64,000 nt of DNA from an uncultured Chloroflexia bacterium (GTDB lineage: Bacteria > Chloroflexota > Dehalococcoidia > GIF9 > UBA5629), in NCBI GenBank assembly GCA_963752975.1, contig CAVWAG010000004.1, positions 87,660 to 151,659 of the forward strand, read 5' to 3'. Position 1 is the first letter of the stretch; the number at the start of each line of letters is the position of its first letter. A program made the translations under genes and the position numbers. The notes under the pieces were generated by a model that worked only from the letters and a program-made list of their open reading frames with translations, ran no database searches and was not told where the DNA came from. Below are positions 1 through 64,000 of this stretch, piece by piece.

Positions 1-1
1 G

Positions 2-277
2 GGCAAAATGGACGCCATCCTCTACGGCCACACGCACTCGGCGCGTAACACTATCGAAGAAGGCGTGCTGTTCTTTAACCCCGGCAGCGTGTGCGGAAGG
101 TTCCCGGCCATGCACCGCAGCTACGGCGTCTTAACCGTCGGAGAAGAGCTCAGGGGCGAGATCATCACCATCGAGATCAAGCGCTATTTCTATCTCAACA
201 AATATATCAATCTGGCCAGCAAGGCCATTTCATATTGCTGCGGACTCAACAGCAACCCTCACAGCTTCTTACAATAA
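2..277 (+). CDS. metallophosphoesterase (YfcE/MJ0936-like), C-terminal part; the 5' end lies outside the window
   Basis: The ORF is open to the window edge. It has a GHTH motif followed by FFNPGS, typical of the last metal-binding motifs of small calcineurin-like phosphoesterases. Confidence 0.6.
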   Translation, partial: GKMDAILYGHTHSARNTIEEGVLFFNPGSVCGRFPAMHRSYGVLTVGEELRGEIITIEIKRYFYLNKYINLASKAISYCCGLNSNPHSFLQ

Positions 278-350
278 CAACCACCCTTCCGCAACCCCGA
301 CTGTAAACAGTTTGAATCGTTGACTGCTGCTTGTGTGAAAGGAGATAACA

Positions 351-854
351 GTGATAAAGAGCTTTAACGGCAAGACACCACAAATACACCCCACGGCGTT
401 TGTCAGCGAGACAGCCTATATCGTGGGAGAGGTAACCATCGGCGAGAATGCCAGCATCTGGCCGGGCGCTGTTATACGCGGCGACTTCGGCAGTATCAGC
501 ATCGGCAAGAATACCGCCATCGAGGATAACTGCATCGTGCATTCCTGGGACTGCATAATCGGGGACAATGTGCTGGTGGGGCACGGCGCGGTCATCCACT
601 GCAAATCTATCGGCAACGGCTCCATGGTGGGCATCAACGCCGTAGTGCTGCAGGGCGCCGAGATCGGCGAAAAATGCTTTATCGCAGCGGGCGCATTGAT
701 TACACCCAACACCAGGATACCACCTAATTCGCTGGTCATGGGCAGCCCGGCCAAAGTCAAAGAAAAGCTCAGCCAGGAGAAGCTGTCGATGATGCTGGCG
801 GGCAACGACGCCTACGTTCAACTCGGCCAGCAATACAAGCAGCAGGGGCTCTAA
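351..854 (+). CDS. gamma-class carbonic anhydrase-like / hexapeptide-repeat (LbH) family protein
   Basis: 167-aa ORF with a GTG start 6 nt after AAAGGAGA. Repeated [LIV]-G-x4 hexapeptide pattern (IGENASIWPGAVIRGD, IGKNTAIEDNCIVH, IGDNVLVGHGAVIH), as in YrdA/PaaY-type proteins. Confidence 0.85.
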   Translation: MIKSFNGKTPQIHPTAFVSETAYIVGEVTIGENASIWPGAVIRGDFGSISIGKNTAIEDNCIVHSWDCIIGDNVLVGHGAVIHCKSIGNGSMVGINAVVLQGAEIGEKCFIAAGALITPNTRIPPNSLVMGSPAKVKEKLSQEKLSMMLAGNDAYVQLGQQYKQQGL

Positions 855-873
855 ACCGGCACGATATCGACTA
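851..873. repeat. left copy of the 23-bp direct repeat (CTAAACCGGCACGATATCGACTA) bounding an AT-rich islet
   Basis: 22/23 identical to 2295-2317. It overlaps the TAA stop of the 351-854 gene. Confidence 0.8.
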
Positions 874-881
874 AAACATAG

Positions 882-910
882 TTGACATCGACCTCCGTTT
901 TCAATAAAAT
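882..910 (+). promoter_or_regulatory. near-consensus sigma70-type promoter, TTGACA-17 nt-TAAAAT
   Basis: TTGACA at 882-887, a 17-nt spacer, and TAAAAT at 905-910. It lies in an intergenic region with no downstream plus-strand CDS. Confidence 0.5.
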
Positions 911-916
911 GAATTT

Positions 917-990
917 AATCCGCTAAGCGGAGGTGGATCGCCCGTATGGGCGAGCGTAAGAAGGTCTCGCAAGAGGCCTTTTTATTTTTT
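917..990 (+). ncRNA. candidate small RNA (~70 nt) between the orphan promoter and the intrinsic terminator
   Basis: Three consecutive hairpins: CCGC-TAA-GCGG (920-930), TCGCCC-GTAT-GGGCGA (938-953), and a terminator hairpin (961-980) followed by a U-run. The 5' end is only inferred from the promoter position. Confidence 0.3.
961..990 (+). terminator. Rho-independent terminator
   Basis: 8-bp stem AAGGTCTC/GAGGCCTT (one G.U pair), a GCAA tetraloop, then TTTTTATTTTTT. Confidence 0.7.
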
Positions 991-1824
991 CGGGTAGAGA
1001 ACTATACCATAACCTTCCAACTTATCCGTATAAAGTTGCCTGTTGAATTTATGTTCAATGATTTTCATCAACATTGCCGGAAAAGCCGCCTGGCCATCAG
1101 TTATTAGGCCAAAATGTCTTAACGCCCACATTTTAGCCGGGTGACCAATTAAATCCGCAAGCTGCAATCCCGAAATATTCGCCTTTTTTCCACGCAGTTT
1201 TAGTTGATGGGAGGAAAGCGCAGTTTGAAAAGCTGATGCTGTGGTAACACTCCACGTTCCATATTGATAAACACGTGAGTATGACTCCTTTAGTAATAAA
1301 TCTTCCACACCGCCGCGAGCTTCAGCCATTACATCGCCTATGCGGTTAATGTGATTGAGATAACCAGCAAATCTCTGTAATAAAAATCCCAGACCAAGAT
1401 GATAGGGATGCGCAGCAGATTCACCATAGGACTCGCGTAAGGTTGCTTTGTCAATGACCACGGCGACCACTCTGAATTCAGCACACTGAATTATTTCCAA
1501 TAATTGCTCATCAAATTGGGCACGCTTATTGTCGTCCTGCAAGATTTTAAAAGCTTTACGAGCGTTAATTATATCTTCACGATGCAAGATGACAGGATTA
1601 TCCGGATGGTGATGCAGGTGGCGAACTTTGAAATTCTCCAACTCCTGATGAAATTTCACATAATCGGGATTCTTGAACCAGCAGCCCAGCAGGCACAGAA
1701 AACGATGCGGATCTTCAGTTGTTCGACGGTAAACATGATCGCCTGACTCATCCAGGTAGAGTCTGTAACGGTCTTCAAAGGCTGATGGGCGTGACGGATT
1801 GCCGTTAATAGGAGACTCAGCCAT
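982..1824 (-). CDS. DUF3800 domain-containing protein
   Basis: 280-aa ORF. N-terminal YLDESGD motif and overall pattern typical of DUF3800. Visibly AT-richer than its flanks. Confidence 0.75.
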   Translation of the reverse strand: MAESPINGNPSRPSAFEDRYRLYLDESGDHVYRRTTEDPHRFLCLLGCWFKNPDYVKFHQELENFKVRHLHHHPDNPVILHREDIINARKAFKILQDDNKRAQFDEQLLEIIQCAEFRVVAVVIDKATLRESYGESAAHPYHLGLGFLLQRFAGYLNHINRIGDVMAEARGGVEDLLLKESYSRVYQYGTWSVTTASAFQTALSSHQLKLRGKKANISGLQLADLIGHPAKMWALRHFGLITDGQAAFPAMLMKIIEHKFNRQLYTDKLEGYGIVLYPKK

Positions 1825-1874
1825 CGATTACCTTCCCAGAAAACAAGTATAAATACAATAGCACGCAACAATCT

Positions 1875-1913
1875 CCTTTAGAACATTTGTTTTTATTCTA
1901 AAGGTTTTATTTT
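1875..1913 (+). terminator. terminator-like hairpin (9-bp perfect stem CCTTTAGAA/TTCTAAAGG) followed by TTTTATTTT
   Basis: Perfect inverted repeat at 1875-1904 with a T-rich tail on the plus strand only. It lies just upstream of the DUF3800 start, so it could instead be an operator. Confidence 0.3.
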
Positions 1914-1948
1914 AACTGTCAAGGTCTGGCGTATTTATTGTTTTATTA

Positions 1949-2155
1949 TTACTCGATCTCAAATTCATAGTTTGTAAACTTTAACGTCCGGTAGTTTTCG
2001 GTAACTGTCCGCACTATGTTATCGAGGGTGCCGCTGGGTATCTTTACCTACACATTGAAGCCATGCCAACTTACATCAACCACAGTGACTAAGCCAGATG
2101 GGATCACACCTTTAACAACAGCACCACGTCTCGGATCTTCAAATCTTGCCACCAA
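1949..2155 (-). pseudogene. decayed small ORF with an in-frame TAG (LVARFEDPRRGAVVKGVIPSGLVTVVDVSWHGFNV*VKIPSGTLDNIVRTV...)
   Basis: Reading frame of ~68 codons preceded by AAGGGG and interrupted by TAG at 2048-2050. It weakly resembles Tudor/SH3-like N-termini of helicase-associated proteins; that comparison is from memory only. Confidence 0.25.
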
Positions 2156-2244
2156 TTCCCCTTAACATATGCTTATATGATGTTGGAATTATATAATCAA
2201 AACATGTCGATTACAAATGTGCCTATATTTAGCAGATTGATTAT

Positions 2245-2274
2245 AAAAAAAGGGGCGGGTTTGTTAACCCGCCC
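2245..2274 (-). terminator. Rho-independent terminator downstream of the saccharopine-DH-like gene
   Basis: Stem GGGCGGGTT/AACCCGCCC (2253-2274) with a 4-nt loop. The A-run at 2245-2251 gives a U-run on the minus strand. Confidence 0.65.
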
Positions 2275-2294
2275 TTACTTTACTCTGATATGGA

Positions 2295-2317
2295 CTAAAC
2301 CGGCACGATATCCACTA
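2295..2317. repeat. right copy of the 23-bp direct repeat (CTAAACCGGCACGATATCCACTA)
   Basis: 22/23 identical to 851-873. It encodes the C-terminal VDIVPV* of the minus-strand gene. Confidence 0.8.
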
Positions 2318-3459
2318 TGAATTCGTTCGCTCTATCCGACGGCATGGTCTTGATTGTGGCGAAGCCCTCGCTGAAGGCCTTCATGAAATCCAGCGGGTCG
2401 ATGCAGCCCTCGGGCGCATAAGCGCCCTTAACTTTGACCTGCCCGCCGGCCACCATCTTGGCCACCGTGATCAGCGTGCGCGGCGTCGTTGTCATGCCCT
2501 TGCCCACACCCGAGAAAGTCAGCTTTGTTTTAACACCGCTTCTTCAGGCCGGTAACCTCGATAATCGTGCCGCCGTAGCGGTATTCCCTGCCCTCAACTT
2601 TCCACCTGGCTATCTGCTCCTGCACAAGGTTGAAGGCCATGTGCGACAGGACCTCGATAGGCGCAACCTCGGCGCCGCGGATATTTACCGGCTGCATGAG
2701 GTAGTCCTTAAAGCCCGCTAACGTCCCCATGGATAGCCCCGGGACCTCCGGCCAGGTAGACCCGGCGCAGATCACGTTCTTTACGCCCTTGATATAACGC
2801 GGCAGCGTGAAAGGTTCGGGATGGTCGCAGTACAATAGTTCTACCTTGCCTATCGGCTCACCGAACTCCACCGTAACCTTGCCGTCCAGGTCAAGCAGCT
2901 TGCCGTCAACATACTGGTGCGGGAAAGCAAAACAGTGTATACCGTGGAAATACTGCGCCAGCCCGACCTCACTCAGCGGCGCCACCCAGAGAATATTGAT
3001 ATCCTCAACACTGTCCAACTGGTCGCAGCAGTACTTGGCGAGTATATTGGTCAGGCCGGGGCTGTCTCCCAGTCCGCTAACAATGGTGATCCCCGCTTTC
3101 TTCGCCTCATCGTCGAGAGCCATGGCCTGGCTTACACCGTCGATATCATCGCACACGTCCACGCAGTTTTTACCGGCCGCTATACAGGCTTTATAGACTT
3201 TGCCGGCGTTCCTGTAAAACGGCCCGATAGTGCTGGCCACGACATCGGGGTTTTCCTGTTTGATAAACTTAACAAAGCCGGCGTGGTCGTCGATATCCAG
3301 CTTACACGCCTTGACACGGTCCTTGCCATATTTTTCCGCGACGGCTTCAGCCTTGGCCAGGTCGATGTCCGCATTAATAACTGCTGCATCGCTGTATTTA
3401 ACCAGCTGCCTGACAGCGCCTGCGCCGATAATCCCGCTGCCCAGAACAAGTATTTTCAT
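2295..3459 (-). pseudogene. saccharopine dehydrogenase family protein, interrupted by one frameshift (or a sequencing indel) near 2535-2548
   Basis: The 309-aa ORF (2530-3459, MKILVLGSGIIGAG Rossmann N-terminus) and the 70-aa ORF (2295-2507) together align collinearly with the intact 394-aa paralogue at 6709-7893. The frames differ by 1 nt. Confidence 0.8.
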
Positions 3460-3490
3460 AATTGGCCTCCTGGATTTATTTTCGTGACAT

Positions 3491-3550
3491 GTAGGGGCGT
3501 TGCTTCAGCTGCGCCCGCATTTTCGGGCGGGTTTAAAAACCCGCCCCTAC
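3491..3550. repeat. REP-like nested palindrome (GTAGGGGCG...GGGCGGGTTTAAAAACCCGCCCCTAC)
   Basis: Inner perfect 10-bp stem at 3525-3546, with outer arms GTAGGGGCG/CGCCCCTAC. Related GGGCGG hairpins occur at 2253-2274 and 18803-18861. Confidence 0.6.
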
Positions 3551-3555
3551 AGGTC

Positions 3556-3714
3556 TCATTTTATTTCTATCAGGTAATTGCCGTACCTGGTGATCGATGC
3601 TTTAGAGCCGGGCATGACCAGTATGGTAGTGGTCGGCTCTTCGATAATGGCCGGCGCCACTATACGGTTGCCGGGCTTCAGGTCCGCACCTTTATAAATG
3701 GGCGTATCGACCAT
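3556..3714 (-). CDS. 52-aa ORF matching only the extreme C-terminus of hydantoinase/oxoprolinase A (HyuA-type) proteins; a remnant or a mini-ORF
   Basis: Not in the supplied track (<60 aa). AGGAGG 6 nt upstream of the ATG. The sequence MVDTPIYKGADLKPGNRIVAPAIIEEPTTTILVMPGSKASITRYGNYLIEIK fits the family's C-terminal pattern GPAIIEE..TT.vv.PG....d.yGN. Confidence 0.45.
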   Translation of the reverse strand: MVDTPIYKGADLKPGNRIVAPAIIEEPTTTILVMPGSKASITRYGNYLIEIK

Positions 3715-3813
3715 GCCTCTGCCTCCTATTTTTAATTTTTTATGTGTAAATAAAACTCAACTATCTATCGTAATAAAGTCTGACATTGCAAAAATCAATT
3801 AGCGGTCACTAAT

Positions 3814-5084
3814 TTATCGTGGCTGGCCCGTATCGGCATCTGCAACATAGTATCTGGAGGCTATTAAGTAGCACCCCCCACCGATTACGCCGAAAGCAGA
3901 GGCGATTATCATTGCCGTGCTCAGCCCAGGAGCGCCGCCACCCATGGCATCGGACATGATACCGACTAAATAAGGCCCCCATGCGCCACCCAGCAGGTAC
4001 TCGAAAAACACGGAAAGCCCGAAAGAGAATCCCTTATGCGCTGCCGGGGCACAGTCCTGCGAGATTGCTCCGAAGGCCGGGACCGCCATTACATTGAGGA
4101 TGCCGTACAGCATGCCCAGGACGATGCCCAGCGGGCTGAAACCGGTCAGGATGGCAGCTATAAGCACGACGGCTGCCGCTGCAAGCGTGATGCCCGGCAG
4201 ATAGACCCTGCCCCGCGGATCATGTTTATGCCACACGTCAGCCAGCCAGCCGCCAAGGGGAGCGCCGATAAGCGCCATCAGACCCATGCCACCGACGATC
4301 AGGCCTGCTGTTGACTCGTTAACTTTTAACACACGCATGATCAAGGCGGGTGCCCAGGACATAAATGTCATGAGCATTATTCCTGCCATACCAAGGGCCA
4401 AAAATGCCAGCGTAGCGTGGGGATTTTAATCAGAGTGGTCAATGAAGTCACAATATCCTTGCTCGTATTTTGAGAAGCGTTGGATTCCTCGACTTTATAG
4501 TCCTTCATGAACAGGGCCAGGATGCCCAGGATTATGCCGGGTATGGCAAAGAAAAAGAAGGGCGAACGCCAGCCCATCTTGACCGAAAGCATCCCGCCGA
4601 ATATGCTGCCAATTGCTGCGCCAAGCGGAACACCCAGGGTGAACAGGCCAAGGACAATCCCCCGCTTTTCCTTAGGATAAGCGCCGGAAACCATGGCCGT
4701 CCCACCGGACGAGAACCCCGCTTCACCCACGCCGACCAGCGCACGGGGGATGATGAGGCTGATAAAGCTCGTAGCAAGGCCCGTGCAATAGGTGAATATG
4801 CTCCATAGTATTGCCATGATCGCTATCGGTTTTTTCCTGCTCCAGCGGTCCATCAGGTAAGAAAAAGGGAATGTGAAGAAGGCTACGCCCAGGATAAAAA
4901 TGGTCTGCAACAGGCCGCAATCCGCATCGGTAAGCCCGAGCTCAATCTTCATCGGCTGCAATACTGCGGAAAACACCTGCCTGTCCATGAAATTAACCAT
5001 ATAAAGCAGTGTGCAGATTACTAATATAAAAGCAGCGCTCCTGCCTCCAGTACTATATGCTTGCTTATCATCGTGTAGGGACAT
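3814..5084 (-). pseudogene. MFS transporter, frameshifted (probably at the A5/T5 run 4400-4404)
   Basis: The 237-aa and 195-aa ORFs overlap at 4377-4401 and together align with the intact paralogues at 20734-22017 and 33549-34847. Adding one T to the T5 run restores a collinear protein of the same length. The ATG at 5084 follows AAGGAGG. Confidence 0.8.
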
Positions 5085-5115
5085 GTGCAATAACCTCCTT
5101 TTATTTACGGCATAT

Positions 5116-6678
5116 TTACTTTGTGGATGTGGATTGCAGAGCGCTCACGTTTGTCTCCGGCGCATGGGCGAGATCAGGCAGATCACCTGTTACCTTCCAG
5201 TCCCGCCTGATCACCCTGCCCGATTTTGAACCAGTTAGCTTGCCCTGTTCTACGGCCACGACCCCGCTCACGATAACGTAGGGGATGCCTCGTGAAGGTA
5301 TGCCTGGCTCGAGGTAGCTAGAACCGTTCATGATCGTCTTCGGGTCTAATATGGTTAGATCTGCATCACAGCCTTCCTGTACACGCCCTTTCTTTTTAAG
5401 GCCGAGCCACACTGCAGCCAGGGTTGAGCACTTGGCCACGCCTGTTATCAGGTCGCATACTCCCATCTCGCGGACCCAGTGACCGAGGAAATGCGAAAAG
5501 GTGCCTGCGCCGCGCGGGTGGCCGCCGTATTTGCCGGTGTTAATATCCCAGTATATAGCATCATCGTTTTCGACCATGGTGAAGGGCGCGGAATAGTAAA
5601 GCCAGATAAATTCCGGTTTATGCAGGTGGAATAGTAGCGTCGGTTCAGCTATCGTACCATCACGTACCCGGTCCCGGACAGCGTAAAACTGTTCAAAGCT
5701 GGAGAACCTTTCATTAGCCTTGATGACGGTTTTTCCGTCGATTACCACCGTAGTGGGGCATTCCAGCTCCGACACGTCCACACCCATCATTTTAGCCAGC
5801 GGTTCCATCGGCTGGTTGAAGAACTCACCGCCGATAATGGCTGTGCCGGCGGTAAATGGCGTCTGGTCGGTTACCACTTTCACGCCGTTATAGCGTGCAG
5901 TGGCGATTAACTCCAGCGCGATGCCTGTGTTCCTGCGTGTAACGATGCTGCCTCCCCTGTGAGAGATGGTTAGCGGTATAGAGGATTCACTGGATATACG
6001 TATGGCTTCCTCCACCGCCTCGATATCCTTGGGTGATGGGCCGGCATCCCTGACGTGTATCGAGGCGCCGCCGCCCAGTTTTTCGGCCTGGGCGGCCACA
6101 GCAGTCATTTCTTCGAACGTTGCTCCCGGTGCATAAAACGGGCCGAAGGACATGCCGACGCCACCTGATTCCAACTCCTGTTTAACAAGGCCCAGCATAT
6201 CCTTCAACTGGGAAGGAGTTGCCGGCTTGTTGGCTTCCTTGGCCCCGGCTGCTTCCCGTATCGTGTTATGCCCGATGAATGAACCGGCGTTGATGATCAG
6301 GCCTTCCTCTTCAATGGTCGTGAAGAAATCCTTGATCGGATAATGCGGCCTGTCTTTGACGCCGGCTATCTCGAAAAAAGTGCCTGATTTGCCGCAGTTG
6401 CCGGTGATTTCTGTAGTGATCCCGTCGCGGACGTGGAACTCTGCGCCTACACCTGTTCCACTGTCATGGCCATGGATATTGATAAACCCGGGCGCTACTA
6501 CCAGCCCCGACGCATCTATTTCCTTTTGACCATGTAGTACCTCGTCTTCAGGTGTAATCTGCTCTATCCTGCCGTTGCGAATGCCGACATTCGCCCTCCC
6601 GTAAAACCTGGTGAGCGGATCTATTACTGTACCCCCGTTAATCGCAATATCGTAAGTATCAGTATTACGTTTTATCAT
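5116..6678 (-). CDS. amidohydrolase, N-acyl-D-amino-acid deacylase (D-aminoacylase) family
   Basis: 520 aa. N-terminal DIAINGGTVIDP...GFINIHGHD (HxH metal motif) and overall D-aminoacylase-like architecture. GGAGGT RBS. Confidence 0.75.
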   Translation of the reverse strand: MIKRNTDTYDIAINGGTVIDPLTRFYGRANVGIRNGRIEQITPEDEVLHGQKEIDASGLVVAPGFINIHGHDSGTGVGAEFHVRDGITTEITGNCGKSGTFFEIAGVKDRPHYPIKDFFTTIEEEGLIINAGSFIGHNTIREAAGAKEANKPATPSQLKDMLGLVKQELESGGVGMSFGPFYAPGATFEEMTAVAAQAEKLGGGASIHVRDAGPSPKDIEAVEEAIRISSESSIPLTISHRGGSIVTRRNTGIALELIATARYNGVKVVTDQTPFTAGTAIIGGEFFNQPMEPLAKMMGVDVSELECPTTVVIDGKTVIKANERFSSFEQFYAVRDRVRDGTIAEPTLLFHLHKPEFIWLYYSAPFTMVENDDAIYWDINTGKYGGHPRGAGTFSHFLGHWVREMGVCDLITGVAKCSTLAAVWLGLKKKGRVQEGCDADLTILDPKTIMNGSSYLEPGIPSRGIPYVIVSGVVAVEQGKLTGSKSGRVIRRDWKVTGDLPDLAHAPETNVSALQSTSTK

Positions 6679-6708
6679 GTTCTATACCTCCGGCTATCGG
6701 ATACGTAC

Positions 6709-7893
6709 TTATTTCACCGTGATGCTGTCAGCCGACTCCGTAACCGTTTCGCGCACCCTGGCGTCCTTGCTCAGTACCTCGAAGAACATGGCGGCGTCCA
6801 GAGCTCCCTCAGGGGCCATAACTCCGGCCGCTTTCACTTTCCCGTCCAGTAAGGCCAGCGCAGCCATTACGGCGGGCAAAGCGGTGCTGTGCGCCACATT
6901 ATTTGCCATCAGATCGTAGGTACGGGTCACCTGCTTATTACCCTTCTGCCCGTTGACAACGATTTTGAATGTCCCGGCACAGGCCTCATATTTGCCCAGC
7001 GCATCCTCGAGTATGTCTTTAAAGTACTCCGGCGCGAAGCGCGGCATCGAACGTATTATCCTTACGGCCAACTGTCTGAAGGGCATCGAGACGCTATCAT
7101 TAACCATGAATTCGTCCATGCTGCCGAAACCCGTATCTATCAGCCAGCGGTAAAGCTCCATCATCTTGGGAGGATAAAGAGCACCCTTGATGCTTACGTT
7201 TTTTACGCCTTTGATATACCTGGGCAGCGAGACCGGCTCAGGGTGACCGGTCAGGACCACTTCCAGCTTCCCAATAGGTGGCAGGAATTCGATAACCTCG
7301 GGCTCGGTGAAGCCCTGCTTCTCAACCCATTTTCCATCGACAAATACAGGTACCTTTTCTGCGGTTATATGGAACCAGTGCATCATAGCCGCCGACCCGG
7401 TCGGGTCGATGGCACTCTCCCCCCAGTACAACCGTATCTCATCCGTCCTGTCCATACGGCTGGCGCCCAGCTTGGCAATCAGGTTGGTAACACCAGGGCT
7501 GGCGCCCATACCGATGATGGCAGCTATACCGGCCTTCCTGGCATCCTCATCCAGTGCCAGGCAATCCTTGGTGGCGTCGAAATCGTCATCTATATCGACA
7601 AGGTTTACCCGTGCATCAATTGCAGCTTTAATCACTCCGGCTGCATATTTGTAGAATGGGCCGACCGTGCTGATAACCACGTCAGCGCCTTTGAGCAGCT
7701 TGACCAGCGACTCCCTGTCGTTCACATCAGCGCTTGCGACTTTGACTTTGTTCCCCATCTCAGCTTCAACGCGTTTCAGGCCCTTGACGCTGGCGTCGGC
7801 TACGGTGATCTCCGCGCTCGTCCTCTCCAGTAGCAGTTTCACCACCTCATGACCCATGGTGCCAGCTCCACCCAATACGATGATTTTTTTCAT
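6709..7893 (-). CDS. saccharopine dehydrogenase family protein (NAD(P)-binding)
   Basis: 394 aa with a MKKIIVLGGAGTMG Rossmann motif. Intact paralogue of 2295-3459. Confidence 0.8.
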   Translation of the reverse strand: MKKIIVLGGAGTMGHEVVKLLLERTSAEITVADASVKGLKRVEAEMGNKVKVASADVNDRESLVKLLKGADVVISTVGPFYKYAAGVIKAAIDARVNLVDIDDDFDATKDCLALDEDARKAGIAAIIGMGASPGVTNLIAKLGASRMDRTDEIRLYWGESAIDPTGSAAMMHWFHITAEKVPVFVDGKWVEKQGFTEPEVIEFLPPIGKLEVVLTGHPEPVSLPRYIKGVKNVSIKGALYPPKMMELYRWLIDTGFGSMDEFMVNDSVSMPFRQLAVRIIRSMPRFAPEYFKDILEDALGKYEACAGTFKIVVNGQKGNKQVTRTYDLMANNVAHSTALPAVMAALALLDGKVKAAGVMAPEGALDAAMFFEVLSKDARVRETVTESADSITVK

Positions 7894-7914
7894 AGTGAAC
7901 TTACCCCCTCTTTC

Positions 7915-9537
7915 TTATTTTGAATCAGCTTTTTTCTTTTTTTCAGCTTCGCGTTTTATCTTTACTCCCGCCTTAACCCTGTCCCACGTTTTATCCGTTA
8001 CCTGTTTCAGTTGCTCCTTAACCGGCCTGCCGCTGCCTCCCGTGCGGGGGATGGCCTCAACGAATTCGATATAACGCGGCACCATGAAATAGGCCATACG
8101 CTCGTCACAATAGGCCACCAGTTCAGCCGGATCGATTTGTTTTCCCTCATGGCAGACGATGGCCAGCTTGACCTCCTCACCCCATACCTCGGAATACGCC
8201 GCCACCGCCGCGCATTCCTTGACGGCCGGATGGGACTCTACCACCTTCTCCACCTCCAATGCCGAAACGTTTTCATCGCCGCGCCTTATCATGTCTTTTT
8301 CACGTCCAACGAAGAAAAAATATCCGTCTTCATCCTGGTAAGCCAGGTCACCCGTGTGCCACCACAGGTTACGGAAGGCTTCCAGTGTCTTCTCCGGCAT
8401 CTTGTAATAGCCCTCGAATATGGTATGCGGCTGCTTTGGCCGCAGTACGATCTCGCCCACCTTGCCCCGGGACACCACCCTGTCCATCGAATCGACGAGC
8501 TTTACATCGAAATAGCCGCGTGGTTTGCCCATTGAGCCCGACCTGATATCCTTATAGGTCGCCGCGATAGAACAATCTCCCTCAGTCAGACCGTATGTGT
8601 TGACCAGTTTCACATTGAAGCGCTTCTCGAACGCTTCCTGGCTCTCCGGCGTGATATGCGCCGTCGAAAAAATGCGCATCGGGTTATCCGCATCGTCCGG
8701 CTGCTCGGGCGCCATCAGCAGGATCTTGATCACTACCTCGAACATCCCGGAGGCAGTGCACTTGTATTTCCTGATGTCCTGCCAGAAATCCGCCGCACTG
8801 AAGCTGCGGGTGAGCACGAAGTTGCCCCCGTAAAGCATGGAACCCAGCACCAGCCCGAATTGCGGCGCCTCGTGGAAAAGCGGTATATAGCAATATCCGG
8901 TGTCGTTTCTCTTGACACCTGTTACGTTCACATACTGGCTGGCCACGAAAAATGCCTGGTTATGCGTTATCAGCACGCCCTTGGACGGGCCGGTTGTCCC
9001 GGAGGTGAACATCAGCGCCATGATATCGTTATATTTGACCTCTGCAGTCTGCAGCTTCCCATCTCCCTCCAGCAGCGCAGCGAACGCTATCGTCTCTATT
9101 TTTTTAAAAGGCTTCCCCTTAAACTGCCCCTCGATAATTATCTTTTTTACGTTGCATATCCGGTCCTCCACCGATCTGATCTCGTCAATGAAGCTGCTGC
9201 TGATGACCAGTATCTCGGCATCCGAGTAATTGATAAGGTATTCAAGGATACTTCCCTTATGGAAAGGATTGAAAGGCGCTTCCACAGCGCCCAGCAAAGC
9301 CAGGCCGAACCACGTGTAAATGAATTCGGGGCAATTTTCCATCAGCATTGCTACGTGGCTGCCTTTCTTCACGCCATGGTTAGCAAAACCACGTGCAACC
9401 CGCCGGGACTGCGCGAGCACATCACCATAGCTATGCGGCCTGCCCTCAAACCAGAAATAGGTATCCTCCGGATGCTTCTGCGCCGCCTCTTCCAGCATCC
9501 TGCCCAGTACGTATTTCTCGCCTGTTACAAATCTCAT
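7915..9537 (-). CDS. AMP-dependent synthetase/ligase (acyl-CoA synthetase family)
   Basis: Contains FTSGTTGPSKGV (AMP-binding P-loop), YGLTE and GDLAYQDEDGYFFFVGREKD motifs. The start is placed at the ATG at 9537 after AAGGAGG; the longer track ORF (to 9684) would overlap the TetR gene. Confidence 0.9.
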   Translation of the reverse strand: MRFVTGEKYVLGRMLEEAAQKHPEDTYFWFEGRPHSYGDVLAQSRRVARGFANHGVKKGSHVAMLMENCPEFIYTWFGLALLGAVEAPFNPFHKGSILEYLINYSDAEILVISSSFIDEIRSVEDRICNVKKIIIEGQFKGKPFKKIETIAFAALLEGDGKLQTAEVKYNDIMALMFTSGTTGPSKGVLITHNQAFFVASQYVNVTGVKRNDTGYCYIPLFHEAPQFGLVLGSMLYGGNFVLTRSFSAADFWQDIRKYKCTASGMFEVVIKILLMAPEQPDDADNPMRIFSTAHITPESQEAFEKRFNVKLVNTYGLTEGDCSIAATYKDIRSGSMGKPRGYFDVKLVDSMDRVVSRGKVGEIVLRPKQPHTIFEGYYKMPEKTLEAFRNLWWHTGDLAYQDEDGYFFFVGREKDMIRRGDENVSALEVEKVVESHPAVKECAAVAAYSEVWGEEVKLAIVCHEGKQIDPAELVAYCDERMAYFMVPRYIEFVEAIPRTGGSGRPVKEQLKQVTDKTWDRVKAGVKIKREAEKKKKADSK

Positions 9538-9578
9538 ATCTCCGGCCTCCTTATTCTGTTTGGGTCGTCCCTCACCTG

Positions 9579-10181
9579 TCAGTGTCCGGTGCAGCGAATC
9601 TGCGCCATGATCAAATCGGTCTGCTCCCTGATATACTGCTCCAGCGTATAGCATCCTCTCAGCAGCCACCTGCGAAAAGCCCACATGTCGCAGAGAACAA
9701 CGATGTTGTTGGCGGCCATAACGTGATCTTTGATTTTAAACTCGCCGGACCTGATACCTCTTTCAAGTATCATCCGGAATATCTGTATTGTGTACTCTTC
9801 CTGCAGCTTCAGCGCTTTAAACTGGGCGGGGGTGAGGTTTTTCGCTTCCTGGTACCAGAAGACCGTCAGATCCTGGTACTTTTCCACCCATTGCATGTAT
9901 TTCCGGATAGCGTACTTCAATGCGCGCTGCGGCTCCATGCTGTCAAGCACCGTCTGGTTTTTTTCCGCAAAGAGATTGATGGCACTCATGGTATATTCGT
10001 GAAAAAGGCCGAGTATGCCGTTCTTGGAACCTACATAGTGATACAGCGTGGCCACGTTCATACCGAGTTCACCGGCTATGTCGCGCACCGTGGTGTTCAG
10101 GTAACCCTTCCTGATGAACAAGGCTGCGGCAGCCCTCAAGATCTGCCCTCGCCGGTCAACCGCCAGACTCTTTCGTCCCAT
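9579..10181 (-). CDS. TetR/AcrR family transcriptional regulator
   Basis: 200 aa with the N-terminal HTH signature ILRAAAALFIRKGYLNTTVRDIAGELGMNVATLYHYVGSKNGIL. Confidence 0.9.
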   Translation of the reverse strand: MGRKSLAVDRRGQILRAAAALFIRKGYLNTTVRDIAGELGMNVATLYHYVGSKNGILGLFHEYTMSAINLFAEKNQTVLDSMEPQRALKYAIRKYMQWVEKYQDLTVFWYQEAKNLTPAQFKALKLQEEYTIQIFRMILERGIRSGEFKIKDHVMAANNIVVLCDMWAFRRWLLRGCYTLEQYIREQTDLIMAQIRCTGH

Positions 10182-10316
10182 TCTTTTTCACCACTCTCTC
10201 AACTTAAGTGCAAATCACGCTTATAGATATATCAAGCGCTTGTTTAATATATTATATTGCATCTATATTTTTGTCAATACCACCGGGAGCTGATTTTTTT
10301 GCACGGGCCGTTAGTA

Positions 10317-10345
10317 TTGACTTTACCCATCTCCGATGTTATATT
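10317..10345 (+). promoter_or_regulatory. candidate promoter TTGACT-17 nt-TATATT for the 10393 ligase gene
   Basis: TTGACT at 10317-10322 and TATATT at 10340-10345, in the divergent TetR/ligase intergenic region. The 10-bp palindrome CAAGCGCTTG at 10233-10242 is a possible operator. Confidence 0.45.
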
Positions 10346-10392
10346 GCAGCGTCAGTCGCAAATCAGGCAATTAAACAGGTCAGGAGGTAGCA

Positions 10393-11913
10393 ATGCATCT
10401 TCCGGGAATGCTTGAGGCCAGGGCCTCTTCCATCGGGACACGCCCCGCCATCATCTACAAGGACCAGCCGGTCACCTACAGCCAGCTTCTTTCCAGGTCC
10501 CAGAAATTCGCCCACGCCCTGCAGAAACTGGGAGTAAAGCCCGACGACAAGGTCGCCCTCATGCTGAATAACTGTCCCGAATTCCTGGCGGCTTATTTCG
10601 CCTGCTCCTACATAGGCGCCGTGGCCGTCCCCGTCAACATCTTCTACAAGGAGCGCGAACTGGAATACCTGCTGCGCGACAGCGACTCCGTGGCGCTGAT
10701 AGCCAGCCCGGCCTTCGCCGAACACTTTAGCAAGATCAAAACAAAGCCGCCGCTCTTCAGGTGGCTGATAGTCAACGGCCCATACCGCGAAGGTCTTGAA
10801 TTATCCAAGCTCGAATCGGAAGCGCCCGCAACCCCCTTCAAGGCCTTATGCAGCGAGGAGAGTGTGGCCGAGATTCTCTACACCTCGGGCACCACGGGCG
10901 AGCCCAAGGGTACTATGCTCACGCACGGCAACCTCTTCTTCCATGCCGACGCCATCGTCAACCTGCTCAAGCTCGACGACCACGACCGCGCCATGATGGT
11001 CGTGCCGGCCTTCCACGGCTACGGCATCACCGTTATGCTCTGCTCCTTAGTGACGGGCTCATCGTTCGTGCTGCTCGACCCCTTTAACCCGGTCGAGGTC
11101 TTCCAGCAGATAGAAAAACATAAAGTAACCTTCCTGCCCATGGTGGTGGCCATGTATTTCATGCTTATCAACCACCCCGACCGCAGCAAATATGACCTCT
11201 CCTCCCTGCGCATCGGCATCTCGGGCGCCTCGGCCATGCCGGCCCAGCTTATGAAAGACGCCTCGGCGGCGCTTAACATCAAGATACTGGAGGCCTGGGG
11301 CCTGACAGAATGCTCCGCCTCGGCCACCATGCAGCGCGCCGACCTCACCTACAAGGAGGGCAGCGTAGGACTGGCCTACCCTGGCGTCAAGGTGGGCGTA
11401 ATGGACGAGTCCGGCAAGTTGCTGGATGCCAACCAGGTGGGTGAACTGGTAATCAGCGGCCCGCTGGTGATGAAAGGATATTATAAGAAACCAAAGGAAA
11501 CCGCGGAAGTGCTGCGCGACGGCTGGCTGCACACCGGCGATATGGGTTACTATGACAGCGACGGCTACTTCTTCATGGTTGACCGTAAGAAGGAGCTGAT
11601 CAACGTGGGCGGCGAGAAGGTCTTCCCGCGCGAGGTCGAGGAGGTTATGTACAAGCACCCGGCGGTAGCCGACGCCGTGCTGATTCCGGCGACGGATGCC
11701 AAGCTGGGCGAGATACCCGTGGCCGTGGTGGTGCCCCGCCCGGGAGCAACCGTCTCGGAAAAAGATATCAAAGATTACCTCGGCGAGAGGCTGGCGCGCT
11801 TCAAGGTACCACGCAAGGTCTTCATACTTAACCAGGTCCCGCGCAACCCGATGGGCAAGATACTCAAGAAAGAACTGGTCAAGATGCTGGCCGACGGCCA
11901 GCTTGGTGTCTAA
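10393..11913 (+). CDS. AMP-dependent synthetase/ligase (long/medium-chain acyl-CoA ligase-like)
   Basis: 506 aa with YTSGTTGEPKGT, WGLTE, GDMGYYDSDGYFFMVDRKKELI and PRNPMGKILKKEL motifs. AGGAGG RBS. Confidence 0.9.
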   Translation: MHLPGMLEARASSIGTRPAIIYKDQPVTYSQLLSRSQKFAHALQKLGVKPDDKVALMLNNCPEFLAAYFACSYIGAVAVPVNIFYKERELEYLLRDSDSVALIASPAFAEHFSKIKTKPPLFRWLIVNGPYREGLELSKLESEAPATPFKALCSEESVAEILYTSGTTGEPKGTMLTHGNLFFHADAIVNLLKLDDHDRAMMVVPAFHGYGITVMLCSLVTGSSFVLLDPFNPVEVFQQIEKHKVTFLPMVVAMYFMLINHPDRSKYDLSSLRIGISGASAMPAQLMKDASAALNIKILEAWGLTECSASATMQRADLTYKEGSVGLAYPGVKVGVMDESGKLLDANQVGELVISGPLVMKGYYKKPKETAEVLRDGWLHTGDMGYYDSDGYFFMVDRKKELINVGGEKVFPREVEEVMYKHPAVADAVLIPATDAKLGEIPVAVVVPRPGATVSEKDIKDYLGERLARFKVPRKVFILNQVPRNPMGKILKKELVKMLADGQLGV

Positions 11914-11934
11914 CATGTCATAGGAGTACAAATT

Positions 11935-12041
11935 GTCATTGCGAGCGACTTTTCGTCATTGCGAGCCCGAAGGGCGCGGCAATCTGTCCGCCGGTAACGC
12001 AATGTCCTGGATTGCTTCGTCGCTGCGCTCGTCGCAATGAC
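11935..12041. repeat. GTCATTGCGAG-type palindromic repeat unit with an extra upstream half-site
   Basis: Half-site at 11935. Full unit: left arm 11955-11984 (GTCATTGCGAGCCCGAAGGGCGCGGCAATC), right arm 12010-12041 (GATTGCTTCGTCGCTGCGCTCGTCGCAATGAC). Confidence 0.85.
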
Positions 12042-12076
12042 ATTTGCTCGAGAATAAACAAGAAAAGGAGGTTGGA

Positions 12077-13045
12077 ATGGCGAAGATAAACACGGTGCTT
12101 GGCCCCATTAGCCCCGAGCAGATGGGCCCCACGCTTATGCATGAGCATATGGTACTGGCCTATCCTGGTTGGGATGCAGATGCTCTCTGCGAGCATTTGG
12201 AGTTCAGCGAGCTGGCTAAAATCTGCGCCGATGCGTTCGGCGAAGTCAAGCAATACGGCGTTAAGACCGTAATTGACGCATCCCCCATCGACCTGTGGAG
12301 GAACGTTGAACTGGACAGGGTTGTGGCTGAAAAGACCGGGCTGAACATAATCTGTGCCACGGGGATGTACTACGAGGGGGAAGGCATGCCGGCCTATCTC
12401 AAGTTCCGCAGCCAGGTAATGGACATCGTGACCGAGCTTTATGAAACCTTCATGCGTGAGATAACCGTGGGCATCGGCAAGACCGGCATCAAGGCCGGCG
12501 CCATCAAGGTGGCGACCAGCCACGGTGCTATCACGCCCTACGAAGAAAAAGTGCTCAAGGCGGCGGCCAAAGCACAGAAGGAGACGGGAGTCCCCATACT
12601 CACACACACGCAGCAGGGGACCATGGGACCCGAGCAGGCGGCGCTGCTTATCAGCGAAGGCGCCGATGCTAAAAAGATAGTTATCGGCCATATGTGCGGC
12701 AACGCGAACCTGGAATACCAGATGTCGGTGATCGACAAGGGTGTGTCTGTCGGTTTCGACCGCTGGGGCATCGATTTCCTCTTCCCTGATAACCTGCGCA
12801 GGGCCACCGTGCTGGGGTTGCTGGGACTGGGCTTTGCTGACCGCATCGTGCTGTCGCAGGATTGCAATGCCAAAATACTGGGCAGGCCGCTCGTAATGCC
12901 CGACTTCATCCAGCCGCTGATAGCCAACTGGTCATATACCCACATATTTAAAAATATCATCCCGCAGCTAAAGCAGGCCGGCGTGACCGCAGCACAGGTC
13001 AACCAGATGCTGGTGGAAAACCCCAGGAGGATATTCGGGGGGTAA
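12077..13045 (+). CDS. php: phosphotriesterase-related protein (PHP/PTE amidohydrolase family)
   Basis: Collinear resemblance to E. coli Php recalled from memory: TLMHEHM, ATGMYYE, GIKAGAIKVATS..ITPYEEKVLKAAA, ILTHT, VIGHM, ENPRRIF. The ATG at 12077 follows AAAGGAGG. Confidence 0.9.
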   Translation: MAKINTVLGPISPEQMGPTLMHEHMVLAYPGWDADALCEHLEFSELAKICADAFGEVKQYGVKTVIDASPIDLWRNVELDRVVAEKTGLNIICATGMYYEGEGMPAYLKFRSQVMDIVTELYETFMREITVGIGKTGIKAGAIKVATSHGAITPYEEKVLKAAAKAQKETGVPILTHTQQGTMGPEQAALLISEGADAKKIVIGHMCGNANLEYQMSVIDKGVSVGFDRWGIDFLFPDNLRRATVLGLLGLGFADRIVLSQDCNAKILGRPLVMPDFIQPLIANWSYTHIFKNIIPQLKQAGVTAAQVNQMLVENPRRIFGG

Positions 13046-13053
13046 ACGGACAT

Positions 13054-13238
13054 GTCATTGCAGGTACGTTTTCGTCTTTGCAGGTACGTTTTTGTCAGTG
13101 CGGCGTTTTAATTCGTCATTGCGGTATTTTAATTCGTCATTGCGAGCGGAGCGAAGCAATCTTATGGCCTTCGATGTCGCAACAGGATTGCTTCGTCATT
13201 GCGCTCCTCGCAATGACCGGGACATTTTCCGTCATTGC
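13054..13238. repeat. array of 20-21-bp spaced GTCATTGC half-sites followed by one full palindromic unit
   Basis: Half-sites start at 13054, 13074, 13094, 13115 and 13136. Full unit at 13136-13161 / 13185-13217. A further truncated left arm at 13231 is cut by the IS. Confidence 0.85.
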
Positions 13239-14339
13239 GGGTATATTACTCAAAAAAAGTTGCTAATTTGACGCATTTTGGTAATAACAGTACCAACGAA
13301 TATATTGAATTCTGTGTTCCTTTGTTAAACCTCTATGGCGACGATAGTCTGCCTTAAGCCGCGAATGAAACCCTTCCAGTGCATTGGTTGTAGCGTGTAC
13401 GTTGCTATTGACAAGGTAATGGAACATATCTGACAAGGCGTTGTTTAGTAGTACCACGGTGCGTTGAAGATCCTTATAAGCAATGGTTGTATGAGGCAGA
13501 GACAGGACAAAACTCCCGTATTTTTTAATCCAGTTATCATATATACTGACCCAAGTATCTCGTTCCTGAACGGTCTTGATCCTGCTGAGTTTTGAAATAA
13601 TGTTGCGTAATTCTCTACCTGCCTCGGTTTTGGGATATGTTCTCAACCAGCGCATTCCTTCACGTTGCAAGTGATATAAACACCTTTGGAGTTTTACGTT
13701 CGGCCAAACGAGTTTCATGGCACGTATGATTGATCGTTCACCATCCGTTGTAACAAATACAGGGTCCAATCCCTGGCGCTTCAAGTTCATAAACCAATTA
13801 TACGAATCCCTGAAGCTCTCTTTACGAACATAGGTATGTGCAATTATCTTTTGATTTGTTGCATTCATGAGATTTAGCATGCATCCATCCTTGTGAAAGT
13901 AGGTAGCATCATAAATAACATAAAGGATTTCCTCGTAATTAATACGCTCTTTCGGTATTTGTCCTAGCCAGTAATTTATTATTCTATTGAGTTTGTTCGT
14001 GCTATAACCTGAGAGTTTGCAAAGTAACCTAACAGAACAACTCTCCTTTATCCACAATCTAAACCAATGCTGACGTCGTGCAATGCTATTGTGCTTCGCT
14101 TTCCAGATAAATGTCCTATGACAGTGCAAACACTGAAATCGCTGCTTTTGTAATGCGTCTGTTCCATAGAGTTTAATACCCTCTGATCCACACCGGGGGC
14201 ATTTTTTTATGCATTCTAATTACCTCAATCATTGAAACGGTTGAATGATTGACACTAAAACGATTCCATTTTAAAAAAAATACTCTCAAAATTTACTCGT
14301 TATGAAAATTTCTAGCAACTTTTTTTGAGTAATATGCCC
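13239..14339 (-). mobile_element. IS element (~1.1 kb) with ~23-27-bp terminal inverted repeats, inserted into a palindromic repeat unit
   Basis: Left IR 13243-13265 ATATTACTCAAAAAAAGTTGCTA is the perfect reverse complement of 14313-14335. The flanks repeat ATTGC (13234-13238 / 14340-14344). Single transposase gene, AT-rich relative to flanks. Internal 8-bp IR at 14226-14251 overlaps the transposase RBS. Confidence 0.8.
13263..14214 (-). pseudogene. DDE transposase with N-terminal zinc ribbon; the N-terminus is out of frame at an A7 run (14202-14208)
   Basis: 288-aa ORF (13263-14129) with TDGERSIIRAM...QRCLYHLQRE and TTNALEGFHSRLK, which are IS256/MULE-like signatures. Upstream, a GAGGT RBS plus ATG (14214), then A7. 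The +1 frame encodes CPRCGSEG...QCLHCHRTF, continuous with the ORF. Family assignment is uncertain. Confidence 0.7.
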
Positions 14340-14428
14340 ATTGCGAGCGGAGCGAAGCAATCTTTATAATCAAGGGCGGTTGTCTTCGCTTATAGGGATT
14401 GCTTCGTCACTGCGCTCCTCGCAATGAC
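14340..14428. repeat. GTCATTGCGAG-type palindromic unit (remainder of the IS target)
   Basis: ATTGCGAGCGGAGCGAAGCAATC at 14340-14362 and GGATTGCTTCGTCACTGCGCTCCTCGCAATGAC at 14396-14428. Confidence 0.85.
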
Positions 14429-14477
14429 CCTTATTGAAGATAGCTTTATATAGAATAACAATAGCGGAGGCTGATTC

Positions 14478-16154
14478 ATGACGACTAATCCCTATGCCGC
14501 CAGGCCGTGGCTGAAAAACTACGACGCGCACGTTCCCGCGAACCTCAATTACCCCTGGACGTCCTTCATCGATATGGCCAGGAAATGTTTCAGCGAAGTG
14601 CCCGACCGGGCGGCCATGGTCTACATCGACACTATCATCACCTTTAAAGAGCTCGACAGTCTGTCCAACAAATTTGCCAACTTCCTGCTCGCCAAGGGCG
14701 TAAAGCAGGGCGACGTGGTCGGCCTCAACATGCCCAATATACCCGCCTTCATCATTTCATTTATCGGCGCACAGAAGTTAGGCTGCATTACATCCGGCGT
14801 CAGCCCCCTGCTGACCGAGCACGAGCTGGAATACCAGCTCAACGATTCGGCAGCCACGGTGCTGGTCACATTCGATGTCAACCTGGCCCGCGTTAACGCT
14901 GTAATAGCTAAAACCAGAGTCAAAGCGCTGGTCGTGGCCGGCGTTTTCGACTTCATGGGACCGGTTGACTGGAGCGCGCCCGCCGGCGAGATGAAAAAGG
15001 AGGGCGCCGTCGAAGTCTACAACTACCTTGACGTTCTCAAGAAATACCCTGATAAAGAGGTGGATACCTGGGTGGACCGAGACTCACTCTGCCTGATGCA
15101 GTATACCGGTGGCACGACCGGCCCGTCCAAGGGCGCCGTGTTGACCAACCGTAATATCTCGCACCAGATATCGCAGTGGGTAACCTGGACCGACGGCAAG
15201 GTCGGTGAAGAGGTTGGAGTATCCGCCTTTCCTCTTTTCCACCTGGCCGGCCTGCTCTACTCCTACGTGGGGTTAACCATCGGCATGACACAGGTGCTGA
15301 TCCCGAACCCCCGCGACGTGGCCTTCATCGTAAACCAGATAAAAAAGTACAGGCCTACCATTGTAGCCAACGTCCCCACCATCTTCGTTGAGATGATGAA
15401 GAACGAGGATTTTCAGAAGATGGACCTCTCCTTCGTCAAGTTCTATGCCAGCGGCGCCGCGCCCTTCCCTGCCGAGCTCATCAAGCAGTTCTACGATATC
15501 GTCGGGGACAACAAGCTGGTGGAGGTCTACGGCATGACCGAGACCAGCCCCCTCATTACAGGTCAGCCTTTCCTGGGCAAAAAGAAGATCGGCTCAGTGG
15601 GCCTTCCACTGCCCGACACCGATGTCATACTGGTCGACCCGGCCACCGGCGAGATAGTCAAATTGGGTGAGCCGGGTGAGCTATGCGCACGCGGTCCGCA
15701 GATCATGAGAGGCTATCACAACAAGCCCGAGGAGACGGCCAACTCCATCCGTGAGGGATACATGCACACGGGGGACATCGCGACCATGGACGAGGACGGC
15801 TTCTTCACCATCGTGGACCGGCTCAAGGACATGGTCAGCGTCAGTGGCATGAAAGTCTTCACCCGTGAGCTGGACGAGGTCATCGCACAGCATCCCGACG
15901 TGGCCATGGGAGCATCAATTGGCATCCCCGACCCCAACCGGGCTTTCACCGAGATAGTGGCCTCCGCCATCGTTCTCAAGCCCGGCGTCGCGGCCAACGA
16001 CGCGGCCAAGCAATCGATCATCAGCTTCATGCGCGAGAGGGTCGCGCCTTACAAGGTGCCCAAGCAGATCATCTTCATGGAAACCCTCCCGCTCAGCGCG
16101 GTGGGCAAGATACTCAAGCGCGAGTTGCGCGAGATGCTCAAGCCCAAGGTATAG
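14478..16154 (+). CDS. AMP-dependent synthetase/ligase (long-chain fatty-acid-CoA ligase-like)
   Basis: 558 aa with YTGGTTGPSKGA, YGMTE, GDIATMDEDGFFTIVDRLKDM and SAVGKILKRELR motifs. GGAGG RBS. Confidence 0.9.
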   Translation: MTTNPYAARPWLKNYDAHVPANLNYPWTSFIDMARKCFSEVPDRAAMVYIDTIITFKELDSLSNKFANFLLAKGVKQGDVVGLNMPNIPAFIISFIGAQKLGCITSGVSPLLTEHELEYQLNDSAATVLVTFDVNLARVNAVIAKTRVKALVVAGVFDFMGPVDWSAPAGEMKKEGAVEVYNYLDVLKKYPDKEVDTWVDRDSLCLMQYTGGTTGPSKGAVLTNRNISHQISQWVTWTDGKVGEEVGVSAFPLFHLAGLLYSYVGLTIGMTQVLIPNPRDVAFIVNQIKKYRPTIVANVPTIFVEMMKNEDFQKMDLSFVKFYASGAAPFPAELIKQFYDIVGDNKLVEVYGMTETSPLITGQPFLGKKKIGSVGLPLPDTDVILVDPATGEIVKLGEPGELCARGPQIMRGYHNKPEETANSIREGYMHTGDIATMDEDGFFTIVDRLKDMVSVSGMKVFTRELDEVIAQHPDVAMGASIGIPDPNRAFTEIVASAIVLKPGVAANDAAKQSIISFMRERVAPYKVPKQIIFMETLPLSAVGKILKRELREMLKPKV

Positions 16155-16204
16155 AAAACGTTTGCCTGCGGCGGGGCAGGTAGATTATACTTGCCCTGCT
16201 GCAG

Positions 16205-17116
16205 ATGAAATACCTGATCAGGCCTCACGCTTTCTTTCTCCTATCACTCACACTGGCCGCCGTTTTATTCGCCTGTGCCCAGCAGCCACAGGAGCAGCCC
16301 GCCGCCTTCGAGGTGGTTTCCATAGGCGTCGTGCCGACCCAGGTGCTGGCCGGCCAGGAGGCAACAGTCACGGCGCAGGTGGCCAATACGGGCGGCCAGG
16401 CCGGTAACTACAACGCCGCGCTGACCATGAACGGCGAGCAGGTAGCCAGCCAGGTCATCACCATACAGCCCGAGAAGATCGGCAAGCTTAGCTTCGCTGT
16501 TTCGAGGGATAAGGCCGGCGTATATAAAATCCAGCTCGGCAGCGCCAGCGCCACACTGACCGTAAAGGCCGTGGAAGAGCGGGACGTGGAACTCAAGTAC
16601 GACAACGGCACCTCGCAGGACGCCCTCTGGGCGGGCAACAACAACGGATTCCTCATCAGCTTCACGCCACCGGCCAAACCCTTCGTACTGAAAAAAGTGA
16701 GCATCTGCGGCGGTATCTACGGCGTAGCCTGGGAGGGCAAGACCTTTGAGCTTTCGGTGCTGGATCCTTTTTACACGCCGTTATACAGGCAGGTATATGC
16801 CATCGCTAAGTTCCCCGTCAAGGGGGCCTTCCCCTATCAACCACCTTCCTGGGTGGATTTCGATATCCCGCCAATGAATGTAGAAAATGATTTCCTGGTT
16901 TACCTTTTCACTGGGACCGGCATGCATAAAGGCATACATGTAGGCGTGGACAACAGCGTCACTAACGAGCATTCCGACCTGGCCAGCGGCCACCCGCCAA
17001 ATCTCTCCATTGTTTCCATCGACACCTTCTACAACTCAACCTTCTGGTACAGCGACCGCAGCAAGGTCAACTGGATGATACGTGCGACCGGCAGTGCCCG
17101 CATGCCGGTGGAATAA
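16205..17116 (+). CDS. putative lipoprotein with a CARDB-like Ig-fold domain
   Basis: Signal peptide with lipobox LFAC. The segment VLAGQEATVTAQVANTGGQAGNYNAALTMNGEQV...IQPEK resembles CARDB domains. The C-terminal domain is unrecognised. Confidence 0.5.
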   Translation: MKYLIRPHAFFLLSLTLAAVLFACAQQPQEQPAAFEVVSIGVVPTQVLAGQEATVTAQVANTGGQAGNYNAALTMNGEQVASQVITIQPEKIGKLSFAVSRDKAGVYKIQLGSASATLTVKAVEERDVELKYDNGTSQDALWAGNNNGFLISFTPPAKPFVLKKVSICGGIYGVAWEGKTFELSVLDPFYTPLYRQVYAIAKFPVKGAFPYQPPSWVDFDIPPMNVENDFLVYLFTGTGMHKGIHVGVDNSVTNEHSDLASGHPPNLSIVSIDTFYNSTFWYSDRSKVNWMIRATGSARMPVE

Positions 17117-17234
17117 CGCCCGTGACGGGCGTCGCAAAAACAAATCCTCCAGTTACCTAAAATCCTCCCGGTTTTGTAGCGCCGCGGGCATCGTGTTAGA
17201 ATGCTCTAAATTATTCGCTTGAGGAGGTTGCCCA

Positions 17235-18746
17235 GTGAAGACTTGGGTTAAAGTAGTTCTCTGCATCGTAGGTGTGATCGTTCTGCTGGCCGCGGTTATC
17301 GCCATCAAGACGGCGACGTTTACTTCAAAACAGATAGCCGTCGACAAAAAAGTAAGCTTCCCCGTGGATATGGACAAAGCTGCCGAGCATCTTTCCGGTG
17401 CAATCAAATTCAAGACTGTTTTCAACACTGATACGTCCAAGGTCGATTATACGCAGTTTACCGGCCTTCAGGAATATATCGCGAAATCATTCCCCCTGGT
17501 CAACTCCACACTGGATAAGAAGGTGATCAATGGCTATGGTTTGCTTTACGTATGGCAAGGCAGCGACAGCCAGAAAAAACCCATTCTTCTAATGGCCCAC
17601 CAGGATGTGGTGCCTGCTCCGGCTGAAGGCTGGAAACATGAACCTTTCTCCGGTGACATTGCCGATGGAATCATCTGGGGCCGTGGCGCCATAGATGACA
17701 AAGGCTCTCTGATAAGCATCTTCGAATCAACGGAATACCTGATCAAGGACGGCTTCAAACCGTCCCGCTCGATTTACATTGCTTCGGGTTTCGACGAAGA
17801 AGTCAGCGGGCAACAAGGCGCTGGCAAGATTGCGGCATATCTCAAAGACCAGGGGCTCCAGTTTGAAGCTATATTTGATGAAGGCTTGATCGTAACACAG
17901 GGCGAGGTTCCCGGCGTCAAAACACCGGTAGCCCTTATCGGCACCGCTGAAAAAGGCTTTCTCTCAATAGAGCTTTCGGCAGAGTCCGCAGGCGGCCATT
18001 CTTCCATGCCACCCAAGCAGACCACTGTCGGCATACTGGCTGCTGCAATAGATAAACTGGAGAACAACCCCTTCCCCATTCGTATGACCGGTCCGGCCGC
18101 GGGTTTATTTGAGTATGTGGGACCGGAGATGTCCTTCCCCTATAAAATGATCTTCGCCAATATGTGGCTTTTCGGACCCGTGATAGAGTCGGAACTCGCT
18201 TCATCGCCTGGCACCAACGCTACAATCAGAACTACGACTGCGCCTACTATGTTCGAAGGGAGCCCGGCGGATAACGTACTGCCGGCCAAATCCACAGCCG
18301 TCGTAAATTTCCGCATATTGCCAGGTGATACCATGCAGAGCGTAACCGAACGGGTCAAATCAATTATCAATGACTCCCGGGTCAAGATTCAACCGCTAAC
18401 CGAATCCGCCAATGAACCTGCGCCGGTATCAAGTACCGATAGCTGGAGTTTCGGGATTTTGAACAAGACCATCCGCGAGGTTATGCCTGATGTATTGGTG
18501 TCGCCGATGTTGAATGTTGGCAGCACTGACTCTTTCAAGTATGTTGGACTCTCCCCGAATATCTTCCGGTTCCTGCCGGAGAGGCTGTATGGCGACGATC
18601 TCGATATGATGCACGGCATGAATGAGAGGATACCTATCACTAACCTGGGCGAGATGATCAATTACTATATCCTGTTAGTGCACGACCTCTGCAGACAAAT
18701 TAATAACGTATATTATACGACGCGTCGTGAAATGTTATTATGCTAG
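17235..18746 (+). CDS. M20 family metallopeptidase (carboxypeptidase S-like), N-terminally membrane-anchored
   Basis: GTG start after GAGGAGG, one N-terminal TM helix, and LLMAHQDVVPA, GRGAIDDKG, SGFDEEVSG motifs. Confidence 0.8.
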   Translation: MKTWVKVVLCIVGVIVLLAAVIAIKTATFTSKQIAVDKKVSFPVDMDKAAEHLSGAIKFKTVFNTDTSKVDYTQFTGLQEYIAKSFPLVNSTLDKKVINGYGLLYVWQGSDSQKKPILLMAHQDVVPAPAEGWKHEPFSGDIADGIIWGRGAIDDKGSLISIFESTEYLIKDGFKPSRSIYIASGFDEEVSGQQGAGKIAAYLKDQGLQFEAIFDEGLIVTQGEVPGVKTPVALIGTAEKGFLSIELSAESAGGHSSMPPKQTTVGILAAAIDKLENNPFPIRMTGPAAGLFEYVGPEMSFPYKMIFANMWLFGPVIESELASSPGTNATIRTTTAPTMFEGSPADNVLPAKSTAVVNFRILPGDTMQSVTERVKSIINDSRVKIQPLTESANEPAPVSSTDSWSFGILNKTIREVMPDVLVSPMLNVGSTDSFKYVGLSPNIFRFLPERLYGDDLDMMHGMNERIPITNLGEMINYYILLVHDLCRQINNVYYTTRREMLLC

Positions 18747-18802
18747 TTCATATGATCGTGAACAGGAGAGATAGCCTCGAGCGAATGTTGCCCACAGTGC
18801 AT

Positions 18803-18861
18803 GGGCGGACATGAATGTCCGCCCCTACGTGTAGCAATCGAGCGGGTTTTCAAACCCGCTC
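18803..18861. repeat. pair of REP-like GC-rich hairpins
   Basis: GGGCGGACAT-GA-ATGTCCGCCC (18803-18824, followed by CTAC) and GAGCGGGTTT-TC-AAACCCGCTC (18840-18861). No U-run on either strand. Confidence 0.6.
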
Positions 18862-18866
18862 GTTCT

Positions 18867-19385
18867 CTACTGCATCTTGCCAAGCTGCCGGATTATCTCG
18901 TCCTTATGCTCTGCCACGTATGCGTTGCCGGGCTCGGCTCCGCATTTCCTGCACTTGATGTCGTAGGCCGAGTTAATCGTCCCGCACGAGGGACAGGCAT
19001 AATGCTCCAGCATCCCGGCATACCATTGCTCCGGGCCGGCCTCACGGATGCTCTCCAGTGAACTCCACAGCTCGATCCTGTGCGGCATGGCGCACTGGAA
19101 GTCTTTCAATTCCTGGCAGGGATAATCCGGGCAGCTTCCGCAGAAATCCAGCCCCTTTTCAGCCGCGCATTTATACATCTTGCATAGGTCCCGGCAATAG
19201 AAAGAGCGCACCTTCGCGCGGCAACCCTCGCACCTTACTTCCTCGACTGGCAGTTTGAAAGTTTGCGCCAGGAATTTCAGCCGCTCGGGGTCTTCCTTCG
19301 TCCCGATAAAGAGCGTGCAGGAAGGACAGAAAAGCCCGCAGACTGCTGCTGTCTTTTTATCGTACTTGCCAGCGTCTTTCTTCAC
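18867..19385 (-). CDS. cysteine-rich DUF3795-like protein
   Basis: 172 aa with the CGLFCPSC motif and multiple further CxxC pairs including a C-terminal zinc ribbon (CPSCG...CRKCG). GTG start after AAGGAG. Confidence 0.6.
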   Translation of the reverse strand: MKKDAGKYDKKTAAVCGLFCPSCTLFIGTKEDPERLKFLAQTFKLPVEEVRCEGCRAKVRSFYCRDLCKMYKCAAEKGLDFCGSCPDYPCQELKDFQCAMPHRIELWSSLESIREAGPEQWYAGMLEHYACPSCGTINSAYDIKCRKCGAEPGNAYVAEHKDEIIRQLGKMQ

Positions 19386-19569
19386 GTTAATCTCCTTTGC
19401 AATGCCTGTTCCCCGGCAAATTCCCGAATTCGCTTACGGGCATACAGATGATAAACGAGGCTGACCAGTACCACTTGCCACCAGGGAACGACGTTACACT
19501 GCCGCTCAGGATTGACCTTATCATTTTCCTCCATACACCCCTTGCTAAGATCATTCCATTTTGCCTGCT

Positions 19570-20662
19570 TCATTTTAACAGGTTGCTGACAGATATCTTA
19601 TCACTATTTACCGGGAGGCTGAAAAGCATTCCGTCCTCGCCGATGGTGATAGGCCCTTTATAGTATTTGCCTGCATCGCCGAGGTACATATTATTCAGCA
19701 ACGGGTGAGGTATCGGCGGAGTGATATGGTACAGGACCAATTGTTTGACGCCGGCCTCGCTGGCGGTTTTAGCGGCGCCTTCCGGGGACGAATGATAACT
19801 CGGGAATGTCCGCAGTAATCTTGGCAAGCGATGGAATGGATGATAATCCCGCCTGGTCATGTATCAGCTTGACCATAGACGGCTGCAATGCAGACTGAAA
19901 AAGGATGTCTGCGCCCTGTGATTGTTTTGTTAAAGATTCGCACGGAATTGTATCTCCGCTGATAACCAGCGACCTGCCCTTATAGTCAAAGCGGTAGCCC
20001 ACCGCAGGTGACACCGGGGCATGATTGACTTTGAAGGCCGTAACCTTAAGTCCCCCGTCATCTATAACAACAACCGCTGCGTCTTCGTCGGCAGATAAGC
20101 TGAACGGCCGGGCCGTGCCTCCCGCGCCGGACGGTGGGACTGTCGCGGCGCCATGATGCGCCACACGGTATCCGTCATCAAGGCTGTAGGCCCGGTTAAA
20201 TCCCTCAACCACGGTTTCGACTCCGGTGGGGCCGATGACGTCTAATGGCGTAGTATTTGAGCCGCCCACCCAACGCTGCATCATTATCTCACCCAGGTCG
20301 GCGATGTGATCGGAATGAAAATGCGTAAGCAAAACCGCCTCCACCTTGCCCATTTGAAAGCCCATCAATGCAACATTCCTGGCAGCCCCCTGTCCGGCAT
20401 CTACAATATACAGATGGTCGCCGGCCTTTACGACTATGCAGGGACCGGCCCGTTTAATATCGGGGAAAGGCCCTGCGGTGCCCGCCAGACCGGCATATAA
20501 CCCGTCATCCCACTTCTCGGACTGGCTGATAAACCGCTGCTTTATCATATTGGTTGCCACCGCCGTCAGTATCGGCTTAGAAAAAATTACAGCGGCCAGC
20601 GCTGCGACCGCGATAACAAATACTATTATTATTCCTATAACTATCATTTTCTTTCCTCTCAT
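19570..20662 (-). pseudogene. MBL-fold metallo-hydrolase (RNase Z/ElaC-like) with N-terminal TM helix, frameshifted near 19799-19804
   Basis: The 297-aa ORF carries HFHSDH. The overlapping 96-aa ORF carries the family C-terminus (YHSSPEGAAKTASEAGVKQLVLYHI). The frames differ by 1 nt around CCCGAG. Confidence 0.75.
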
Positions 20663-20733
20663 GCGTGTTCTCCTTTTGTTTTACTCATGGGAGCGCCAAA
20701 AACGGCAGGCCATTTTCCCGCAATACAAATCAA

Positions 20734-22017
20734 TTATCTTTCCGCCATGACTACGTCACTGATCCGGGCGCTATCCCGGGCATAATATCTTGTCATTATC
20801 AGGGTCGTCACCAAGGACAATGCGGCCACGGGTATGGTCCAGAACAACCCGTTTATTATGCCCTGTGCCCCACCGCCGGTGGCATCAGATACAATGCCCA
20901 CAAAGACCGGGCCCAGAACGCCACCACCCAGCTGAGCTACCGTCAGCATGATGCCGACAGCAACAGCGCGCACCGACACGGGTATCACGTCATGCACCAA
21001 TACATTCATTACAGGAGCCATGAATGCCATTATCAGCGCTGTTGCTATATATGCGGGCAGCCAGGCCTGAAATGGTATTTTACCTACTATTAAAATGGAG
21101 ACAAGACAGGCCGCCAGTGAAAAGAAAGTGGCCGCAATTAAAAAGAGTGGCCTTCCGACTTTGTTGCGCACCTGCCAGCGGTCGGCTATTAACCCTCCCA
21201 AAGGAGCGATAAGGTTTAAAAGGCCTATTGCTCCCATGGCTGTACCCACAGTCAGAGGATCCATTTTATAGGAAAGCATGATCAGGGAAGGCACCCATGC
21301 CTGTGTGGCAAATATTAAAAAATACAGGAAGGTTGTACTGATAACGAAAAGCCAGTAGGACTTGATCTTAAACAATTCTCCCCACTGCCTGAAATATGCT
21401 TTGCTCAGGACACCCTCACCCTCCTTTCGCTCAGCCCTGTAATCCGGCAGGAAGAGCACAATAATTGCCGGGATGATGCCAAAGATACCGAATATATAAA
21501 AGGCTATGCGCCAATCATGCGTGGCGTTCAGCACGGCGCCTCCTACGAACAATCCCAGCGCCCCGCCGATCGGCATGCACATCATAAATATGCCCATAAT
21601 CCGTGTCCTTATCTCCTTGGGGAAGGTAAGCCCGAGCCAGGTTTGCCCGGCCGGCTGGTAACCGGCTTCACCTGTGCCCACCATAAATCTTGCCGCGAAC
21701 AGGTGCCATAGCTGAACGGCAAGGCCTGTTGCGATGGTGAATGCACTCCAGATAAGCGACATCACCATGATAACTTTGCGGCGCGCGAACCTGTCAGCCA
21801 GCACCGCCGTTGGGATGAGGAAAACGGCGACGCCTAATTGGAGCAGTGAAGGGAGCATGCCGGCCTGGGCATCGGTCAGGTTGAAAGAGCTCTTGATCGC
21901 CTGGAGCGATATAGCCAAGATGGAGCGGTTGGCCCAATCCGACAGTTGCAGTAAACAAAGGACGATGAGAATGGTGATCGCGGCGCCCCTGCCCACTTGA
22001 TACGTTTTCTCCTGCAT
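20734..22017 (-). CDS. MFS transporter
   Basis: About 12 predicted TM segments and an LADRFARRKV (D-R-x-x-R-R) loop motif. Paralogue of 33549-34847. The ATG at 22017 follows AAGGGGG. Confidence 0.85.
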   Translation of the reverse strand: MQEKTYQVGRGAAITILIVLCLLQLSDWANRSILAISLQAIKSSFNLTDAQAGMLPSLLQLGVAVFLIPTAVLADRFARRKVIMVMSLIWSAFTIATGLAVQLWHLFAARFMVGTGEAGYQPAGQTWLGLTFPKEIRTRIMGIFMMCMPIGGALGLFVGGAVLNATHDWRIAFYIFGIFGIIPAIIVLFLPDYRAERKEGEGVLSKAYFRQWGELFKIKSYWLFVISTTFLYFLIFATQAWVPSLIMLSYKMDPLTVGTAMGAIGLLNLIAPLGGLIADRWQVRNKVGRPLFLIAATFFSLAACLVSILIVGKIPFQAWLPAYIATALIMAFMAPVMNVLVHDVIPVSVRAVAVGIMLTVAQLGGGVLGPVFVGIVSDATGGGAQGIINGLFWTIPVAALSLVTTLIMTRYYARDSARISDVVMAER

Positions 22018-22095
22018 ATTTTCCCCCTTAGTAACCAAATCGTTTAATCAGGATGGTCATCCCCCGCCCTTGAGACGACGGCGCGCTCCTATATA

Positions 22096-22128
22096 GGGTG
22101 TGCGGGTGTCTGAGCGTCCCGCACACCC
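22096..22128. repeat. perfect 11-bp-stem hairpin between the AP-family gene and the MFS gene
   Basis: GGGTGTGCGGG-N11-CCCGCACACCC with no U-run. Probably an intercistronic stabiliser or REP-like element. Confidence 0.5.
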
Positions 22129-22137
22129 CATTACAGC

Positions 22138-24175
22138 TTAATGTCCCTGTCCCTGTGTAAGCGTCTCTTCCATCCTGACCAGTGACTCCTTCAAGTTCTT
22201 CACCCGGTCTGCCGCCAGGTTGGGATTTTCCAGCGCCTGGAAGAGAATGTTGCCCTCAGTATCCGCCGGCACCGGCCAGCTCATCAGGTGGCAGATGGTG
22301 GGGACCACGTCGGTGAGCCCGCATGTCCTCTTGAGCGAAAGGCCTTTCTTGACGCCCGGTCCGTAGTATGCCTCCAGCGCCCTCAGCTTGCCGATGCCCC
22401 ACTCGGTGGTGGGCAGGTGCGGGCCATGCTGCCCGCCGAACTCGGGGTAGATGGCATAGACCACGTCGCCCACGCCATCGCCGTGCAGCCCCAGTATCCT
22501 GGCGTCCTTGTTGGTAAGGGCCAGCGCCACGGGCCGCTTGCCGGTCTTGGGATCAACGTACGAATAGAGTGCATCGATTATCTCCTGCTGGACTTTCTCG
22601 TAGTCGGCGGGATCGACGATGCCTTCCGGGGTCGCGGCCCTTCAGGTTGACATAAACGTAAATTGTGCGCTGCGGGAAAGCCTTAGACCGTTTAATGTCG
22701 GGAGTGTGCAGGTTCAGAGTTCCCAAATCAAGTATCTCGCGTGGCAGTCTGTCGCCTGTCATGGATTTGAACAGTGTTTCAATCTGTTCGGCGCTTTCCT
22801 GGGCTTTCCTGATATCGCGTTCCCCTTCCTGACCTTCCATGGCGCAGAGCCCGTTCTGGATCAGCGGGATATAGGGGTTGAAGACCGCGCCATCGGCCAC
22901 GGCCCCGTGGTCGGAAACGAGCACGAAGAGCGTATCTTCCCCGGCGGCCTCCATGATCCTGCCCAGCATTTTATCCTGGCTTTGCAGCACCTTGAGATGC
23001 ATCTCCCAGGCCCTCTTGTTCAGGTCCTTGCTGGTACAGGTGTTTTCGTCCATCTCGGTAAGGATGGAGTGGTATACCCAGTCGATCGTGTGGATGTGCA
23101 TGAAGAACAGGTCCCATGGGTACTTGGTCATCAGCTTGGTGGCCACGTCAGCCAGGTGTATATCGTGCATCGCGGAGATCTCTTCGTAGGTATCCATCTC
23201 GTAGATGCCCATGGTGTAGCCGATCAAACCTCCCGAAAAGGCAGGGTACCCTTCCTCGCTGGTCAGTTCCCTGGCCACCTCGGGCGGGTTGGTCCAGCCC
23301 TCGACAGGGATAAATGAGCTCACAATAAGTACGAAATCTTCAGCATCCTCCGTCAGTTCCAGCAGCTTGGCCTTAAACGACGCCTCGATCTCCCTGCCGT
23401 CCTGCGTCTTGAACTTGCGGTAAATCTTCTTGCTCCACTCACCCTTGCTTAAGGTGAAGAGAGCGTCCTGCATGTCCTGGGTCGGTGAGATGGTGAGCCG
23501 GTCATAGCCCTTGCCCGCAGACTGCGTAACAAGCACGTACCATGAAAGCGGCGCCATCTGCTCAATGCTCCTATTGAACAAAACTTCGAATTTGGCCCAT
23601 AGAGGATCCTCACAGCCGGCAGGCAGGTTCTTCCAACCCTCAGCGTCCGTCAATTCGACCCTGGTGGCATTCGGGAAAAAACCATTTGTAATCACATGGT
23701 CCATGCCCAGCGGCATGCTTGACTCAAGCCCGGGATGCCCGTTGCGCATCTCGCCGATGGAAAGCCCGGCTCCCATGACCATGATCCCGTTCTTCATCCT
23801 GGAGGGCCAGGCGACCGGGTAGTTGCAAACTATGCATTTCTTGCCCACGGCATCGAGCTTGTCCCAGATGAACTCGGATTTGCAGTTCTCGCTGGAGAAG
23901 GCCTCAAAGATGTTGGCATTCACCTGCGGAGTGCCCTCCGTGTGCAGGTGGAAATCGGTCACCTTGTGCGTGCCCGGCCAGGCGCCCGTGGCTATGGTGG
24001 TCCAGTTGGGCGGTGTAATGGTGGGGTAGGGGGACAGGCAGTTTTCGGCCAACACACCCCCCTCGAAGACCTTCTTGAAGTTGGGCAGGTGACCCTCGGC
24101 AATGTGTTTTTTGATCAGGTGCGGCTCGGCGCAATCGAAGCCGATAACCGCTACCTTTTTAGGAACGTTTGCCAT
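22138..24175 (-). pseudogene. alkaline-phosphatase-superfamily protein (type I phosphodiesterase/NPP-like), paralogue 1, frameshifted near 22636
   Basis: The 540-aa and 130-aa ORFs are collinear with the intact 671/673-aa paralogues. The observed GACCCCGGAAGGC would read DPEG, like the paralogues, if one base were removed. Confidence 0.8.
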
Positions 24176-24218
24176 TTATTCATCTCCTTTGTTATTAAAT
24201 AACCTATTTATTTGCATG

Positions 24219-25598
24219 TTATTTTTCATGTCCCTTTTTCCTGTTTCTGCGTCCTATGACGCCGAGGAACAACGTGGGGGACTTTGCTTCTTTACCGGCC
24301 AATCCGGCTTCAGTGCAGGCCTTTTTAGCCTTTCGCAGGTAAAGCCAGTTCTGCCATACTCCCTTCGGCTCAAATCCGAAGTAGTTCTTCAACCAGAATG
24401 CACCACCGCTGTTCTTCAGCCTTTCACGGCGGCCCAATGTAACATGGTATCTTGACTTCAATTCCCGCGCTTCTTCATAAGTATTCACGCGCACCATCCT
24501 GCCATCAGCCCCCGGGACCACGTACCCGCTGGCTATCAGCATGTCGTATCGTTTTTTCGTCTCGTCGAAATCCGGCCCACACACGAGTGAACACTGGCCA
24601 CAGGTGAGCACGTAGGGGTCTTTCAGCCCTGTTACTCCCATGTGCTCATGGGCAGTGACCAGCAGCCTGCCGATCTCTTCCTCATTGCCAGGCAGGTTTT
24701 CATAATCAGGTATCAGGTCCTCAACGCTTTGCCTTGGGTAGAGAATGGAATTGCCGCGGCGTATAACATCGTATCGCGGCCCGCCATCCCCTGACCTTGG
24801 GCCTTCCCTCATCATCATCATCCTTATCGAGGTCCGATTATCAGGATCAGGCCGATGGTCCGAATATTCTCGTATCCAGTGCCGGCCCCAGTTGGTCCAT
24901 TTTTTATCGGACGAGATACCATGTAGACCGAAACAGGGCATGTTGCACAGGTCCAGGTTATCGCGCTTGCCGCGCGCGTGCAATTCGCCATTTATCAGCA
25001 GGTACTCTTCTTCATCATCACGAAACATCCGCAGTGTGCAGGACTTATCGCAGAGCTTGCAGGTACGGCAACGGTTATCCATGGTGTCACGGGTAGGCAA
25101 TATGGGATCGGATTTTAGCGGCGCATCGGTGATAACTGTGCCCAAATATACGGCAGCTCCATATTGCCTGGTAACTACGTTGCCGGATAGGCCAAATGTG
25201 CCCAGGCCCGCCACCACGGCGCCGAAGCGGTGAGAAAAACTTGGCTGCGGGGTAAACGGGTCAGGGGAGCGCCTGTAGGTGTTATTCGGGGGAACGGGCA
25301 AAGCCTTGTATCCCAATTCGACAATATAATCGGCAAGCTCCTTTGAAATGCGGTGCATGCGCTGGCACGATTTCAACTGTTCCAGGTTGTGAGGCCCATG
25401 GGATTTCTTGGATAGGAAATCGTAGATAGCAGGTACGTTCATCGGCAGTGCCATGGAGACGATCGCCCTGGCGCCCTTCAATGTATATGTGGGGTCGAGA
25501 GATGGCGGGCCGTCGAACCGGCCCTCTCCCGCTATACCAACCAACCCTATACCGGCTTTCCTGGCAAAATCCTTGATTTTCTCTTCATTACTCTGCAT
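24219..25598 (-). CDS. QueG/RdhA-superfamily Fe-S protein (epoxyqueuosine-reductase-like), long form
   Basis: 459 aa. N-terminal IKDFARKAGIGLVGIAG, core SHRFGAVVAGLGTFGLSGNVVTRQYGAAVYLGTVITD and CRTCKLCDKSC resemble B. subtilis QueG (recalled from memory). Paralogue of 43101-44516. Confidence 0.65.
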   Translation of the reverse strand: MQSNEEKIKDFARKAGIGLVGIAGEGRFDGPPSLDPTYTLKGARAIVSMALPMNVPAIYDFLSKKSHGPHNLEQLKSCQRMHRISKELADYIVELGYKALPVPPNNTYRRSPDPFTPQPSFSHRFGAVVAGLGTFGLSGNVVTRQYGAAVYLGTVITDAPLKSDPILPTRDTMDNRCRTCKLCDKSCTLRMFRDDEEEYLLINGELHARGKRDNLDLCNMPCFGLHGISSDKKWTNWGRHWIREYSDHRPDPDNRTSIRMMMMREGPRSGDGGPRYDVIRRGNSILYPRQSVEDLIPDYENLPGNEEEIGRLLVTAHEHMGVTGLKDPYVLTCGQCSLVCGPDFDETKKRYDMLIASGYVVPGADGRMVRVNTYEEARELKSRYHVTLGRRERLKNSGGAFWLKNYFGFEPKGVWQNWLYLRKAKKACTEAGLAGKEAKSPTLFLGVIGRRNRKKGHEK

Positions 25599-25626
25599 TA
25601 GTTAGTCTCCGCTGTAATCCAACCGA

Positions 25627-27303
25627 TCAGGTTCGAAAGCGACCCATGAATATCAGGAATGCCGGCCAGCTCCCTTCCAGGTTTATCTTCCCCTGCTGCA
25701 CCATGGCAGCAGTATCAGCTAATTTCAGCGCCATCATCTTGTACGTGAGCGAATCTGTTGTAACAATTGCCACAGGTGCCGGGGTGCCGGGCAGCGGCTG
25801 TCCTTCCGCAATCTCCGCTACGCCGTTGCGGACAGTGACAGTAAACTGCCTGCTCACGTCCGGGAATATAAAGAGCACGGATTCATATACGCCCCTGGCT
25901 TTGTCGGGGATAAGCCTCGGCTGCAAATTGGTAAATATCAGGTCAACGGGCAACCCCGCCACCAGGTCGGGATCGAGTTTCCCCGGAAAGTCCGGCGGTC
26001 GAGCTTTATCCAGTTCGAGGGCCGATTCCAGTAAATAAGCCCTGCCATTGGTATTAGAGGTATTATCAGCAATCTGCCGGTAGGCCGTGGCCAGCAGGCC
26101 ATCCAGCTTCGTAGCGGTGTCACCCGAGGCCAGGCCGCTGTCTTTCAATTTGGCCAGGAGATGTACCGCCCACTGAGGATCGCCATCCGCCAGGGCTTTG
26201 CCGGCCAGCCCGGCCAATTTTTCGGGCCCGCCCATCAGCTCCACCTCGCGTCTGGCCAACTCATCATGATTCAGCGGATATAGCTTGTCCGCCCTGCCGT
26301 CAAACCAGCCCTCGTTATTTGTGTATATCGCCCGCGCCGACCAGCTCACCTGGCCATACCCCTCCCAGAGGTAAGGCAATTGCGCAAGCTGGGGCGGCAG
26401 TTTGATATTTTCAGCTATCGTATCGATGTCCTGGCCTGCGTTGGCGCGCCTGATCACTTCGTCCCGTACCCACTGTATGGCATCCCGGTAGTTGGTCAGT
26501 ATCTCTTCGATCCGGGCTCTCCCGTTCACCGGGCTTGTATGCGAGGGGACGAGATGCTCCGGTTGCAGCCGCCGCATATCGTCCAGGCTGTTTATCCACC
26601 CGTCGGTCGGGCGCGGGCGGCTCCCGCGTATGGTGTACAGGTTGGGGAAAGCACTGTAGTAATCATCCGCACACAGAAGCGTATTGTCTGCGGGTATCCA
26701 GACGAAGAGAGTATCATCCGTCTCGCCCGGGGCGGTGTGAAGTTCTATTGTCAGGCCACCGATCTCCAGCGACTTCATGCCCGCGAAAGTGTCGGTGGGC
26801 ATAATCGTGCCGGTCTCGGCCAGTTCTTCAAGTGTGTAGGATTTCAGCACAGGCCCGATGGCAGAGCACGGAAGATCCTCGCGTGACAAATGGTATCCGA
26901 ATTGCCTGTAGCCGCGCGCCTTCTCCGCCTGCATGAAGGTGCCGTATTGCTTCACGAAATTGCCAACGAAGTTTTCCTCGGCCCATATGCGCGTACCGGG
27001 TTCCATCCATGCGCTCGTCCCGCCGACATGGTCAATATGGGTATGCGTATATATAATAGCCTTGACCGGTCCGGAAGGCGCGCTTTCGGAAAAGGCTTTC
27101 TTTATCGCTCGTGCGGCCGCCGGGCACTGGGACGTATCGACGATAACGTTACCTTCCTCGGTATGTATCAGCTCCGTATTGGCCAGGTCATAGCCGACGG
27201 CCACCCAAACATGCTCGGACACCTGCTCGACGCGCGGCGGCCCGATGTCATCCCGGCAATGCTGCGTTATGGTCTCAATTGCGCCCACATTCCTGACCCT
27301 CAC
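25627..27303 (-). CDS. MBL-fold alkyl/aryl sulfatase (SdsA1/BDS1 type) with dimerisation and SCP2-like C-terminal domains
   Basis: 558 aa with THTHIDHVGG (HxHxDH), PGETDD and PSH motifs, and a C-terminal SCP2-like segment. The ORF opens with GTG and has no RBS; see 27300-27398. Confidence 0.8.
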   Translation of the reverse strand: MRVRNVGAIETITQHCRDDIGPPRVEQVSEHVWVAVGYDLANTELIHTEEGNVIVDTSQCPAAARAIKKAFSESAPSGPVKAIIYTHTHIDHVGGTSAWMEPGTRIWAEENFVGNFVKQYGTFMQAEKARGYRQFGYHLSREDLPCSAIGPVLKSYTLEELAETGTIMPTDTFAGMKSLEIGGLTIELHTAPGETDDTLFVWIPADNTLLCADDYYSAFPNLYTIRGSRPRPTDGWINSLDDMRRLQPEHLVPSHTSPVNGRARIEEILTNYRDAIQWVRDEVIRRANAGQDIDTIAENIKLPPQLAQLPYLWEGYGQVSWSARAIYTNNEGWFDGRADKLYPLNHDELARREVELMGGPEKLAGLAGKALADGDPQWAVHLLAKLKDSGLASGDTATKLDGLLATAYRQIADNTSNTNGRAYLLESALELDKARPPDFPGKLDPDLVAGLPVDLIFTNLQPRLIPDKARGVYESVLFIFPDVSRQFTVTVRNGVAEIAEGQPLPGTPAPVAIVTTDSLTYKMMALKLADTAAMVQQGKINLEGSWPAFLIFMGRFRT

Positions 27304-27398
27304 CGTGCTCCGGAAGAGCAGCCGGCGCCCTGCAATAAAACCAGGGCCAGCAATAATACTGACAATATACCGCTGAAATTGTTATGCAATCTGTTCAT
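27300..27398 (-). CDS. 32-aa lipoprotein signal-peptide ORF, probably the displaced N-terminus of the sulfatase
   Basis: MNRLHNNFSGILSVLLLALVLLQGAGCSSGAR* ends exactly where the sulfatase ORF begins, in a frame offset by 1 nt. Not in the supplied track. Confidence 0.45.
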   Translation of the reverse strand: MNRLHNNFSGILSVLLLALVLLQGAGCSSGAR

Positions 27399-27442
27399 CT
27401 TTTCCTGACCTCAATTTGATCCTGACTCGATCTGCGAGGCTG

Positions 27443-28276
27443 CTATTTGCCTTTGTTCTTTTTATGTTCTTCAAACCTTTCCCGCAGGTATGGCCAGCCC
27501 GGGGTTATGCCTTCCGTCAGACTCATGGCCATCATGGTGTGCGGAGGTTGCCCGACATTCATATGGCCCCCGGTCAGGAAGAGGTTTTCATCGACCTTAA
27601 ATATCTTCTCCGCCGGCATGCCTATAGCGATCTCAGTTTCATGAGCAGCAGCCACAGAATGGTCACCGAATCCGGGGATCACGATCTGCGGAACACCTGT
27701 GATCCATGGAACAAACCCTCCCTTCTGGCATGACTCTCCAAATCCCGAGAAATCTGATGAGGGGAAATCTTTACCGTCGTATACCATGGCATGGATAAGG
27801 TGCATCACATTAAGGCTGTTGCCGTAGGCCGTGACTGTATCTGGTATTAATTTTGCGTCCTGCAGCGGGGCACACACAAAACCGATATATCCTTTCATTT
27901 TCTCCGGGTAATTTTTACCCCAGCGTTTAATATAGAGGTTCCAGACGCCGGTTTCCGCCTCCAGGTCCTTGTGCCAGCCCTGCAGTATCTGGCTATGAAT
28001 GATCTCATCCGGGGTGGCCTCTTCCCACATATGCCAGGCTGTGGCAGCGGTGCAGAAACAGTCCTTGCCCGTCATGGCGATCGAGAAACCGAACCTCCTG
28101 GCATACGTCAGCGCCTGGCAGAGGCTGGCCTGCTGTCCCATCGCGCTGGGCCTGATGCTCCCTTCAGGTATCTCCGCCTCGCTCTTGATATATTTGATAC
28201 CTATGGGATAGGTAGCCAGGTGCAATTTGTCGTATACGCTTTTGCCCGCCTTCCTGTATTCTTCCAGTGTTCTCAT
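27443..28276 (-). CDS. DUF169 (COG2043-like) family protein
   Basis: 277 aa. The pattern YPIGIKY...SLCQALTYARRFG...C.C resembles DUF169. Paralogue of 46012-46853. Confidence 0.6.
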   Translation of the reverse strand: MRTLEEYRKAGKSVYDKLHLATYPIGIKYIKSEAEIPEGSIRPSAMGQQASLCQALTYARRFGFSIAMTGKDCFCTAATAWHMWEEATPDEIIHSQILQGWHKDLEAETGVWNLYIKRWGKNYPEKMKGYIGFVCAPLQDAKLIPDTVTAYGNSLNVMHLIHAMVYDGKDFPSSDFSGFGESCQKGGFVPWITGVPQIVIPGFGDHSVAAAHETEIAIGMPAEKIFKVDENLFLTGGHMNVGQPPHTMMAMSLTEGITPGWPYLRERFEEHKKNKGK

Positions 28277-28287
28277 AGACTACCTCA

Positions 28288-28866
28288 CTAATCATTATTC
28301 TTGTTCAGTAACGCTTCTTGCAGCATACGCACGGCGGTATCCTCATACCGCGAAATGTCCAGGTTCCGCCACAATAGGCATAATTTGGCAATCCACTGGA
28401 CAAATCCGCCGGTCAACTCCGATGCTATTACCGGTTCGTAATCCTGCATGTCACCGTTAGCAACCCGCTCTCGGAAAAAACGCCGTAAAATTTTCTGTCC
28501 CCTGGGATTCTCAATGGCCGCACCGCCGGCAGCTAATCCCAGGCGCAAATCAAGCAGTTCCAGTAAATCCCGCTCCCGGGAAGCTACGGCTAACGCGGCA
28601 TGCACCGCTTCTTTTATGGCTATGCGCGCGTCAGGATTTTGCATGGCCCGAAGAAGCGCATCAGCCACCATCTCCTGGTAACGGTCGCATAGAGCGTCAA
28701 GCATGGCCTGCTTGGACTCAAAGTAAAGGTACACCGTCCCCTTGGCAACCCCGGCAAGCTGAGCGATCTCTGCTACATGCGCCTTCGCATAGCCATTCTG
28801 CTTGAACACTTCGCGCGCGGCTCGTAATATATCCTCACGCCGGTTGGGATCAGCGAACTTGGCCAT
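28288..28866 (-). CDS. TetR/AcrR family transcriptional regulator
   Basis: 192 aa with ILRAAREVFKQNGYAKAHVAEIAQLAGVAKGTVYLYFESKQAML. Confidence 0.9.
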   Translation of the reverse strand: MAKFADPNRREDILRAAREVFKQNGYAKAHVAEIAQLAGVAKGTVYLYFESKQAMLDALCDRYQEMVADALLRAMQNPDARIAIKEAVHAALAVASRERDLLELLDLRLGLAAGGAAIENPRGQKILRRFFRERVANGDMQDYEPVIASELTGGFVQWIAKLCLLWRNLDISRYEDTAVRMLQEALLNKNND

Positions 28867-28872
28867 GATACC

Positions 28873-29307
28873 TCACTTTACCCGCTTGATGCTGGCCTCG
28901 ACATCTATACCCTCGCGCAGCGAGTACATGGCCAGCGTATCGCGGCTGACGATCTCCAGGCACTCGTCTAAAATCGACTGGTCGGCGTCGCCGATATCCA
29001 CCTCTATCTCTACCTGTATCTCATTAATCCGCGTGCGCAAAACCGAGTCCTTCTCCTTATTTGAGGCGGAACGGCCGGTCAGTGACCGCACATCAGCGCC
29101 GCGTTTGATCAAATCCGATGCCAGCGTGGTAGCCACACAGCACAGGGCAGCCGCGTTTAATATGCGGTTGGCCCAGTGCTTGCGGCCCTCCGGCGAAAGA
29201 TCTTTGTTGCTCACCTGGAACACAGGTACACCATCCGGCGTCATGGTGAAGAGATGGCCATCGCTGCCATCCCTACGGTATTCGACGACACAATCTGTCA
29301 GTTCCAT
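28873..29307 (-). CDS. OsmC/Ohr-family-like protein
   Basis: 144 aa from the ATG at 29307 (AAAGGAGG RBS). Its size and the AAALCCVATTLAS segment resemble OsmC-like proteins. Weak call. Confidence 0.5.
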   Translation of the reverse strand: MELTDCVVEYRRDGSDGHLFTMTPDGVPVFQVSNKDLSPEGRKHWANRILNAAALCCVATTLASDLIKRGADVRSLTGRSASNKEKDSVLRTRINEIQVEIEVDIGDADQSILDECLEIVSRDTLAMYSLREGIDVEASIKRVK

Positions 29308-29365
29308 TGCTCCTCCTTTGGCAGCGGTGCGGCTTACTGGCCGCACCGCCCTTTATCTCAATTCT

Positions 29366-31381
29366 TCAGGCACATTCATGCTTGTCCCAGGGCTGACGTT
29401 CGCCGCGCTGCAGCGCCGTCTCCATCCTGGCCAGGCCTGCCCTCAGCTTGCCTATCTCGTCGGATTTGAAGTCGGGATTTTTAAATAGTTGGTAAAGTAC
29501 CGCGCCATCGACCGTTGAAGGTACAGGCAAATCCATCAGGTAGCAGACGGTCGGAACTATATCGATCAGGTTGCAGGTCCGCTGCAGCCGGTAGCCCTTC
29601 TTGATGCCCGGGCCGGTAAAGGTCAGCAGCGCCTTCAGATTGCCCACGCCCCATTCAGCCGCGGGCAGGATGTTGGCGTGTTGTCCGGAAAACCAGGGGT
29701 AAACCGCGTATACCACGTCGCCCACATGGTCGCCGTAAAGTCCCAGTATGCGTGCGTCCTGCTTGGTCAGCGCCAGTGACACCGGGCGCTTGCCCGTCTC
29801 CGGGTCCACATAGGTCAGCAGCGCATCAATTATCTGCTGCTGCACTGCCTTGTAATCCTTGGGGTCCACGATGCCCTCGGGGTCGCGTCCCTTGAGGTTT
29901 ACGTAGATATATATGGCACGCTGGGGAAAACACTTGGATTTATTAACGTCGGGCGCCTGGAAGGCTACCTTGAACTCCTCTATCAAACCCTGTGCTCTTC
30001 CCTTTATGTCTCCCACGTTGGCGAAATCGATCTGCTTCTCAGACAGCACTGTCAGCCCGGCCGGTCCCAGCATCTTGTACGGATCTATAGCGGGGCCATC
30101 CGGTACCGCGCCGTGGTCGGATACAGTGATGACCAGGGTATCCTTATCCAGCACCCCTAATATCTGTGCCAGCATCTTGTCCTGTGCCTGGTATATCCTC
30201 AGGTGCGCGTCCCAGGCCGCCTTAAGCTTGTCTTTGTCTTTGTTCAGGTCAGGGTCCATCTCGGTCAGTATCATGTGGTAGGCCCAGTCAGGTGCATGCG
30301 CGTGCATGAAGAACATGTCCCATTCATGCTTGGTCATCAGGGCACACGCGCAATCAGCCATGTATTGGGAGTAGAATTCGTTGATCTCCACGAAGGTGTT
30401 CAGATCATACCATTCCAGCGCGTATCCTATGATACCTCCGGAATTTCCGTTGATTCCCTCGGCAGAAACAAGCTCAGCCATGATTTCAGGCGGGTTGCTT
30501 ATTCCGGTCCTGGGGCCGATTGAGCTGATGTATAGCCTGAAGTCCTCGGCATCGTCGCCCAGCTCTATCAGCTTGCAGCGGAAGAAACCCTCCTCCTCCT
30601 TGCCATCATCCAACTTGAGTTTTACATTGATTACAGGGCTCCATTCCCCAACCGCCAGGGTGCAGAAGGCTTCATTGAAATCCCTGGCCGGCGACAGCAT
30701 CGCCCTGTCGTAGCCGTTATCACCCGACTGGCGTGCAAGTACGTACCAAGTGGTTGGAGCAATAGGAGTTTCCGCATCACGGAATACCATTTTGGCCTCG
30801 AGCTCAAGCGGTTCATTTTCTTTCTTTGGCAGGTTTTTCCAGCCCTTGGCCTCGGAAAACTTGCCCTTTATCCCCCGGGGGAAAAAGCCGGATGTGATAA
30901 GCATATCATTGCTTAACCTGGCGCGGTTAAACATAGCCGGCATACCACCGCGATGCTCGCCCAGCGCCAGTCCCCTGCCACCAACCACGATGCCGTTCTT
31001 CATTTTGGAAGGCCAAGAACCAGGGTAGTTGAGTACGATACATTTCTTGCCGGCCTTGTCTGCTGTATCCCACAGGTACTCCGCTTCGCAAAGCTGGCTG
31101 TCGAAGGCCTGGACACAATTGGTGTTGACCGGTGTTGTCCCCGGCATGTGATAGTGGAAATCGGTTATACCGTGCGTTCCCGGCCAGGCGCCGGTGGCGA
31201 TGGAAGCCCAGTTGGGCGGTGTCACGGTCGGGTAGGGAACAAGGCAGTTTTCCGCTATCACGCCGCCATCAATGAGCTTTTTAAATGTCGGCAGGTGGCC
31301 GTCCGCGATATGTTTCTCGATCAGGTGGGGTAATGCGCAATCCAGCCCGATTACCGCTACTTTCTTTGGTACATTTGCCAT
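29366..31381 (-). CDS. alkaline-phosphatase-superfamily protein (type I phosphodiesterase/NPP-like), paralogue 2
   Basis: 671 aa with N-terminal VAVIGLDCA, candidate Thr nucleophile motif PTVTPPNW, and VSDHGA. No signal peptide. AAGGAGG RBS. Confidence 0.8.
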   Translation of the reverse strand: MANVPKKVAVIGLDCALPHLIEKHIADGHLPTFKKLIDGGVIAENCLVPYPTVTPPNWASIATGAWPGTHGITDFHYHMPGTTPVNTNCVQAFDSQLCEAEYLWDTADKAGKKCIVLNYPGSWPSKMKNGIVVGGRGLALGEHRGGMPAMFNRARLSNDMLITSGFFPRGIKGKFSEAKGWKNLPKKENEPLELEAKMVFRDAETPIAPTTWYVLARQSGDNGYDRAMLSPARDFNEAFCTLAVGEWSPVINVKLKLDDGKEEEGFFRCKLIELGDDAEDFRLYISSIGPRTGISNPPEIMAELVSAEGINGNSGGIIGYALEWYDLNTFVEINEFYSQYMADCACALMTKHEWDMFFMHAHAPDWAYHMILTEMDPDLNKDKDKLKAAWDAHLRIYQAQDKMLAQILGVLDKDTLVITVSDHGAVPDGPAIDPYKMLGPAGLTVLSEKQIDFANVGDIKGRAQGLIEEFKVAFQAPDVNKSKCFPQRAIYIYVNLKGRDPEGIVDPKDYKAVQQQIIDALLTYVDPETGKRPVSLALTKQDARILGLYGDHVGDVVYAVYPWFSGQHANILPAAEWGVGNLKALLTFTGPGIKKGYRLQRTCNLIDIVPTVCYLMDLPVPSTVDGAVLYQLFKNPDFKSDEIGKLRAGLARMETALQRGERQPWDKHECA

Positions 31382-31494
31382 ATTGTTCCTCCTTAATTGT
31401 GTTTTCTATGCATATCTGTAAAACTGATTGCTTTCTCAGATTTTGTTCAATGTGTTGATTTCAACGATTGGCATGTGCCATTCCTCTTATGACC

Positions 31495-33516
31495 CTACGG
31501 GGCGTCATCTTTTTTATCCCAGGGCTGGCGCTGGGTGCGTTGCAGCGCTAACTCCATCCTGGCTAAACCCTCTTTCAGCTTGGCAATTTCATCCGGTTTG
31601 AAATTGGGGGTTTTGAAAGTCTGGTAGAGCACGGCGCCCTCGGTTGTCGAAGGCAGCGGCAGGTCCATCAGGTAGCAGATGGTCGGCACTATGTCGATCA
31701 GGTTGCAGGTCCGCTCCAGCCTGTAGCCCTTCTTAATGCCAGGCCCGGTAAAAGTCAACAGCCCTTTGAGAGAACCGATGCCCCACTCCGCTGTAGGCAA
31801 TATGTTGCCATGCTGGCCGGCCACCCAGGGATAGACGGCGTAGATCACGTCACCCACCCAGTCACCGTACAGGCCCAGTATGCGGGCATCCTGCTTGGAT
31901 AAAGCAAGGGACACCGGGCGTTTACCAGTCTTGGGATCAACGTAAGTGAGCAATGCATCGATGATTTGCTGCTGCACTTTTTGGTAATCGGCAGCTTCCA
32001 CGATGCCTTCAGGATCGCGTCCCTTGAGGTTGATGTAAACATACAGTTCCCTCTGGGGGAAACACTTGGATTTACTGACATTGGGCTGCTGGGCAATCGC
32101 CCTGAATGTCTGTATCTCACCCTGGAAGCGGGTCGTGCTTGTTACCGGTATGGATAAAGTATTAACCTGCTTCTCTTCAAGTACCGTCAAGCCCGCCGCG
32201 ATGAGCGGTTTAAAAGGATCGAAGATGACGCCATCGGCAACGGCGCCGTGGTCAGAAACGAGTATGAATAGCGTCTCCTTATCGCAGGCCTGCATTATCT
32301 GCGCCAGCATCCGGTCCTGGGCCTCGTATATCTTCAAGTGTGCATCCCAGGCCGCTTGCCTCTTGATCTCATCCTTGGTCAGGTCAGGGTCCATCTCTGT
32401 CAATATCAGGTGGTATGCCCAATCCGGCGAATGGGCGTGCATGAAAAAAAGGTCCCATTCATTTTTACTCAGCAGCATACTGGCGGCATTGGCCAGCCAC
32501 TTCGTGTAGAAATCGTTGATCTCCACGAAAGTATCCAATTCGTACCACTCGAGTACAAACCCGAGTATGCCTCCCGCGTTTAAAGTATAGCCATCTCTGG
32601 TCTGTAGCTGGCCAGCAATCTCAGGGGGGCTGCTCCAGCCCGATTTGAAGCCGATCTGGGAAATATAGAAACGCAGATCCTCAGCCTCGTCGGATAGTTC
32701 CAGCAGCTTGCAGCGGAAGTCTGCCTCCTGCTCTGTGCCATCATTAAGCTTCAACTTCGTAGTTATGTTAGGGCTCCACTCACCCACTGACAACGTGCAG
32801 AAGGCATCCTTAAAGTCCTTTGTCGGGGATAAGGTGACGCGGTCATAACCGCCGCCGCCTGACTGGCGCGCCAGCAAATACCAGACAGGCTGTATCAAAT
32901 CCGGGTGAGCGCCTACCATGATCAGGCCAGCCTCTATTTCCATCGGGTCTTTTTCCTTGGCAGGCAGGTTTTTCCAACCTGTGGCGGGTTTGAAAGCACC
33001 TTTCACAGCCCTCGGGTAGATACCGGTGGTAATCAGCTGATCAAGGCAACCTTTAACGCTGGAACTCAAACCCATGATCCCATCACGGTTTTCGCCTACC
33101 GAAAGTCCACTGCCGCCAACAGTGATCCCGTGCTTTAGCTTGGCCGGCCATGAACCGGGGTAGTTCAGTACAATACACTTCTTGCCCGCCCGGTCAGCCG
33201 CATCCCAGAGGTATTCAGCCTTGCAACGCTCACTGCTGAACGCCTGGACGATGTTGGCATTGGTGGGGGTAGTCCCGTGAAGGTGTACATGGAAGTCGGT
33301 TATGCCATGTGTACCCGGCCAGGCGCCGGTGGCGATGGAGGCCCAGTTGGGCGGTGTAACGGTCGGGTAGGGGACAAGGCAATTGTCGGCGATGACACCG
33401 CCTTCAATAAGTTTCTTGAAAGTGGGAAGGTGCCCGTCCTTGATATGTTTCTCAATCAGGTGGGGCTCTGCGCAGTCCAGCCCGATTATTGCCACTTTCT
33501 TCGGTACATTTGCCAT
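31495..33516 (-). CDS. alkaline-phosphatase-superfamily protein (type I phosphodiesterase/NPP-like), paralogue 3
   Basis: 673 aa, in tandem with paralogue 2 and carrying the same motifs (IGLDCA, PTVTPPNW, VSDHGA). Confidence 0.8.
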   Translation of the reverse strand: MANVPKKVAIIGLDCAEPHLIEKHIKDGHLPTFKKLIEGGVIADNCLVPYPTVTPPNWASIATGAWPGTHGITDFHVHLHGTTPTNANIVQAFSSERCKAEYLWDAADRAGKKCIVLNYPGSWPAKLKHGITVGGSGLSVGENRDGIMGLSSSVKGCLDQLITTGIYPRAVKGAFKPATGWKNLPAKEKDPMEIEAGLIMVGAHPDLIQPVWYLLARQSGGGGYDRVTLSPTKDFKDAFCTLSVGEWSPNITTKLKLNDGTEQEADFRCKLLELSDEAEDLRFYISQIGFKSGWSSPPEIAGQLQTRDGYTLNAGGILGFVLEWYELDTFVEINDFYTKWLANAASMLLSKNEWDLFFMHAHSPDWAYHLILTEMDPDLTKDEIKRQAAWDAHLKIYEAQDRMLAQIMQACDKETLFILVSDHGAVADGVIFDPFKPLIAAGLTVLEEKQVNTLSIPVTSTTRFQGEIQTFRAIAQQPNVSKSKCFPQRELYVYINLKGRDPEGIVEAADYQKVQQQIIDALLTYVDPKTGKRPVSLALSKQDARILGLYGDWVGDVIYAVYPWVAGQHGNILPTAEWGIGSLKGLLTFTGPGIKKGYRLERTCNLIDIVPTICYLMDLPLPSTTEGAVLYQTFKTPNFKPDEIAKLKEGLARMELALQRTQRQPWDKKDDAP

Positions 33517-33548
33517 TTTAAATCCTCCTCATAAGACTTGCATGCATA

Positions 33549-34847
33549 TCAGCATTCGAAAGTTATTTCTCGGCGTAAACTCGTCAGTACATTTGCACTA
33601 TCGCCGGGGTAATATTTGGTTAAAATCAGGTTGGTTACAATTGAGAGCGCGAAAAACGGAAGTGTCCATATCATCCCCCACTGCAACCCTGAAGCCCCTC
33701 CCCCCAAATAGTCAGAGATAGCCCCGACAGCAACAATGCCCAGCGTAGCCCCCAATAGCTGCGCTATCAGACCGGATATGCCTATGGCCGTCGACCTTAA
33801 ACCCGGAGTTATAACATCATTGATAATGGTTAACCCGACCGGCAGGTTTAATCCGACGAAAACTGTCGCCAGGGCAAGCAATACCATAAACAATATAACT
33901 GATTGACCCAGGCTAAAAAATGCTGCGATATAGAAAATAAGGGCCAGGAAGGCTGTCAAAGCCATGAATAACGGCCTCCCGTTTTGATGGCTCTTCTGCC
34001 AGCGATCGGCTATTACGCCGCCCAGTGGAGCAAGCAGTAACATCAGGGCAACCCAGCCGAACTTCTGCCCTGCTTCAGCAGCATCCATATGATAAGCTCG
34101 CATCAGTAGCGCAGGTGTCCACACACTCATAGCTGTCGTGGTACTCAGGAAAAAAATCCCACCGATAGTCGGCATCCAGTATGAAGGGCATTTGAATATC
34201 TTTGACCAATCCTTGAAATATTTTCTGCTCAGCGCCGCCTCGCCCTTTTCCTTGACCGTTTTATAATCGGGCAGAAAATATACAATCGCTGCGAGGATGA
34301 CACCGGGTATGCCGAACACGTAAAACGGCGTACGCCAATCGCCGGTGGAAGTTATCAGCCAGCCGCCCACGATCAGGCCCACAACCATGCCCAGCTGACT
34401 GCAGGCAAAAAATATTGCTATTATAATGGACCTTATATCCTTGCGGAAAGAAACAGAGAGCCAGGCCTGCCCCACCGGAGAATACCCGGCTTCACCTGCA
34501 CCGACCATGAAACGCGCAGCTAACATTTGAACGATATTGGTACAAAATCCCGTCAACAATGTGGCAGCGCTCCAGATCAGGGCCATAACTGCAACGATCT
34601 TGCGCCGTGCCCACCTGTCGCCCAGTACGGCGGCAGGGATCATCATCACAGCTATACCCGCTGTGACCAGGGCCGCCAGGCTGCCGGCCTGCGCATCGTT
34701 CAATTTAAAATATGCCTTAACCGCCTCCAGCGCCACGGTCATGATGGACCGGTCTGCCATATTGATGAGCCAGAGCAAAGACAGTATGACCAGTATGGTA
34801 ATCGCTGAACCCCTGCCAACCTCGTACTTTTTCTCTTCCAAATTCAT
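33549..34847 (-). CDS. MFS transporter
   Basis: 432 aa, multi-TM, with an LGDRWARRKI loop motif. Paralogue of 20734-22017. Confidence 0.85.
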   Translation of the reverse strand: MNLEEKKYEVGRGSAITILVILSLLWLINMADRSIMTVALEAVKAYFKLNDAQAGSLAALVTAGIAVMMIPAAVLGDRWARRKIVAVMALIWSAATLLTGFCTNIVQMLAARFMVGAGEAGYSPVGQAWLSVSFRKDIRSIIIAIFFACSQLGMVVGLIVGGWLITSTGDWRTPFYVFGIPGVILAAIVYFLPDYKTVKEKGEAALSRKYFKDWSKIFKCPSYWMPTIGGIFFLSTTTAMSVWTPALLMRAYHMDAAEAGQKFGWVALMLLLAPLGGVIADRWQKSHQNGRPLFMALTAFLALIFYIAAFFSLGQSVILFMVLLALATVFVGLNLPVGLTIINDVITPGLRSTAIGISGLIAQLLGATLGIVAVGAISDYLGGGASGLQWGMIWTLPFFALSIVTNLILTKYYPGDSANVLTSLRREITFEC

Positions 34848-34919
34848 ACACTTCTCACTTTAATAACATTCTCATTCAATTTTTAAATGCATCCGCATCC
34901 CCATATTTAGCCCGTGCAT

Positions 34920-35927
34920 TTACGCCTTATTCTTGACCGGTATTCCGGTCGAGCAGGGCACCCCTACCGAGCACAGCCCACAGCCGTAGATGAAGATGTG
35001 ATAATGCTTGTTACAATAAGCCAGCGATTTGGATACCCGCTGATAACAGGTTTCCTTGTTATGTCCATTCTCATCGATAGCCTGAACTGGGCATTTTGCC
35101 GCGCATTTCAGGCACTTCACACCATTATGGTGCAGGCAATTGGCGTGTATGTTTTCCGGCCGCAACCGGTCAGGCTGCAGCCGCAGGTTAACAATGAAGC
35201 TGCCGCAGCGGTGTGCGGCGCCCTTTTCGGTGATGAGGAAGTCGTGCATGCCAAATGTCCCCAGGCCTGCCGCGTAGGCTATATGCCGGTGTGACCAGGG
35301 CGATGCCCAGCCTACCCTAGGGTAACGCTGCTTTCGCATCAGGGGCGTGACATCAGGAGCCACCGCCAGCACACCTCTATCCATCAAATATGACACTATC
35401 TCCCTGACCATGGCCTGGCTGAATATCTCTCCCAGCAAGCGGGTATGCGCCCAGCGCTCGGATGGCCACTCGGTCATGGCCGCGTTCTCCTGCCGGGTCC
35501 TTTCCGTTATCGGCATTACGAAAGATATCACACTCAGGTCAGCGGCCTTCGGTGCAGGGACTCCGTTGTTGGCAGCCTGCCATGCCATCCACTCCTCCGG
35601 TGTCAGGTGGTGAGGCCCGATGATTTTCTTGTATTCCAGGAAAATAGGGTCATCGCCCCGAACAAAGCTGACCAGCGGCTTATCGAATATCTTCTCACCG
35701 GCAAATGGATACTCCATCGCATTCATAGGGTGATTTTCCACTTTCTGCTCGATAGTTTCCCGGAACCATTTTTCGTCAAGAACCGGGGCGCCGGGGGCAG
35801 GGACATAGTCAGCATTGAATTTGGGCTGCCGTGGATGCCCTTTGCCTTTCATCTCGCCAACTGCGTTCTTAATGCCCCTGATATCTGTGATAAAAGATAG
35901 TCTCCGGTAACTATTGCGCACCGTCAT
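34920..35927 (-). CDS. QueG/RdhA-like 4Fe-4S protein, short form
   Basis: 335 aa with SHRHIAYAAGLGTFGMHDFLITEKGAAHRCGSFIV, then CLKCAAKCP and GCGLCSVGVPC cluster motifs. No Tat signal. Confidence 0.6.
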   Translation of the reverse strand: MTVRNSYRRLSFITDIRGIKNAVGEMKGKGHPRQPKFNADYVPAPGAPVLDEKWFRETIEQKVENHPMNAMEYPFAGEKIFDKPLVSFVRGDDPIFLEYKKIIGPHHLTPEEWMAWQAANNGVPAPKAADLSVISFVMPITERTRQENAAMTEWPSERWAHTRLLGEIFSQAMVREIVSYLMDRGVLAVAPDVTPLMRKQRYPRVGWASPWSHRHIAYAAGLGTFGMHDFLITEKGAAHRCGSFIVNLRLQPDRLRPENIHANCLHHNGVKCLKCAAKCPVQAIDENGHNKETCYQRVSKSLAYCNKHYHIFIYGCGLCSVGVPCSTGIPVKNKA

Positions 35928-36037
35928 TTTGCACCTACTTTATATTTTAAATTCCCGTTGTTTTAATTTGCCGCTATGCGCATTGCCTTTTCCAGGTTTA
36001 ATTAGGAATCTGTACTTTCCAACCATCACCTGGTTGA

Positions 36038-36451
36038 TTATTCGGGAAATATTGCTTTGACAGACGACGTTGCCTCGGAAAGTGCACGCGTGGCACCCGT
36101 TGCACGCATCACCTTGGCCATATTGCCGGTGAGCTTGAGTTGCCTGGTCAGCAGCGCCTGGGTCCCGTCAAGTTTCTTTTCATTGATCTTTTTCCACGTG
36201 GACAGATTGCCGGCAATGGTGAATTCCGGCTTGTATTTGTCCTTGTCTTTCTCCTCGATTATTTCAGATTTGCGGCACTTCCCATGCCATAGGTCGAGGT
36301 ACAAATACCTTCTTTCTGTAATCGGGCCGCCCGGTTCCAGTATAAAATAGAAATCACCCTCCCAGTCTTTGGCGGCCTCTTCATATTTCTTGCTCCCATT
36401 GATAGCCTCGACAAAAGCATCGAGCCATCCCTGGCTTGCGAACTCGTACAT
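36038..36451 (-). CDS. SCP2 sterol-carrier-like domain protein
   Basis: 137 aa. The W.DAF..AIN N-terminus and the C-terminal LKLTGNMAKVMR are typical of SCP2 domains. Confidence 0.7.
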   Translation of the reverse strand: MYEFASQGWLDAFVEAINGSKKYEEAAKDWEGDFYFILEPGGPITERRYLYLDLWHGKCRKSEIIEEKDKDKYKPEFTIAGNLSTWKKINEKKLDGTQALLTRQLKLTGNMAKVMRATGATRALSEATSSVKAIFPE

Positions 36452-36498
36452 CTCTCTCCTCCTTACTTATAGTTATCCAAGTCCCGTAGGGATCCCAC

Positions 36499-38097
36499 TT
36501 ATTTCAGTTTGCGCAACTCAGCCCTGAGCATTTTACCCAGTACATTCTTGGGTAGAGCGTCGATAAACTGCACCTGCCTGGGAGTTTTAAACTTTGGCAA
36601 TGATTTGCTGCAATACTCGATGATCTCTTGCTCGCTGTACCTTTCCCCCGGCTTAAGTACCACGAAGGCCTTGATCTCCTCTCCATAAACGCGGTCTGCC
36701 ACTCCGACACAGCACGCTTCAGCCACCCCGGGATGGCTGGATAGGACATCCTCGACCTCTTTGGGAGATATGTTTTCGCCGCCTCGTATAATGAGGTCTT
36801 TTTTACGGTCGGTTATATAGAAATAGCCGTCCTCGTCCCTGTGGCCGATATCACCGGTATGCAGCCAGCCTTTCTTGAGGGTCTCCGCTGTCTCTTCCGG
36901 CAGGTTCCAGTACCCTTTCATAACAGCCGCTCCTTTAATCACCAGCTCACCGGTAGCACCGGCCGGCAGTTCACGGTCATTATTATCGAAGACGCTCATC
37001 TTGTTACAGGCCAGCATGTTTATGCCTATTGAGCCATACTTTGGCGGGGCTGATCCCGGGTTGCCTGACGTGGTAGCCCCCGACTCAGTCATGCCCCAAC
37101 CCTCGTCGATGTGCACACCGACCTTCTCCTTCCACTTGAGGCCGACACCCGGATCAAGCGCGGCGGCACCGCAGGCACAGAACTTGAGCGACGACAGGTC
37201 GTATTTATCCAGGTCCGGGTAGTCCAGCAGGTGTACATACATAGTAGGCACAAAGGCAACATAGCCTATTTTCAGCTCCTGTATCAGCCTCAGGGCTTCC
37301 GCCGGGTTCCACCACTTCATCACGGCGAACCTCCCGCCTATCAGGGCGCCGAAGTTCAGGAAAGCGATACCATACGAGTGGGAAAGAGGTAACACTGCCA
37401 GGAACAGTATATTCCGGTTGGACCCGGTCACCATCTGCTCCTCTTCCACCATCCTGTGAGTTTTTTCATCCATCTGCCGTACTATATTACTCACAGTGGT
37501 GGGTGCACAAAGGAACTGGAAATCGGCAAAGCAGACCGCGTTTATCCAGAGCGTGTAATGGGTGTGCATTACACCTTTGGGATTGCCCGTTGTGCCGGAG
37601 GTATAAATCAGGGCTGCCAGGTCGTCATTATCCATGTCCTCGATGCGGCACTCGCCGCTGCTATCCTTTAGCAGCTTGCTGTAATACAGCGTCTCCGGCA
37701 CGTCGGTTTTATCAATGAGCAAGATATGCTTCAGATCAGGGGCATTTTCCTGGGCAGTGCGGACCCAGGGCAGAAAATCCGAGGTGGTGATGGTCACTTT
37801 GGCGCCGCAGTCCTTGTAAATATATGATATCTGGTCAGGTTTGAGTATAGGATTCATCGGGACTATGACTGCACCTATCCTGTAGACTGCGTTGAATGCC
37901 ACAAATATCTCGATACAATTAGGTAATTGCGTAACTACACGGTCGCCCTTCCTTACGCCCAGCGACTTCAAGGCATTGCCGAGGCGGCTGGCCATCCTGT
38001 TCAATTCTGCATTGGTATACCATCTGCCCTCAAAATAGCAGGCTTCGTATTCCCCGAATTTCCGCAACCCGTCTTCATACAAGTTAGCCAGGTTCAT
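36499..38097 (-). CDS. AMP-dependent synthetase/ligase (acyl-CoA synthetase family)
   Basis: 532 aa with YTSGTTGNPKGV, WGMTE, GDIGHRDEDGYFYITDRKKDLI and KNVLGKMLRAELR motifs. Confidence 0.9.
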   Translation of the reverse strand: MNLANLYEDGLRKFGEYEACYFEGRWYTNAELNRMASRLGNALKSLGVRKGDRVVTQLPNCIEIFVAFNAVYRIGAVIVPMNPILKPDQISYIYKDCGAKVTITTSDFLPWVRTAQENAPDLKHILLIDKTDVPETLYYSKLLKDSSGECRIEDMDNDDLAALIYTSGTTGNPKGVMHTHYTLWINAVCFADFQFLCAPTTVSNIVRQMDEKTHRMVEEEQMVTGSNRNILFLAVLPLSHSYGIAFLNFGALIGGRFAVMKWWNPAEALRLIQELKIGYVAFVPTMYVHLLDYPDLDKYDLSSLKFCACGAAALDPGVGLKWKEKVGVHIDEGWGMTESGATTSGNPGSAPPKYGSIGINMLACNKMSVFDNNDRELPAGATGELVIKGAAVMKGYWNLPEETAETLKKGWLHTGDIGHRDEDGYFYITDRKKDLIIRGGENISPKEVEDVLSSHPGVAEACCVGVADRVYGEEIKAFVVLKPGERYSEQEIIEYCSKSLPKFKTPRQVQFIDALPKNVLGKMLRAELRKLK

Positions 38098-38190
38098 CAG
38101 CTTCCCTCCATAAAAAATTTATATGAAGTAACATCGAACAGCCAGCCTTCACCGAAATCCTCACCCTTTGATTTAAATTATTCATAAATG

Positions 38191-38219
38191 AATAAATGAC
38201 TGACCGCCAGTCATTTATT
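38191..38219. promoter_or_regulatory. AT-rich perfect 12-bp inverted repeat (AATAAATGACTG-N5-CAGTCATTTATT)
   Basis: Lies between the SDR stop and the ligase start on the minus strand. It could be an operator or a weak terminator. Confidence 0.3.
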
Positions 38220-38259
38220 TTAACACCCCGGTGATTTTGTCAAGCCCCCGCCCGTGCTT

Positions 38260-39033
38260 TTATCCAAGTTCTCTGAGCAGCGGTATTGCCCACCACTGCC
38301 ATACGGGCGCTACGTAGCGCCGTTTGGGTCTCTTATCCTCAACAGCTCTGACAATCTGCCGGGCTATGCTGGCCGTATCCTTCAGCTCTGACCTTATGAT
38401 CATAGACTCCGATTTCTTGATAATGTCCATGTGCCCCTTGTAAAGTACGCTGGAATCTATCCATTCGTATTTCTTGCCTATGTTCTTCTGGTTGAAATCT
38501 GTGTGGTAGCCCCCGGGATTGACCATGACAACGTCGATGCCAAACGGTTTCAACTCTGTGCGCAGAGAAAATGCCACGCTCTCAAGCGCGAACTTCGACA
38601 TACCGTAAGGAGCCAGGAAAGGGGTGGGCATGAGCCCGGCCATTGAGCCGATGAATATGATCCTTCCATTTTGCCTCTCAGCCATTCGGGGAATAAATCT
38701 GCGGGTAAGCTCCAGGGCGCCGAAAACGTTTACGTCCAGGACACGTTTGACCCTCTCAAGGTCAATCTCGGCCAGCGGCCCGGAATCGCCGATCGCGGCA
38801 TTATTTATCAGAACGTCTATGTCCCACTGGCCGGCTTTTTGCCTGTCTGCCGCATCCGTAACATCGATCTTCTCGACAGTCACGTTCGCTTTATTTTCCC
38901 CCAACGCGGCCCTGACGCTCTCAATCGACGCCACATTGTGCACGGTTGCATAGATGGTGTGCCCTCTGGCAGCCAGGCGCCGGGCGGCATCAAGCCCGAT
39001 TCCACCCCTGCATCCGGTTATCAATATTTTCAT
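38260..39033 (-). CDS. SDR family oxidoreductase
   Basis: 257 aa with the TGCRGGIG (TGxxxGxG) and NNAA motifs. Confidence 0.85.
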   Translation of the reverse strand: MKILITGCRGGIGLDAARRLAARGHTIYATVHNVASIESVRAALGENKANVTVEKIDVTDAADRQKAGQWDIDVLINNAAIGDSGPLAEIDLERVKRVLDVNVFGALELTRRFIPRMAERQNGRIIFIGSMAGLMPTPFLAPYGMSKFALESVAFSLRTELKPFGIDVVMVNPGGYHTDFNQKNIGKKYEWIDSSVLYKGHMDIIKKSESMIIRSELKDTASIARQIVRAVEDKRPKRRYVAPVWQWWAIPLLRELG

Positions 39034-39217
39034 GTCATTTTCTCCCTCACTCTTTTTTCTACATCAGCCCGGGATATATGCTCGCGTCTTTCCGCAACCG
39101 GCTCATCATGATAGATAAAAGTCCGAACTCCCGCCGTCTTCGATGGGTTTCTTCAATTATAGTTCGCGCTGTTGTCATTTTCGTAATGTTGTACTAAAAT
39201 GATCTCACGTCAGCATA

Positions 39218-39237
39218 TCGAACATTTGATAGATTAG
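39218..39237 (+). promoter_or_regulatory. conserved 20-nt motif TCGAACATTTGATAGATTAG upstream of the 39313 gene
   Basis: 19/20 (18 contiguous) identical to the reverse complement of 42391-42410. It contains the half-site AACATTTG and a possible -35 (TTGATA) followed 16 nt later by TAAATT. Confidence 0.5.
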
Positions 39238-39312
39238 CAATTCCTCTTAAATTGGTCAAGCGGTTCAGTTGGCTTCATATATGCCCAAATAATTTTCAGG
39301 AGGGCCGTTTAT

Positions 39313-40512
39313 ATGGCGAAGAAAGCGTCGGAGCTAAGCGCAATAGACAGGGAAATTTGCACGAATCTCCTGAAATGGATGTGCACATCGTGGTATAGCC
39401 AGCCCATCACCGACAATTCCATCATGATGATTGCCTACCGCTACACCCCTGAGGAAGCAGACTATCTGACGGGCTTCCCTCTCTCGCCAAAAACAGTCGA
39501 GGAGCTTGCCGGTTTCAAGAATACGGGAATTGACGAACTCACGAAAAAAATTGACGAGATGACCAGGAAAGGTCTGCTGTACAGTTTCACGAAAAATGAC
39601 AAGCGTTATTACCTCTTGAACGAAATCTATACGAGCCTGCGCACGTGGGGATGGCCAGGGCCGGCCGCCACTCCTGAAAACAAAGCTTTCGCCACATTGA
39701 TGGAAAGCTGGGGACCGGAGTTCATGGCACCCTGGGAATACGTCAAAGAGAAGGGACTGCGCGTGATACCCATCCAGCAAACCGTGGAAGATGACAGGCG
39801 GATACTGCCCTATGAAGATGTCAAGAAGATGCTCGATTCTTACACATATTTCTGCGTCACGCATTGTGGCTGCCGCGAGCGAAAAAACCTGGCCGAGCAC
39901 ACTCCCGATTGCAAGTACCCGTCGAGTGTCTGCCTGCACTTTGACCGCCTGGCCCATTACATCGTAGAAAACGGCATGGGGCGGGAGATCACCAGGCAGG
40001 AGGCGGCCGATATACTGCGCCAGTGTGCCGACCTTGGCCTGGTGCACGGCATTAGTAACCAGCAGATGGGCACAGACACGATCTGTAATTGCTGCAGTTG
40101 CTGCTGCATGTGGTTTGATGGGTTACGCCAGCTCAAGAATGGCGGGACCATTAACCCTTCGAACTACCGTATCCATACTGAAGATCTTACATGTACCGGC
40201 TGCGGGCTATGCGTGAAACGCTGCCCCATGGACGCACTGAAACTAAAAGATGCTCCCGATGCAAGGGGTAGAAAAACCATGGTGGCCGGAGAAGGCGGGA
40301 AGGAGAAGTCCCTCATCAATAAAACCGGGAAGCTGGCATCTGCTAACACCAACCTGTGCATCGGCTGCGGCGTTTGCGCCTACAAGTGCCCTTCAAAGTC
40401 GTTGACCCTCGTGCGCAACGAGACCGAGCATCATCCGCCCCAAACCGATCGCGACTGGGTAATCCAGTATGTGACCGACACCGCCGGCTTCCGTCACAGC
40501 GACAATACGTGA
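39313..40512 (+). CDS. 4Fe-4S dicluster domain protein with an additional Cys-rich motif
   Basis: 399 aa with two CxxCxxCxxxCP motifs (CTGCGLCVKRCP, CIGCGVCAYKCP) plus HCGCRERK and CNCCSCCC. Confidence 0.7.
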   Translation: MAKKASELSAIDREICTNLLKWMCTSWYSQPITDNSIMMIAYRYTPEEADYLTGFPLSPKTVEELAGFKNTGIDELTKKIDEMTRKGLLYSFTKNDKRYYLLNEIYTSLRTWGWPGPAATPENKAFATLMESWGPEFMAPWEYVKEKGLRVIPIQQTVEDDRRILPYEDVKKMLDSYTYFCVTHCGCRERKNLAEHTPDCKYPSSVCLHFDRLAHYIVENGMGREITRQEAADILRQCADLGLVHGISNQQMGTDTICNCCSCCCMWFDGLRQLKNGGTINPSNYRIHTEDLTCTGCGLCVKRCPMDALKLKDAPDARGRKTMVAGEGGKEKSLINKTGKLASANTNLCIGCGVCAYKCPSKSLTLVRNETEHHPPQTDRDWVIQYVTDTAGFRHSDNT

Positions 40513-40610
40513 TGCATACCTCGGAATAGGACTGCTTGTTAAAAATATGCCTGACGGAGATGGTTTGGGAAACATCCGGTAATAAAACAAAGATACAGAT
40601 AAAGGAGTAA

Positions 40611-40760
40611 ATGATGGCATCAAAATGCGCAACTTGCCCGATGAAGAAGAAAGCCGAGGAGAATCCACAGGCGATCATGAGTAAGATCTGGAAATGGCAT
40701 ACCACCTGGTGCCCGGGATGGAAGGCCTACCAGAAGGAACTGGCCAAAAACGCAAAATAA
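40611..40760 (+). CDS. 49-aa Cys-containing small protein (hypothetical)
   Basis: Not in the supplied track. AAAGGAG RBS. Sequence MMASKCATCPMKKKAEENPQAIMSKIWKWHTTWCPGWKAYQKELAKNAK (CxxC plus WCPGW). Confidence 0.4.
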   Translation: MMASKCATCPMKKKAEENPQAIMSKIWKWHTTWCPGWKAYQKELAKNAK

Positions 40761-40811
40761 GAGTAGCCAAACTTAATCGAAAGCAACGGTAACTCAATAG
40801 ACAGGAGGTGC

Positions 40812-41282
40812 ATGATGAAATTCGTGCCTCTTTTACCTGAAACACAAAATGATTACAAGGGGCATAAAGCAATAATAGTTGTTGCTGCATTGCTTGCTCT
40901 TGTGGCAACTGTCCGTTCTTTGATTCACATATTCTTGCCTGATGGTGGTTCTAATGCGATAGCCGGTCTGGCAATTCCGGGGGATGCCAACAGCGCAGTC
41001 ATCTTCACTTTTGCCTGGACCGGGCTATATCAATTGCTGTTTGCAATCATACTGTGGATCGTTTTAATTCGCTACAGGGCTTTGATTCCTTTAATGATCC
41101 TCTTGCTGTTTTTTGAAGAACTCGGTTTATTCCTCATACCCATATTCAAACCCATTGCATCAAGCTTGTTAACACGAACTCCGCCAGAGGTAATAGGGAA
41201 TAAGGTGTTGCTGCCACTGACACTGATACTATTCTTCGTATCCCTAATTCCTGCACCTGAGCGTAAGAGCAAAGCAGCCTGA
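40812..41282 (+). CDS. hypothetical membrane protein (about 4 TM)
   Basis: 156 aa with hydrophobic segments and an AGGAGGTG RBS. No family recognised. Confidence 0.55.
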   Translation: MMKFVPLLPETQNDYKGHKAIIVVAALLALVATVRSLIHIFLPDGGSNAIAGLAIPGDANSAVIFTFAWTGLYQLLFAIILWIVLIRYRALIPLMILLLFFEELGLFLIPIFKPIASSLLTRTPPEVIGNKVLLPLTLILFFVSLIPAPERKSKAA

Positions 41283-41372
41283 TAGAGGTCCATCAAATGC
41301 TGTGGGCAGACCGATACCATAGGTGCGGATGAATTCGAAGGTAACTTTTATCCCACTCTCCCCGCATTATTG

Positions 41373-42269
41373 CTATAATGGTGTGCGCTCAATGAACTTC
41401 ATTATCTGTTCCGCTACCTCCTCGCCCTTATCTTCCTGCAGGAAGTGCCCGGCATCCTTTATGGTTATTTCGGGCTGATCCTTGGCTGTAGGGATGATGT
41501 GGCGGAAGAATCCGTCCCCACCTGCTGTGACCGGGTCCTTATCGGAGAACATCACCAGCACCGGCTTTTGCCAGGTCTTCAAGATATTTCTGGCATCGTT
41601 CATGATCGCGGCGCCCGGGTCATCACGGCTTATGGGTACCAGCAAAGGCCATTTCGCGGCACCGGCCATGTATTTTTCATCGGGGAAAGGCGCGTAATAC
41701 GCCGCCTTGATTTCAGGCGCTAATTTCTGGGCAAATCCCATACTAAACGAGATATCCAGCAGTTTCTTCGGCTCTTTCTCGCCCATCTTGTCAGCCGCCG
41801 CCCTCCACTGCATAAAAGCGTCGGGAACATTATCGCCGTTGGGCAGGCCGGTATTCATGATCACCAGCCTGACAAAGCGGTCTTTCAAGATAGTGGCAAC
41901 GGGCAACCCGATAAGCCCGCCCCAGTCCTGGCATACCAGTGTAATATTGCGCAGGTCCAGCTTCTCTATGAAGCTCTTCAACGTCTCGAAATGCATTTTA
42001 ACGGAGTATTCATCCCGCTCCGTATATTTATCCGACTTTCCAAAGCCTACGAAGTCCATGGCAACCGCCCTGTGCTTCTTTACAAAGATGTTGATCATCT
42101 TGCGATACAGGTATGACCATGACGGCTCACCGTGGGCACACAAAATGGGGTCGCCTTTACCCTCATCCACATAGTGGATCCGCATCCCCTTTATATCCAT
42201 GTAATGCGGCTTGTATGGATAGCCCGGTAAATTGGTAAACCTTTCGTCCGGTGTCCTGATGACTGGCAT
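41373..42269 (-). CDS. haloalkane dehalogenase, HLD-I / DhlA-like (alpha/beta hydrolase)
   Basis: 298 aa from the ATG at 42269 (AGGAGGT RBS). It matches Xanthobacter DhlA segments recalled from memory: IRTPDERF.NL, HGEPSWSYLYRKMI, GFGKSDK, LDLRNITLVCQDWGG, DAGHF. Confidence 0.8.
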   Translation of the reverse strand: MPVIRTPDERFTNLPGYPYKPHYMDIKGMRIHYVDEGKGDPILCAHGEPSWSYLYRKMINIFVKKHRAVAMDFVGFGKSDKYTERDEYSVKMHFETLKSFIEKLDLRNITLVCQDWGGLIGLPVATILKDRFVRLVIMNTGLPNGDNVPDAFMQWRAAADKMGEKEPKKLLDISFSMGFAQKLAPEIKAAYYAPFPDEKYMAGAAKWPLLVPISRDDPGAAIMNDARNILKTWQKPVLVMFSDKDPVTAGGDGFFRHIIPTAKDQPEITIKDAGHFLQEDKGEEVAEQIMKFIERTPL

Positions 42270-42390
42270 GTTACCTCCTATCCTGTGAGTTAATTTTTCG
42301 CCGGCCCTGCGGGATGAACTGGACCATCCTGTCCATACCACAGATTTTTCACTGCTTTATACTTGCATTTGACTAAATTTTATAAATAGT

Positions 42391-42423
42391 CTAATCTATC
42401 AAATGTTCAATATCTAACATTTG
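42391..42423. promoter_or_regulatory. candidate operator: perfect inverted repeat CAAATGTT-N8-AACATTTG overlapping the conserved 20-nt motif
   Basis: IR at 42400-42423, with motif 42391-42410 matching 39218-39237 in reverse complement. It lies in the dehalogenase/TetR divergent region. Possible TTGACT (42369-42374)-17 nt-TAATCT (42392-42397) promoter. Confidence 0.5.
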
Positions 42424-42441
42424 TTCGATGATAGTAACATT

Positions 42442-43071
42442 ATGAAAACCGGATTGTCAACTGTAAGAACGTTTAGCCCGAATAACGGCCTGGTTGAGGA
42501 GAGGCGCCGACAGATCATCCAGGCGGCTTTCCGTCTTATTGCCGCCAGGGGCATTCAGAAAACCAGCATCAGGGAAATCGCCGCTGCCAGTGAAATGACC
42601 ATCGGCAACCTCTATCACTACATCGGAACACGCGAGGATATTATTTTCCTGGCTATTAACTACGGCCTGGACCAGGTCCGCAAATTGATCAAGGAAATAA
42701 ATGATCTGTGTGAAACCCTTGAGCCGAGGGAAGCGCTCAAGGCTGCTATAGACCGCTACATGAGGTATCACCACGCCAATTGGGAAGGCACCGTTTTTCT
42801 TTATAAAGAGATGGGCAGTTTTTCACCATCCTTGCGCTTGCCTGTGATCGAAGTGAATTCACACATGCACGATGTGTTCATCCGCATCCTGAAGAAGGGT
42901 TGCAAGACCGGTGTGTTTGCAGTAACCGATATTGAGCTGGTGGCCAGCACGATTGTTTCCATGGGTGATATGTGGGCGTTAAAACGCTGGCAATTTAAAA
43001 AGAACTACACGCTGGACAGGTATATAGACAGCTTTACTCAAATGATTCTGGCGTTAATTAGCTGTACTTAA
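42442..43071 (+). CDS. TetR/AcrR family transcriptional regulator
   Basis: HTH signature IIQAAFRLIAARGIQKTSIREIAAASEMTIGNLYHYIGTREDII. The ATG at 42442 is preferred over the TTG at 42421, but the start is uncertain. Confidence 0.85.
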   Translation: MKTGLSTVRTFSPNNGLVEERRRQIIQAAFRLIAARGIQKTSIREIAAASEMTIGNLYHYIGTREDIIFLAINYGLDQVRKLIKEINDLCETLEPREALKAAIDRYMRYHHANWEGTVFLYKEMGSFSPSLRLPVIEVNSHMHDVFIRILKKGCKTGVFAVTDIELVASTIVSMGDMWALKRWQFKKNYTLDRYIDSFTQMILALISCT

Positions 43072-43100
43072 AATAATATATTATCCAGGAGGTCTCTTTA

Positions 43101-44516
43101 ATGCCGAGTTTAGAGGAAAACATCAAGGATTTCGCCAAAAAAGCCGGCGCGGCGCTGGTGGGTGTTGCCGGGCCCGACCGTATGGATGGTCCAGCTTCGC
43201 TCGACCCTGGCTTTATCATGCGTGGCGCTAAATCCATTGTATCCATAGCGCTGCCACTGGATGTCAATGCTATCTACGAATTTTTCGGCAAGATATCCCC
43301 GGTGCCGCATAATATCGACCAGGCCATTAAAAACCAGCGTGCGCACCGTATCGGCACGGAGATCGCCGAATATATTAGCAGCCTGGGATATAAGGCAAAG
43401 GTAGTTCCCCCCAATAATACCTATCGCCGCAGCATAGACCCATTTATGGTAAGGCCCACTTTTTCTCACCGCTTTGGAGGTCTTGTGGCCGGCCTGGGCA
43501 GTTTCGGGCTATCGGGCAACCTGGTTACCAAAGAGTACGGCGCCTGCATCGTACTGGATACGGTTGTTACCAACGCCAAACTCAAATCCGACCCGGTACA
43601 GCCGGCGCGCTTCGTCATGGACAACCGCTGTAAGACCTGCAAGCTATGCGATAAATCATGTACCATGGGCATGTTCAGGGATGATGATGAAGAATACCTG
43701 CTCATCAACGGCGAGTTACATGCCCGGGGCAAGCGCGATAACCTTGATTTCTGCAACGCCCCCTGTTTTGGGTTGCACGCCCTATCCAGGGATAAGAAAT
43801 GGACCAACTGGGGTCAGCACTGGATAAAGGAATGGATGGATGAACAACCTGACCCCAGCAAGAGGGAGGAAATACGGTCAACTTATATGCGGGTGGGCGG
43901 CAGAACCGGCGACAGCACGCTGCGCTTCGATGTCATCAGGCACGTTGCCAGGGACCTCTATCCCAGGGGCAAAGTCGAGGATTTTCTGCCCGATTACCAG
44001 CACCTGCCCAGGGATGAAGAAGGACGCCGGCAGATTATGCTTACTCTCTATGCAAACATGGGGTTCAAAGGGCTGGAAAGAGACCCCAACCTCATAACCT
44101 GCTCGCAATGCATGATGGTCTGCGGTTGGGACTTCGATGAAACCAAGAAACGCTACGACATGCTCACCAGCAGCGGATACGTGGTGCCTGACCCTGACTG
44201 GAAAATGATCCATGTGGATACCTACGAGGAGGCCCTCGCGCTCAAGGAGAAATACAAGCGCCGTGTACACCCGGCGGAGATGATAAAAGACGCACAGGCA
44301 TCAGGCAAGCTGTGGTTCAAGAACTACTTCGGCTATGAGCCCATCGGTGAGTTCAAAGACCTCATCTACCGCATTAAGGTCAAAAATGCCTGTGCCAAGG
44401 CCGGACTGAAGGGCAAGGAGGCGCTGGCGCCCCTATTGATCAATCCTTCGTATCTGTCAGCAATGATACTGCCGCCCAAGAAAAAGAGAAAAAAGAATCC
44501 CGTCACCAGCAGCTAA
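43101..44516 (+). CDS. QueG/RdhA-superfamily Fe-S protein, long form (paralogue of 24219-25598)
   Basis: 471 aa, collinear and highly similar by eye to the 459-aa copy. CKTCKLCDKSC motif and a lysine-rich tail. AGGAGG RBS. Confidence 0.65.
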   Translation: MPSLEENIKDFAKKAGAALVGVAGPDRMDGPASLDPGFIMRGAKSIVSIALPLDVNAIYEFFGKISPVPHNIDQAIKNQRAHRIGTEIAEYISSLGYKAKVVPPNNTYRRSIDPFMVRPTFSHRFGGLVAGLGSFGLSGNLVTKEYGACIVLDTVVTNAKLKSDPVQPARFVMDNRCKTCKLCDKSCTMGMFRDDDEEYLLINGELHARGKRDNLDFCNAPCFGLHALSRDKKWTNWGQHWIKEWMDEQPDPSKREEIRSTYMRVGGRTGDSTLRFDVIRHVARDLYPRGKVEDFLPDYQHLPRDEEGRRQIMLTLYANMGFKGLERDPNLITCSQCMMVCGWDFDETKKRYDMLTSSGYVVPDPDWKMIHVDTYEEALALKEKYKRRVHPAEMIKDAQASGKLWFKNYFGYEPIGEFKDLIYRIKVKNACAKAGLKGKEALAPLLINPSYLSAMILPPKKKRKKNPVTSS

Positions 44517-44572
44517 AATACCGATACGCTAAGACGCGGGGAAAGGTCTTGAGATCTGGTCCCGTTAACTAC

Positions 44573-44581
44573 TGGTATAAT
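44573..44581 (+). promoter_or_regulatory. candidate extended -10 promoter element TGgTATAAT
   Basis: TG at 44573-44574 and TATAAT at 44576-44581, about 55 nt upstream of the 44638 start. No good -35. Confidence 0.35.
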
Positions 44582-44637
44582 TGGCTATCATTACAGGTAA
44601 TTTAATAATTCATTTGTAGCAAGAGGAGGATAAAGTT

Positions 44638-45030
44638 ATGGCAAAGTTGACTGACGCAATGAAGGCAGTGATAACTGGCCAGCAGGCTTGGGTGGCGACC
44701 AGCGGCGCGGACGGCCGGCCCAACCTGGCCCTGAAGGGTACTGCCAAGATACTGGATGATGAGCACATAGCCTATTTTGAACTGTTTGGCAACCGCACCT
44801 GGGCCAATATTCAGCGTAACCCCTGGGTAGCTATCGGGGTAGCCGACTCCACCAAATTCAAGGGCTACCGTTTTGAGGGTAAGGCGGAGATAGTAACCTC
44901 AGGGCCCCTCTATGATGAAGCCGTAAAGTTTGGCGAACTCCTGAAGCTGCCGGCGCCACCCAAGGCTGCCATCAAGGTTAAAATCGAAGAGATCTACAAT
45001 ATCGGCAAGGGCGGGATGAAAGTAGACTGA
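44638..45030 (+). CDS. pyridoxamine 5'-phosphate oxidase-like FMN-binding (split-barrel) protein
   Basis: 130 aa. The pattern AWVATSGADGRPNLALKGT...RNPWVAI is typical of the PNPOx-like family. Confidence 0.7.
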   Translation: MAKLTDAMKAVITGQQAWVATSGADGRPNLALKGTAKILDDEHIAYFELFGNRTWANIQRNPWVAIGVADSTKFKGYRFEGKAEIVTSGPLYDEAVKFGELLKLPAPPKAAIKVKIEEIYNIGKGGMKVD

Positions 45031-45175
45031 ACTCACATTTACCGCCGATTTTACGGCTTAAGCGCATTAAAACGGGGCAGGGATAACTGATCCGGCAAGG
45101 TAGTAAAACAACTTTTTACTCTGACACAATCAATTTCGCAGGCCTTTTCGCAAAGAACAAGGAGGGGTAAAACGC

Positions 45176-45970
45176 ATGATAAATGAAAAAGCCGTAGAAA
45201 ATATTGAAAAATACGGCCCCTGCCATGAGACAGGGGAGGAGAAACGTAAAATCCTGGACGGGATCGGTTTCCCGGTAGGCCGGAAAGCCGAATACGTGAT
45301 CATTGCCGGCTGTTTTCAGCCCGTTGGCATGCCGCATGTACTGAAAGCACTTAAAAATGTGCTCGACCACTATAAGGTCAGCTACACGCTGCTCGAGAAA
45401 GAATATTGCTGCGGCTGGATGCCCATCGGCCAGCCGGCAGTCATGTCTAAAAACGAGGAGGATATCGCCCGTTTCAAGGAGATATCCCGCAAATTGATAG
45501 TCAAGAACTTTGAGCAGGCCAAAAAGCTGGGGGCGAAATCCATAGTCCTTTTCTGTGGCGCCTGTGAACCCAATTACGCCAATGCCATGGACCTCACGGA
45601 CCTCGAGGTAATTTCCTGCAGCGAATTGATCGACCGCTATTTCACGGGCGGGAATCTCGATGCCGAGATAGACTATTATGCCGGATGCTACCGCTTCCGC
45701 CGCAAGGTGACCGACAAGCCGGTGGATGTCCAGTCAGCCGTGCGCGTGCTCAAGAAGATTGAAGGCCTAAGGGTAAATGACCTCGATAACAAGTTCTGCT
45801 GCTATATACCGCCGCACTTGGAACAACTGCTGGGTACAGTCAAGACAGGCACAGTGGTAAATATCTGTACGGGCTGCTACTTCAACCTGAAAAACGGGAT
45901 GGCCAAAGACGGGTCAAAACAGGCCAAGATGCTGCCGGAGGTTGTCTGGGAATCCCTGGGTAAAACATAG
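45176..45970 (+). CDS. cysteine-rich CCG-domain protein (HdrB/GlpC-like)
   Basis: 264 aa with two CCG-type motifs (EYCCGW, KFCCY) and additional CxxC motifs. Confidence 0.6.
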   Translation: MINEKAVENIEKYGPCHETGEEKRKILDGIGFPVGRKAEYVIIAGCFQPVGMPHVLKALKNVLDHYKVSYTLLEKEYCCGWMPIGQPAVMSKNEEDIARFKEISRKLIVKNFEQAKKLGAKSIVLFCGACEPNYANAMDLTDLEVISCSELIDRYFTGGNLDAEIDYYAGCYRFRRKVTDKPVDVQSAVRVLKKIEGLRVNDLDNKFCCYIPPHLEQLLGTVKTGTVVNICTGCYFNLKNGMAKDGSKQAKMLPEVVWESLGKT

Positions 45971-46011
45971 CCCGGGCACTGATCAAATCGAATGTCTGAT
46001 AAGGTGGATTT

Positions 46012-46853
46012 ATGCCTGAATTATCGGATTACTGCAAAGCAGGAGTAGATTTATATGAGAAGCTGCATCTGGCGACCTACCCTGTGGCCATCAAATATAT
46101 ACGGGACGAGTCGGAAATACCGCCCAAAGCCGTAAGGCCTTCACAGGCTAAGCAGCAATGGAGTTTATGCCAGGCATTCACCTATTCGCGCAGGTGGGGA
46201 TGGACCGTTGCCATGACCGCTGACGATAACTTCTGTACCCCTGCCACGGCCTCGCACAGGTGGGTTGAGATATCTGCCGACGACCTGTTGCAGAGCCAGC
46301 TCTTCCAGGCCTGGCATAAGGATGTTGAAGCGGAAAAGAAGCGGCAGAAGCACGGCCTTGACCAGGTCGGCGAGGGCAACCTGCCAAAGCTGAGTCAATA
46401 CTGCGGCTTCATCAGTTCTCCCCTGGCACATGCCCCGCTAATCCCGGACAGCGTCCTGGTTTTGGCAACGGGGAAAATATCAACCATGTAATCCAGGCTA
46501 TCACTTATGAAGGTGAAAACTACCCGACGTCAACCTTCGAGGGTTTCGGGGAAACATGTATAAAAGGCGGCCTCCTGCCCCATATAACCGGGATACCTCA
46601 GATCGTTATACCCGGCATGGGAGACCGTACCTTTTCCGGCGTTTACGACTACGAGATCGCTATCGGCCTGCCTGCCAGCCTGCTCTTCGTCACGGTTCAG
46701 AATCTATTCAAGTCAGGGGGCAGGCTCAATTTGGGCAACCCGGTCAGGACGCTGCTGCCCACAGGCATCACCACAAATATCACTCCCGGCTTTAAATACA
46801 TGCGTCAGAAGATCGACGAGAGCGAAAAGAGAAAATCAGGGAAAAAAGGCTGA
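46012..46853 (+). pseudogene. DUF169 family protein, frameshifted at a T4 run (46460-46463)
   Basis: The 159-aa ORF plus a downstream frame (…ENINHVIQAITYEGENYPTSTFEGFGETCIKGG…) are collinear with the intact 277-aa paralogue. Adding one T restores the frame. Confidence 0.75.
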
Positions 46854-47097
46854 TAGCATAGCTGATGAACCAATTCAGGGACGGCGCCCGGTAGGCCTTG
46901 GCGGGTGAAGCGATTCCAAGCTTGGGTCCACAGGCTTTTACCGGCTTGCAGCCATATGCGTCCCTAACCCAATAGCCAGCGCTGTCTCCTGGCAAACGAT
47001 ACAGTAACACCGGCGAAGCCCTGATTGGCAATTCTGCACGATGTATTTTATACTGTAAGCGCGTTATTGGGGTGGTACTTTGTCTTGCAGGTAAGCT

Positions 47098-49203
47098 ATG
47101 CCATCAAAGTCAAAGCAAAATAAGGTCAAGGGCAGGATGTTGGGGCGGGTGGATTATATAGCTCTGAGCAGGGATCTTGTAGATGCTGTCGAAAGCGGCG
47201 TTTACATCGTTCAGTCCAAGAAATTCGTTTACGTAAACCCTTTCTTAGCGAAATTGACCGGTTATTCACGTGAAGAATTAATCGGTATGCGCTCCCTCAA
47301 ATTAGTACTGCCGCAGGACAGGCCGGCGGTCAGAAAGAAAGCAATCAGGAATCTGAAGAGCCGCCTTGGCCCCAAGCCTTACGAATACAGGTTCATCAAG
47401 AAGGACGGCGAGATCATGTGGGTCATGGAAAAGGTCTCTCCGATCGGATATATGGGACAGAAGGCAGCGCTGGGGAGCTTCGTGGACATTACCGAGCGCA
47501 AGCGGCTGGAAGAGGCCCTTGCACACTCTGAAAAAACGTACCGCACCATCCTGGAGAAGATGTATGACTCTTATTACGAAGTGGACCTCGCGGGCAATTT
47601 CACTTTCGTCAACGATTCTGTGTGCCTCAACCTGGGTTATTCCAGTGAAGAAATGGTGGGGCAGAGCTACCGGTTTACCACCCCGCCTGATGATATCAAG
47701 CCCCTATTTATTGCTTTCAATCAGGTATTCAATACGGGAATCCCCAATATAGGCTTCGCCCACGGAATACTCCGCAAAGACGGCAGCGTGATATTAGTCG
47801 AATCCTCGATTTCCGTGCGGGAAAACGAACAGGGCGAGATTATCGGTTTTCGGTCAGTCAGCCGTGACATTACCGAGCGCAAGCAGCTTGAAGAAGCGCT
47901 TGCACGCTCGGAAGAAAGATACCGCACCATACTTGAGCAAATGCAGGACTCCTACTACGAGGTGGACCTTGCCGGCAATTATACCTTCGTCAGTGAATCC
48001 GCAGGCCATAGCCTCGGTTATTCACGCGAAGAGCTCATAGGCAGTAATTATCGCATTTCGGTGTTTGAAGAGGATACTAGGAATATCTTCGCTGCTTTCA
48101 ACGAAGTATACAGGACAGGAAAACCAAATAAGGGGTTCGCATACAGGGTACGGCACAAGGACGGCAGCATAATATTTTCAGAAGTATCGGTTGATCTTAA
48201 AAAGAATGAGCAGGGAGAGGTTACCGGGTTCAAGTGCGTCAACCGCGACATCACCGAGCGCAAGCGGATTGAGAATGCGCTGAAGGAGAGCGAGGAGCAA
48301 TTCAGGACCGCCCTGGAGAATGCCCCGGACGGCGTCTATATGAACGACTTTGAAGGCAACTTCCTCTATGGCAACCTCAAGTGCGAGGAGATAATAGGTT
48401 ACAAGCGTGAAGAGCTTATAGGCAAGAACTTCCTGGAGTTGAATATCCTCCCTGAAGGCAGCCTTGCCAGGGCTGTAGAGCTGTTACAGGATAATATCAA
48501 TGGCAAATCCACGGGTCCCGATGAGTTAGAGCTTATAGGCAGGGACGGCCACCGCATACCCGTAGAGATCAACACCAGCGTAGTACATCGGGGCGGTCAG
48601 AAAGTCGTGCTGGCTTTTGTCAGGGACGTCACCGAGCGCAAGAAGCTGGAGCAAAAGCTCGTGGAAATGGCGACCCATGACTTCCTAACCGGGTTGCCCA
48701 ACAGGGTATTGCTGCTGGACCGTTTCAGCATGGCGGCATCGCTGGCCCACCGCAATAAGGCGCGGCTTGCCGTCATGTCGCTGGACCTGGACATGTTTAA
48801 ATCCATTAATGACACCCTCGGCCACGACGCGGGTGACCAGGTGCTTAAGGCTGTCAGCAAGCGGCTTGCGGGAACAATACGTGCCAGCGATACATTGGCC
48901 CGCGTGGGGGGAGATGAATTTATACTGGTGATGATGGAGACCAACCACTTTGAAGATGCCACTGCCATAGCCCAAAAGATCCTGGATTCTTTTAGAGAGC
49001 CGCTTTCCATTGACGGACATCAACTACACCTTTCAACCAGCGTAGGTATCGCCATCTACCCTGAAGACGCGGAGGACATAGAGACACTGACTAAGAAATC
49101 CGATGCCGCGATGTATTACTCCAAGGGTCACGGCCGCAACCAGTTCAAGTTTTTCAGCGATGGCGATGTCCGGATTAGCGGAGATCATAAGAGCGCCCCC
49201 TGA
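47098..49203 (+). CDS. sensor diguanylate cyclase: four PAS domains plus GGDEF
   Basis: 701 aa with four PAS units joined by DITERK(R/Q)LEEAL linkers. The C-terminal domain has the GGDEF motif (ARVGGDEFILV). Confidence 0.9.
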   Translation: MPSKSKQNKVKGRMLGRVDYIALSRDLVDAVESGVYIVQSKKFVYVNPFLAKLTGYSREELIGMRSLKLVLPQDRPAVRKKAIRNLKSRLGPKPYEYRFIKKDGEIMWVMEKVSPIGYMGQKAALGSFVDITERKRLEEALAHSEKTYRTILEKMYDSYYEVDLAGNFTFVNDSVCLNLGYSSEEMVGQSYRFTTPPDDIKPLFIAFNQVFNTGIPNIGFAHGILRKDGSVILVESSISVRENEQGEIIGFRSVSRDITERKQLEEALARSEERYRTILEQMQDSYYEVDLAGNYTFVSESAGHSLGYSREELIGSNYRISVFEEDTRNIFAAFNEVYRTGKPNKGFAYRVRHKDGSIIFSEVSVDLKKNEQGEVTGFKCVNRDITERKRIENALKESEEQFRTALENAPDGVYMNDFEGNFLYGNLKCEEIIGYKREELIGKNFLELNILPEGSLARAVELLQDNINGKSTGPDELELIGRDGHRIPVEINTSVVHRGGQKVVLAFVRDVTERKKLEQKLVEMATHDFLTGLPNRVLLLDRFSMAASLAHRNKARLAVMSLDLDMFKSINDTLGHDAGDQVLKAVSKRLAGTIRASDTLARVGGDEFILVMMETNHFEDATAIAQKILDSFREPLSIDGHQLHLSTSVGIAIYPEDAEDIETLTKKSDAAMYYSKGHGRNQFKFFSDGDVRISGDHKSAP

Positions 49204-49329
49204 ATTTGAGAGCTGCCACAGGAAATATCCCGGCTATTTATGCTTCTTTACAAATGTGCTTATAATATTCTAAGATTAAAGGCTGATATTTCAGGCACAT
49301 TTCATATTTAATTCGAAAAGGGGTGCAAG

Positions 49330-50691
49330 ATGAGCGAAACCGCGACTCCCGTCAAGACCGAAAAGAAGAGGGCCATCAACCGGCTTAAAAGCATGTACCC
49401 GCTGCGCAACGTCGTGCAGCAGGATTACATTGATACGCTCAAGGCCAGCAACGAGGGCAAGCCGACCGTCTGGTCGATGTTAAACTATTGGGAAGGGGAC
49501 CTTCCCCTCAAAGCCATGGGGCTGAATATCGTCTACCCGGAGAATTACGCCACCCTGCTGGCCGCTTCCGGCGCCGCCGAACCTTTCCTCGATGCTTCCG
49601 ACTCGGACGGCTTCCCCACCCACATGTGCGGCTATGGCAGGAGCACCATCGGCTATTCTTACCGCATGATGAAAGAGAACGGCGGCAAGATACCGCCCGA
49701 TGCTCCGCTGGGCGGCATGGCCAAGCCGGCCCTGCTGCTGGGCTCCGGCATCATCTGCGACGCGCGCTTCAAGTGGTTCCAGTCGCTGGCCCGCTACTTC
49801 GACGCCCCGGAATGGTGCCTCGAGATGCCGATGATGGCCACCTACGAGGGCTCCGAACCTGATTTGGAGGCCTACCAGGTGAAGTTCCTGGTAAAAGAGC
49901 TTAAGGATTTCATCGCCTTCCTGGAAAAACTTTTCAAGCGGAAAATGGACTGGGCAAAGCTGGAAGAGCTTACCGACCTGGCAGTAAAAATACACGAGAC
50001 TACCTACAAGATAAGCGAACTGCGCCAGTCGATACCCGGTCCCATGCACGCTACTGATTTCTGGAGCAGCATGCCGCCTTCCCTCTTCTTCGCCGGCGAC
50101 ATGAAGGTATCGCTAAGGTGCTACCAGGATATGCTGGACGAGGTGCAGGAGCGGGTTAATAATAAAGTATCGGGCATCAACTACCCTGAGCGCTACCGTC
50201 TCATCTTCGCCGAGCTACCGCCCTGGCATAGCCTGAAGTTCTTCGACAACCTGGCCGAGATGGGCTGGAATTTCGTCTTCGAGAGCTTCGGCTATCACGC
50301 TCCAAAGCCGCCCGACCTCAGCAAGTACAGCGACCCCTGCGAGAAGCTGGCGCGCCTCTCCCGCAATTTCATGTTCAATGTGTTCCCCGAGGCCAAGGCT
50401 GACAACATCCAGAACCCCATCGTCGAGACCTACCTCAAGATCGCCCGCGGCTTTAAAGCGGACGGCTTTTTCATGCACCCTCTAATCTCCTGCCGCGCAG
50501 CCAGTTGCAGCCTGCGCACGGTGCAGCACTGGGAACAGGAGAAATTAGACGTGCCCAGCCTCTGGGTGGAAGGGGATATCATCGACAAACGCGTCTTCAA
50601 CCCGCAGGAGGTGCTGGCCAGGGCCGAGGCTTTCGAACAGACCATGGACCACTACAGGAAGGTCAGGAAGTCCAGGGGGCTCGACTGGTAG
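49330..50691 (+). CDS. 2-hydroxyacyl-CoA dehydratase / benzoyl-CoA reductase B-type subunit family protein
   Basis: 453 aa with an HGD-D-like pattern (VWSMLNYWEGDLPLKAMGLNIVYPENY, HMCGYGRS). Confidence 0.75.
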   Translation: MSETATPVKTEKKRAINRLKSMYPLRNVVQQDYIDTLKASNEGKPTVWSMLNYWEGDLPLKAMGLNIVYPENYATLLAASGAAEPFLDASDSDGFPTHMCGYGRSTIGYSYRMMKENGGKIPPDAPLGGMAKPALLLGSGIICDARFKWFQSLARYFDAPEWCLEMPMMATYEGSEPDLEAYQVKFLVKELKDFIAFLEKLFKRKMDWAKLEELTDLAVKIHETTYKISELRQSIPGPMHATDFWSSMPPSLFFAGDMKVSLRCYQDMLDEVQERVNNKVSGINYPERYRLIFAELPPWHSLKFFDNLAEMGWNFVFESFGYHAPKPPDLSKYSDPCEKLARLSRNFMFNVFPEAKADNIQNPIVETYLKIARGFKADGFFMHPLISCRAASCSLRTVQHWEQEKLDVPSLWVEGDIIDKRVFNPQEVLARAEAFEQTMDHYRKVRKSRGLDW

Positions 50692-50716
50692 CCAATAATT
50701 AAACAGGGAGAATAAA

Positions 50717-51889
50717 ATGGTAACAGCTACGACTAAAGGGCTTTCCAGGGCACACGAGATTTACGCGGACAGAGGCAAGCGTGTGCGCGAGTTGCGCAAG
50801 GCCGGCAAGAAGATAATCGGCTACATCTGCCTCTACCCCCCGATTGAGATAATAACGGCGATGGGCATGGTGCCATTCCGCATTTTCGGCGATATGAGCG
50901 AACCGATCACAGCCGCGGACAAGGTTTCGACTACCGTGGTCTGTCCTTTCCTGCGCAGCATTATCGACCTCGGCATCAAGGGAAAATTCGATTTTCTGGA
51001 CGGCGCCGTGGGCGCGCATACCTGCGATATCGGCATGACCACCATCATTGCCTGGCGTGACTACATTAAAGACGCACCTTTCACACACCTCATCGATGTG
51101 CCCCATACCGATCATGCGCCGGCTGTTGATTACTTTGAGGGACAGATAAATTTCTTTAAACAGCATATCGAGGAATTAGCCGGGGAAAAGCTCAGCGCAG
51201 ACAAGCTTAAAAAGGCCTGTGAGTTGCATAATAAACAGCGCAAGCTGGTCAGGGATCTTTACGACCTGCGCAAATCAGATCCACCCAGGCTCAACTCGAT
51301 GGAGAACCTCGAGGTCATGGTTTCACTTTTCAGCCTGCCGGTGGAAGAGGGCAACGAACTCCTGGAAGCGGTCATCCGGGAAGTCAAAGAGCGCAGCATC
51401 AAGCCGGCCAAGAAGAAGGCCCGCCTGCTGGTGTGGGGCCCTGTTTTCGACAATACGTCACTTTACGAGCTCATAGAGAGCACCGGCGCCGACGTTGTAG
51501 TGGATGACACCTGCGTGGGCACCAGGGCCTTCTGGGCCGACGTTAAAGCCCCTTATAACCTGCATGCGCTGGCGCAGCGCTACCTGGTGGACATCAAATG
51601 CCCGCGCACCTACCGCGATACACAGCATCAAGAGACCGAACGCAGTTACGACAAGGACCTGGATAGCAGGTTCAGCTATATTAAAAAAGCCGTGACCGAC
51701 TGGCACGTTAACGGCGTCATCCTGCAGAGCGTCAAGTACTGCGACACGCACGGCTACGAGGTCCCCAACCTGAGGCATTATCTCGATACCCTGGGCATAC
51801 CCAGCATCTACATAGAGCACGACTACAGCGAGAGGTCTCTGGCCCCGATTAAAACTCGGGTGGAGGCCTTCGTGGAGACCCTGGGCTGA
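50717..51889 (+). CDS. 2-hydroxyacyl-CoA dehydratase / benzoyl-CoA reductase C-type subunit family protein
   Basis: 390 aa with GYICLYPPIEIITAMGMVPFRIFG, CPFLRS, AHTCD and KYCDTHGYE motifs. Confidence 0.75.
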   Translation: MVTATTKGLSRAHEIYADRGKRVRELRKAGKKIIGYICLYPPIEIITAMGMVPFRIFGDMSEPITAADKVSTTVVCPFLRSIIDLGIKGKFDFLDGAVGAHTCDIGMTTIIAWRDYIKDAPFTHLIDVPHTDHAPAVDYFEGQINFFKQHIEELAGEKLSADKLKKACELHNKQRKLVRDLYDLRKSDPPRLNSMENLEVMVSLFSLPVEEGNELLEAVIREVKERSIKPAKKKARLLVWGPVFDNTSLYELIESTGADVVVDDTCVGTRAFWADVKAPYNLHALAQRYLVDIKCPRTYRDTQHQETERSYDKDLDSRFSYIKKAVTDWHVNGVILQSVKYCDTHGYEVPNLRHYLDTLGIPSIYIEHDYSERSLAPIKTRVEAFVETLG

Positions 51890-51909
51890 GGTAAAACAGC
51901 AAGCCCCGC

Positions 51910-52785
51910 ATGGAAAACGCGACTCCAGCTCTTTTCTTCGCCGGCATCGATATAGGCTCCACCATGTCCAAGGCAGTCGTGGTGGACGCACAAGGCGCGA
52001 TGCGCGGCTACGTGGTCGGTCCCACCGGCGCTGAGCACCGCCGCCGCGCCAATAAGGTCATGGAGGACGTCCTTCTCAAGGCAGGGATCACGCTCGACCA
52101 GGTCGCCTACATCATCTCCACCGGCTACGGCCGCGTCAACGTCCCCTTCGCCGATAAGCAGGTCACCGAGCTTACCTGCCACGCCAGAGGGGTAGCCTCC
52201 CTTTTCCCCGATGTGCGAACTGCAATAGACATCGGCGGCCAGGACGCCAAGGTACTCAAGATTAAGAGTGGCAGGCTGACCGACTTCCTCACCAACGATA
52301 AGTGCGCCGCCGGCACGGGCAGGTTCCTGGAGGTGGCAGCGGAGACGCTGGGACTGGAGCTCAACGAGATGGGGCGGATATCACTGCAGAGCGACACGCC
52401 CGTCAAGATAAACAGCCTGTGCACTATCTTCGCCCAGCAGGAGATAATCTCCCGCCTTTCCGAGGGACAGCCTTTGACGGATATACTGGCCGGCGTTTAC
52501 ATCGCCGTAACCACGCGCGTGGTCAAGCTGGCCAGGCAACTCAAGGTAGAGCCGCCCGTGGTCTTCACCGGCGGAGTGGCCAAAAACTCGGGCATGGTCA
52601 AAGCTATGGAGACCGTACTGGGCATGCCCGTCTTGGTCCCGGAAGAGCCTCTCATCACCGGCGCACTGGGCGCCGCCATACTGGCGCGTGACGAGGCTTT
52701 TAAGCTGGTGCAGGACGGCGATTTTAAGATGGCGAAAAAACAGCTCAGCGAAGCTTATATAGAATTCATGGAGAAAGGCCGGTGA
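51910..52785 (+). CDS. BcrA/BadF/HgdC-type ATPase (acyl-CoA reductase/dehydratase activating subunit), copy 1
   Basis: 291 aa with AGIDIGSTMSKAVVVD, DIGGQDAKV, NDKCAAGTGRFLE and SLCTIFAQQE motifs (two cluster Cys). Confidence 0.8.
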   Translation: MENATPALFFAGIDIGSTMSKAVVVDAQGAMRGYVVGPTGAEHRRRANKVMEDVLLKAGITLDQVAYIISTGYGRVNVPFADKQVTELTCHARGVASLFPDVRTAIDIGGQDAKVLKIKSGRLTDFLTNDKCAAGTGRFLEVAAETLGLELNEMGRISLQSDTPVKINSLCTIFAQQEIISRLSEGQPLTDILAGVYIAVTTRVVKLARQLKVEPPVVFTGGVAKNSGMVKAMETVLGMPVLVPEEPLITGALGAAILARDEAFKLVQDGDFKMAKKQLSEAYIEFMEKGR

Positions 52786-53555
52786 CCAACTATTTCCTCG
52801 GTATCGACATCGGCGCGGCAGCCAGCAAGGCCGTAATCATCGACGGCCAAAAGAAGATCATGGGTGCGGGTGTGATACCCTCGGGCACCAACTACGCCAC
52901 CACCGCCGCGGCGGTAAAGGCCGAGGCTTTAAAACAGGCCGGACTTCAACTCGCTGATATCACCTTCAGCGCCGCCACCGGCATCGGCGGGCGCAACGCC
53001 GGCGCCGATAGCTATCATGGCGTGATAATCTGCGACGCCCGAGGCGTGAACCTCACCTTCCCCGGCGTGCGCACTATCATAGATATAGGAGGCCAGGGCA
53101 GCCAGGTCATCACCATGGACGAAAACGGGCGGGTCATCAACTTCAACGTCTCCGAGATATGCGCCACCGGCAGCGCGCGGCTGCTACAGGTCGTGGCCCG
53201 CATATTGCAGATAAGCATCGACGAGATCGGTCCGCTATCCCTAAAAGCCACTAAACCTTCCAGCTTCTCCACCTCCTGCACCGTTTTCCTTGAAACCGAG
53301 GTCATCACACGCATCTCGCAGGGCGATAGCCCCGAGGATATCCTGGCCGGCATCCACCGCTCGATCGCCGATAAGATAAGCGGCATGTCTCGCGGCGTAG
53401 CCCTTGAGAAAGATTTCGCGGTCATCGGCGGCGGCGCGCTCGACATCGGCCTGGTGCAGGCCATCGATGAGAAGCTCGGCATAAAAACCCTCGTACCCGA
53501 AAACCCCCGGCTTATGGCTGCGCTGGGCGCCGCGGTTATCGCCGCTGAGCATTAG
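52782..53555 (+). CDS. BcrD/BadG/HgdC-type ATPase, copy 2
   Basis: 257 aa. The GTG start overlaps the upstream TGA (GTGA). Motifs LGIDIGAAASKAVIID, DIGGQGSQV, SEICATGSARLLQ and TSCTVFLETE. Confidence 0.8.
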   Translation: MTNYFLGIDIGAAASKAVIIDGQKKIMGAGVIPSGTNYATTAAAVKAEALKQAGLQLADITFSAATGIGGRNAGADSYHGVIICDARGVNLTFPGVRTIIDIGGQGSQVITMDENGRVINFNVSEICATGSARLLQVVARILQISIDEIGPLSLKATKPSSFSTSCTVFLETEVITRISQGDSPEDILAGIHRSIADKISGMSRGVALEKDFAVIGGGALDIGLVQAIDEKLGIKTLVPENPRLMAALGAAVIAAEH

Positions 53556-53605
53556 TCCATTATTGGGAGGCTATATTGCTAAAATACCAGAACGGAGGCA
53601 ACGAG

Positions 53606-54628
53606 ATGGAGAAAGCAGAAAGCGCCTGGATAACCGGGGCAAATAAAACGGTCTACCAACCCGGTCAAACAACCGGCCACTACGAAAGTTTTTTCCTGCG
53701 GGCCAACCACCCGTCGCTTCCCCTGGCTTTCTGGATACGGTATACCATCTTCAGCCCGCAGGGCCACCCCGAAAAAGCTATCGGTGAACTGTGGGCGGTC
53801 TATTTCGACGGTCAAAACGTGCTGGATTTTGCCGTTAAGAAAGAGGTGCCTTTCAACCAGTGCTCTTTCAGTTCATCCGGGCTGGATGCAAAGATCGGTG
53901 ATGCCCTGCTAAATACAGGCAAGCTGACTGGAGACGCCTCGGCCCATAACCACGAAATTAAGTGGGATTTGACCTATAGCGGTGATAGCAAACCCCTTTT
54001 CCTGCTGCCACTGAAAATGTATTCAGCTGGCTTTCCCAAAGCTAAAAGCATCGTACCCCTTCCCATGGCTCAATTCAACGGTAGTCTCATCGTGGACGGT
54101 AAAACTGTAAACATAGATAAATGGATCGGCAGCCAGAACCATAACTGGGGCTCCAGGCACACCGATCTCTACGCCTGGGGACAGGTGGCCGGCTTCGACA
54201 ACAACCCGGACAGCTTCCTCGAGGTCGCCACGGCCAGGGTTAAAATCGGTCCCTTTTGGACGCCAAACATGACCCCTGTCGTGCTGCGGCATAAAGGCAA
54301 GGAATATGCCCTTAACAGCATGGCCCAAACCTTGAAAGCCCACGGGCACTTCACTTATTTTGACTGGCAATTCTCCTCGGAGAACGACGTGGTTAGTCTT
54401 GCAGGAATGATAACCGGCGATCGCAACCAGTTCGTGGGACTGAATTATTACAACCCGCCGGGAGGCAACAAGCACTGCCTCAATAGCAAGATAGCCTCCT
54501 GTGACCTGAGGATCACCTACAAGCAGGGCGCAAATAAGGGCTCATCCGACCTGCTGACCACCCGCAACCGCGCAGCCTTTGAGATCCTCACTGATAAAAG
54601 GGACCACGGCATCACCATCCAGGTGTAA
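53606..54628 (+). CDS. hypothetical protein (beta-rich; no family recognised)
   Basis: The ATG at 53606 follows GGAGG. 340 aa. Only a vague resemblance to CrtC/AttH/tocopherol-cyclase-like proteins (GHYESFFLRANHP). Confidence 0.5.
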   Translation: MEKAESAWITGANKTVYQPGQTTGHYESFFLRANHPSLPLAFWIRYTIFSPQGHPEKAIGELWAVYFDGQNVLDFAVKKEVPFNQCSFSSSGLDAKIGDALLNTGKLTGDASAHNHEIKWDLTYSGDSKPLFLLPLKMYSAGFPKAKSIVPLPMAQFNGSLIVDGKTVNIDKWIGSQNHNWGSRHTDLYAWGQVAGFDNNPDSFLEVATARVKIGPFWTPNMTPVVLRHKGKEYALNSMAQTLKAHGHFTYFDWQFSSENDVVSLAGMITGDRNQFVGLNYYNPPGGNKHCLNSKIASCDLRITYKQGANKGSSDLLTTRNRAAFEILTDKRDHGITIQV

Positions 54629-54811
54629 GCACCAAATTGCTTACTGAAAAGGCAATTTGCTGCGCAGAGTAACGGCACTTTTTCATAAAATGATCCTCCT
54701 TTAAGTATATCAATCATCCCACGAAACTAACATCTATCTGGTCCAGTTTTCGGAGCGCAGATCAATTTCCTTGGCCCATAACATTTCAATGAGCCCATTT
54801 CAATAGGCTAA

Positions 54812-54840
54812 TTTGACTTCCGACCAATTCCCCAATATTA
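54812..54840 (+). promoter_or_regulatory. candidate promoter TTGACT-17 nt-TATTAT for arsR
   Basis: TTGACT at 54812-54817 and TATTAT at 54835-54840, about 40 nt upstream of the arsR ATG. Confidence 0.45.
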
Positions 54841-54880
54841 TATTACTACATGCGGATAAACGAATAGAGACAGGTGACAT

Positions 54881-55258
54881 ATGAGGAAATTAGCTAAAAC
54901 ATTTAAGGCATTGTCTGACGAGACCAGACTGAGGATCTTAAACATACTGCTGGAACGTGAGTGCTGTGTCTGTGAGTTAATGCAGGTACTGGATTTAACG
55001 CAATCCAGAACATCACGGCATTTGATCACACTTTGCGATGCGGGCTTTTTAAAGTTCAGGCGTCAGGGCTTGTGGGCCATGTATTCCATCGACTGGGAGA
55101 GTATGGATAAATATCATATTGATTTGGCCGGAATTGTGCGTGAAGCTCTGAAAGATAATCAGACGGCGATTTTTGACAGGCAGAAACTGGCCACTACGGA
55201 AAAGATTGGACTGACAGTCTGCTCAGCTACCGGTAGTAAAAATGGCTGCAACAACTAA
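54881..55258 (+). CDS. arsR: ArsR/SmtB family metalloregulator
   Basis: 125 aa with LSDETRLRILNILLERECCVCELMQVLDLTQSRTSRHL (wHTH with a CVC metalloid-binding motif). Confidence 0.9.
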   Translation: MRKLAKTFKALSDETRLRILNILLERECCVCELMQVLDLTQSRTSRHLITLCDAGFLKFRRQGLWAMYSIDWESMDKYHIDLAGIVREALKDNQTAIFDRQKLATTEKIGLTVCSATGSKNGCNN

Positions 55259-56339
55259 AGTGGAATCCTGCATTTGCGGCATATCAACTCCCCCAAGTGC
55301 TGCACCTAACGGAAAAACCCTTGATAACAGGAAGCTTTATCTGCTGCTGGGCATAGGTCTGGCCTTATGGCTGATCGTATATTATTGGCTTGAAACGGCG
55401 TCCAATTTCCTGACTTTTAACATATTTCATCTGTCTGCGGATAGCCATTTGGGCAGCAGCGTGGCTTTCTTTCTGTACGATGCACCTAAAGTCATCATGC
55501 TCCTGGCAATAATAGTATTCGGCGTCGGAATAATACGCTCATTCTTCACACCGGAGCGGACCAGGCAGATGCTGGCGGGCAAACGTGAATTCGTCGGTAA
55601 CGTTATGGCTGGCGGACTTGGCATTGTCACGCCTTTCTGTTCATGCTCCGCCGTTCCGCTTTTCATTGGATTTGTGGAGACCGGCGTTCCTCTCGGCGTC
55701 ACGTTCACTTTTCTGATCGCAGCGCCGATGATCAACGAGGTGGCCCTCGTCCTCCTCTTCAGCATGTTCGGCTGGAAAATAGCTCTGCTCTACGTGGCAA
55801 CTGGACTATTCATCGCCATCACCGCCGGCTGGGTAATTGGCCGCCTTAAGCTGGAGAGATACATTGAGAGCTGGGTGCATGAAATAAAGATGGGCGAGTC
55901 CGGCGATGCGGCGGGAGACCTTAAATTTGCAGATCGAATTCGGTATGGCCTAACTGCGGTGAAGGAGATCGTAGGTAAAGTCTGGCCCTACGTCCTTGCT
56001 GGAATAGCCGTAGGAGCGATCATACACGGATATGTACCCGAAGGCCTGATGGCGTCATTTATGGGCAAGGACGTCTGGTGGGCAGTCCCTGCGGCCGTGC
56101 TGCTTGGTGTCCCCATGTATTCCAATGCGGCAGGGTTCATTCCAATAATGCAAGCGCTCATGGAGAAGGGCGCAGCCCTGGGCACGACGCTTGCCTTTAT
56201 GATGGCGGTCATAGGCCTATCTCTGCCGGAAACGATAATACTGCGAAAAGTGCTGAAATGGCAGCTCATCGCTGTATTCCTCGGGGTTGTATCCGTCGGC
56301 ATAATCATAATTGGCTATCTTTTTAATGCCATACTCTGA
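55242..56339 (+). CDS. arsP: DUF318-type permease, ArsP-like organoarsenical efflux permease
   Basis: 365 aa, multi-TM. The TPFCSCSAVPLF motif is, as I recall, characteristic of ArsP. Adjacent to arsR. The start is uncertain (overlaps the arsR end). Confidence 0.75.
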   Translation: MAATTKVESCICGISTPPSAAPNGKTLDNRKLYLLLGIGLALWLIVYYWLETASNFLTFNIFHLSADSHLGSSVAFFLYDAPKVIMLLAIIVFGVGIIRSFFTPERTRQMLAGKREFVGNVMAGGLGIVTPFCSCSAVPLFIGFVETGVPLGVTFTFLIAAPMINEVALVLLFSMFGWKIALLYVATGLFIAITAGWVIGRLKLERYIESWVHEIKMGESGDAAGDLKFADRIRYGLTAVKEIVGKVWPYVLAGIAVGAIIHGYVPEGLMASFMGKDVWWAVPAAVLLGVPMYSNAAGFIPIMQALMEKGAALGTTLAFMMAVIGLSLPETIILRKVLKWQLIAVFLGVVSVGIIIIGYLFNAIL

Positions 56340-56365
56340 CATTGCAGCATTTAGCGAACAGATAC

Positions 56366-56609
56366 ATGGATAAACTGATGGGCATTATGAAGGCACTATC
56401 CGATGAAACAGAGGCAACAGGGTAGATTCTCAGTTTATGCGATAGATTGGAAGAGATTTGACTCATGCGGGGCCGACATGCTGAAGGCCATACGCAGGGG
56501 ACTCGAAGGAAACAAGCTGGCTAAGGAAGACTTACGTAAACTGGCCCAGGCCGGGAGCGCCCTGCCTGATGCACACACAAAGCATAAATCTAATTTTATG
56601 GAAAGGTAA
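56366..56609 (+). pseudogene. arsR remnant lacking the HTH/metal-binding core
   Basis: The N-terminal piece MDKLMGIMKALSDET is joined (out of frame by 1) to RQQGRFSVYAIDWKRFD..., matching intact ArsR residues MKALSDETR and RRQGLWAMYSIDWESMD. About 45 codons between them are missing. Confidence 0.65.
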
Positions 56610-56616
56610 TGAACAG

Positions 56617-57096
56617 ATGAAAACTATTATCTTGATGATGACAACGTGTCTTTTGGTACTTTCGACTATGTTGCTGGGTGGGTGCGCAGGTACGCAGCCA
56701 GATTTGCAAACTTCAAAAGCTGACAATGCTGTTACTGACACGGCTAAACCGGACAGTGTCGAACTCATCTATTTTCACACGAAAGTAGCTTGCCATTGCA
56801 TGTCAACTGTGCAAGATAATATCAAGTACGCTGTCGATACATATTTTGCAAATGAAACAGCTACAGGTAAAGTAAAATTGACCATGATTGTCTCGGACGA
56901 TCCGGCGAATGAAGAGCTCGTCAAAAGATATGATGCCCTGCCTTTCGTTCTTTTCATCAAGGAAACACGGGGAAATAAGGCAAGGACCTATCCGGTTAGC
57001 GATATCTGGAATATGACAGGGGACGATAACCGGGACAAGCTGATCAATTTTATCAAGGTGACTGTCACCGACATATTGGATGGGAAGACCTCATAA
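56617..57096 (+). CDS. ArsF-like lipoprotein, divergent copy (CxC instead of CxxC)
   Basis: Lipobox [35 protein letters not shown] aligns with IDVIYFHANQRCVTCLCFEKSINKVIDTYF of the copies at 58601 and 59321. Confidence 0.6.
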
Positions 57097-57139
57097 AAGC
57101 TATGCCGATACAAAAATACAATCAAATGGGGGATTGCAA

Positions 57140-58222
57140 ATGAAGGACGCAGGCCAGTCTTGTACCAGCGAGCAAGGCAGTTTAAAGCTGTCGGTCCTGG
57201 ACCGTTTTCTGACGCTCTGGATTTTCCTGGCAATGGCGTTAGGCGTGGGACTGGGCTACTTCATACCGGGGGTAGCCGATGTCATATCTCTGTTTCAGGT
57301 TGGGACAACATCCATCCCCATTGCGGTAGGACTGATCCTGATGATGTATCCGCCGCTGGCCAAGGTCAAATACGAGGAATTGCCGCTGGTCTTTCGCGAC
57401 TGGAAAATACTCGGACTGTCCTTGGTGCAAAACTGGGTGATCGGGCCGATACTGATGTTCTTGCTGGCAATACTCTTGCTGAGCGGATACCCGGACTATA
57501 TGGTTGGGCTAATTATGATAGGACTGGCGCGCTGCATAGCCATGGTTATTGTATGGAATGAGCTTTGCGGGGGAGATAATGAATATGCCGCGGGCTTGGT
57601 GGCCTTCAACTCGATTTTCCAAATTTTATTTTACTCGGTTTATGCCTACATTTTTATCACTATCCTTCCAGGGTGGTTTGGACTCAAGGGAGTGTCTGTA
57701 AATATAACTATCTGGCAGATAGCGCAGAGCGTTTTGATCTACCTGGGAATACCGTTTTTCGCTGGGATGCTTACAAGATTTGCTTTACTTAAGGCAAAGG
57801 GAAGGAAGTGGTACGACACGAAGTTCATTCCCAAGATCAGTCCTATTACGCTGGCGGCGCTGCTGTTTACAATCGTTGTGATGTTCTCCTTGAAAGGGCA
57901 GATCATCGTCCAACTGCCACTGGATGTGCTGCGCATCGCCTTGCCGCTTCTTATCTATTTTGTGGTTATGTTCCTAGTGTCTTTCTATATGGGGAAGAAG
58001 ATAGGAGCAAACTACCAAAAGACGGCTACGATCGCCTTCACGGCCGCCAGCAACAACTTTGAATTAGCGATAGCTGTCGCCGTGGCTGTATTCGGTATTG
58101 GGTCCGGACAGGCATTTGCCGCTGTTATAGGTCCGCTGGTAGAAGTGCCAGTTTTAATTGGTTTGGTCAACGTATCCCTGTATTTTAAGCGCAAGTTTTT
58201 CGATCGAGCCCTAACCATATAA
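57140..58222 (+). CDS. acr3: ACR3 family arsenite efflux transporter
   Basis: 360 aa from the ATG at 57140. Motifs [26 protein letters not shown] and [13 protein letters not shown] (conserved ACR3 Cys motif). Confidence 0.9.
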
Positions 58223-58239
58223 AGTAATGGAGGTTAACA

Positions 58240-58506
58240 ATGAACATTAAATTATTAGGTCCCGGCTGCGCCAAATGCCAGAACCTGGAAAAAGCAGTGA
58301 AAGAGGTAGTAGCCGCCTTAAAGCTAGACATCAGCGTTGAAGATGTAAGAGACATGAAAAAAATCATGCAGTATCCGATTTTGGCGACACCCGGCCTCGT
58401 AATCAATGAAAAACTCGTAATGAGCGGAAAAGTGCCGTCAAAAGCCGAGGTCGAACAATTAATTATGAATGCCCTGGCTGCTGAGGACAGGGAGAAAAAC
58501 AAATGA
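58240..58506 (+). CDS. small thioredoxin-fold protein (redox-active disulfide protein 2 / TM0996-MTH895 type)
   Basis: 88 aa with MNIKLLGPGCAKCQNLE (CxxC) and ATPGLVINEKLV. GGAGG RBS. Confidence 0.8.
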   Translation: MNIKLLGPGCAKCQNLEKAVKEVVAALKLDISVEDVRDMKKIMQYPILATPGLVINEKLVMSGKVPSKAEVEQLIMNALAAEDREKNK

Positions 58507-58600
58507 TTAGGTCGAGCGGCGCGGAGCAGATTGCGTGTGCAAGAAAAAACGGTAATTAATTCACAATTTATTCACACGAAATTCACATTTCGCTCATAAA

Positions 58601-59248
58601 ATGGACACTACTATGAAAGAAGAAATTGGAACGATCATCTCCAGAGGAGGCACGGAAATTAATACTGTCTTCACCGTTAAGAACCTGGTGATATCTTTTG
58701 TCTATGCGGGACTAATTATGCTGTCTGCGTGCGCAAGCGCGCCCGCTGCACCGGTTGTACAGGCGGATCAGCCGGCCAAACAACCGGCTGCGGCTCAGCC
58801 TCAGGCACCTGCAAATCAGTCACCGGCTCAGCAAGACCCCATAGTGGGGGACGAGAACTCAAGCAATGACAATGCTACTGGAACGAAGACCCCGGCGGCC
58901 CCGGTTAGCAGGATTGATGTCATTTATTTTCATGCAAATCAGCGATGCGTAACATGTCTTTGTTTTGAGAAGAGTATTAACAAAGTCATTGATACATATT
59001 TTTCGGATGAGTTAAATAGCGGGAAATTGACTTATCAGGTGTTAAATCTGCAGCAACCTGAGAATGCGGATATTACTAAGAAATATCAGGCAGTTGGCTC
59101 GCAATTGTTTGTCAACGTGATAATCAAGGGTGTTGACAATATCCAGGACATCCAGAGCATATGGAATTGGAAATGTGTCAATGACCCACATGGCTTTGAG
59201 TTAAAAGTTAAGAATGTTATTCAGGGAGGGCTCAAGCAGCTATCCTGA
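58601..59248 (+). CDS. ArsF-like lipoprotein (nitrophenyl-arsenical nitroreductase subunit ArsF family, as I recall the family name)
   Basis: Lipobox LSAC, a Q/P/A-rich linker, then IDVIYFHANQRCVTCLCFEK...KYQAVGSQLFV. The start codon is uncertain (no clear RBS at 58601). Confidence 0.6.
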   Translation: MDTTMKEEIGTIISRGGTEINTVFTVKNLVISFVYAGLIMLSACASAPAAPVVQADQPAKQPAAAQPQAPANQSPAQQDPIVGDENSSNDNATGTKTPAAPVSRIDVIYFHANQRCVTCLCFEKSINKVIDTYFSDELNSGKLTYQVLNLQQPENADITKKYQAVGSQLFVNVIIKGVDNIQDIQSIWNWKCVNDPHGFELKVKNVIQGGLKQLS

Positions 59249-59320
59249 TGTGGCCGTCAGGTTTATTAATTGGGCGTATATAATCGAATACCGTCCCTTA
59301 AAGGAGGACCACTAAATTTG

Positions 59321-59941
59321 ATGTTCACTAAGATGAAGAATTTCATTTATCTGCCGGTAATAGCAGGGGTCATTGCATTGACAGCGTGCTCAGCGATAAC
59401 TGCTTCTCCACAGCAACCGCCCGTTGAAACACCCGTGCAAACTTCTACTAAGCAGTCTTCCCAGCCGCCGGCGCAATCAAGTACTTTGACGGCTATACAG
59501 CCGAGTGTCCAACCTGTAGCGCAGACACCTGCACAACAAAATTCCGGCTCAGGCTCCATATCGACTACAAACATAGTCACTTCGCCGCCCTTATTGTCCA
59601 ACAGGATTGATGTCGTATATTTCCATGCGAACCTTAGATGTGTGACATGCCTGTGTTTTGAAAAAGAGGTCACTAATATCATAAAAACATATTTTCAAGA
59701 CGCCATAAACAGCGGCAAGCTTACATACAGGGTATTAAATATCCAGGAACCGCAGAATGCTGTCATAGTCAAGAAATACGGCGCCCTCGGATCACAGCTA
59801 TTTATTAATAATGTCATAAACAATTTCGACAATATTGAAGATATTCAAGATATATGGTCCTGGAACTGCGTTGATGATCCCTCCGGCTTTAATGCAAAGG
59901 TGAAGGACGTAATCGAACTCAGACTCAATGGGCAAAGATAA
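59321..59941 (+). CDS. ArsF-like lipoprotein, third copy
   Basis: The ATG at 59321 follows AAAGGAGG. Lipobox LTAC, a Q/P/S-rich linker, then IDVVYFHANLRCVTCLCFEK...KYGALGSQLFI. Confidence 0.6.
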   Translation: MFTKMKNFIYLPVIAGVIALTACSAITASPQQPPVETPVQTSTKQSSQPPAQSSTLTAIQPSVQPVAQTPAQQNSGSGSISTTNIVTSPPLLSNRIDVVYFHANLRCVTCLCFEKEVTNIIKTYFQDAINSGKLTYRVLNIQEPQNAVIVKKYGALGSQLFINNVINNFDNIEDIQDIWSWNCVDDPSGFNAKVKDVIELRLNGQR

Positions 59942-60663
59942 TGGACTTATCGTCTTTAACGTCAAATATAAACATACCTGTGCTATCGGCATTTTTTTTA
60001 GGGCTGATGGCTACCGTCGGGCCGTGTACCATGGCAACCAATATCGCGGCCCTCGCCTATGTAGGCCGAAACCTGACGGACCGTAAATATTCTGTGGTGA
60101 CAGCGGCCCTATATACGCTGGGCCGGATGTTGACCTATACGGTACTGGGCGCACTTATTATTTACCTCGGACTCAGTATCCCGGGAGTGTCTGTAATCCT
60201 GCAGGATGTAGGGGAAAAAGCCCTCGGGCCATTCTTGATAGCAATAGGCGTGTTGATGCTTTTCATAGATAAGATATCTTTCGGTCGCAGCGGCAATAGT
60301 TTATCCAATCTCGGCGGAAAGGTCGCCGACTGGGGTATGATCGGGGGACTTCCACTTGGCGCACTCTTCGCCCTGGCATTCTGCCCATACAGCGCCGTCC
60401 TGTTTTTTGCCGTATTGCTTCCGCTGGCGTTGAAAACCGCCGGCGGTGTGACGTTACCGGCCTTTTTTGCTATTGGGACGGGGTTGCCGGTTTTGCTTTT
60501 CGGTCTACTGCTCTCATTTGGCGTGGCCAGTATCTCGAAGTGGGTTGATGCAATCGGCCGCAGCGAAAAAGTTATCCGTATCGTAATCGCTATTGCCTTC
60601 ATCGTTATCGGGATTTATTACATGATACCCTGGCTAACCAGCCTATTCGTATCAGGCCAATAA
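59941..60663 (+). CDS. ArsG-like / CcdA-DsbD-like integral membrane protein
   Basis: 240 aa with about 6 TM segments and Cys in TM segments (TVGPCTMATN, ALAFCPYSAV), as in CcdA-type thiol-disulfide transporters. The start overlaps the upstream stop (TAATG). Confidence 0.6.
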   Translation: MDLSSLTSNINIPVLSAFFLGLMATVGPCTMATNIAALAYVGRNLTDRKYSVVTAALYTLGRMLTYTVLGALIIYLGLSIPGVSVILQDVGEKALGPFLIAIGVLMLFIDKISFGRSGNSLSNLGGKVADWGMIGGLPLGALFALAFCPYSAVLFFAVLLPLALKTAGGVTLPAFFAIGTGLPVLLFGLLLSFGVASISKWVDAIGRSEKVIRIVIAIAFIVIGIYYMIPWLTSLFVSGQ

Positions 60664-60725
60664 TTTGGAGTGACATGCTTTGAACGGCAATTAGTGATTA
60701 ATAACAGCGATTTATAAAGGAATGA

Positions 60726-61160
60726 GTGAAAATGTCATTTAACAAATTTATGCGGCTATCCGGCAAGGTCCTATTTCTTGTATTGGCTGTGTTCTTGGTA
60801 TTCAACATAAGTTGCTCCGGTGGAACGGACACATATATTGAGAAAGACCTTACAAAAATATCGCTTGATCAGGCTTTACGTAACGGAAAACCCACCCTTG
60901 CAGATTTCGGTTGGAGGAACTGCATTCCATGCAAAATGATGAAACCTGTACTCGAAACGCTGGCAGAGAAGCAACGGGGACAACTTAACGTTTTAATTGT
61001 GGAGGTTTACGAGCATGAGGACCTTACGGACCAGTATGGAATAAAGTCCATCCCAACCCAGATATTATTTGACAGCCAGGGAAAAGAGCTAATGCGTCAC
61101 CTGGGATACTGGGCACCGGAGGAAATGGCGCCGGAACTGAAAAAAATCGGGGTAAATTGA
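60726..61160 (+). CDS. thioredoxin-family lipoprotein (extracytoplasmic, CIPC active site)
   Basis: Signal peptide with lipobox NISC, then FGWRNCIPCKMMKP (WxxCxxC) and IKSIPTQILF (cis-Pro loop). The start is either the GTG at 60726 or the ATG at 60732. Confidence 0.8.
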   Translation: MKMSFNKFMRLSGKVLFLVLAVFLVFNISCSGGTDTYIEKDLTKISLDQALRNGKPTLADFGWRNCIPCKMMKPVLETLAEKQRGQLNVLIVEVYEHEDLTDQYGIKSIPTQILFDSQGKELMRHLGYWAPEEMAPELKKIGVN

Positions 61161-61184
61161 GAATTCCGAAAAAGGAGATACACT

Positions 61185-61621
61185 ATGGCTGAAGAACAAC
61201 AGTGGCAGGCAGGAATAAACACCCACGAAAACGCGATTTTTTCCTGTTTCGGTGGAGCGTCGAATACAGGAATAACCAGTGGGTTGGCCTGTTTGGAGGC
61301 AGTTAAAGAACTTGGCTTGCAGAAGGCGGCCATCATGTGCCTGGGGGGATTGCCAACCTATGTGAAACCGGTATTAGGAAAAACCAGAGCGGCAAAAAGA
61401 TTATCACCGTGGATGGCTGCCCCTTTGAATGCAGCCGGAAGATAGTTGAACAGGCAGGATTCAAGCCGATCAGTATTGTACTTACACGGGATATCGGTAT
61501 GAAAAAGAAGGGGCTCAGCGAGGACATTGGCAGGGAGATCAAAGGGGTCATGGAATATATTTCCGACGGCGAGGTAAAGAAGGCTACAGAACTGATCGTA
61601 AGTACTATTATGAATGAGTAG
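61185..61621 (+). pseudogene. DGC-domain putative zinc-binding protein (ArsE-like), frameshifted at a G6 run (61343-61348)
   Basis: The ORFs 61185-61445 and 61337-61621 overlap. Adding one G joins ...AIMCLGG to IANLCETG...KKIITVDGCPFECSRK (DGC motif). Confidence 0.65.
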
Positions 61622-61658
61622 CTATAGATAAATAAAAATTAAAAAAGGAGGAACAACA

Positions 61659-62258
61659 ATGAATATGGTACCTGAATGGGCGTGGGAGTTTCACGGACAC
61701 AAGTGTCCCTTCATGCCGCTGGGCTATCGCATGGGCAAGCTGGCCATGAAGGAATTAGGGGCTGGGCACGAGCCAGACCACGGGTTTTTCGTCATACCGG
61801 AGCTGGGTATCGGGCATCCGCAGACATGCTTGATGGATGGCATCCAGATAGCTACCGGCGCCACCTACGGCAAGTCATTGATGGAAAAGACATTCTGGGG
61901 AAAGTTGGCTGCTGTGTTTTATCATCCGCAGTATCTCGGAAAGGGTGCAATCCGCCTATACGTTACTAATGAGTTTCAAGATGAGTTCGGCAAACATGAA
62001 TTTTTCGCCTACAGAAAAAAGAAAGTTGAACCTTCAAAGATTCCGGCCGACGTCGCCAAGGCAGCCATAGACTGGGTATATGCCCAGCCGGACGATAAGG
62101 TCTTTAAGATCGATTGGGTACCTGACTATAAATTTGCGCCCGCCAGGGGATCATTCAACAAGGTGAAATGCGTTAAATGCGGTGAATACGTTTTCGAGCG
62201 GTACGTACGCCTGGTCGACAATGAGCCTAACTGCATACCCTGCTCAGGTTACAAATAA
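61659..62258 (+). CDS. FmdE-family protein with a C-terminal zinc ribbon
   Basis: 199 aa with the EFHGHKCPFMPLGYRMG motif and C-terminal CVKCGE...CIPC. Confidence 0.75.
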   Translation: MNMVPEWAWEFHGHKCPFMPLGYRMGKLAMKELGAGHEPDHGFFVIPELGIGHPQTCLMDGIQIATGATYGKSLMEKTFWGKLAAVFYHPQYLGKGAIRLYVTNEFQDEFGKHEFFAYRKKKVEPSKIPADVAKAAIDWVYAQPDDKVFKIDWVPDYKFAPARGSFNKVKCVKCGEYVFERYVRLVDNEPNCIPCSGYK

Positions 62259-62314
62259 AATAATCCGTCGCTTTGCCAACGGAACCGGGGATTGTTGCCC
62301 CCGAGGATAATTAA

Positions 62315-63115
62315 ATGTCTATAATAACTGCAATTATAGCCTGTGTTGCTGTGCTCGTACTTGCCGTGCCATTCTCAATGGTGGGTCAGGGTGGAGGGTC
62401 AACTTATGTGCCTATCTTGCTAATGACAGGCATGGGAATGCATGAGTCTTCCACCACTAGCCTATTCATGATCATGCTGGCGAGCATAGCATCGACCCTG
62501 GTTTTTGGCCGCAAGAAGACAGTAGACTGGAAACTATTATTTGCCATTGTTCCCTTCGCCATTGTCGGTTCTTTCGCCGGCGGCTATGTCGCTCAATGGG
62601 TCAGCTCCATAGCACTGAAAATTATCTTTATCGCGGTGCTTGGAGTTGCTGCATTCTTCATGCTTCGCCCGGCTACGGAGGGCAAGCGTCCGGACTTTAT
62701 GCCGGCCTGGTATTGCTGGGACAGGACCTGCGGGGAACATCAATACCAAATAGCAATGGGGGTTCTTATCCCGGCAACCACCCTGGTCGGATTTATTTCA
62801 GGGCTGATAGGGGTTGGTGGGGGTTTATTTCTTCTGCCAATGCTGATGCTGTTATTCGGCTGTCCGACGCGCGTCGCTATAGGCATTTCCTCTACATACG
62901 TTGGCATCACTGCGCTGCCTGGCTTTCTCGGGCATTTGATGGGTGGCGACCCTTTTAACGTATGGATAGCCTTGCCCTTATCGGCAGCAGCGTTTATCGG
63001 AGCAAGCCTGGGTCCGATTATATCACTCAGGACCGGAGTGCCAAGGCTACGAATAATACTGGCCGTAGTGCTTGTTGCCCTTGCGGCCTGGATGATCCTT
63101 AAATTATTTATTTAA
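62315..63115 (+). CDS. TauE/SafE family sulfite-exporter-like membrane protein
   Basis: 266 aa with about 8 TM segments and a duplicated G-G-G motif (MVGQGGGSTYVP; LIGVGGGLFLLP). Confidence 0.75.
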   Translation: MSIITAIIACVAVLVLAVPFSMVGQGGGSTYVPILLMTGMGMHESSTTSLFMIMLASIASTLVFGRKKTVDWKLLFAIVPFAIVGSFAGGYVAQWVSSIALKIIFIAVLGVAAFFMLRPATEGKRPDFMPAWYCWDRTCGEHQYQIAMGVLIPATTLVGFISGLIGVGGGLFLLPMLMLLFGCPTRVAIGISSTYVGITALPGFLGHLMGGDPFNVWIALPLSAAAFIGASLGPIISLRTGVPRLRIILAVVLVALAAWMILKLFI

Positions 63116-63175
63116 TAGGATGAGGAATGTTTTAGTTTATCTGAAGGTGAATGACTGTTGTTGTTTAATTGAAGT

Positions 63176-63868
63176 TTGGTTATTAATCTGAAGAAGTACA
63201 TTATTGCACCAGTAATCGCCTTATTAATTACATCCTGCACCGGTCCCACCTTTACGACTTTGAAACCGAACAGTAATCCTACAATTGAAACCATATCATA
63301 TGCCAAGGATAGTATGGCTGTAGCGGATAACGAGATAGTGTGCTATGCGAGTGATCCAGATGGCGACAATTTGATATATGCATGGTCTGCGGACGGTGGG
63401 CAAATAACGCCAACAGGTCCAAATGCGCTTTGGATTTCGCCTGGCGTTATGGGAAATTACATGGTTTCTGTAACAGTTAAAGATGGAAAAGGTGGGGAGA
63501 GCGATCGAGACTGTAACATACGTGTGCTGAATAATGCGGATGGGACTACAGCGATGCCGATCATTCTGAAGATGCGCATGCCTTCCGAAGATATTGTCTC
63601 GGAGAATACAACAGTCAAGGTCGGGACAATGACGAAAGTAAGTTGTGCGATAGAAAATTCGGCAGGTAAGAAAATCAGCTATTCATGGGCGGCAACAGGG
63701 GGCAAAATAAAAGGCAAAGGACTGGAGGATGGAACGTGCACATTTGTGTACTGGACGGCCCCGCCCGAGGTCAGGATATATGACTTGTCGATTACTGCCA
63801 GGGACGCCGACGGCAATGAGGCACAGGGCAAGGTATCCTTCGATATTTTCTGTTGCCCCAGAAATTGA
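63176..63868 (+). CDS. putative lipoprotein with two Ig/PKD-like repeats
   Basis: Lipobox ITSC. Repeated D.DGD.L.Y.W.A.GG.I motifs. TTG start, uncertain. Confidence 0.5.
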   Translation: MVINLKKYIIAPVIALLITSCTGPTFTTLKPNSNPTIETISYAKDSMAVADNEIVCYASDPDGDNLIYAWSADGGQITPTGPNALWISPGVMGNYMVSVTVKDGKGGESDRDCNIRVLNNADGTTAMPIILKMRMPSEDIVSENTTVKVGTMTKVSCAIENSAGKKISYSWAATGGKIKGKGLEDGTCTFVYWTAPPEVRIYDLSITARDADGNEAQGKVSFDIFCCPRN

Positions 63869-63889
63869 CAGATTAGAGAGTTATGATAA

Positions 63890-64000
63890 ATGATCAAGAA
63901 ATTTGTAGGGGTAATCATCTGCCTTATTTTTCTGCCCGTGGCCGCATTAAACCTGTCGGGATGCGCAGAAATTCAAGGCAAAGGGGAAATCATCAAGGAT
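63890..64000 (+). CDS. putative lipoprotein, N-terminal fragment (runs off the window)
   Basis: MIKKFVGVIICLIFLPVAALNLSGCAEIQGK... has a signal peptide plus lipobox LSGC and is open to the window end. Not in the supplied track. Confidence 0.5.
   Translation, partial: MIKKFVGVIICLIFLPVAALNLSGCAEIQGKGEIIKD

Follow-up and report, generated by a model that had tools for sequence, protein, structure and literature searches.

A 28-kb island of hydrolases, transporters and RdhA/QueG-like Fe-S proteins in an uncultured Dehalococcoidia bacterium

Genes and features of the island

Genes in the window, a 64,000-nt stretch of one contig from an uncultured anaerobic Dehalococcoidia bacterium, were searched for protein families with Pfam and NCBIfam profiles against curated cut-offs. 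An open reading frame check recovered all 15 consecutive minus-strand genes that a preliminary description had placed between 20734 and 39033, and every family it had named was right; the RdhA/QueG-like pair scored below threshold and was supported by fold and profile comparison. Its statement that gaps are mostly below 120 nt is also sound, with measured gaps of 6 to 162 nt and a single exception, the 162 nt between the SDR and ligase genes; most of the run is co-directional and tightly packed (gaps 6 to 113 nt). The limits set for the cluster, on the other hand, were too narrow, as the conserved cluster takes in an MBL hydrolase and a DUF3795 gene downstream and has its upstream edge at 46853. 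The functional unit is larger than the 15-gene run, spanning about 18.9 to 46.9 kb (28 kb), and is partly co-regulated; added to it are the membrane-anchored MBL hydrolase, a haloalkane dehalogenase, and a second operon with TetR, RdhA-like, flavoprotein, CCG and DUF169 genes.

18867-19385, minus: DUF3795 protein (Pfam PF12675, E 6.9e-19), recurrent downstream neighbour of the cluster
19769-20662, minus: MBL-fold hydrolase, RNase Z/Apyc1-like (Pfam Lactamase_B and Lactamase_B_2)
20734-22038, minus: MFS transporter a, anion:cation symporter-like (PF07690, E 4.7e-51; OATP, E 3.4e-10)
22138-24175, minus: AP-family 1 (AP1), NPP-type, broken gene (PF01663, E 9.4e-29)
24219-25598, minus: long RdhA/QueG-superfamily Fe-S protein, 459 aa (sub-threshold NCBIfam matches)
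25627-27398, minus: SdsA1-type (MBL) alkyl sulfatase lipoprotein (Pfam Alkyl_sulf_dimr, Lactamase_B and Alkyl_sulf_C in 25627-27303)
27443-28276, minus: DUF169 protein (PF02596, E 1.9e-35)
28288-28866, minus: TetR-family regulator within the cluster (PF00440, E 9.3e-17)
28873-29346, minus: OsmC-like protein (PF02566, marginal at 28.7 bits against a cut-off of 27.5)
29366-31381, minus: AP-family 2 (AP2), predicted cytoplasmic NPP-type metallo-hydrolase, 671 aa (PF01663, E 8.4e-34)
31495-33516, minus: AP-family 3 (AP3), AP2 paralogue at 68% identity (PF01663, E 2.1e-33)
33549-34847, minus: MFS transporter b, OATP-like features (PF07690, E 1.3e-50; OATP, 61.6 bits against a cut-off of 25.8)
34920-35927, minus: short RdhA/QueG-superfamily Fe-S protein, 335 aa (QueG, E 1.3e-6; RDH, E 1.3e-4; both below cut-off)
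36038-36451, minus: SCP2 lipid-carrier-like protein (PF02036, E 3.1e-13)
36499-38097, minus: acyl-CoA ligase, long-chain fatty-acid type (AMP-binding, E 4e-86)
38191-38219, no strand: perfect palindrome AATAAATGACTG-N5-CAGTCATTTATT, between SDR and ligase
38260-39033, minus: short-chain dehydrogenase/reductase, SDR (adh_short, E 1.5e-45), first gene of the minus-strand run
39220-39237, plus: operator-like motif copy 1, GAACATTTGATAGATTAG, between the SDR and Fe-S genes
39313-40512, plus: protein of 399 aa ending in a 2x[4Fe-4S] ferredoxin domain (Fer4 families)
41373-42341, minus: haloalkane dehalogenase, HLD-I (NF002043, 360.1 bits against a cut-off of 265)
42391-42408, minus: operator-like motif copy 2, between haloalkane dehalogenase and TetR
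42421-43071, plus: TetR regulator, o216-type (Pfam TetR_N and TetR_C_24)
43101-44516, plus: paralogue of the long RdhA/QueG-like protein, 60% identity by blastp (RDH, E 4.4e-8, below cut-off)
44638-45030, plus: PNPOx-like FMN-binding split-barrel protein (PF01243, E 1.2e-19)
45176-45970, plus: CCG (HdrB/GlpC-like cysteine-rich) domain protein (PF02754, E 3.4e-10)
46012-46853, plus: second DUF169 gene, broken (PF02596, E 1.4e-19, first piece)

Four genes in the window are interrupted. AP1 does belong to PF01663, but one extra nucleotide at about 22624, judged against three relatives (L008, L009, L011), splits it into pieces at 22553-24175 and 22138-22530; the latter, C-terminal fragment aligns with residues 534 to 661 of AP2 and AP3. 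The short ORF 27300-27398, earlier described as a lipoprotein signal-peptide ORF and probably the displaced N-terminus of the sulfatase, is indeed the signal peptide of that protein, separated by a 10-nt deletion, and L008 and L009 encode intact 593-aa lipoproteins. The second DUF169 gene is out of frame where a T5 run near 46461 has lost 1 nt; intact 280-aa versions occur in L025 and L075. A fragment of a Mutator-family transposase sits 5 kb away, and the island's annotated genes include neither an aldehyde dehydrogenase nor beta-oxidation genes.

Enzymes, transporters and redox proteins

At the sequence level, the AP enzymes retain a complete NPP-type active site, conserved in its Thr nucleophile and in each of the six metal ligands; AP2, which has more than 1249 homologues, shows the invariant residues D14, T54 (PTVTPPNW), D365/H369, D422/H423 and H568. 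No signal peptide was found on the AP enzymes, which are accordingly predicted to be cytoplasmic. The OsmC-like protein, whose C70 is invariant among 41 homologues, is a deeply conserved partner of the AP enzyme, and at 11 of the 19 distant loci its gene sits beside an AP homologue; other neighbours of distant AP homologues are CoA-transferases and TRAP or Opp transporters. The sulfatase matches SdsA1 (2cfu, E 1.1e-50) and Pisa1 (2yhe, E 3.4e-43) over all three domains and carries the motif THTHIDHVGG. The MBL-fold hydrolase, with sub-threshold matches to RNase Z and GntH models, has a hydrophobic N-terminus, MRGKKMIVIGIIIVFVIAVAALAAV, that forms a membrane anchor; its gene is the conserved last one of the cluster, following an MFS gene in all close relatives and followed by DUF3795 in L005, L009, L010, L012 and L014. 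The two MFS transporters share 47% identity, and the best NCBIfam match of MFS a, under the cut-off, is the D-galactonate transporter subfamily.

By family membership, the product of 41373-42341 is a bona fide haloalkane dehalogenase. Its likely start is M25 (at 42269), it matches 6f9o (E 5.2e-83), 4mj3 and DhlA (E 1.5e-57) in the PDB, and the CQDWGG and GHFLQED motifs align. The acyl-CoA ligase scores 457.6 bits against PRK06187 (cut-off 476), and SCP2 also adjoins a homologue of the long RdhA-like protein in the distant locus L007.

Neither the protein of 24219-25598 nor that of 34920-35927 has a Pfam match. The long protein reaches 40.7 bits with RDH TIGR02486 (cut-off 160) and 30 bits with QueG (cut-off 200), its best below-threshold NCBIfam E-value being 2.5e-10. 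Its family has nine invariant Cys among 21 homologues, the family profile finds PceA in the PDB (E 1.4e-6), and the top 46 Foldseek PDB matches of its AF2 model (pLDDT 84.7) are all RdhA or QueG. The short protein matches PceA (8q4h, E 6.9e-6) and QueG (5d6s, E 1.2e-4) in the PDB and is homologous to the long family by hhalign (probability 95%, E 4.5e-8). Both score short of every family cut-off and represent new families with the RdhA/QueG fold. Structure prediction, which the preliminary description had proposed, thus bore out the fold of the long protein; corrinoid binding, and with it the suggested cobalamin dependence, would follow from likeness of fold only.

In several phyla DUF169 is encoded beside the long RdhA-like protein; C53, C75 and C183 are invariant in it, and its confident AF2 model (pLDDT 93.4) has no fold match in the PDB (best E 2.8). 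The CCG protein is kept in L025, L029 and L075. The 399-aa ferredoxin-domain protein has no likeness to RdhA past the Cys motif; its relatives are neighbours in 11 of 42 distant RdhA-like loci, and outside this phylum they are often encoded right after long RdhA-like genes. These distant loci resemble generic redox islands, with Fer4 proteins, molybdopterin oxidoreductase, DUF362 and GST.

Conservation, modularity and regulation

More than 15 independent contigs from freshwater relatives within the Dehalococcoidia, of MAG or metagenome origin (L001-L005, L008-L012, L014, L083-L090, L095, L115), show the same gene order, which still holds where the long RdhA-like proteins are about 71% identical. 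Ten close loci anchored on AP contain TetR and DUF169 (10 each), MFS and OsmC (9 each), the long RdhA-like protein (8) and the short one (7), and the place of the in-cluster TetR between OsmC-like and DUF169 is kept in relatives. Co-localisation of the island genes is not chance, and the synteny check by which the preliminary description proposed to judge its cluster came out in its favour. Further away the picture differs: AP occurs in none of the 42 distant RdhA-like loci, RdhA-like and DUF169 in none of the 19 distant AP loci, and the modules seen there are AP with OsmC-like, long RdhA-like with DUF169, and short RdhA-like with MBL. The island is a lineage-specific mosaic of older two- or three-gene modules and not an ancient operon. 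Within it, a triad of RdhA-like, MFS and AP genes is present twice, as paralogues by blastp.

Gene content also varies among close relatives, which gain or drop the sulfatase, the ligase and one AP copy. AP3 is found in L005, L008, L014, L086 and L090 and missing from L001 and L010; the ligase is a variable insertion, present in L086, L025 and L029 and missing from L001 and L010; the long RdhA-like gene is gone in L086 and L127. With such losses, the genes do not make up an obligate linear pathway.

The 18-nt motif is an exact repeat in the window (two matches in 0 of 100 shuffles). In L025 and L086 it likewise precedes the SDR, and in the loci of 13 relatives it lies 13 to 51 nt upstream of o216-type TetR genes; over 2.17 Mb of loci, 17 of 17 matches fall just upstream of such a TetR or of an SDR- or SCP2-led unit. 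In L001, L010, L084 and L115 the cluster starts, in the same direction, with the haloalkane dehalogenase, and the motif stays with the leading gene whether this is HLD, SDR or SCP2. Judging from the motif's position, the TetR of 42421-43071 is its presumed binder, and this operator-like element ties the dehalogenase/TetR promoter region to the SDR-led unit, pointing to shared regulation. The dehalogenase, a close neighbour of the run, gives independent support to the earlier guess of halogenated substrates. The palindrome is kept at the equivalent place in L019, L025 and L029 and is a candidate operator travelling with the ligase. Since the island has three TetR genes and this separate palindrome, several transcription and regulatory units are likely.

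Proposed function and alternatives

Transporters, ester hydrolases, a dehalogenase and three RdhA relatives together suggest that the island probably strips halide, sulfate or phosphate from fatty organics. We tentatively favor TetR-controlled uptake and removal of these groups from amphipathic aliphatic compounds, followed by CoA activation; that the island is an accessory catabolic one in uncultured anoxic freshwater Dehalococcoidia is a part of this reading offered with the same reserve. Outside the cell, the lipid-anchored sulfatase and the membrane-anchored MBL hydrolase would act on ester groups, and the two ACS/OATP-like MFS carriers would import organic anions. Inside the cell, the three AP paralogues, NPP-type bimetal hydrolases of 670 aa that each pair ancestrally with a one-Cys OsmC-like protein, may cut phospho- or sulfo-ester bonds, and the HLD-I enzyme would remove halide hydrolytically. 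A reductive step may fall to the three RdhA/QueG-fold proteins, which have two [4Fe-4S] motifs and are predicted to be cytoplasmic, and this step could be dehalogenation or QueG-like C-O reduction; DUF169, the CCG protein, the PNPOx-like flavoprotein and the ferredoxin-domain protein are their candidate partners. SDR, ligase and SCP2 would oxidise, activate and carry the lipophilic product, and its carbon skeleton would be handed to CoA-dependent metabolism.

Mosaic accretion is a possible but less likely explanation, in which small independent operons (AP+OsmC+MFS, DUF169+RdhA-like, sulfatase, dehalogenase and ligase) gathered in a variable genome region with neither substrate nor pathway in common. 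The separate occurrence of modules in other phyla, the differing content of close relatives, the three TetR genes with the ligase-specific palindrome, the nearby transposase fragment and the generic redox character of distant RdhA-like loci would all be expected from it, but it accounts poorly for the tight co-directional packing, the order held to about 71% protein identity, the duplicated triad, and a motif found both at the SDR-led unit and in the dehalogenase/TetR region that follows the changing head gene. The proposal of one catabolic system in the preliminary description thus stands as regards conserved order and shared motif, and is weakened by modules that are never together at distance and by the likely division into several regulatory units.

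Nutrient acquisition is a common role of AP-superfamily enzymes and alkyl sulfatases, and the three AP paralogues and the sulfatase could free phosphate or sulfate from imported esters, the carbon skeleton being irrelevant. We consider such P or S scavenging improbable, as the AP enzymes are predicted to be cytoplasmic, the regulators are of TetR type with no Pho, Pst or Cys regulon genes among the annotated neighbours, SDR, ligase, SCP2 and dehalogenase point to carbon use, and distant AP homologues lie beside CoA-transferases and TRAP or Opp transporters.

Non-canonical organohalide respiration, with the RdhA-like proteins as energy-conserving terminal reductases and the other genes accessory, would suit the host class, the RdhA/QueG fold of the long protein with its two Fe-S motifs, and the CCG and flavoprotein partners at hand, but is likewise improbable given scores far under the RDH cut-off. 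The proteins are without a Tat signal plus hydrophobic region, and the gaps of 28 to 110 nt flanking the three genes leave no space for an rdhB-like anchor gene; they are predicted to be cytoplasmic and stand among transporters and hydrolases in a context that looks catabolic.

Gene content of the island and its interrupted genes

An ORF map, together with Pfam and NCBIfam profiles, established the gene identities and bore out every one of the 15 minus-strand genes that the preliminary description had placed between 20734 and 39033; the gaps between them measure 6-162 nt. In transcription order, these genes are:

minus strand, SDR
minus strand, AMP-forming acyl-CoA ligase
minus strand, SCP2
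34920-35927, minus strand, 335-aa Fe-S protein (short RdhA-like)
33549-34847, minus strand, MFS transporter
31495-33516, minus strand, PF01663 AP-superfamily protein, 673 aa
29366-31381, minus strand, PF01663 AP-superfamily protein, 671 aa
minus strand, OsmC-like protein
28288-28866, minus strand, TetR
minus strand, DUF169
27300-27398, minus strand, signal-peptide ORF
minus strand, three-domain MBL alkyl sulfatase
24219-25598, minus strand, 459-aa Fe-S protein (long RdhA-like)
22138-24175, minus strand, third AP-superfamily gene
20734-22038, minus strand, second MFS transporter

The island extends beyond this run on both sides, and includes a second operon that runs divergent from the haloalkane dehalogenase (HLD):

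18867-19385, DUF3795, next after the MBL hydrolase in several close relatives
19769-20662, membrane-anchored MBL-fold hydrolase, downstream of the last MFS gene in all close relatives
41373-42341, HLD-I haloalkane dehalogenase (alpha/beta-hydrolase), upstream of the run
42421-43071, second operon, TetR
43101-44516, second operon, 471-aa RdhA-like paralogue of the 459-aa protein, 60% identical to it
44638-45030, second operon, PNPOx-like flavoprotein
45176-45970, second operon, CCG (HdrB-like) protein
46012-46853, second operon, second DUF169 (PF02596, 71.2 bits)

The nearest public sequences belong to two Dehalococcoidia/Chloroflexota MAGs from anoxic lake water, LacPavin_0419_WC90_MAG_53_8 and A14_bin-2372, in both of which the 459-aa protein is 95% identical.

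Four genes in the 64 kb are interrupted. The third AP-superfamily gene carries a 1-nt insertion near 22624 relative to close relatives, and the 130-aa ORF at 22138-22530 is its C-terminus. A 10-nt deletion after the lipobox (27300-27320) separates the signal peptide at 27300-27398 from the sulfatase and places it in another frame; comparison with close relatives, whose sulfatases are intact 593-aa lipoproteins, confirmed the earlier proposal that this ORF is the displaced sulfatase N-terminus, a lipoprotein signal peptide. The second DUF169 is interrupted where T5 has become T4 near 46461. The fourth is an MFS gene at 3814-5090, broken into ORFs of 195 and 237 aa. The comparison with relatives covered the AP gene, the sulfatase, and the second DUF169, all three of which are intact there. 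These interruptions probably stem in part from assembly or sequencing (homopolymer) errors, and could also be real gene decay. Programmed frameshifting or recoding was rejected because the relatives' genes are intact and because, in two of the four lesions, a single base has changed in a short homopolymer.

Several neighbouring features were also recorded. A multi-PAS GGDEF diguanylate cyclase (47098-49203, plus strand) lies directly 3' of the second DUF169, and a 288-aa Mutator-family transposase fragment with a partial profile match (13263-14129, minus strand) lies about 5 kb off the island. Four AMP-forming acyl-CoA ligase paralogues within 30 kb (7915-9684, 10393-11913, 14478-16154, 36499-38097), together with saccharopine-dehydrogenase-like and amidohydrolase genes at 2530-7893, suggest a broader CoA-dependent catabolic region. 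The plus-strand stretch 49330-53555 encodes two HGD-D/benzoyl-CoA-reductase-like subunits, one of which resembles "double-cubane cluster" reductases, and two BcrAD/BadFG ATPases; the set is reminiscent of an ATP-dependent radical reductase or dehydratase system, and is followed by a 350-aa ORF with a faint tocopherol-cyclase match. Sterol or aromatic degradation, prompted by the SCP2 gene and the nearby benzoyl-CoA-reductase-like genes, was considered and set aside, as no specific marker for it was found.

Predicted enzymes of the island

The two Fe-S proteins of the run have no Pfam match and match only RDH and QueG among the NCBIfam profiles, far below cut-off, and the label "QueG/RdhA-like" used in the preliminary description is therefore fair. 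Scores against RDH (TIGR02486, cut-off 160.35) were 40.7, 21.9, and 33.3 bits for the long protein, the short protein, and the 471-aa paralogue, respectively; those against QueG (TIGR00276, cut-off 200) were 30.0 bits for the long protein and 27.7 bits. A profile of the long family aligned with PceA in the PDB (E 1.4e-6) in weak but colinear segments. Structure prediction, proposed earlier for the QueG-like proteins, was run on the 459-aa protein (AF2, pLDDT 84.7), and Foldseek returned the RdhA/QueG fold: PDB matches 1-46 were all RdhA or QueG (E 4e-7 to 7e-4), followed by MMACHC, in an alignment covering about 255 of 459 residues at a TM of about 0.32. The model contains the nitroreductase-like corrinoid-binding core fold, and the RdhA-like proteins may, on the strength of this predicted fold, bind a corrinoid.

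Alignment of 21 homologues of the long family (mean column identity 62%) disclosed nine invariant Cys residues, C177/C180/C183/C187 and C218/C222/C333/C336/C340, and two [4Fe-4S]-type Cys motifs are present C-terminal to the corrinoid-binding core. The family has its own C-terminal domain of about 200 residues; its full-length members form only about five 50%-identity clusters among 1.84 billion representatives, while residues 1-240 are common to many shorter (320-400 aa) and longer (750-800 aa) proteins. The 750-800-aa proteins (P0360-P0440) share just the N-terminal 190-220 residues and represent a larger architecture on the same core. Homology links the short RdhA-like protein to its long counterpart (hhalign probability 95%) and to PceA and QueG.

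A Tat signal (RR motif followed by a hydrophobic region) is absent from the N-termini of all three RdhA-like proteins, and no rdhB is adjacent, the flanking gaps of 28-110 nt being too small for one. The N-terminus of the short protein, MTVRNSYRRLSFITDIRG, holds a twin-arginine-like YRRLSF followed by charged residues with no Tat hydrophobic region; this motif may be left over from an RdhA ancestor that was exported. A 399-aa Fe-S protein was rejected as a fourth RdhA-like protein; its ferredoxin Cys motif alone aligns, and its PDB matches are generic polyferredoxins.

All three AP genes exceed the PF01663 gathering score of 23, with 101.5, 118.1, and 116.8 bits. The family, of about 670 aa, counts over 1249 homologues whose sole annotation is "AlkP superfamily phosphohydrolase/phosphomutase", and no characterised member was found in the literature; an exact-sequence look-up of the 671-aa protein and of the sequence P0077 found no record. 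Catalytic-site conservation was evident in 17 aligned sequences, where D14, T54 (PTVTPPNW), D365/H369, D422/H423, and H568 are invariant. From motif correspondence and partial alignments, we take these to be the Thr nucleophile and the six bimetal ligands of NPP/PhnA-type enzymes. Since the bimetal site is complete and the N-termini bear no signal peptide, the AP proteins are most probably functional enzymes that hydrolyse phospho- (or sulfo-)esters in the cytoplasm. An invariant C15 adjoins the first metal ligand, and the C-terminus ends in a conserved RQPWDKH-x-CA tail. The OsmC-like protein passes PF02566 narrowly (28.7 bits, cut-off 27.5); among 41 homologues, C70 is invariant and a second Cys occurs in 28.

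The sulfatase exceeds the cut-offs of PF00753, PF14863, and PF14864, corresponding to the MBL, dimerisation, and SCP2-like C-terminal domains. It is homologous to SdsA1 and Pisa1 across all domains, and its THTHIDHVGG (Zn motif HxHxDH) aligns to SdsA1 (E 1.1e-50). The dehalogenase scores 360.1 bits against NF002043 (cut-off 265) and matches the solved enzymes 6f9o (E 5e-83) and DhlA (E 1.5e-57); its CQDWGG, with the nucleophile Asp-Trp, and GHFLQED, with the catalytic His, align with 6f9o and 4mj3, and the catalytic Asp-His pair and the halide-binding Trp are present. The MFS transporter at 33549-34847 scores above the OATP gathering threshold. DUF169 is assigned firmly (PF02596, 123 bits, cut-off 27) and its AF2 model is of high confidence (pLDDT 93.4), with C53, C75, and C183 invariant; searches of the PDB gave no significant fold match (Foldseek, best E 2.8) and no sequence match.

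Conservation, a shared motif and interpretation

We scanned 75 loci of species-representative genomes anchored on the 459-aa protein and 76 loci of metagenome contigs anchored on the AP protein, searching the window's proteins against all ORFs of the loci in both cases. Synteny was clear among close relatives: of the ten close AP-anchored loci, all carry DUF169 and TetR, nine MFS, nine OsmC, eight the long RdhA-like gene, seven the short one, and five the sulfatase. Gene order is kept even in locus L005, at only 71% identity, where the tandem AP genes are both present and the sulfatase is intact. Close relatives also vary: L001 has neither ligase nor sulfatase and one AP copy fewer, and L086 and L127 are without the long RdhA-like gene. 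The dehalogenase is the first co-directional gene, immediately ahead of SDR, in L001, L010, L084, and L115.

Co-localisation of the full set holds in related Dehalococcoidia but not across distant lineages; the set is not a single operon or pathway conserved among them. At the 42 distant loci anchored on the long RdhA-like protein (from Deltaproteobacteria, Actinomycetota, Spirochaetota, and Planctomycetota), AP and MFS genes number zero, with DUF169 at 10, a ferredoxin-domain protein at 11, and the short RdhA-like protein at five; at the 19 distant AP loci, an OsmC-like gene occurs at 11, and RdhA-like, DUF169, and MFS genes at none. Distant AP homologues adjoin TRAP or Opp transporters, CoA-transferases, and OsmC. 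Since the modules separate in distant loci and close relatives vary, the island is a lineage-specific mosaic of older modules: AP with OsmC-like (and MFS), long RdhA-like with DUF169 (and Fe-S/CCG), short RdhA-like with MBL, and dehalogenase with TetR. Desulfosudaceae and other MAGs (L049 1-11003; L036 4300-18000; L061) hold clusters of DUF169, long RdhA-like, two Fer4-domain proteins, and short RdhA-like, without AP or MFS; their neighbours include a molybdopterin oxidoreductase, DUF362, a C_GCAxxG_C_C protein, and a GST-like protein.

The 18-nt motif GAACATTTGATAGATTAG occurs in two exact copies in the window, at 39220-39237 between SDR and a divergent Fe-S gene, and at 42391-42408 between the dehalogenase and TetR; two matches arose in 0 of 100 shuffles. 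Allowing up to three mismatches, 17 matches were found in the 2.17 Mb of fetched loci, all in two kinds of position: 13-51 nt upstream of a TetR of the 42421-43071 type, or upstream of the gene heading the cluster (HLD in L001-type loci, SCP2 in L085 and L087, SDR in L025 and L086). At the sequence level this is good evidence for an operator, presumably bound by the TetR. One regulon would then take in the dehalogenase together with two further units, the SDR/SCP2/short-RdhA-like/MFS/AP unit and the second RdhA-like/DUF169 operon. A perfect palindrome (38191-38219) lies between SDR and the ligase in every locus that has the ligase, suggesting that the ligase came with control of its own. An Rfam search of the window gave no match of any kind, cobalamin riboswitch included, and in this phylum consensus promoter and terminator scans told little, their counts being only modestly above those of shuffles.

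The identifiable enzymes all release good anionic leaving groups (halide, sulfate, phosphate) from aliphatic carbon or from phosphorus or sulfur esters; alongside them stand organic-anion-type carriers, a lipid-carrier domain, a dehydrogenase, and a long-chain-type CoA ligase. Our best reading, held at somewhat less than even confidence, is a TetR-controlled accessory island for uptake and "deprotection" of amphipathic aliphatic esters and halides; we infer its substrates and the order of its steps. In this reading, a reductive step would come from the RdhA-like/DUF169 modules, with flavin, CCG, and ferredoxin-type partners feeding it. The main rival, rather doubtful in our estimate, is that independent modules accreted in a variable region and that this explains their co-localisation: the separation of the modules in distant loci speaks for it, and the order kept in L005 and the shared candidate operator speak against it. 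Nutrient scavenging, with the phosphate- and sulfate-releasing enzymes for it and the halide-releasing one against it, is improbable, and respiratory dehalogenation, with the RdhA/QueG fold for it and the missing Tat signals and rdhB against it, slightly more so.

Beyond the deprotection reading lies a bolder and unlikely proposal: that the two new RdhA/QueG-fold families, DUF169, and the CCG/flavin partners make up a hitherto unrecognised corrinoid/Fe-S reductase system in the cytoplasm of non-respiring freshwater Dehalococcoidia, acting with the HLD, the alkyl sulfatase, and NPP-type esterases on natural halogenated and sulfated lipids, e.g., the chlorosulfolipids of freshwater chrysophyte algae. 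If true, it would be the first catabolic route for such lipids, and would give a first function to DUF169 and the COG3379-type AP enzymes.

Known systems and the place of the island among them

Like the preliminary description, we found no described pathway that the island matches, and searches of the literature on DUF169, COG3379, chlorosulfolipid catabolism, and Dehalococcoidia with AP or QueG yielded nothing on function. The components belong to known superfamilies; we place the island among catabolic gene islands, with new protein families inside. Most environmental Dehalococcoidia are without canonical reductive dehalogenases and their diet is poorly known; the island, conserved, partly co-regulated, and widespread in lake, peat, and sediment metagenomes, offers testable candidates for their processing of organohalogens, organosulfates, and organophosphates. 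It also provides one tractable context, candidate operator included, for four uncharacterised families: the two RdhA/QueG-like families, DUF169, and the 670-aa AP family with its OsmC-like partner. Corrinoid binding by the RdhA-like proteins, if real, would add to the few B12-dependent reductase chemistries on record.

With SDS and alkyl-sulfate degradation (SdsA1 of Pseudomonas aeruginosa; the sec-alkylsulfatase Pisa1), the island shares a three-domain MBL sulfatase with HxHxDH, exported in relatives, and a dehydrogenase and fatty-acyl-CoA ligase nearby. Here, however, the host is an anaerobe, no aldehyde dehydrogenase was found in the island, and the sulfatase is optional among relatives and parted from its signal peptide. 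The dehalogenase passes the NCBIfam cut-off and shares the nucleophile D-W and catalytic His motifs with known HLD-I enzymes (DhlA, DmrA 4MJ3, DpcA 6F9O), but resides in anaerobic Dehalococcoidia beside RdhA-like genes, with a candidate TetR operator in common with the esterase cluster.

Aerobic degradation of haloalkyl organophosphate esters (Sphingobium/Sphingomonas TCM1-type) employs a phosphotriesterase, phosphodiesterase, and phosphatase, followed by haloalcohol dehalogenation. Stepwise phospho-ester hydrolysis and dehalogenation of the freed haloalkyl group would, as an analogy, be common to both, whereas the island has yielded no phosphotriesterase and occurs widely in pristine lakes and peat.

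The AP family resembles NPP and phosphonoacetate hydrolase (ENPP1 6WET, PhnA 3SZY) in PF01663 (E about 1e-33), the Thr nucleophile in T-P-P-N, and the invariant ligands D, D..H, DH, and H, and its N- and C-terminal stretches align with ENPP1, ENPP4, and PhnA. It differs in its length of about 670 aa, the aligned terminal pieces lying roughly 450 residues apart, its predicted cytoplasmic location, its PWDKH-x-CA tail, and its ancestral OsmC-like pairing.

Only the corrinoid/Fe-S enzymes RdhA (PceA 4UQU/8Q4H, NpRdhA 4RAS) and QueG (5D08, 5D6S) match the fold predicted for the 459-aa protein; the AGLG-x-G...G core motif and first CxxCxxCxxxC cluster align, and the second Cys cluster is present. 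Unlike RdhA, it comes without a Tat signal or RdhB gene, and it is set apart by its family-specific C-terminal domain of about 200 residues and by DUF169 as its recurrent partner.

Follow-up and report, generated by a model that had tools for sequence, protein, structure and literature searches.

Three diverged NPP-like paralogues of the AP superfamily, predicted to be cytoplasmic, in a transporter-flanked gene cluster of an uncultured Dehalococcoidia bacterium

Introduction

PafA and SPAP, alkaline phosphatases of the PhoK type in the alkaline-phosphatase (AP) superfamily (PDB 5TJ3 and 3Q3Q), are secreted phosphate-scavenging monoesterases with a Thr nucleophile, an NPP-like two-metal core and a size above that of the minimal NPP core. 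Canonical (ecto)nucleotide pyrophosphatase/phosphodiesterases (NPPs), such as that of Xanthomonas (Xac NPP; PDB 2GSN/7N1S) and vertebrate ENPP1-7, are secreted or membrane-anchored and have a core of about 380-400 residues. PhnA (PDB 1EI6 and 3SZY), a Thr-nucleophile enzyme of the NPP clade of about 410-430 aa, is cytoplasmic, and its substrate is a small carboxylate-bearing organophosphorus anion. The AP-superfamily enzymes cofactor-independent phosphoglycerate mutase (iPGM) and phosphopentomutase (DeoB) are cytoplasmic and handle their substrate with an additional domain that interrupts the core.

We analysed a 64,000-nucleotide stretch of DNA (the window; contig CAVWAG010000004.1, positions 87,660 to 151,659) from an uncultured Chloroflexia bacterium assigned by GTDB to the Dehalococcoidia. 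It encodes three paralogues, here copies 1-3, that have in common with NPPs the PF01663 domain, a co-linear N-terminal stretch of 120 residues including the D...PT-x-T-(F/P)-P-N nucleophile segment, the SDHG metal-ligand motif and a C-terminal GPG...D(I/V)xPT segment. Foldseek comparison with NPPs gave a probability of 1.0 and target-normalised TM values of up to 0.70, yet structural-alignment identity was only 10-14%. Unlike canonical NPPs, the copies have no signal peptide or membrane anchor, carry about 290 extra residues, including an insert after residue ~127 that is unmatched in the PDB, and are encoded beside uptake transporters. PafA and SPAP gave the best Foldseek E-values (2e-14 to 6e-14), and the NCBIfam PafA equivalog model (NF042991) gave the copies 31 bits against a cut-off of 650. 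PhnA was the joint best PDB sequence-profile match (E 1.7e-15) and the best NCBIfam match, but it lacks the beta-rich insert, and its equivalog model TIGR02335 scored 26-37 bits against a cut-off of 407.55, aligning with the N-terminal ~105 residues only (residues 7-113). iPGM and phosphopentomutase (Metalloenzyme, PF01676) showed weak sequence similarity to the copies, at 17-21 bits below the Pfam cut-off of 24.3; their fold neighbours differ from those of the copies, and their transferase domain is not recognisably related to the insert.

Results

All genes of the cluster described here lie on the minus strand. Copy 3 (31495-33516, 673 aa) and copy 2 (29366-31381, 671 aa) are intact NPP-like genes separated by a 113-nt spacer (31382-31494, from the ORF coordinates), in which we found neither a match to an Rfam family nor a convincing minus-strand terminator. 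Copy 1 (22138-24175) is split by one extra base into two ORFs, 22553-24175 (540 aa) and 22138-22530 (130 aa). Pairwise identity among the three copies is 50-69%: copies 2 and 3 are 69% identical, and copy 1 is about 52% identical to both (51-55% to copy 2). All three carry the N-terminus MANVPKKVA(V/I)IG(L/F)DCA and the motifs PT(V/I)TPPNW and VSDHGA. The sequence-only reading had described three paralogues of ~670 aa with a common N-terminal motif, two of them in tandem with a 113-bp spacer, which ORFs and alignment bear out. It had also placed an MFS paralogue beside each enzyme; the two outer copies, 3 and 1, each adjoin one. As that reading had it, copy 3 directly follows an MFS gene (33549-34847, 432 aa; Pfam MFS_1 E 1.3e-50), which ends 32 nt before it, and the frameshifted copy 1 directly precedes another (20734-22038, 434 aa from a TTG start; MFS_1 E 4.7e-51), which begins about 100-120 nt after it; in the latter gene translation more probably begins at the ATG of residue 8. 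The two transporters are 47% identical, and among NCBIfam models the upstream one most resembles those of the ACS/D-galactonate and aromatic-acid symporter subfamilies, with scores that fall far short of the cut-offs.

An OsmC-like gene (28873-29346; Pfam OsmC E 1.8e-6) starts 19 nt downstream of copy 2, and between copies 2 and 1 there follow a TetR gene (28288-28866), a DUF169 gene (27443-28276), an MBL-type alkyl sulfatase gene (25627-27303), whose lipoprotein signal peptide is detached and lies at about 27300-27398, and a gene for a QueG/RdhA-like Fe-S protein (24219-25598). An orthologue of the alkyl sulfatase carries a lipoprotein signal peptide. No phosphonate-pathway genes were seen nearby. 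The cluster is under a TetR-type regulator, and with no phosphate-starvation signal found the evidence does not point to phosphorus scavenging.

The break in copy 1 lies at the AA at 22624-22625, where the window reads CCCCGGAAGGC and three orthologues read CCCCGG-AGGC or equivalent. Copy 1 keeps all catalytic motifs on either side of the break, neither half contains secondary stop codons, and the part ahead of the shift has a dN/dS of 0.08, the part behind it one of 0.09. In four other genomes the orthologous frames are open (668-681 aa). The alkyl sulfatase of the cluster and the second family copy on contig C8 of the same genome (at a G7 run) also have frame breaks without a counterpart in their orthologues, which points to assembly indels. 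The break in copy 1 is thus either a very recent frameshift or an assembly error.

Profile searches place the copies in the AP superfamily. PF01663 (Phosphodiest) scored 101.5-118.1 bits for all three against a cut-off of 23 (E 2.1e-33 for copy 3 and 8.4e-34 for copy 2), and a 60-sequence profile matched ENPP1, PhnA and Xac NPP at E 1e-15 to 1e-14. In HMM alignments, and also in a single-sequence search, Asp14, Thr54 and the SDHG motif (Asp422/His423) align with the metal ligands and nucleophile of NPPs and PhnA. Thr54, within PT(V/I)TPPNW, aligns with the second Thr of ENPP1 'PTKTFPNH', which we take to be the catalytic Thr256, and with the position that carries the Ala substitution in the PhnA mutant structure 3t02; in the AF2 model a helix begins at this residue. 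Among 60 homologues, down to about 30% identity, position 54 is Thr in 56 and Ser in two, D14 is kept in 58, D422 and H423 in 59 each, and N57 in 53. D365 (58/60), H369 (59/60) and H569 (58/60) were assigned by motif and topology only, outside the HMM-aligned blocks. Asp365-x3-His369 and His569 sit at the expected places in the secondary-structure order of the AF2 model and, by motif only, would complete the metal-ligand set. The proposal that these are Thr-nucleophile, NPP-type enzymes is therefore supported by the PF01663 scores and by the alignment of Thr54, Asp14 and Asp422/His423 with catalytic positions of ENPP1 and PhnA, and the copies are best assigned, from sequence, to the Thr-nucleophile NPP clade.

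A formylglycine sulfatase identity was considered and rejected, in agreement with the sequence-only reading: the C/S-x-P-x-R motif is not found in the copies, whose nucleophile segment is T-P-P-N-W, and the only copy to score with Sulfatase (PF00884) was copy 1, whose 18.5 bits fall short of the cut-off of 25. None of the copies attains the cut-off of a curated NCBIfam equivalog model, so the profile search does not place them in a well-characterised orthologous group, the result that would have counted against the sequence-only reading.

An AF2 model of copy 3 (pLDDT 93.6, pTM 0.92) matched PafA, SPAP, Xac NPP and ENPPs in Foldseek at a probability of 1.0 and E 2e-14 to 1e-10, with target-normalised TM values of 0.52-0.70 against PafA, SPAP and Xac NPP. 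Relative to the ~380-residue core of Xac NPP (chains of 380-385), the extra length of about 290 residues resides mainly in a beta-rich domain of about 170-200 residues inserted into the core (residues about 128-325), and further in an elaborated loop region at about 425-535 and a C-terminal helix at 639-661, in keeping with the extra domains that had been proposed. The insert found no fold match in the PDB, the iPGM transferase domain included. None of the copies has a signal peptide or an N-terminal hydrophobic segment, as had been noted earlier: residues 7-13 already form the first core beta-strand, which runs up to the metal ligand Asp14, and the same start position is kept in homologues as distant as about 30% identity. 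With an export signal absent, the enzymes are predicted to be cytoplasmic.

Phylogenetic analysis resolved three clades, one for each copy with its orthologues, each supported at 100/100. The copies in the window are 74-98% identical to their own orthologues in other species (81-92% for copy 3 and 76-98% for copy 2). Synonymous sites between the paralogues are saturated, and dN/dS is 0.06-0.09 overall (0.06 for copy 3 and 0.08 for copy 2). Third-codon-position identity at identical residues is only 0.4-0.7, the near-identical N-terminus included, and the N-terminal likeness therefore reflects purifying selection on the catalytic core; neither gene conversion nor a duplication of recent date accounts for it. 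Each copy thus represents an old orthologous lineage of its own under strong purifying selection. Differences between them are concentrated in alignment columns 151-200, 301-350 and 451-500 and not in the catalytic segments, which makes substrate-range diversification among these old paralogues plausible.

At least five related MAGs share the gene order of the entire cluster. Copy 3 keeps its MFS neighbour at loci L001, L002, L004 and L014, and copy 1 keeps its own at L007, L019, L020, L021 and L023 (MFS identity 72-90%). TetR and DUF169 follow copy 2 in unchanged order at L001, L002, L004, L007 and L014, of which only some have the alkyl sulfatase and the long RdhA-like gene. An OsmC gene stands beside family members at eight further loci, namely these five and L018, L025 and L031. 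The enzyme-MFS-enzyme arrangement recurs in the same genome on contig C8, and a degraded family copy on contig C2 adjoins Sulfatase (PF00884) and arylsulfotransferase fragments.

Twelve neighbourhoods were compared, almost all of them around proteins that share 44% or more identity with copy 3. An uptake-type transporter gene lay within about 1.5 kb in 10 of the 12: MFS in the window, at the C8 locus and at L014; TRAP DctPQM at L016 and L028; TAXI-type TRAP at L029; TctABC at L031; and SBP_bac_5 or ABC permeases at L018, L026 and L030. L025 and L032 had no transporter gene close by. Two family-III CoA-transferases were encoded at both L016 and L028, and genes from the set AMP ligase, hydroxyacyl-CoA dehydrogenase, enoyl-CoA hydratase or thiolase occurred at L025-L027, at L030 and in the window.

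The family is large, with 476 clusters at 50% identity (E<=1e-30) in a library of 1.8 billion proteins and, counting just the 8,000 candidates scored, over 1,400 at 90% identity. Its names are generic only, JGI annotating members as 'predicted AlkP superfamily phosphohydrolase/phosphomutase', and it has no characterised member or solved structure. The copies are thus old paralogues of a widespread, uncharacterised subfamily of the AP superfamily.

Discussion

On balance, we lean towards reading the copies as cytoplasmic two-metal, Thr-nucleophile hydrolases of imported anionic organophosphorus compounds. The substrate would be an anionic organic compound, probably carboxylate-bearing, that enters through the adjacent MFS protein (in other lineages through TRAP, TTT or ABC systems) and is de-esterified once in the cytoplasm. 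The enzyme would bind two divalent metal ions; Thr54 would attack the phosphoryl centre of a phosphodiester, phosphomonoester or phosphonate to form a covalent phospho-Thr, which a metal-activated water would then hydrolyse, and CoA-activating enzymes and others of the beta-oxidation type would take over the carbon skeleton. A substrate-recognition cap may be formed by the insert together with the segments that vary between paralogues, in which case the paralogues would share their chemistry and differ in substrate. The MFS proteins could in principle be exporters.

The sequence-only reading had explained the copies by local amplification of an enzyme-transporter pair that was diversifying in substrate range, and the six family loci in this 2.19-Mb, 75%-complete genome, three of them interrupted, together with the repeated arrangement on C8, might suggest a recent amplification with copy 1 already decaying. 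This account is already contradicted for both 'recent' and 'local', since each copy has orthologues in other species that are closer to it (74-98%) than its paralogues are (50-69%), the gene order of the cluster is conserved, and paralogue synonymous sites are saturated; decay of copy 1 is further opposed by a dN/dS below 0.1 without secondary stops in both halves and by the other frame breaks, which point to assembly indels. We regard it as very improbable. The sulfur-ester gene context, that is, the alkyl sulfatase of the window and the fragments next to the C2 copy, suits a sulfate-ester substrate equally well, and the copies might then be cytoplasmic, formylglycine-independent hydrolases of imported organosulfates that complement the exported MBL-type alkyl sulfatase. 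Example substrates would be organic acids, from the organic matter of peat or sediment, in the form of their aryl or alkyl sulfates. Such a role would agree with the position of the alkyl sulfatase, whose orthologue has a lipoprotein signal peptide, inside the conserved cluster, with the JGI name 'arylsulfatase A-like enzyme' for one fragment, and with faint or weak Sulfatase-model matches in the C-terminal half. It is nonetheless unlikely, given the Thr nucleophile in T-P-P-N-W, an NPP-type ligand set that is complete by motif, a Sulfatase score of 18.5 against a cut-off of 25, and more distant homologues (L016, L018, L025-L031) without sulfatase-related neighbours. Characterised AP-superfamily sulfatases are known to use formylglycine and one metal ion, and sulfate-ester hydrolysis at NPP-type sites is known only as a promiscuous activity at trace rates.

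By analogy with iPGM and phosphopentomutase, the copies could also be phosphomutases or phosphotransferases, in which Thr54 would carry the phosphoryl group temporarily, before its return to another position, with the substrate kept in place by the insert. A cytoplasmic location combined with a large domain in the AP core is the iPGM/DeoB architecture, iPGMs are the only PDB sequence matches of the C-terminal-half profile, although weak ones (E 0.015), and the JGI annotation leaves 'phosphomutase' open. We nevertheless consider this doubtful: PF01676 stays below its cut-off, the fold comes closest to that of hydrolases, namely PafA, SPAP and NPP, the insert resembles neither the iPGM transferase domain nor any other fold in the PDB, and the uptake systems and CoA-activating enzymes suit catabolic de-esterification better. 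We thus infer hydrolase rather than mutase chemistry. More speculatively, and in our view a long shot, the copies might belong to a class of its own among the cytoplasmic de-esterifying enzymes of anaerobes, coupled to transporters, with a new substrate cap, an OsmC-like functional partner and a chemistry outside the NPP/PafA/PhnA repertoire. If true, this could mean, for example, formylglycine-independent organosulfate hydrolysis in peat or sediment organic matter, or cleavage there of so far unrecognised phosphorylated or phosphonylated organic acids.

Returning to the hydrolases of imported organophosphorus compounds that we favour, the family is not a new catalytic principle, and no unusual mechanism is indicated. 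Genomes of one Dehalococcoidia-like genus each have three to six diverged paralogues, which offer a natural set for mapping specificity determinants. Together, the predicted textbook Thr/two-metal site and cytoplasmic location, the insert of unmatched fold and the frequent pairing with organic-anion uptake systems point to what may be an unrecognised route for esterified organic phosphorus, and possibly sulfur, in anoxic peat, lake and sediment communities.

Gene organization of the locus

ORF calling placed all of the genes of interest on the minus strand. In transcription order, the locus begins with an MFS transporter of 432 aa (33549–34847), followed 32 nt downstream by the NPP-like copy 3 (31495–33516; 673 aa) and, after a 113-nt spacer, by copy 2 (29366–31381; 671 aa). 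These are succeeded by an OsmC-like gene (28873–29346), a TetR regulator (28288–28866), a DUF169 protein (27443–28276), an MBL-type alkyl sulfatase (25627–27303), a QueG/RdhA-like Fe-S protein (24219–25598), copy 1 as a split ORF (22138–24175), and finally a second MFS transporter of 434 aa (20734–22038). The three copies have in common the N-terminus MANVPKKVA(V/I)IG(L/F)DCA and the motifs PT(V/I)TPPNW and VSDHGA; copy 2 is 69% identical to copy 3 and 51–55% identical to copy 1, and the two MFS proteins share 47% identity. The sequence-only reading had described the three copies and their MFS neighbours, and every particular of that description was confirmed.

Scanning of the whole window with Rfam gave 0 matches, and promoter and terminator signals between 19.5 and 39.4 kb exceeded shuffled expectation only modestly, with no convincing operon boundaries. 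Four genes for AMP-binding proteins (acyl/aryl-CoA ligases) and one of the Phosphotriesterase family (PF02126) also lie in the window (7915–9684, 10393–11913, 12044–13045, 14478–16154, and 36499–38097), as do genes for amidohydrolase, M20 peptidase, and MBL-fold proteins. The entire region is a dense island of catabolic hydrolases and ligases.

Family assignment and active-site residues

All three copies matched the Pfam Phosphodiest model (PF01663) at 101–118 bits (cut-off 23), scored below the cut-offs of the Sulfatase and Metalloenzyme models, and reached none of the curated equivalog models (PhnA, 37 versus 407 bits; PafA, 31 versus 650 bits). A profile of 60 family sequences matched ENPP1, PhnA, and Xac NPP with E values of 1e-15 to 1e-14. 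In these alignments, Asp14 matches the Asp of strand 1, Thr54 the second Thr in the ENPP1 'PTKTFPNH' segment and also the residue replaced by Ala in a PhnA mutant structure, and the SDHG motif (Asp422/His423) the NPP 'VSDHGM'. Among the 60 homologues, whose identity ranges down to ~30%, His369, Asp422, and His423 are each conserved in 59, Asp14, Asp365, and His569 in 58, and Asn57 in 53, while position 54 is Thr in 56 and Ser in two more. Asp365-x3-His369 and His569 lie outside the HMM alignment and, judged from spacing and secondary-structure position, would constitute the second NPP metal site. Sequence searches of the C-terminal half against the PDB returned no match with a single sequence and only weak iPGM matches with a 16-sequence profile, leaving these putative ligands without a sequence alignment.

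The AlphaFold model of copy 3 (pLDDT 93.6, pTM 0.92) had its best PDB matches in PafA, SPAP, Xac NPP, and the ENPPs, with a probability of 1.0, target-normalised TM scores of 0.52–0.70, and identities of 10–14%. Together with the PF01663 match and the aligned catalytic residues, these fold matches bear out the earlier assignment to NPP-like enzymes. No signal peptide was found in the copies, in which residues 7–13 already form the first core strand. NPP, PafA, and PhoA-type enzymes are typically exported, and PhnA, iPGM, and DeoB are cytoplasmic.

Extra structural elements

In the copy 3 model, an insert begins after core residue ~127 and is nearly all beta-strand, with strands between residues 131 and 290 and then two short helices before the core continues at helix 327–351. 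Modelled by itself, the insert had an overall pLDDT of 73, exceeding 80 across its central ~140 residues. Foldseek comparison of this isolated model with the PDB yielded no match at E ≤ 0.001 and nothing better than E 0.1 with a TM score of ~0.2; the GFP-like barrels and adenovirus knobs retrieved at TM ~0.2 were treated as noise. Among the family-invariant residues within the insert are Trp247 (54 of 60 sequences) and Ser248 (56 of 60). The region spanning residues 425–535 is longer than its NPP counterpart and holds the sole low-confidence loop (~451–475), and a long C-terminal helix (639–661) is a further extra element. We rate these proteins as a new architectural variant among known AP-superfamily enzymes.

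Age and divergence of the paralogues

The sequence-only reading had proposed a local amplification; this reading, and with it a recent origin of the copies, is contradicted by separate orthologue clades, by synteny in related loci, and by diverged synonymous positions. A maximum-likelihood tree grouped each copy separately with its orthologues from other MAGs, in clades of 5 sequences for copy 3, 6 for copy 2, and 4 for copy 1, each supported at 100/100. Five related loci (L001, L002, L004, L007, and L014) repeat all or part of a conserved core order (AMP ligase, SCP2, short RdhA-like gene, MFS, copy 3, copy 2, OsmC, TetR, DUF169), and where loci extend beyond this core they continue with the alkyl sulfatase, a long RdhA-like gene, copy 1, and the second MFS gene. 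Orthologues of copy 1 and of the second MFS gene are also present in L019–L021 and L023.

At identical residues, third-codon-position identity between paralogues was 0.25–0.87, mostly 0.4–0.7, and over the first 50 codons it was 0.44–0.58. Synonymous positions in the near-identical N-termini have diverged as much as elsewhere, so gene conversion was rejected as an explanation; the N-terminal likeness thus reflects selection acting on the catalytic core rather than a recent duplication or conversion. The dN/dS ratio over the three copies was 0.06–0.09. Divergence between paralogues peaks in alignment columns 151–200 (insert start), 301–350 (insert–core linker), and 451–500 (variable loop), a pattern compatible with shared chemistry and differing substrate recognition.

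Frame breaks in copy 1 and elsewhere

A single extra base splits copy 1 into two ORFs (540 and 130 aa): the window reads CCCCGGAAGGC, with AA at 22624–22625, whereas three orthologues read CCCCGG-AGGC or equivalent. Downstream of the break the correct frame stays open and conserved, the orthologues of four other genomes are uninterrupted at 668–681 aa, and dN/dS against the orthologues is 0.08 ahead of the shift and 0.05–0.09 past it; the break therefore either arose very recently or is an assembly error. An error is plausible, given that on contig C8 of the same genome the second family copy is interrupted at a G7 homopolymer run (L012:12184–12190), that the alkyl sulfatase also has a frame break, and that the genome comprises 18 contigs yet has an estimated completeness of only 75%. 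In the sulfatase (25627–27303, minus strand), a lipoprotein-type signal peptide (MNRLHNNFSG...LLQGAGCSS, 27300–27398) lies out of frame with the enzyme body, whereas in the 96.6% identical L001 orthologue (12121–13902) peptide and body form a single 593-aa ORF, which marks a second frame break within the cluster. In contrast to the NPP-like proteins, the window sulfatase is probably exported. In L002 (MAG MFD03726.bin.2.168; 309–1902, 8103–10119, and 12132–13492), the matches to three genes (AMP ligase, copy 2 orthologue, and long RdhA-like gene) are each broken into two or three pieces, fragmentation of the same kind as in the window's genome and compatible with indel-rich assemblies.

Distribution of the family

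The window's own genome holds six family loci: three in the window, two on contig C8, and one on contig C2. At the C8 locus (L012 = G000:C8:16001–36000, 4947–13449), two family copies flank a third MFS gene. Ahead of the intact 662-aa copy, the MFS gene, and the broken second copy are genes for a corrinoid (B12-binding) protein and two methyltransferases of the URO-D type, a set reminiscent of an O-demethylase system; past the second copy lie an AMP ligase gene and fragments of Fe-ADH and aldehyde:ferredoxin oxidoreductase genes. The C2 copy (L013 = G000:C2:140001–158000, 6093–10070) is heavily fragmented, in at least four pieces with an in-frame TGA, which could be real decay or poor assembly; it adjoins arylsulfotransferase and PF00884 sulfatase fragments, with a truncated MFS gene ~4 kb away.

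Within the genus, the family occurs in 10 of 17 species, with 1–6 matched pieces each, several of which may come from a single copy; the seven species without it include 98–99%-complete genomes. Searches of other genera of the taxonomic family and order, and of 150 genomes drawn from across the class, turned up no full-length member. Publicly named relatives, recovered as MAGs from lakes, peat, and sediments, belong to Dehalococcoidia and Chloroflexota, and ~60%-identical proteins carry a Deltaproteobacteria label (MAGs). This patchy family looks like an accessory trait, possibly acquired horizontally.

Globally, 476 clusters (50% identity) matched at E ≤ 1e-30; lengths among the best 150 are almost all 600–690 aa. 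The only names found were 'alkaline phosphatase family protein', 'predicted AlkP superfamily phosphohydrolase/phosphomutase', and, for one fragment, 'arylsulfatase A-like enzyme'; a repeat homologue search with the 60-sequence profile added no informative names, and literature searches on COG3379, PF01663 in Chloroflexota, and the AP superfamily found no paper on the subfamily.

Genomic neighbourhoods and functional interpretation

An uptake-type transporter component gene lies within ~1.5 kb of the enzyme gene in 10 of the 12 neighbourhoods examined. The neighbour is an MFS gene in the window (twice), on C8, and in L014; among loci of more distant family members, it is TRAP DctPQM in L016 and L028, TAXI-type TRAP in L029, tripartite tricarboxylate TctABC in L031, and SBP_bac_5 or an ABC permease in L018, L026, and L030. 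The closest binding protein in L027 is ~5.7 kb away, and no transporter was seen near the enzyme gene in L025 and L032. TRAP, TAXI, and TTT systems are importers of organic anions, typically carboxylates. An OsmC-like gene adjoins the enzyme gene in the window (28873–29346), in the five loci sharing the core order (L014:12156–12590 among them), and in L018 (10644–11072), L025 (9012–9452), and L031 (9078–9524); its presence beside the enzyme in distant lineages with differing transporters suggests a functional link beyond current explanations.

A sulfate ester is a possible substrate, in keeping with the alkyl sulfatase in the cluster and the sulfatase fragments beside the C2 copy, but the Thr/two-metal site is of the type that serves phosphoryl transfer. 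Other recurrent neighbours are CoA-transferases, AMP ligases, and beta-oxidation-type enzymes. Together, the transporter and CoA-enzyme neighbours point to a pathway in which an anionic organic compound would be imported and then de-esterified in the cytoplasm by the NPP-like enzyme, after which its carbon skeleton would be activated as a CoA thioester.

Follow-up and report, generated by a model that had tools for sequence, protein, structure and literature searches.

The closest described systems are QueG, which acts in tRNA queuosine maturation, and two RdhA proteins, the catabolic, cytoplasmic reductive dehalogenase NpRdhA and the respiratory PceA. In QueG, two low-potential [4Fe-4S] clusters feed a base-off cobalamin (PMC5175355). 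With solved structures of QueG from B. subtilis (5d08, 5d0a and 5t8y) and S. thermophilus (5d6s), of NpRdhA (4ras and 6zy1) and of PceA (4uqu and 8q4h), we compared a pair of long QueG-like Fe-S proteins, here named FES, from two loci of an uncultured Chloroflexia bacterium. QueG is the best structural match of the FES model (E = 2e-8), and the two proteins share a core segment preceding the first CX2CX2CX3C motif and a soluble, cytoplasmic character. They differ in that no match to the HEAT-like tRNA-binding part of QueG was detected in FES, that the second cysteine motif of FES is of the RdhA type and follows an insertion of ~140 amino acids, and that FES genes are multi-copy and reside in catabolic operons. 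The corrinoid-core fold, which for FES is predicted, and the Fe-S arrangement, including a truncated CX2CX3C motif, are common to FES, NpRdhA and PceA, and NpRdhA also resembles FES in having no TAT signal, no RdhB and a catabolic context. In contrast to NpRdhA and PceA, FES carries no fused reductase domain, such that electrons would have to come from separate Fe-S/flavin proteins, and its recurrent partners are DUF169 and a protein that we call Fer399. To our knowledge, the rdh accessory genes described so far include neither of them, and a literature search returned nothing linking DUF169 or Fer399 to rdh genes.

The window that we analysed is the whole 64,000-nucleotide stretch (GCA_963752975.1, CAVWAG010000004.1:87660-151659). 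The core of locus A, on the minus strand, begins with TetR_A (28288..28866; TetR_N in Pfam, E = 9e-17) and continues with an intact DUF169_A gene (27443..28276; 277 aa; PF02596 at 123 bits, cut-off 27), an MBL-fold alkyl sulfatase gene (25627..27303; Alkyl_sulf_dimr, Lactamase_B and Alkyl_sulf_C) that separates DUF169_A from FES_A, and FES_A itself (24219..25598; 459 aa), a cytoplasmic Fe-S protein of the QueG/RdhA superfamily. Locus B, on the plus strand, comprises TetR_B (42421..43071), the FES_A paralogue FES_B (43101..44516; 471 aa), a PNPOx-like small flavoprotein (44638..45030; PNPOx_N, E = 1e-19), a CCG-domain (HdrB/GlpC-like) protein (45176..45970; PF02754, E = 3e-10) and DUF169_B (46012..46853), read through a -1 frameshift. 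Both loci were part of the original prediction, and all of its ORFs are confirmed except DUF169_B and the start of TetR_B; Pfam assigns DUF169, TetR_N, alkyl sulfatase, PNPOx_N and CCG to the predicted products. The two FES proteins share 60% identity over 447 aa (E = 0), and the two DUF169 proteins 48% over 275 aa (E = 3e-103). Both proposed pairs of paralogues are confirmed far beyond chance, at values below the two-thirds identity estimated by eye. A third, distant QueG/RdhA-like gene on the minus strand (34920..35927; 335 aa; TIGR00276 E = 1e-6, TIGR02486 E = 1e-4) is 27% identical to FES_A over the core, and such "short" class proteins of ~340 aa recur in the same loci.

DUF169_B had been described as a single ORF. 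Its first frame stops at 46491 after 159 aa, with the remainder in another frame (46470-46853), because a T5 run is one T short: positions 46460-46463 read TTTT, whereas L004 and L013, two loci with 98% identity, have TTTTT, and MAGs at this level of identity carry an intact gene. Against PF02596, the halves cover profile positions 2-131 and 133-204 at 71.2 and 37.2 bits, both above the gathering cut-off of 27. The frameshift had been overlooked earlier, as had Fer399 (39313-40512).

The regulators of the two loci are less alike than a dedicated TetR would imply. TetR_A and TetR_B match in the HTH only (27% over 48 aa, E = 2e-4), and by their sequences we assign them to different subfamilies rather than to a specific paralogous pair; TetR_A has TetR_N at 61 bits, whereas TetR_B combines TetR_N (39.5 bits) with TetR_C_24 (50.7 bits), both TetR_N scores lying above the Pfam cut-off. 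TetR_A starts 6 nt past an OsmC-like gene within a long co-directional gene array, and its orthologues precede DUF169 in four other loci (L016, L018, L019 and L028). The longest TetR_B ORF begins at TTG 42421; the ATG at 42442 that had been proposed as its start is not kept in orthologues. A palindrome, CAAATGTT-N8-AACATTTG (42400..42423), is a candidate TetR_B operator, its core being invariant in 8 orthologous regions upstream of TetR_B, and a conserved putative promoter, TTGACT (42369-42374)-N17-TAATCT (42392-42397), lies just upstream of it.

Linkage of FES to DUF169 extends well beyond the window. Of 75 FES loci, 25, spread over several phyla, carry DUF169 in their flanks, which were fetched to at most 10 kb on either side, and an FES-type gene is found within 3 kb at 15 of the 23 DUF169 loci that have at least 3 kb on both flanks; these counts are not independent, as many loci come from related Dehalococcoidia MAGs or from the same lakes or sampling sites. 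All 75 genome FES loci recovered are from MAGs and none is from an isolate. The density amounts to 25 DUF169 genes in 1.0 Mb of FES flanks, and by simple arithmetic ~25 genes/Mb would arise by chance only if a 3-Mb genome held ~75 copies. The nearest FES gene is co-stranded with DUF169 in 33/33 cases, and the gap is often 4-130 nt, falling below 300 nt in 16 loci. Pair distances of FES and DUF169 co-vary (Mantel r = 0.45, with 0/2000 permutations as high). No FES-DUF169 fusion was seen among the matches listed; matches of 750-800 aa considered as fusions were rejected, these proteins being tandem FES-like. In about two thirds of the FES loci the flanks, as fetched, contain no DUF169, and several members of the DUF169 clade lie on long contigs with no FES within 8-10 kb. 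The linkage is real and frequent, but it is not universal. Strong enrichment in other genomes, apparent from both directions, favors the functional unit that had been postulated from the window; its absence had been named beforehand as a refutation.

Fer399 (39313..40512, plus strand) has an N-terminal region of 290 aa that is rich in cysteine (motif CNCCSCCC) and, behind it, a ferredoxin domain of the 2x[4Fe-4S] type. Only Fer4-type families are matched, at residues 293-362; Pfam returns nothing for the N-terminal 288 aa, or for a 156-aa ORF at 40812-41282, even at E <= 1. Fer399 occurs in 20-22 of the 75 FES loci, often adjoining FES or DUF169, and is accompanied by DUF169 in 10 of the Fer399-bearing loci (20 in that count). 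It is a third recurrent partner, more general than the PNPOx-like and CCG proteins, which are clade-specific additions found in only 5-6 loci, all close relatives of locus B, and whose role as electron-transfer parts is not supported in the form first suggested. Flavoprotein genes adjoin DUF169 in locus B, L076 and L164, and in the last of these DUF169 directly follows a Flavin_Reduct gene. The alkyl sulfatase keeps its position between DUF169 and FES in 8 loci. More broadly, the surroundings include alkyl sulfatase, phosphodiesterase/sulfatase-superfamily enzymes, phosphotriesterase, alpha/beta hydrolases, MFS transporters, CoA ligases and SDR. This hydrolase-rich, ester-cleaving neighbourhood suggests esterified organic compounds, sulfated or phosphorylated, as the source of the substrate. 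Chlorosulfolipids, chlorinated organophosphate esters and alkyl sulfates would fit such a context, which is pure speculation that we do not put forward as a claim.

The explanation that we prefer, with a probability of roughly 45%, is that the loci encode a TetR-controlled, cytoplasmic FES-DUF169 redox module, present in paralogous copies within ester-hydrolase catabolic clusters of uncultured anaerobes, Dehalococcoidia, Desulfobacterota and Actinomycetota. FES would be the core enzyme, in which two [4Fe-4S] sites follow a predicted core of the corrinoid type. Most likely it would act on a small organic substrate by reductive elimination with two electrons; candidate leaving groups are a halide, an epoxide oxygen or some other group that leaves readily. 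DUF169, a putative metal- or Fe-S-binding protein judging from its conserved cysteines, would be a dedicated partner of FES in the same or an adjacent step. Electrons might be supplied by Fe-S/flavin proteins encoded nearby, Fer399 in general and the PNPOx-like and CCG proteins in locus B.

DUF169 (COG2043, PF02596) is an old family of bacteria and archaea without a solved structure, on whose function literature searches returned no data; searches on the QueG/RdhA superfamily likewise returned nothing on its linkage to FES. NCBIfam has no family for it. The DUF169_A AF2 model (pLDDT 92.6) has no fold match in the PDB by Foldseek (best E = 0.6), a PDB sequence search gave noise only (E > 0.7), and hhalign found no homology between the DUF169 and FES profiles. 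Residues R42, P43, C53, Q54, R60, D72, C75, C183, G204 and D205 are invariant family-wide. Of four conserved cysteines in the family, the clade of the window proteins keeps three (C53, C75 and C183), the fourth having disappeared with the replacement of "vPCxGDR" by "IPGxGDR". Within this clade, identity is at least 41%, and a gap separates it from the remaining family at ~28-32%; an insert around residues 90-108 and an extended C terminus also set it apart. Only this clade shows the FES linkage, and 0/5 distant DUF169 contexts examined had FES. One of these distant loci (L161) adjoins B12-binding and URO-D genes, and the figure legend of a preprint places DUF169 among the genes flanking Nitrospina-assigned HgcA homologues. 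On these grounds we considered whether DUF169 is linked to corrinoid proteins in general, an idea dropped because the four other distant contexts hold no corrinoid gene.

Catalytic Fe-S enzymes typically have a three-cysteine site that leaves one position open. DUF169 might accordingly be an enzyme in its own right that serves the catabolic pathway of FES, acting on the same compound class in a consecutive step, with a coupling that is metabolic rather than physical and that involves neither a complex nor mutual dependence. Such an arrangement would accommodate the absence of DUF169 from most FES loci, the clade members that stand without FES (L163, L164, L165 and the P0176 contig), and the more distant DUF169 genes, which adjoin transporters and unrelated enzymes. 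We regard it as possible, if on balance unlikely, since the pairing outlasts changes in the pathway genes around it (alkyl sulfatase, PNPOx plus CCG, Fer399, NMO, SDR and acyl-CoA dehydrogenases), covers both long and short FES subfamilies, and combines very short gaps with 1:1 copy numbers in expanded loci, as in L076, where 3 DUF169 and 3 short FES genes occupy 20 kb.

At the level of sequence, Pfam has no match to FES_A at E <= 0.01 and only a 20-residue match to Fer4_16 in FES_B, at 18 bits where the cut-off is 30, and DUF1730 (PF08331) was not detected by Pfam in FES proteins. The QueG profile TIGR00276 scores 30.0 bits for FES_A and 23.7 for FES_B, and the RDH profile TIGR02486 scores 40.7 and 33.3, all failing the curated cut-offs of 200 and 160.35; these matches, like those of the PceA and QueG sequences, span the core and the first Fe-S motif. 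The AF2 model of FES_B (pLDDT 91.2) gave 46 Foldseek matches in the PDB at E <= 0.001, with E from 2e-8 to 4e-4, and every one is a QueG or RdhA structure. The match covers the N-terminal ~250 residues, about half of the protein (TMq 0.32-0.37), leaving ~230 residues without a counterpart in solved structures. On this predicted structure, FES has a corrinoid-binding nitroreductase-like core followed by a ferredoxin-like domain. Nine cysteines are invariant in 49 sequences (C177-x2-C180-x2-C183-x3-C187, C218/C222 and C334-x2-C337-x3-C341), and they contain the eight-cysteine pattern of two [4Fe-4S] sites, CX2CX2CX3C and then C...CX2CX3C. The earlier label of a cobalamin/Fe-S-reductase-like protein is thus supported by the fold of the model and fails at the cut-offs of the QueG and RdhA families: as modelled, FES is QueG/RdhA-like at the superfamily or fold level only, and it forms a separate family inside that superfamily, one that has no Pfam model.

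Given the nitroreductase-like ancestry of this fold, FES could lack a corrinoid altogether, with a flavin-binding core or as a pure Fe-S electron carrier, making the module a flavin/Fe-S redox system. The very low QueG and RdhA HMM scores are consistent with this alternative, as is an Rfam scan of the window that found no cobalamin riboswitch and no other family; moreover, in a tentative alignment, the S-D-R tripeptide of B. subtilis QueG corresponds to S-H-R in FES, placing an invariant His opposite the Asp. Nitroreductase is also the next structural match, at a non-significant E = 1.1. We nonetheless find a corrinoid-free FES decidedly unlikely, because each of the 46 structures matched significantly is a corrinoid enzyme, the core segment GLGxFGLSGN..T..YG aligns with the QueG/PceA segment just before the first cluster motif, and the second cysteine motif is the truncated RdhA type, aligning with CSNCVAVC of PceA.

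That the linkage is functionally meaningless, through synteny inherited in a narrow lineage or chance co-location in catabolic islands, is very improbable: the relatedness of many loci and their shared lakes would favor it, and plain co-inheritance would also give the Mantel correlation, but the pairing recurs in Chloroflexota, several Desulfobacterota families, Actinomycetota and unclassified MAGs, both gene orders are found with intervening genes that vary by lineage, and neither the copy number demanded by chance nor the uniform strand agrees with it. It is scarcely credible that FES is an ordinary QueG or respiratory RdhA that has merely diverged in sequence, even though some homologues are named "epoxyqueuosine reductase QueG" by JGI and these enzymes are the closest solved folds, given scores of 24-41 bits where the QueG profile requires 200 and the RDH profile 160, the undetected DUF1730, the ~230 unmatched residues, the two copies and third distant relative in catabolic operons of the window, the absence of a TM segment and of a TAT motif of the RRx[FGAVMLIT][LITMVFA] type in the first 45 residues (0/49 family members), and the lack of an RdhB-like ORF beside FES, whose neighbours 28-121 nt away are alkyl sulfatase, PDE, TetR and PNPOx genes and near which all small ORFs overlap larger genes.

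A stronger version of the FES-DUF169 module, which we consider quite unlikely, is that DUF169 of this clade is an obligate Fe-S partner of an unrecognised class of cytoplasmic corrinoid reductases, acting as an electron-delivering, reactivating or co-catalytic subunit. Together with Fer399, it would then form a three-protein system with which anaerobes take a leaving group off organic matter reductively, whether this matter is halogenated, sulfated or phosphorylated. If true, this would give a first function to an old and widespread DUF and a new accessory set to RdhA/QueG-type enzymes.

The pairing of FES with DUF169 across several bacterial phyla provides the first consistent functional context for DUF169, and the FES-DUF169-Fer399 neighbourhood yields a concrete hypothesis, amenable to tests by co-expression, which bears on how cytoplasmic RdhA/QueG-type enzymes without a fused reductase obtain electrons and partners, and on how the abundant Dehalococcoidia and Desulfobacterota of sediments and lakes use ester-rich organic matter. 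Should FES remove a halide or another leaving group, the chemistry and the accessory repertoire of B12/Fe-S reductases would be wider.

Two loci in the window combine genes for a TetR regulator, for a DUF169 protein and for an Fe-S protein of the QueG/RdhA superfamily, here termed FES, and the ORFs listed in the original prediction are present, with Pfam assignments that stand. Locus A, on the minus strand, comprises TetR_A (28288-28866), DUF169_A (27443-28276), an MBL-fold alkyl sulfatase (25627-27303) and FES_A (24219-25598). Locus B, on the plus strand, comprises TetR_B (42421-43071), FES_B (43101-44516), a PNPOx-like protein (44638-45030), a CCG-domain protein (45176-45970) and finally DUF169_B. 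Because the genes are separated by only 11-145 nt, both loci are operon-like. The two FES proteins and the two DUF169 proteins are indeed paralogous pairs, although their identities are 60% over 447 aa and 48% over 275 aa, respectively, rather than the two-thirds estimated by eye. Similarity between TetR_A and TetR_B is confined to the helix-turn-helix (27% over 48 aa).

Genomic linkage in both directions supports the proposed functional unit of FES and DUF169. A forward scan with one genome per species yielded 75 FES loci, all from metagenome-assembled genomes (MAGs), in whose flanks ORFs were called and searched with HMMs that we built. These flanks, totaling 1.0 Mb, contain 25 DUF169 genes distributed over 25 of the 75 loci, whereas chance would require approximately 75 DUF169 copies per 3-Mb genome. 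A first pass with laxer thresholds gave DUF169 at 28 loci, including 17 of the 19 whose FES shares 53% identity or more with the query. The linkage was seen in Dehalococcoidia, Syntrophaceae, Desulfosudaceae, Desulfomonilia, Thermodesulfobacteriota, Anoxymicrobiaceae (Actinomycetota) and unclassified MAGs. The two genes occur in either order, and depending on the locus they are separated by nothing, an alkyl sulfatase, PNPOx plus CCG genes, or a gene for Fer399, a Cys-rich ferredoxin-type protein. In the reverse scan, a DUF169 alignment searched against metagenomes returned 80 loci; an FES-type gene lies within 3 kb at 15 of the 23 loci with flanks of 3 kb or more on each side, the gap is below 300 nt at 16 loci, and the nearest FES gene is on the same strand as DUF169 in all 33 cases, many of the loci counted in these scans being mutually related. 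DUF169 genes are thus enriched beside FES genes in other genomes, and the proposal survives the condition that had been named as refuting it. At one locus (L076), three DUF169 genes accompany three short FES genes, two Fer399 genes, two sulfatases, an alkyl sulfatase and a flavodoxin. Distances co-vary among 40 non-identical neighbor pairs (Mantel r = 0.45, with none of 2000 permutations as high), a pattern that co-inheritance alone would likewise produce. About two-thirds of the 75 FES loci have no DUF169 gene in the fetched flanks, and among more distant members of the DUF169 clade on long contigs, only one of six look-ups revealed FES.

We favor a reading, to which we assign a probability of roughly 45%, in which FES would be a cytoplasmic corrinoid-type reductase, DUF169 would be a metal-binding partner working with it, and electrons would reach FES via Fe-S and flavin carriers. 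The main rival, that DUF169 is a separate enzyme acting in the same pathway, appears less likely to us. The AlphaFold2 model of DUF169 is confident (pLDDT 92.6), and it has no fold match in the PDB (best E = 0.6); a PDB sequence search and a literature search on DUF169 function also returned nothing. The FES-linked clade has at least 41% internal identity and is separated by a gap from the remaining family, at about 28-32%. Residues C53, C75, C183, R42, Q54, R60, D72 and G204-D205 are invariant in near and far members, and a fourth Cys distinguishes the far clade (vPCxGDR) from the FES-linked clade (IPGxGDR). This pattern suggests a putative metal or Fe-S site with four Cys across the family and three in the FES-linked clade. 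Distant DUF169 genes have varied contexts, and FES was absent from those examined. In regions of L160 (6001-7430) and L162 (5152-7337), such genes, about 26% identical to DUF169_A, lie beside genes for C_GCAxxG_C_C putative redox proteins and retain the fourth Cys, which was lost from the FES-linked clade. Small flavoproteins repeatedly adjoin DUF169, namely the PNPOx-like protein at locus B, the flavodoxin at L076 and a Flavin_Reduct protein at L164.

FES itself had been labeled QueG-like, a description that is accurate for the superfamily fold and fails for QueG identity. No significant Pfam domain was found in FES, and its NCBIfam scores are 24-30 bits against TIGR00276 (QueG; cut-off 200) and 33-41 bits against TIGR02486 (RDH; cut-off 160). 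In PDB sequence searches, only residues ~119-201 align to PceA and QueG. A confident AlphaFold2 model built with 49 homologs as input (pLDDT 91.2) gave 46 Foldseek matches at E ≤ 0.001, all of them QueG or RdhA, with the next match at E > 1. Judging from the TMq of 0.32-0.37, the match extends over roughly the first 250 residues, and the remaining ~230 are unique in this comparison. Nine Cys residues are invariant: those of the canonical first motif, C218 and C222, and those of a CX2CX3C motif of the RdhA type that aligns with its counterpart in PceA. None of the 49 family members has a TAT-like motif, and neither a transmembrane segment nor an RdhB-like neighbor was found. The low HMM scores, the fold match, the Cys pattern and the lack of TAT, transmembrane and RdhB features together set FES apart as a separate soluble family in the QueG/RdhA superfamily, neither a QueG nor a respiratory RdhA. 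The fold leads us to predict that FES binds a corrinoid.

A search of 1.84 billion representative proteins with an FES profile (E ≤ 1e-3) recovered 1916 relatives, of which full-length "long" forms make up only about five clusters at 50% identity. Many are "short" forms of 320-400 aa, and some, of 750-800 aa (P0236, P0239, P0250, P0272 and similar proteins), are apparent tandem duplications of the FES/QueG-like module. The window encodes a third, distant QueG/RdhA-like protein (34920-35927; 335 aa) that has the S-H-R..AGLGTFG core in common with FES, and similar short-class proteins (~340 aa) are found repeatedly at the same loci.

DUF169_B is not the single ORF originally described, since frame 1 reaches a stop at 46491 and the remainder lies in another frame from 46470. 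In an alignment with two 98%-identical MAG loci (L004 and L013), where the gene is unbroken, the window has TTTT at 46460-46463 in place of TTTTT, and one T is therefore lost. Three genes are broken in the 64 kb, the others being a phosphodiesterase of ~670 aa (22138-24175) and an MFS transporter (3814-5090), both split by frameshifts, near ~22530-22553 and ~4377-4401, respectively. Given these two additional cases, and the split FES and DUF169 genes also found in related long-read MAGs, assembly indels are the likeliest explanation, rather than decay.

Upstream of TetR_B is a sigma-70-like promoter, TTGACT (42369-42374)-N17-TAATCT (42392-42397), followed by a palindrome, CAAATGTT-N8-AACATTTG (42400-42423), that extends across the TTG start codon (42421). 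The arrangement is conserved, with an invariant core, at eight orthologous loci, and the palindrome is plausibly a candidate operator through which TetR_B would regulate itself. TetR_A starts 6 nt past an OsmC-like gene, and a search for a repeat upstream of it found none. TetR genes of differing subfamilies occur at 25 FES loci. In one FES subclade (L048, L053, L055, L058 and L060), a divergent AraC regulator with a PocR sensor replaces TetR upstream of FES.

Elsewhere in the window, a PAS-GGDEF gene (47098-49203) immediately precedes a 2-hydroxyacyl-CoA dehydratase or benzoyl-CoA-reductase-like set (49330-53555), with two HGD-D components, a BcrAD/BadFG-type ATPase (51910-52785) and a second such ATPase (52782-53555) assigned by our own clustering only. 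Genes for an ArsP permease, an SBF (ACR3-like) transporter, DsbD_2 and a TauE sulfite-exporter-like protein lie at 55242-63115. A DUF169 gene adjoining TauE has been reported in D. alaskensis G20 (PMC4001038), whereas the two are not adjacent in the window. A hydrolase-rich island (12044-13045, 13263-14129 and 19769-33516), near a Mutator-family transposase fragment, contains PF01663 phosphodiesterases (three or four), a phosphotriesterase, the alkyl sulfatase, another MBL-fold protein and two MFS transporters.

The core idea of a unit is thus supported by the two-way linkage, while its labels and details call for amendment. Fer399 (39313-40512) was overlooked as a recurrent partner. Its family occurs at 20-22 of the 75 FES loci, about as commonly as DUF169, is frequently a direct neighbor of FES or DUF169, and co-occurs with DUF169 at 10 loci. 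The protein has a Cys-rich N-terminal region of 290 aa, with the motif CNCCSCCC and no Pfam domain, followed by a C-terminal 2x[4Fe-4S] domain. Only locus B and loci closely related to it carry the PNPOx and CCG genes. Sulfatase-type hydrolases of three unrelated kinds recur at FES loci, namely the MBL alkyl sulfatase (eight loci), a PF00884 sulfatase (seven loci) and PF01663 enzymes, as do CoA ligases, SDRs, alpha/beta hydrolases, acyl-CoA dehydrogenases and MFS transporters; the window additionally carries the phosphotriesterase, the phosphodiesterases and further hydrolases. The FES-DUF169 module is placed in catabolic clusters for esterified organic compounds.
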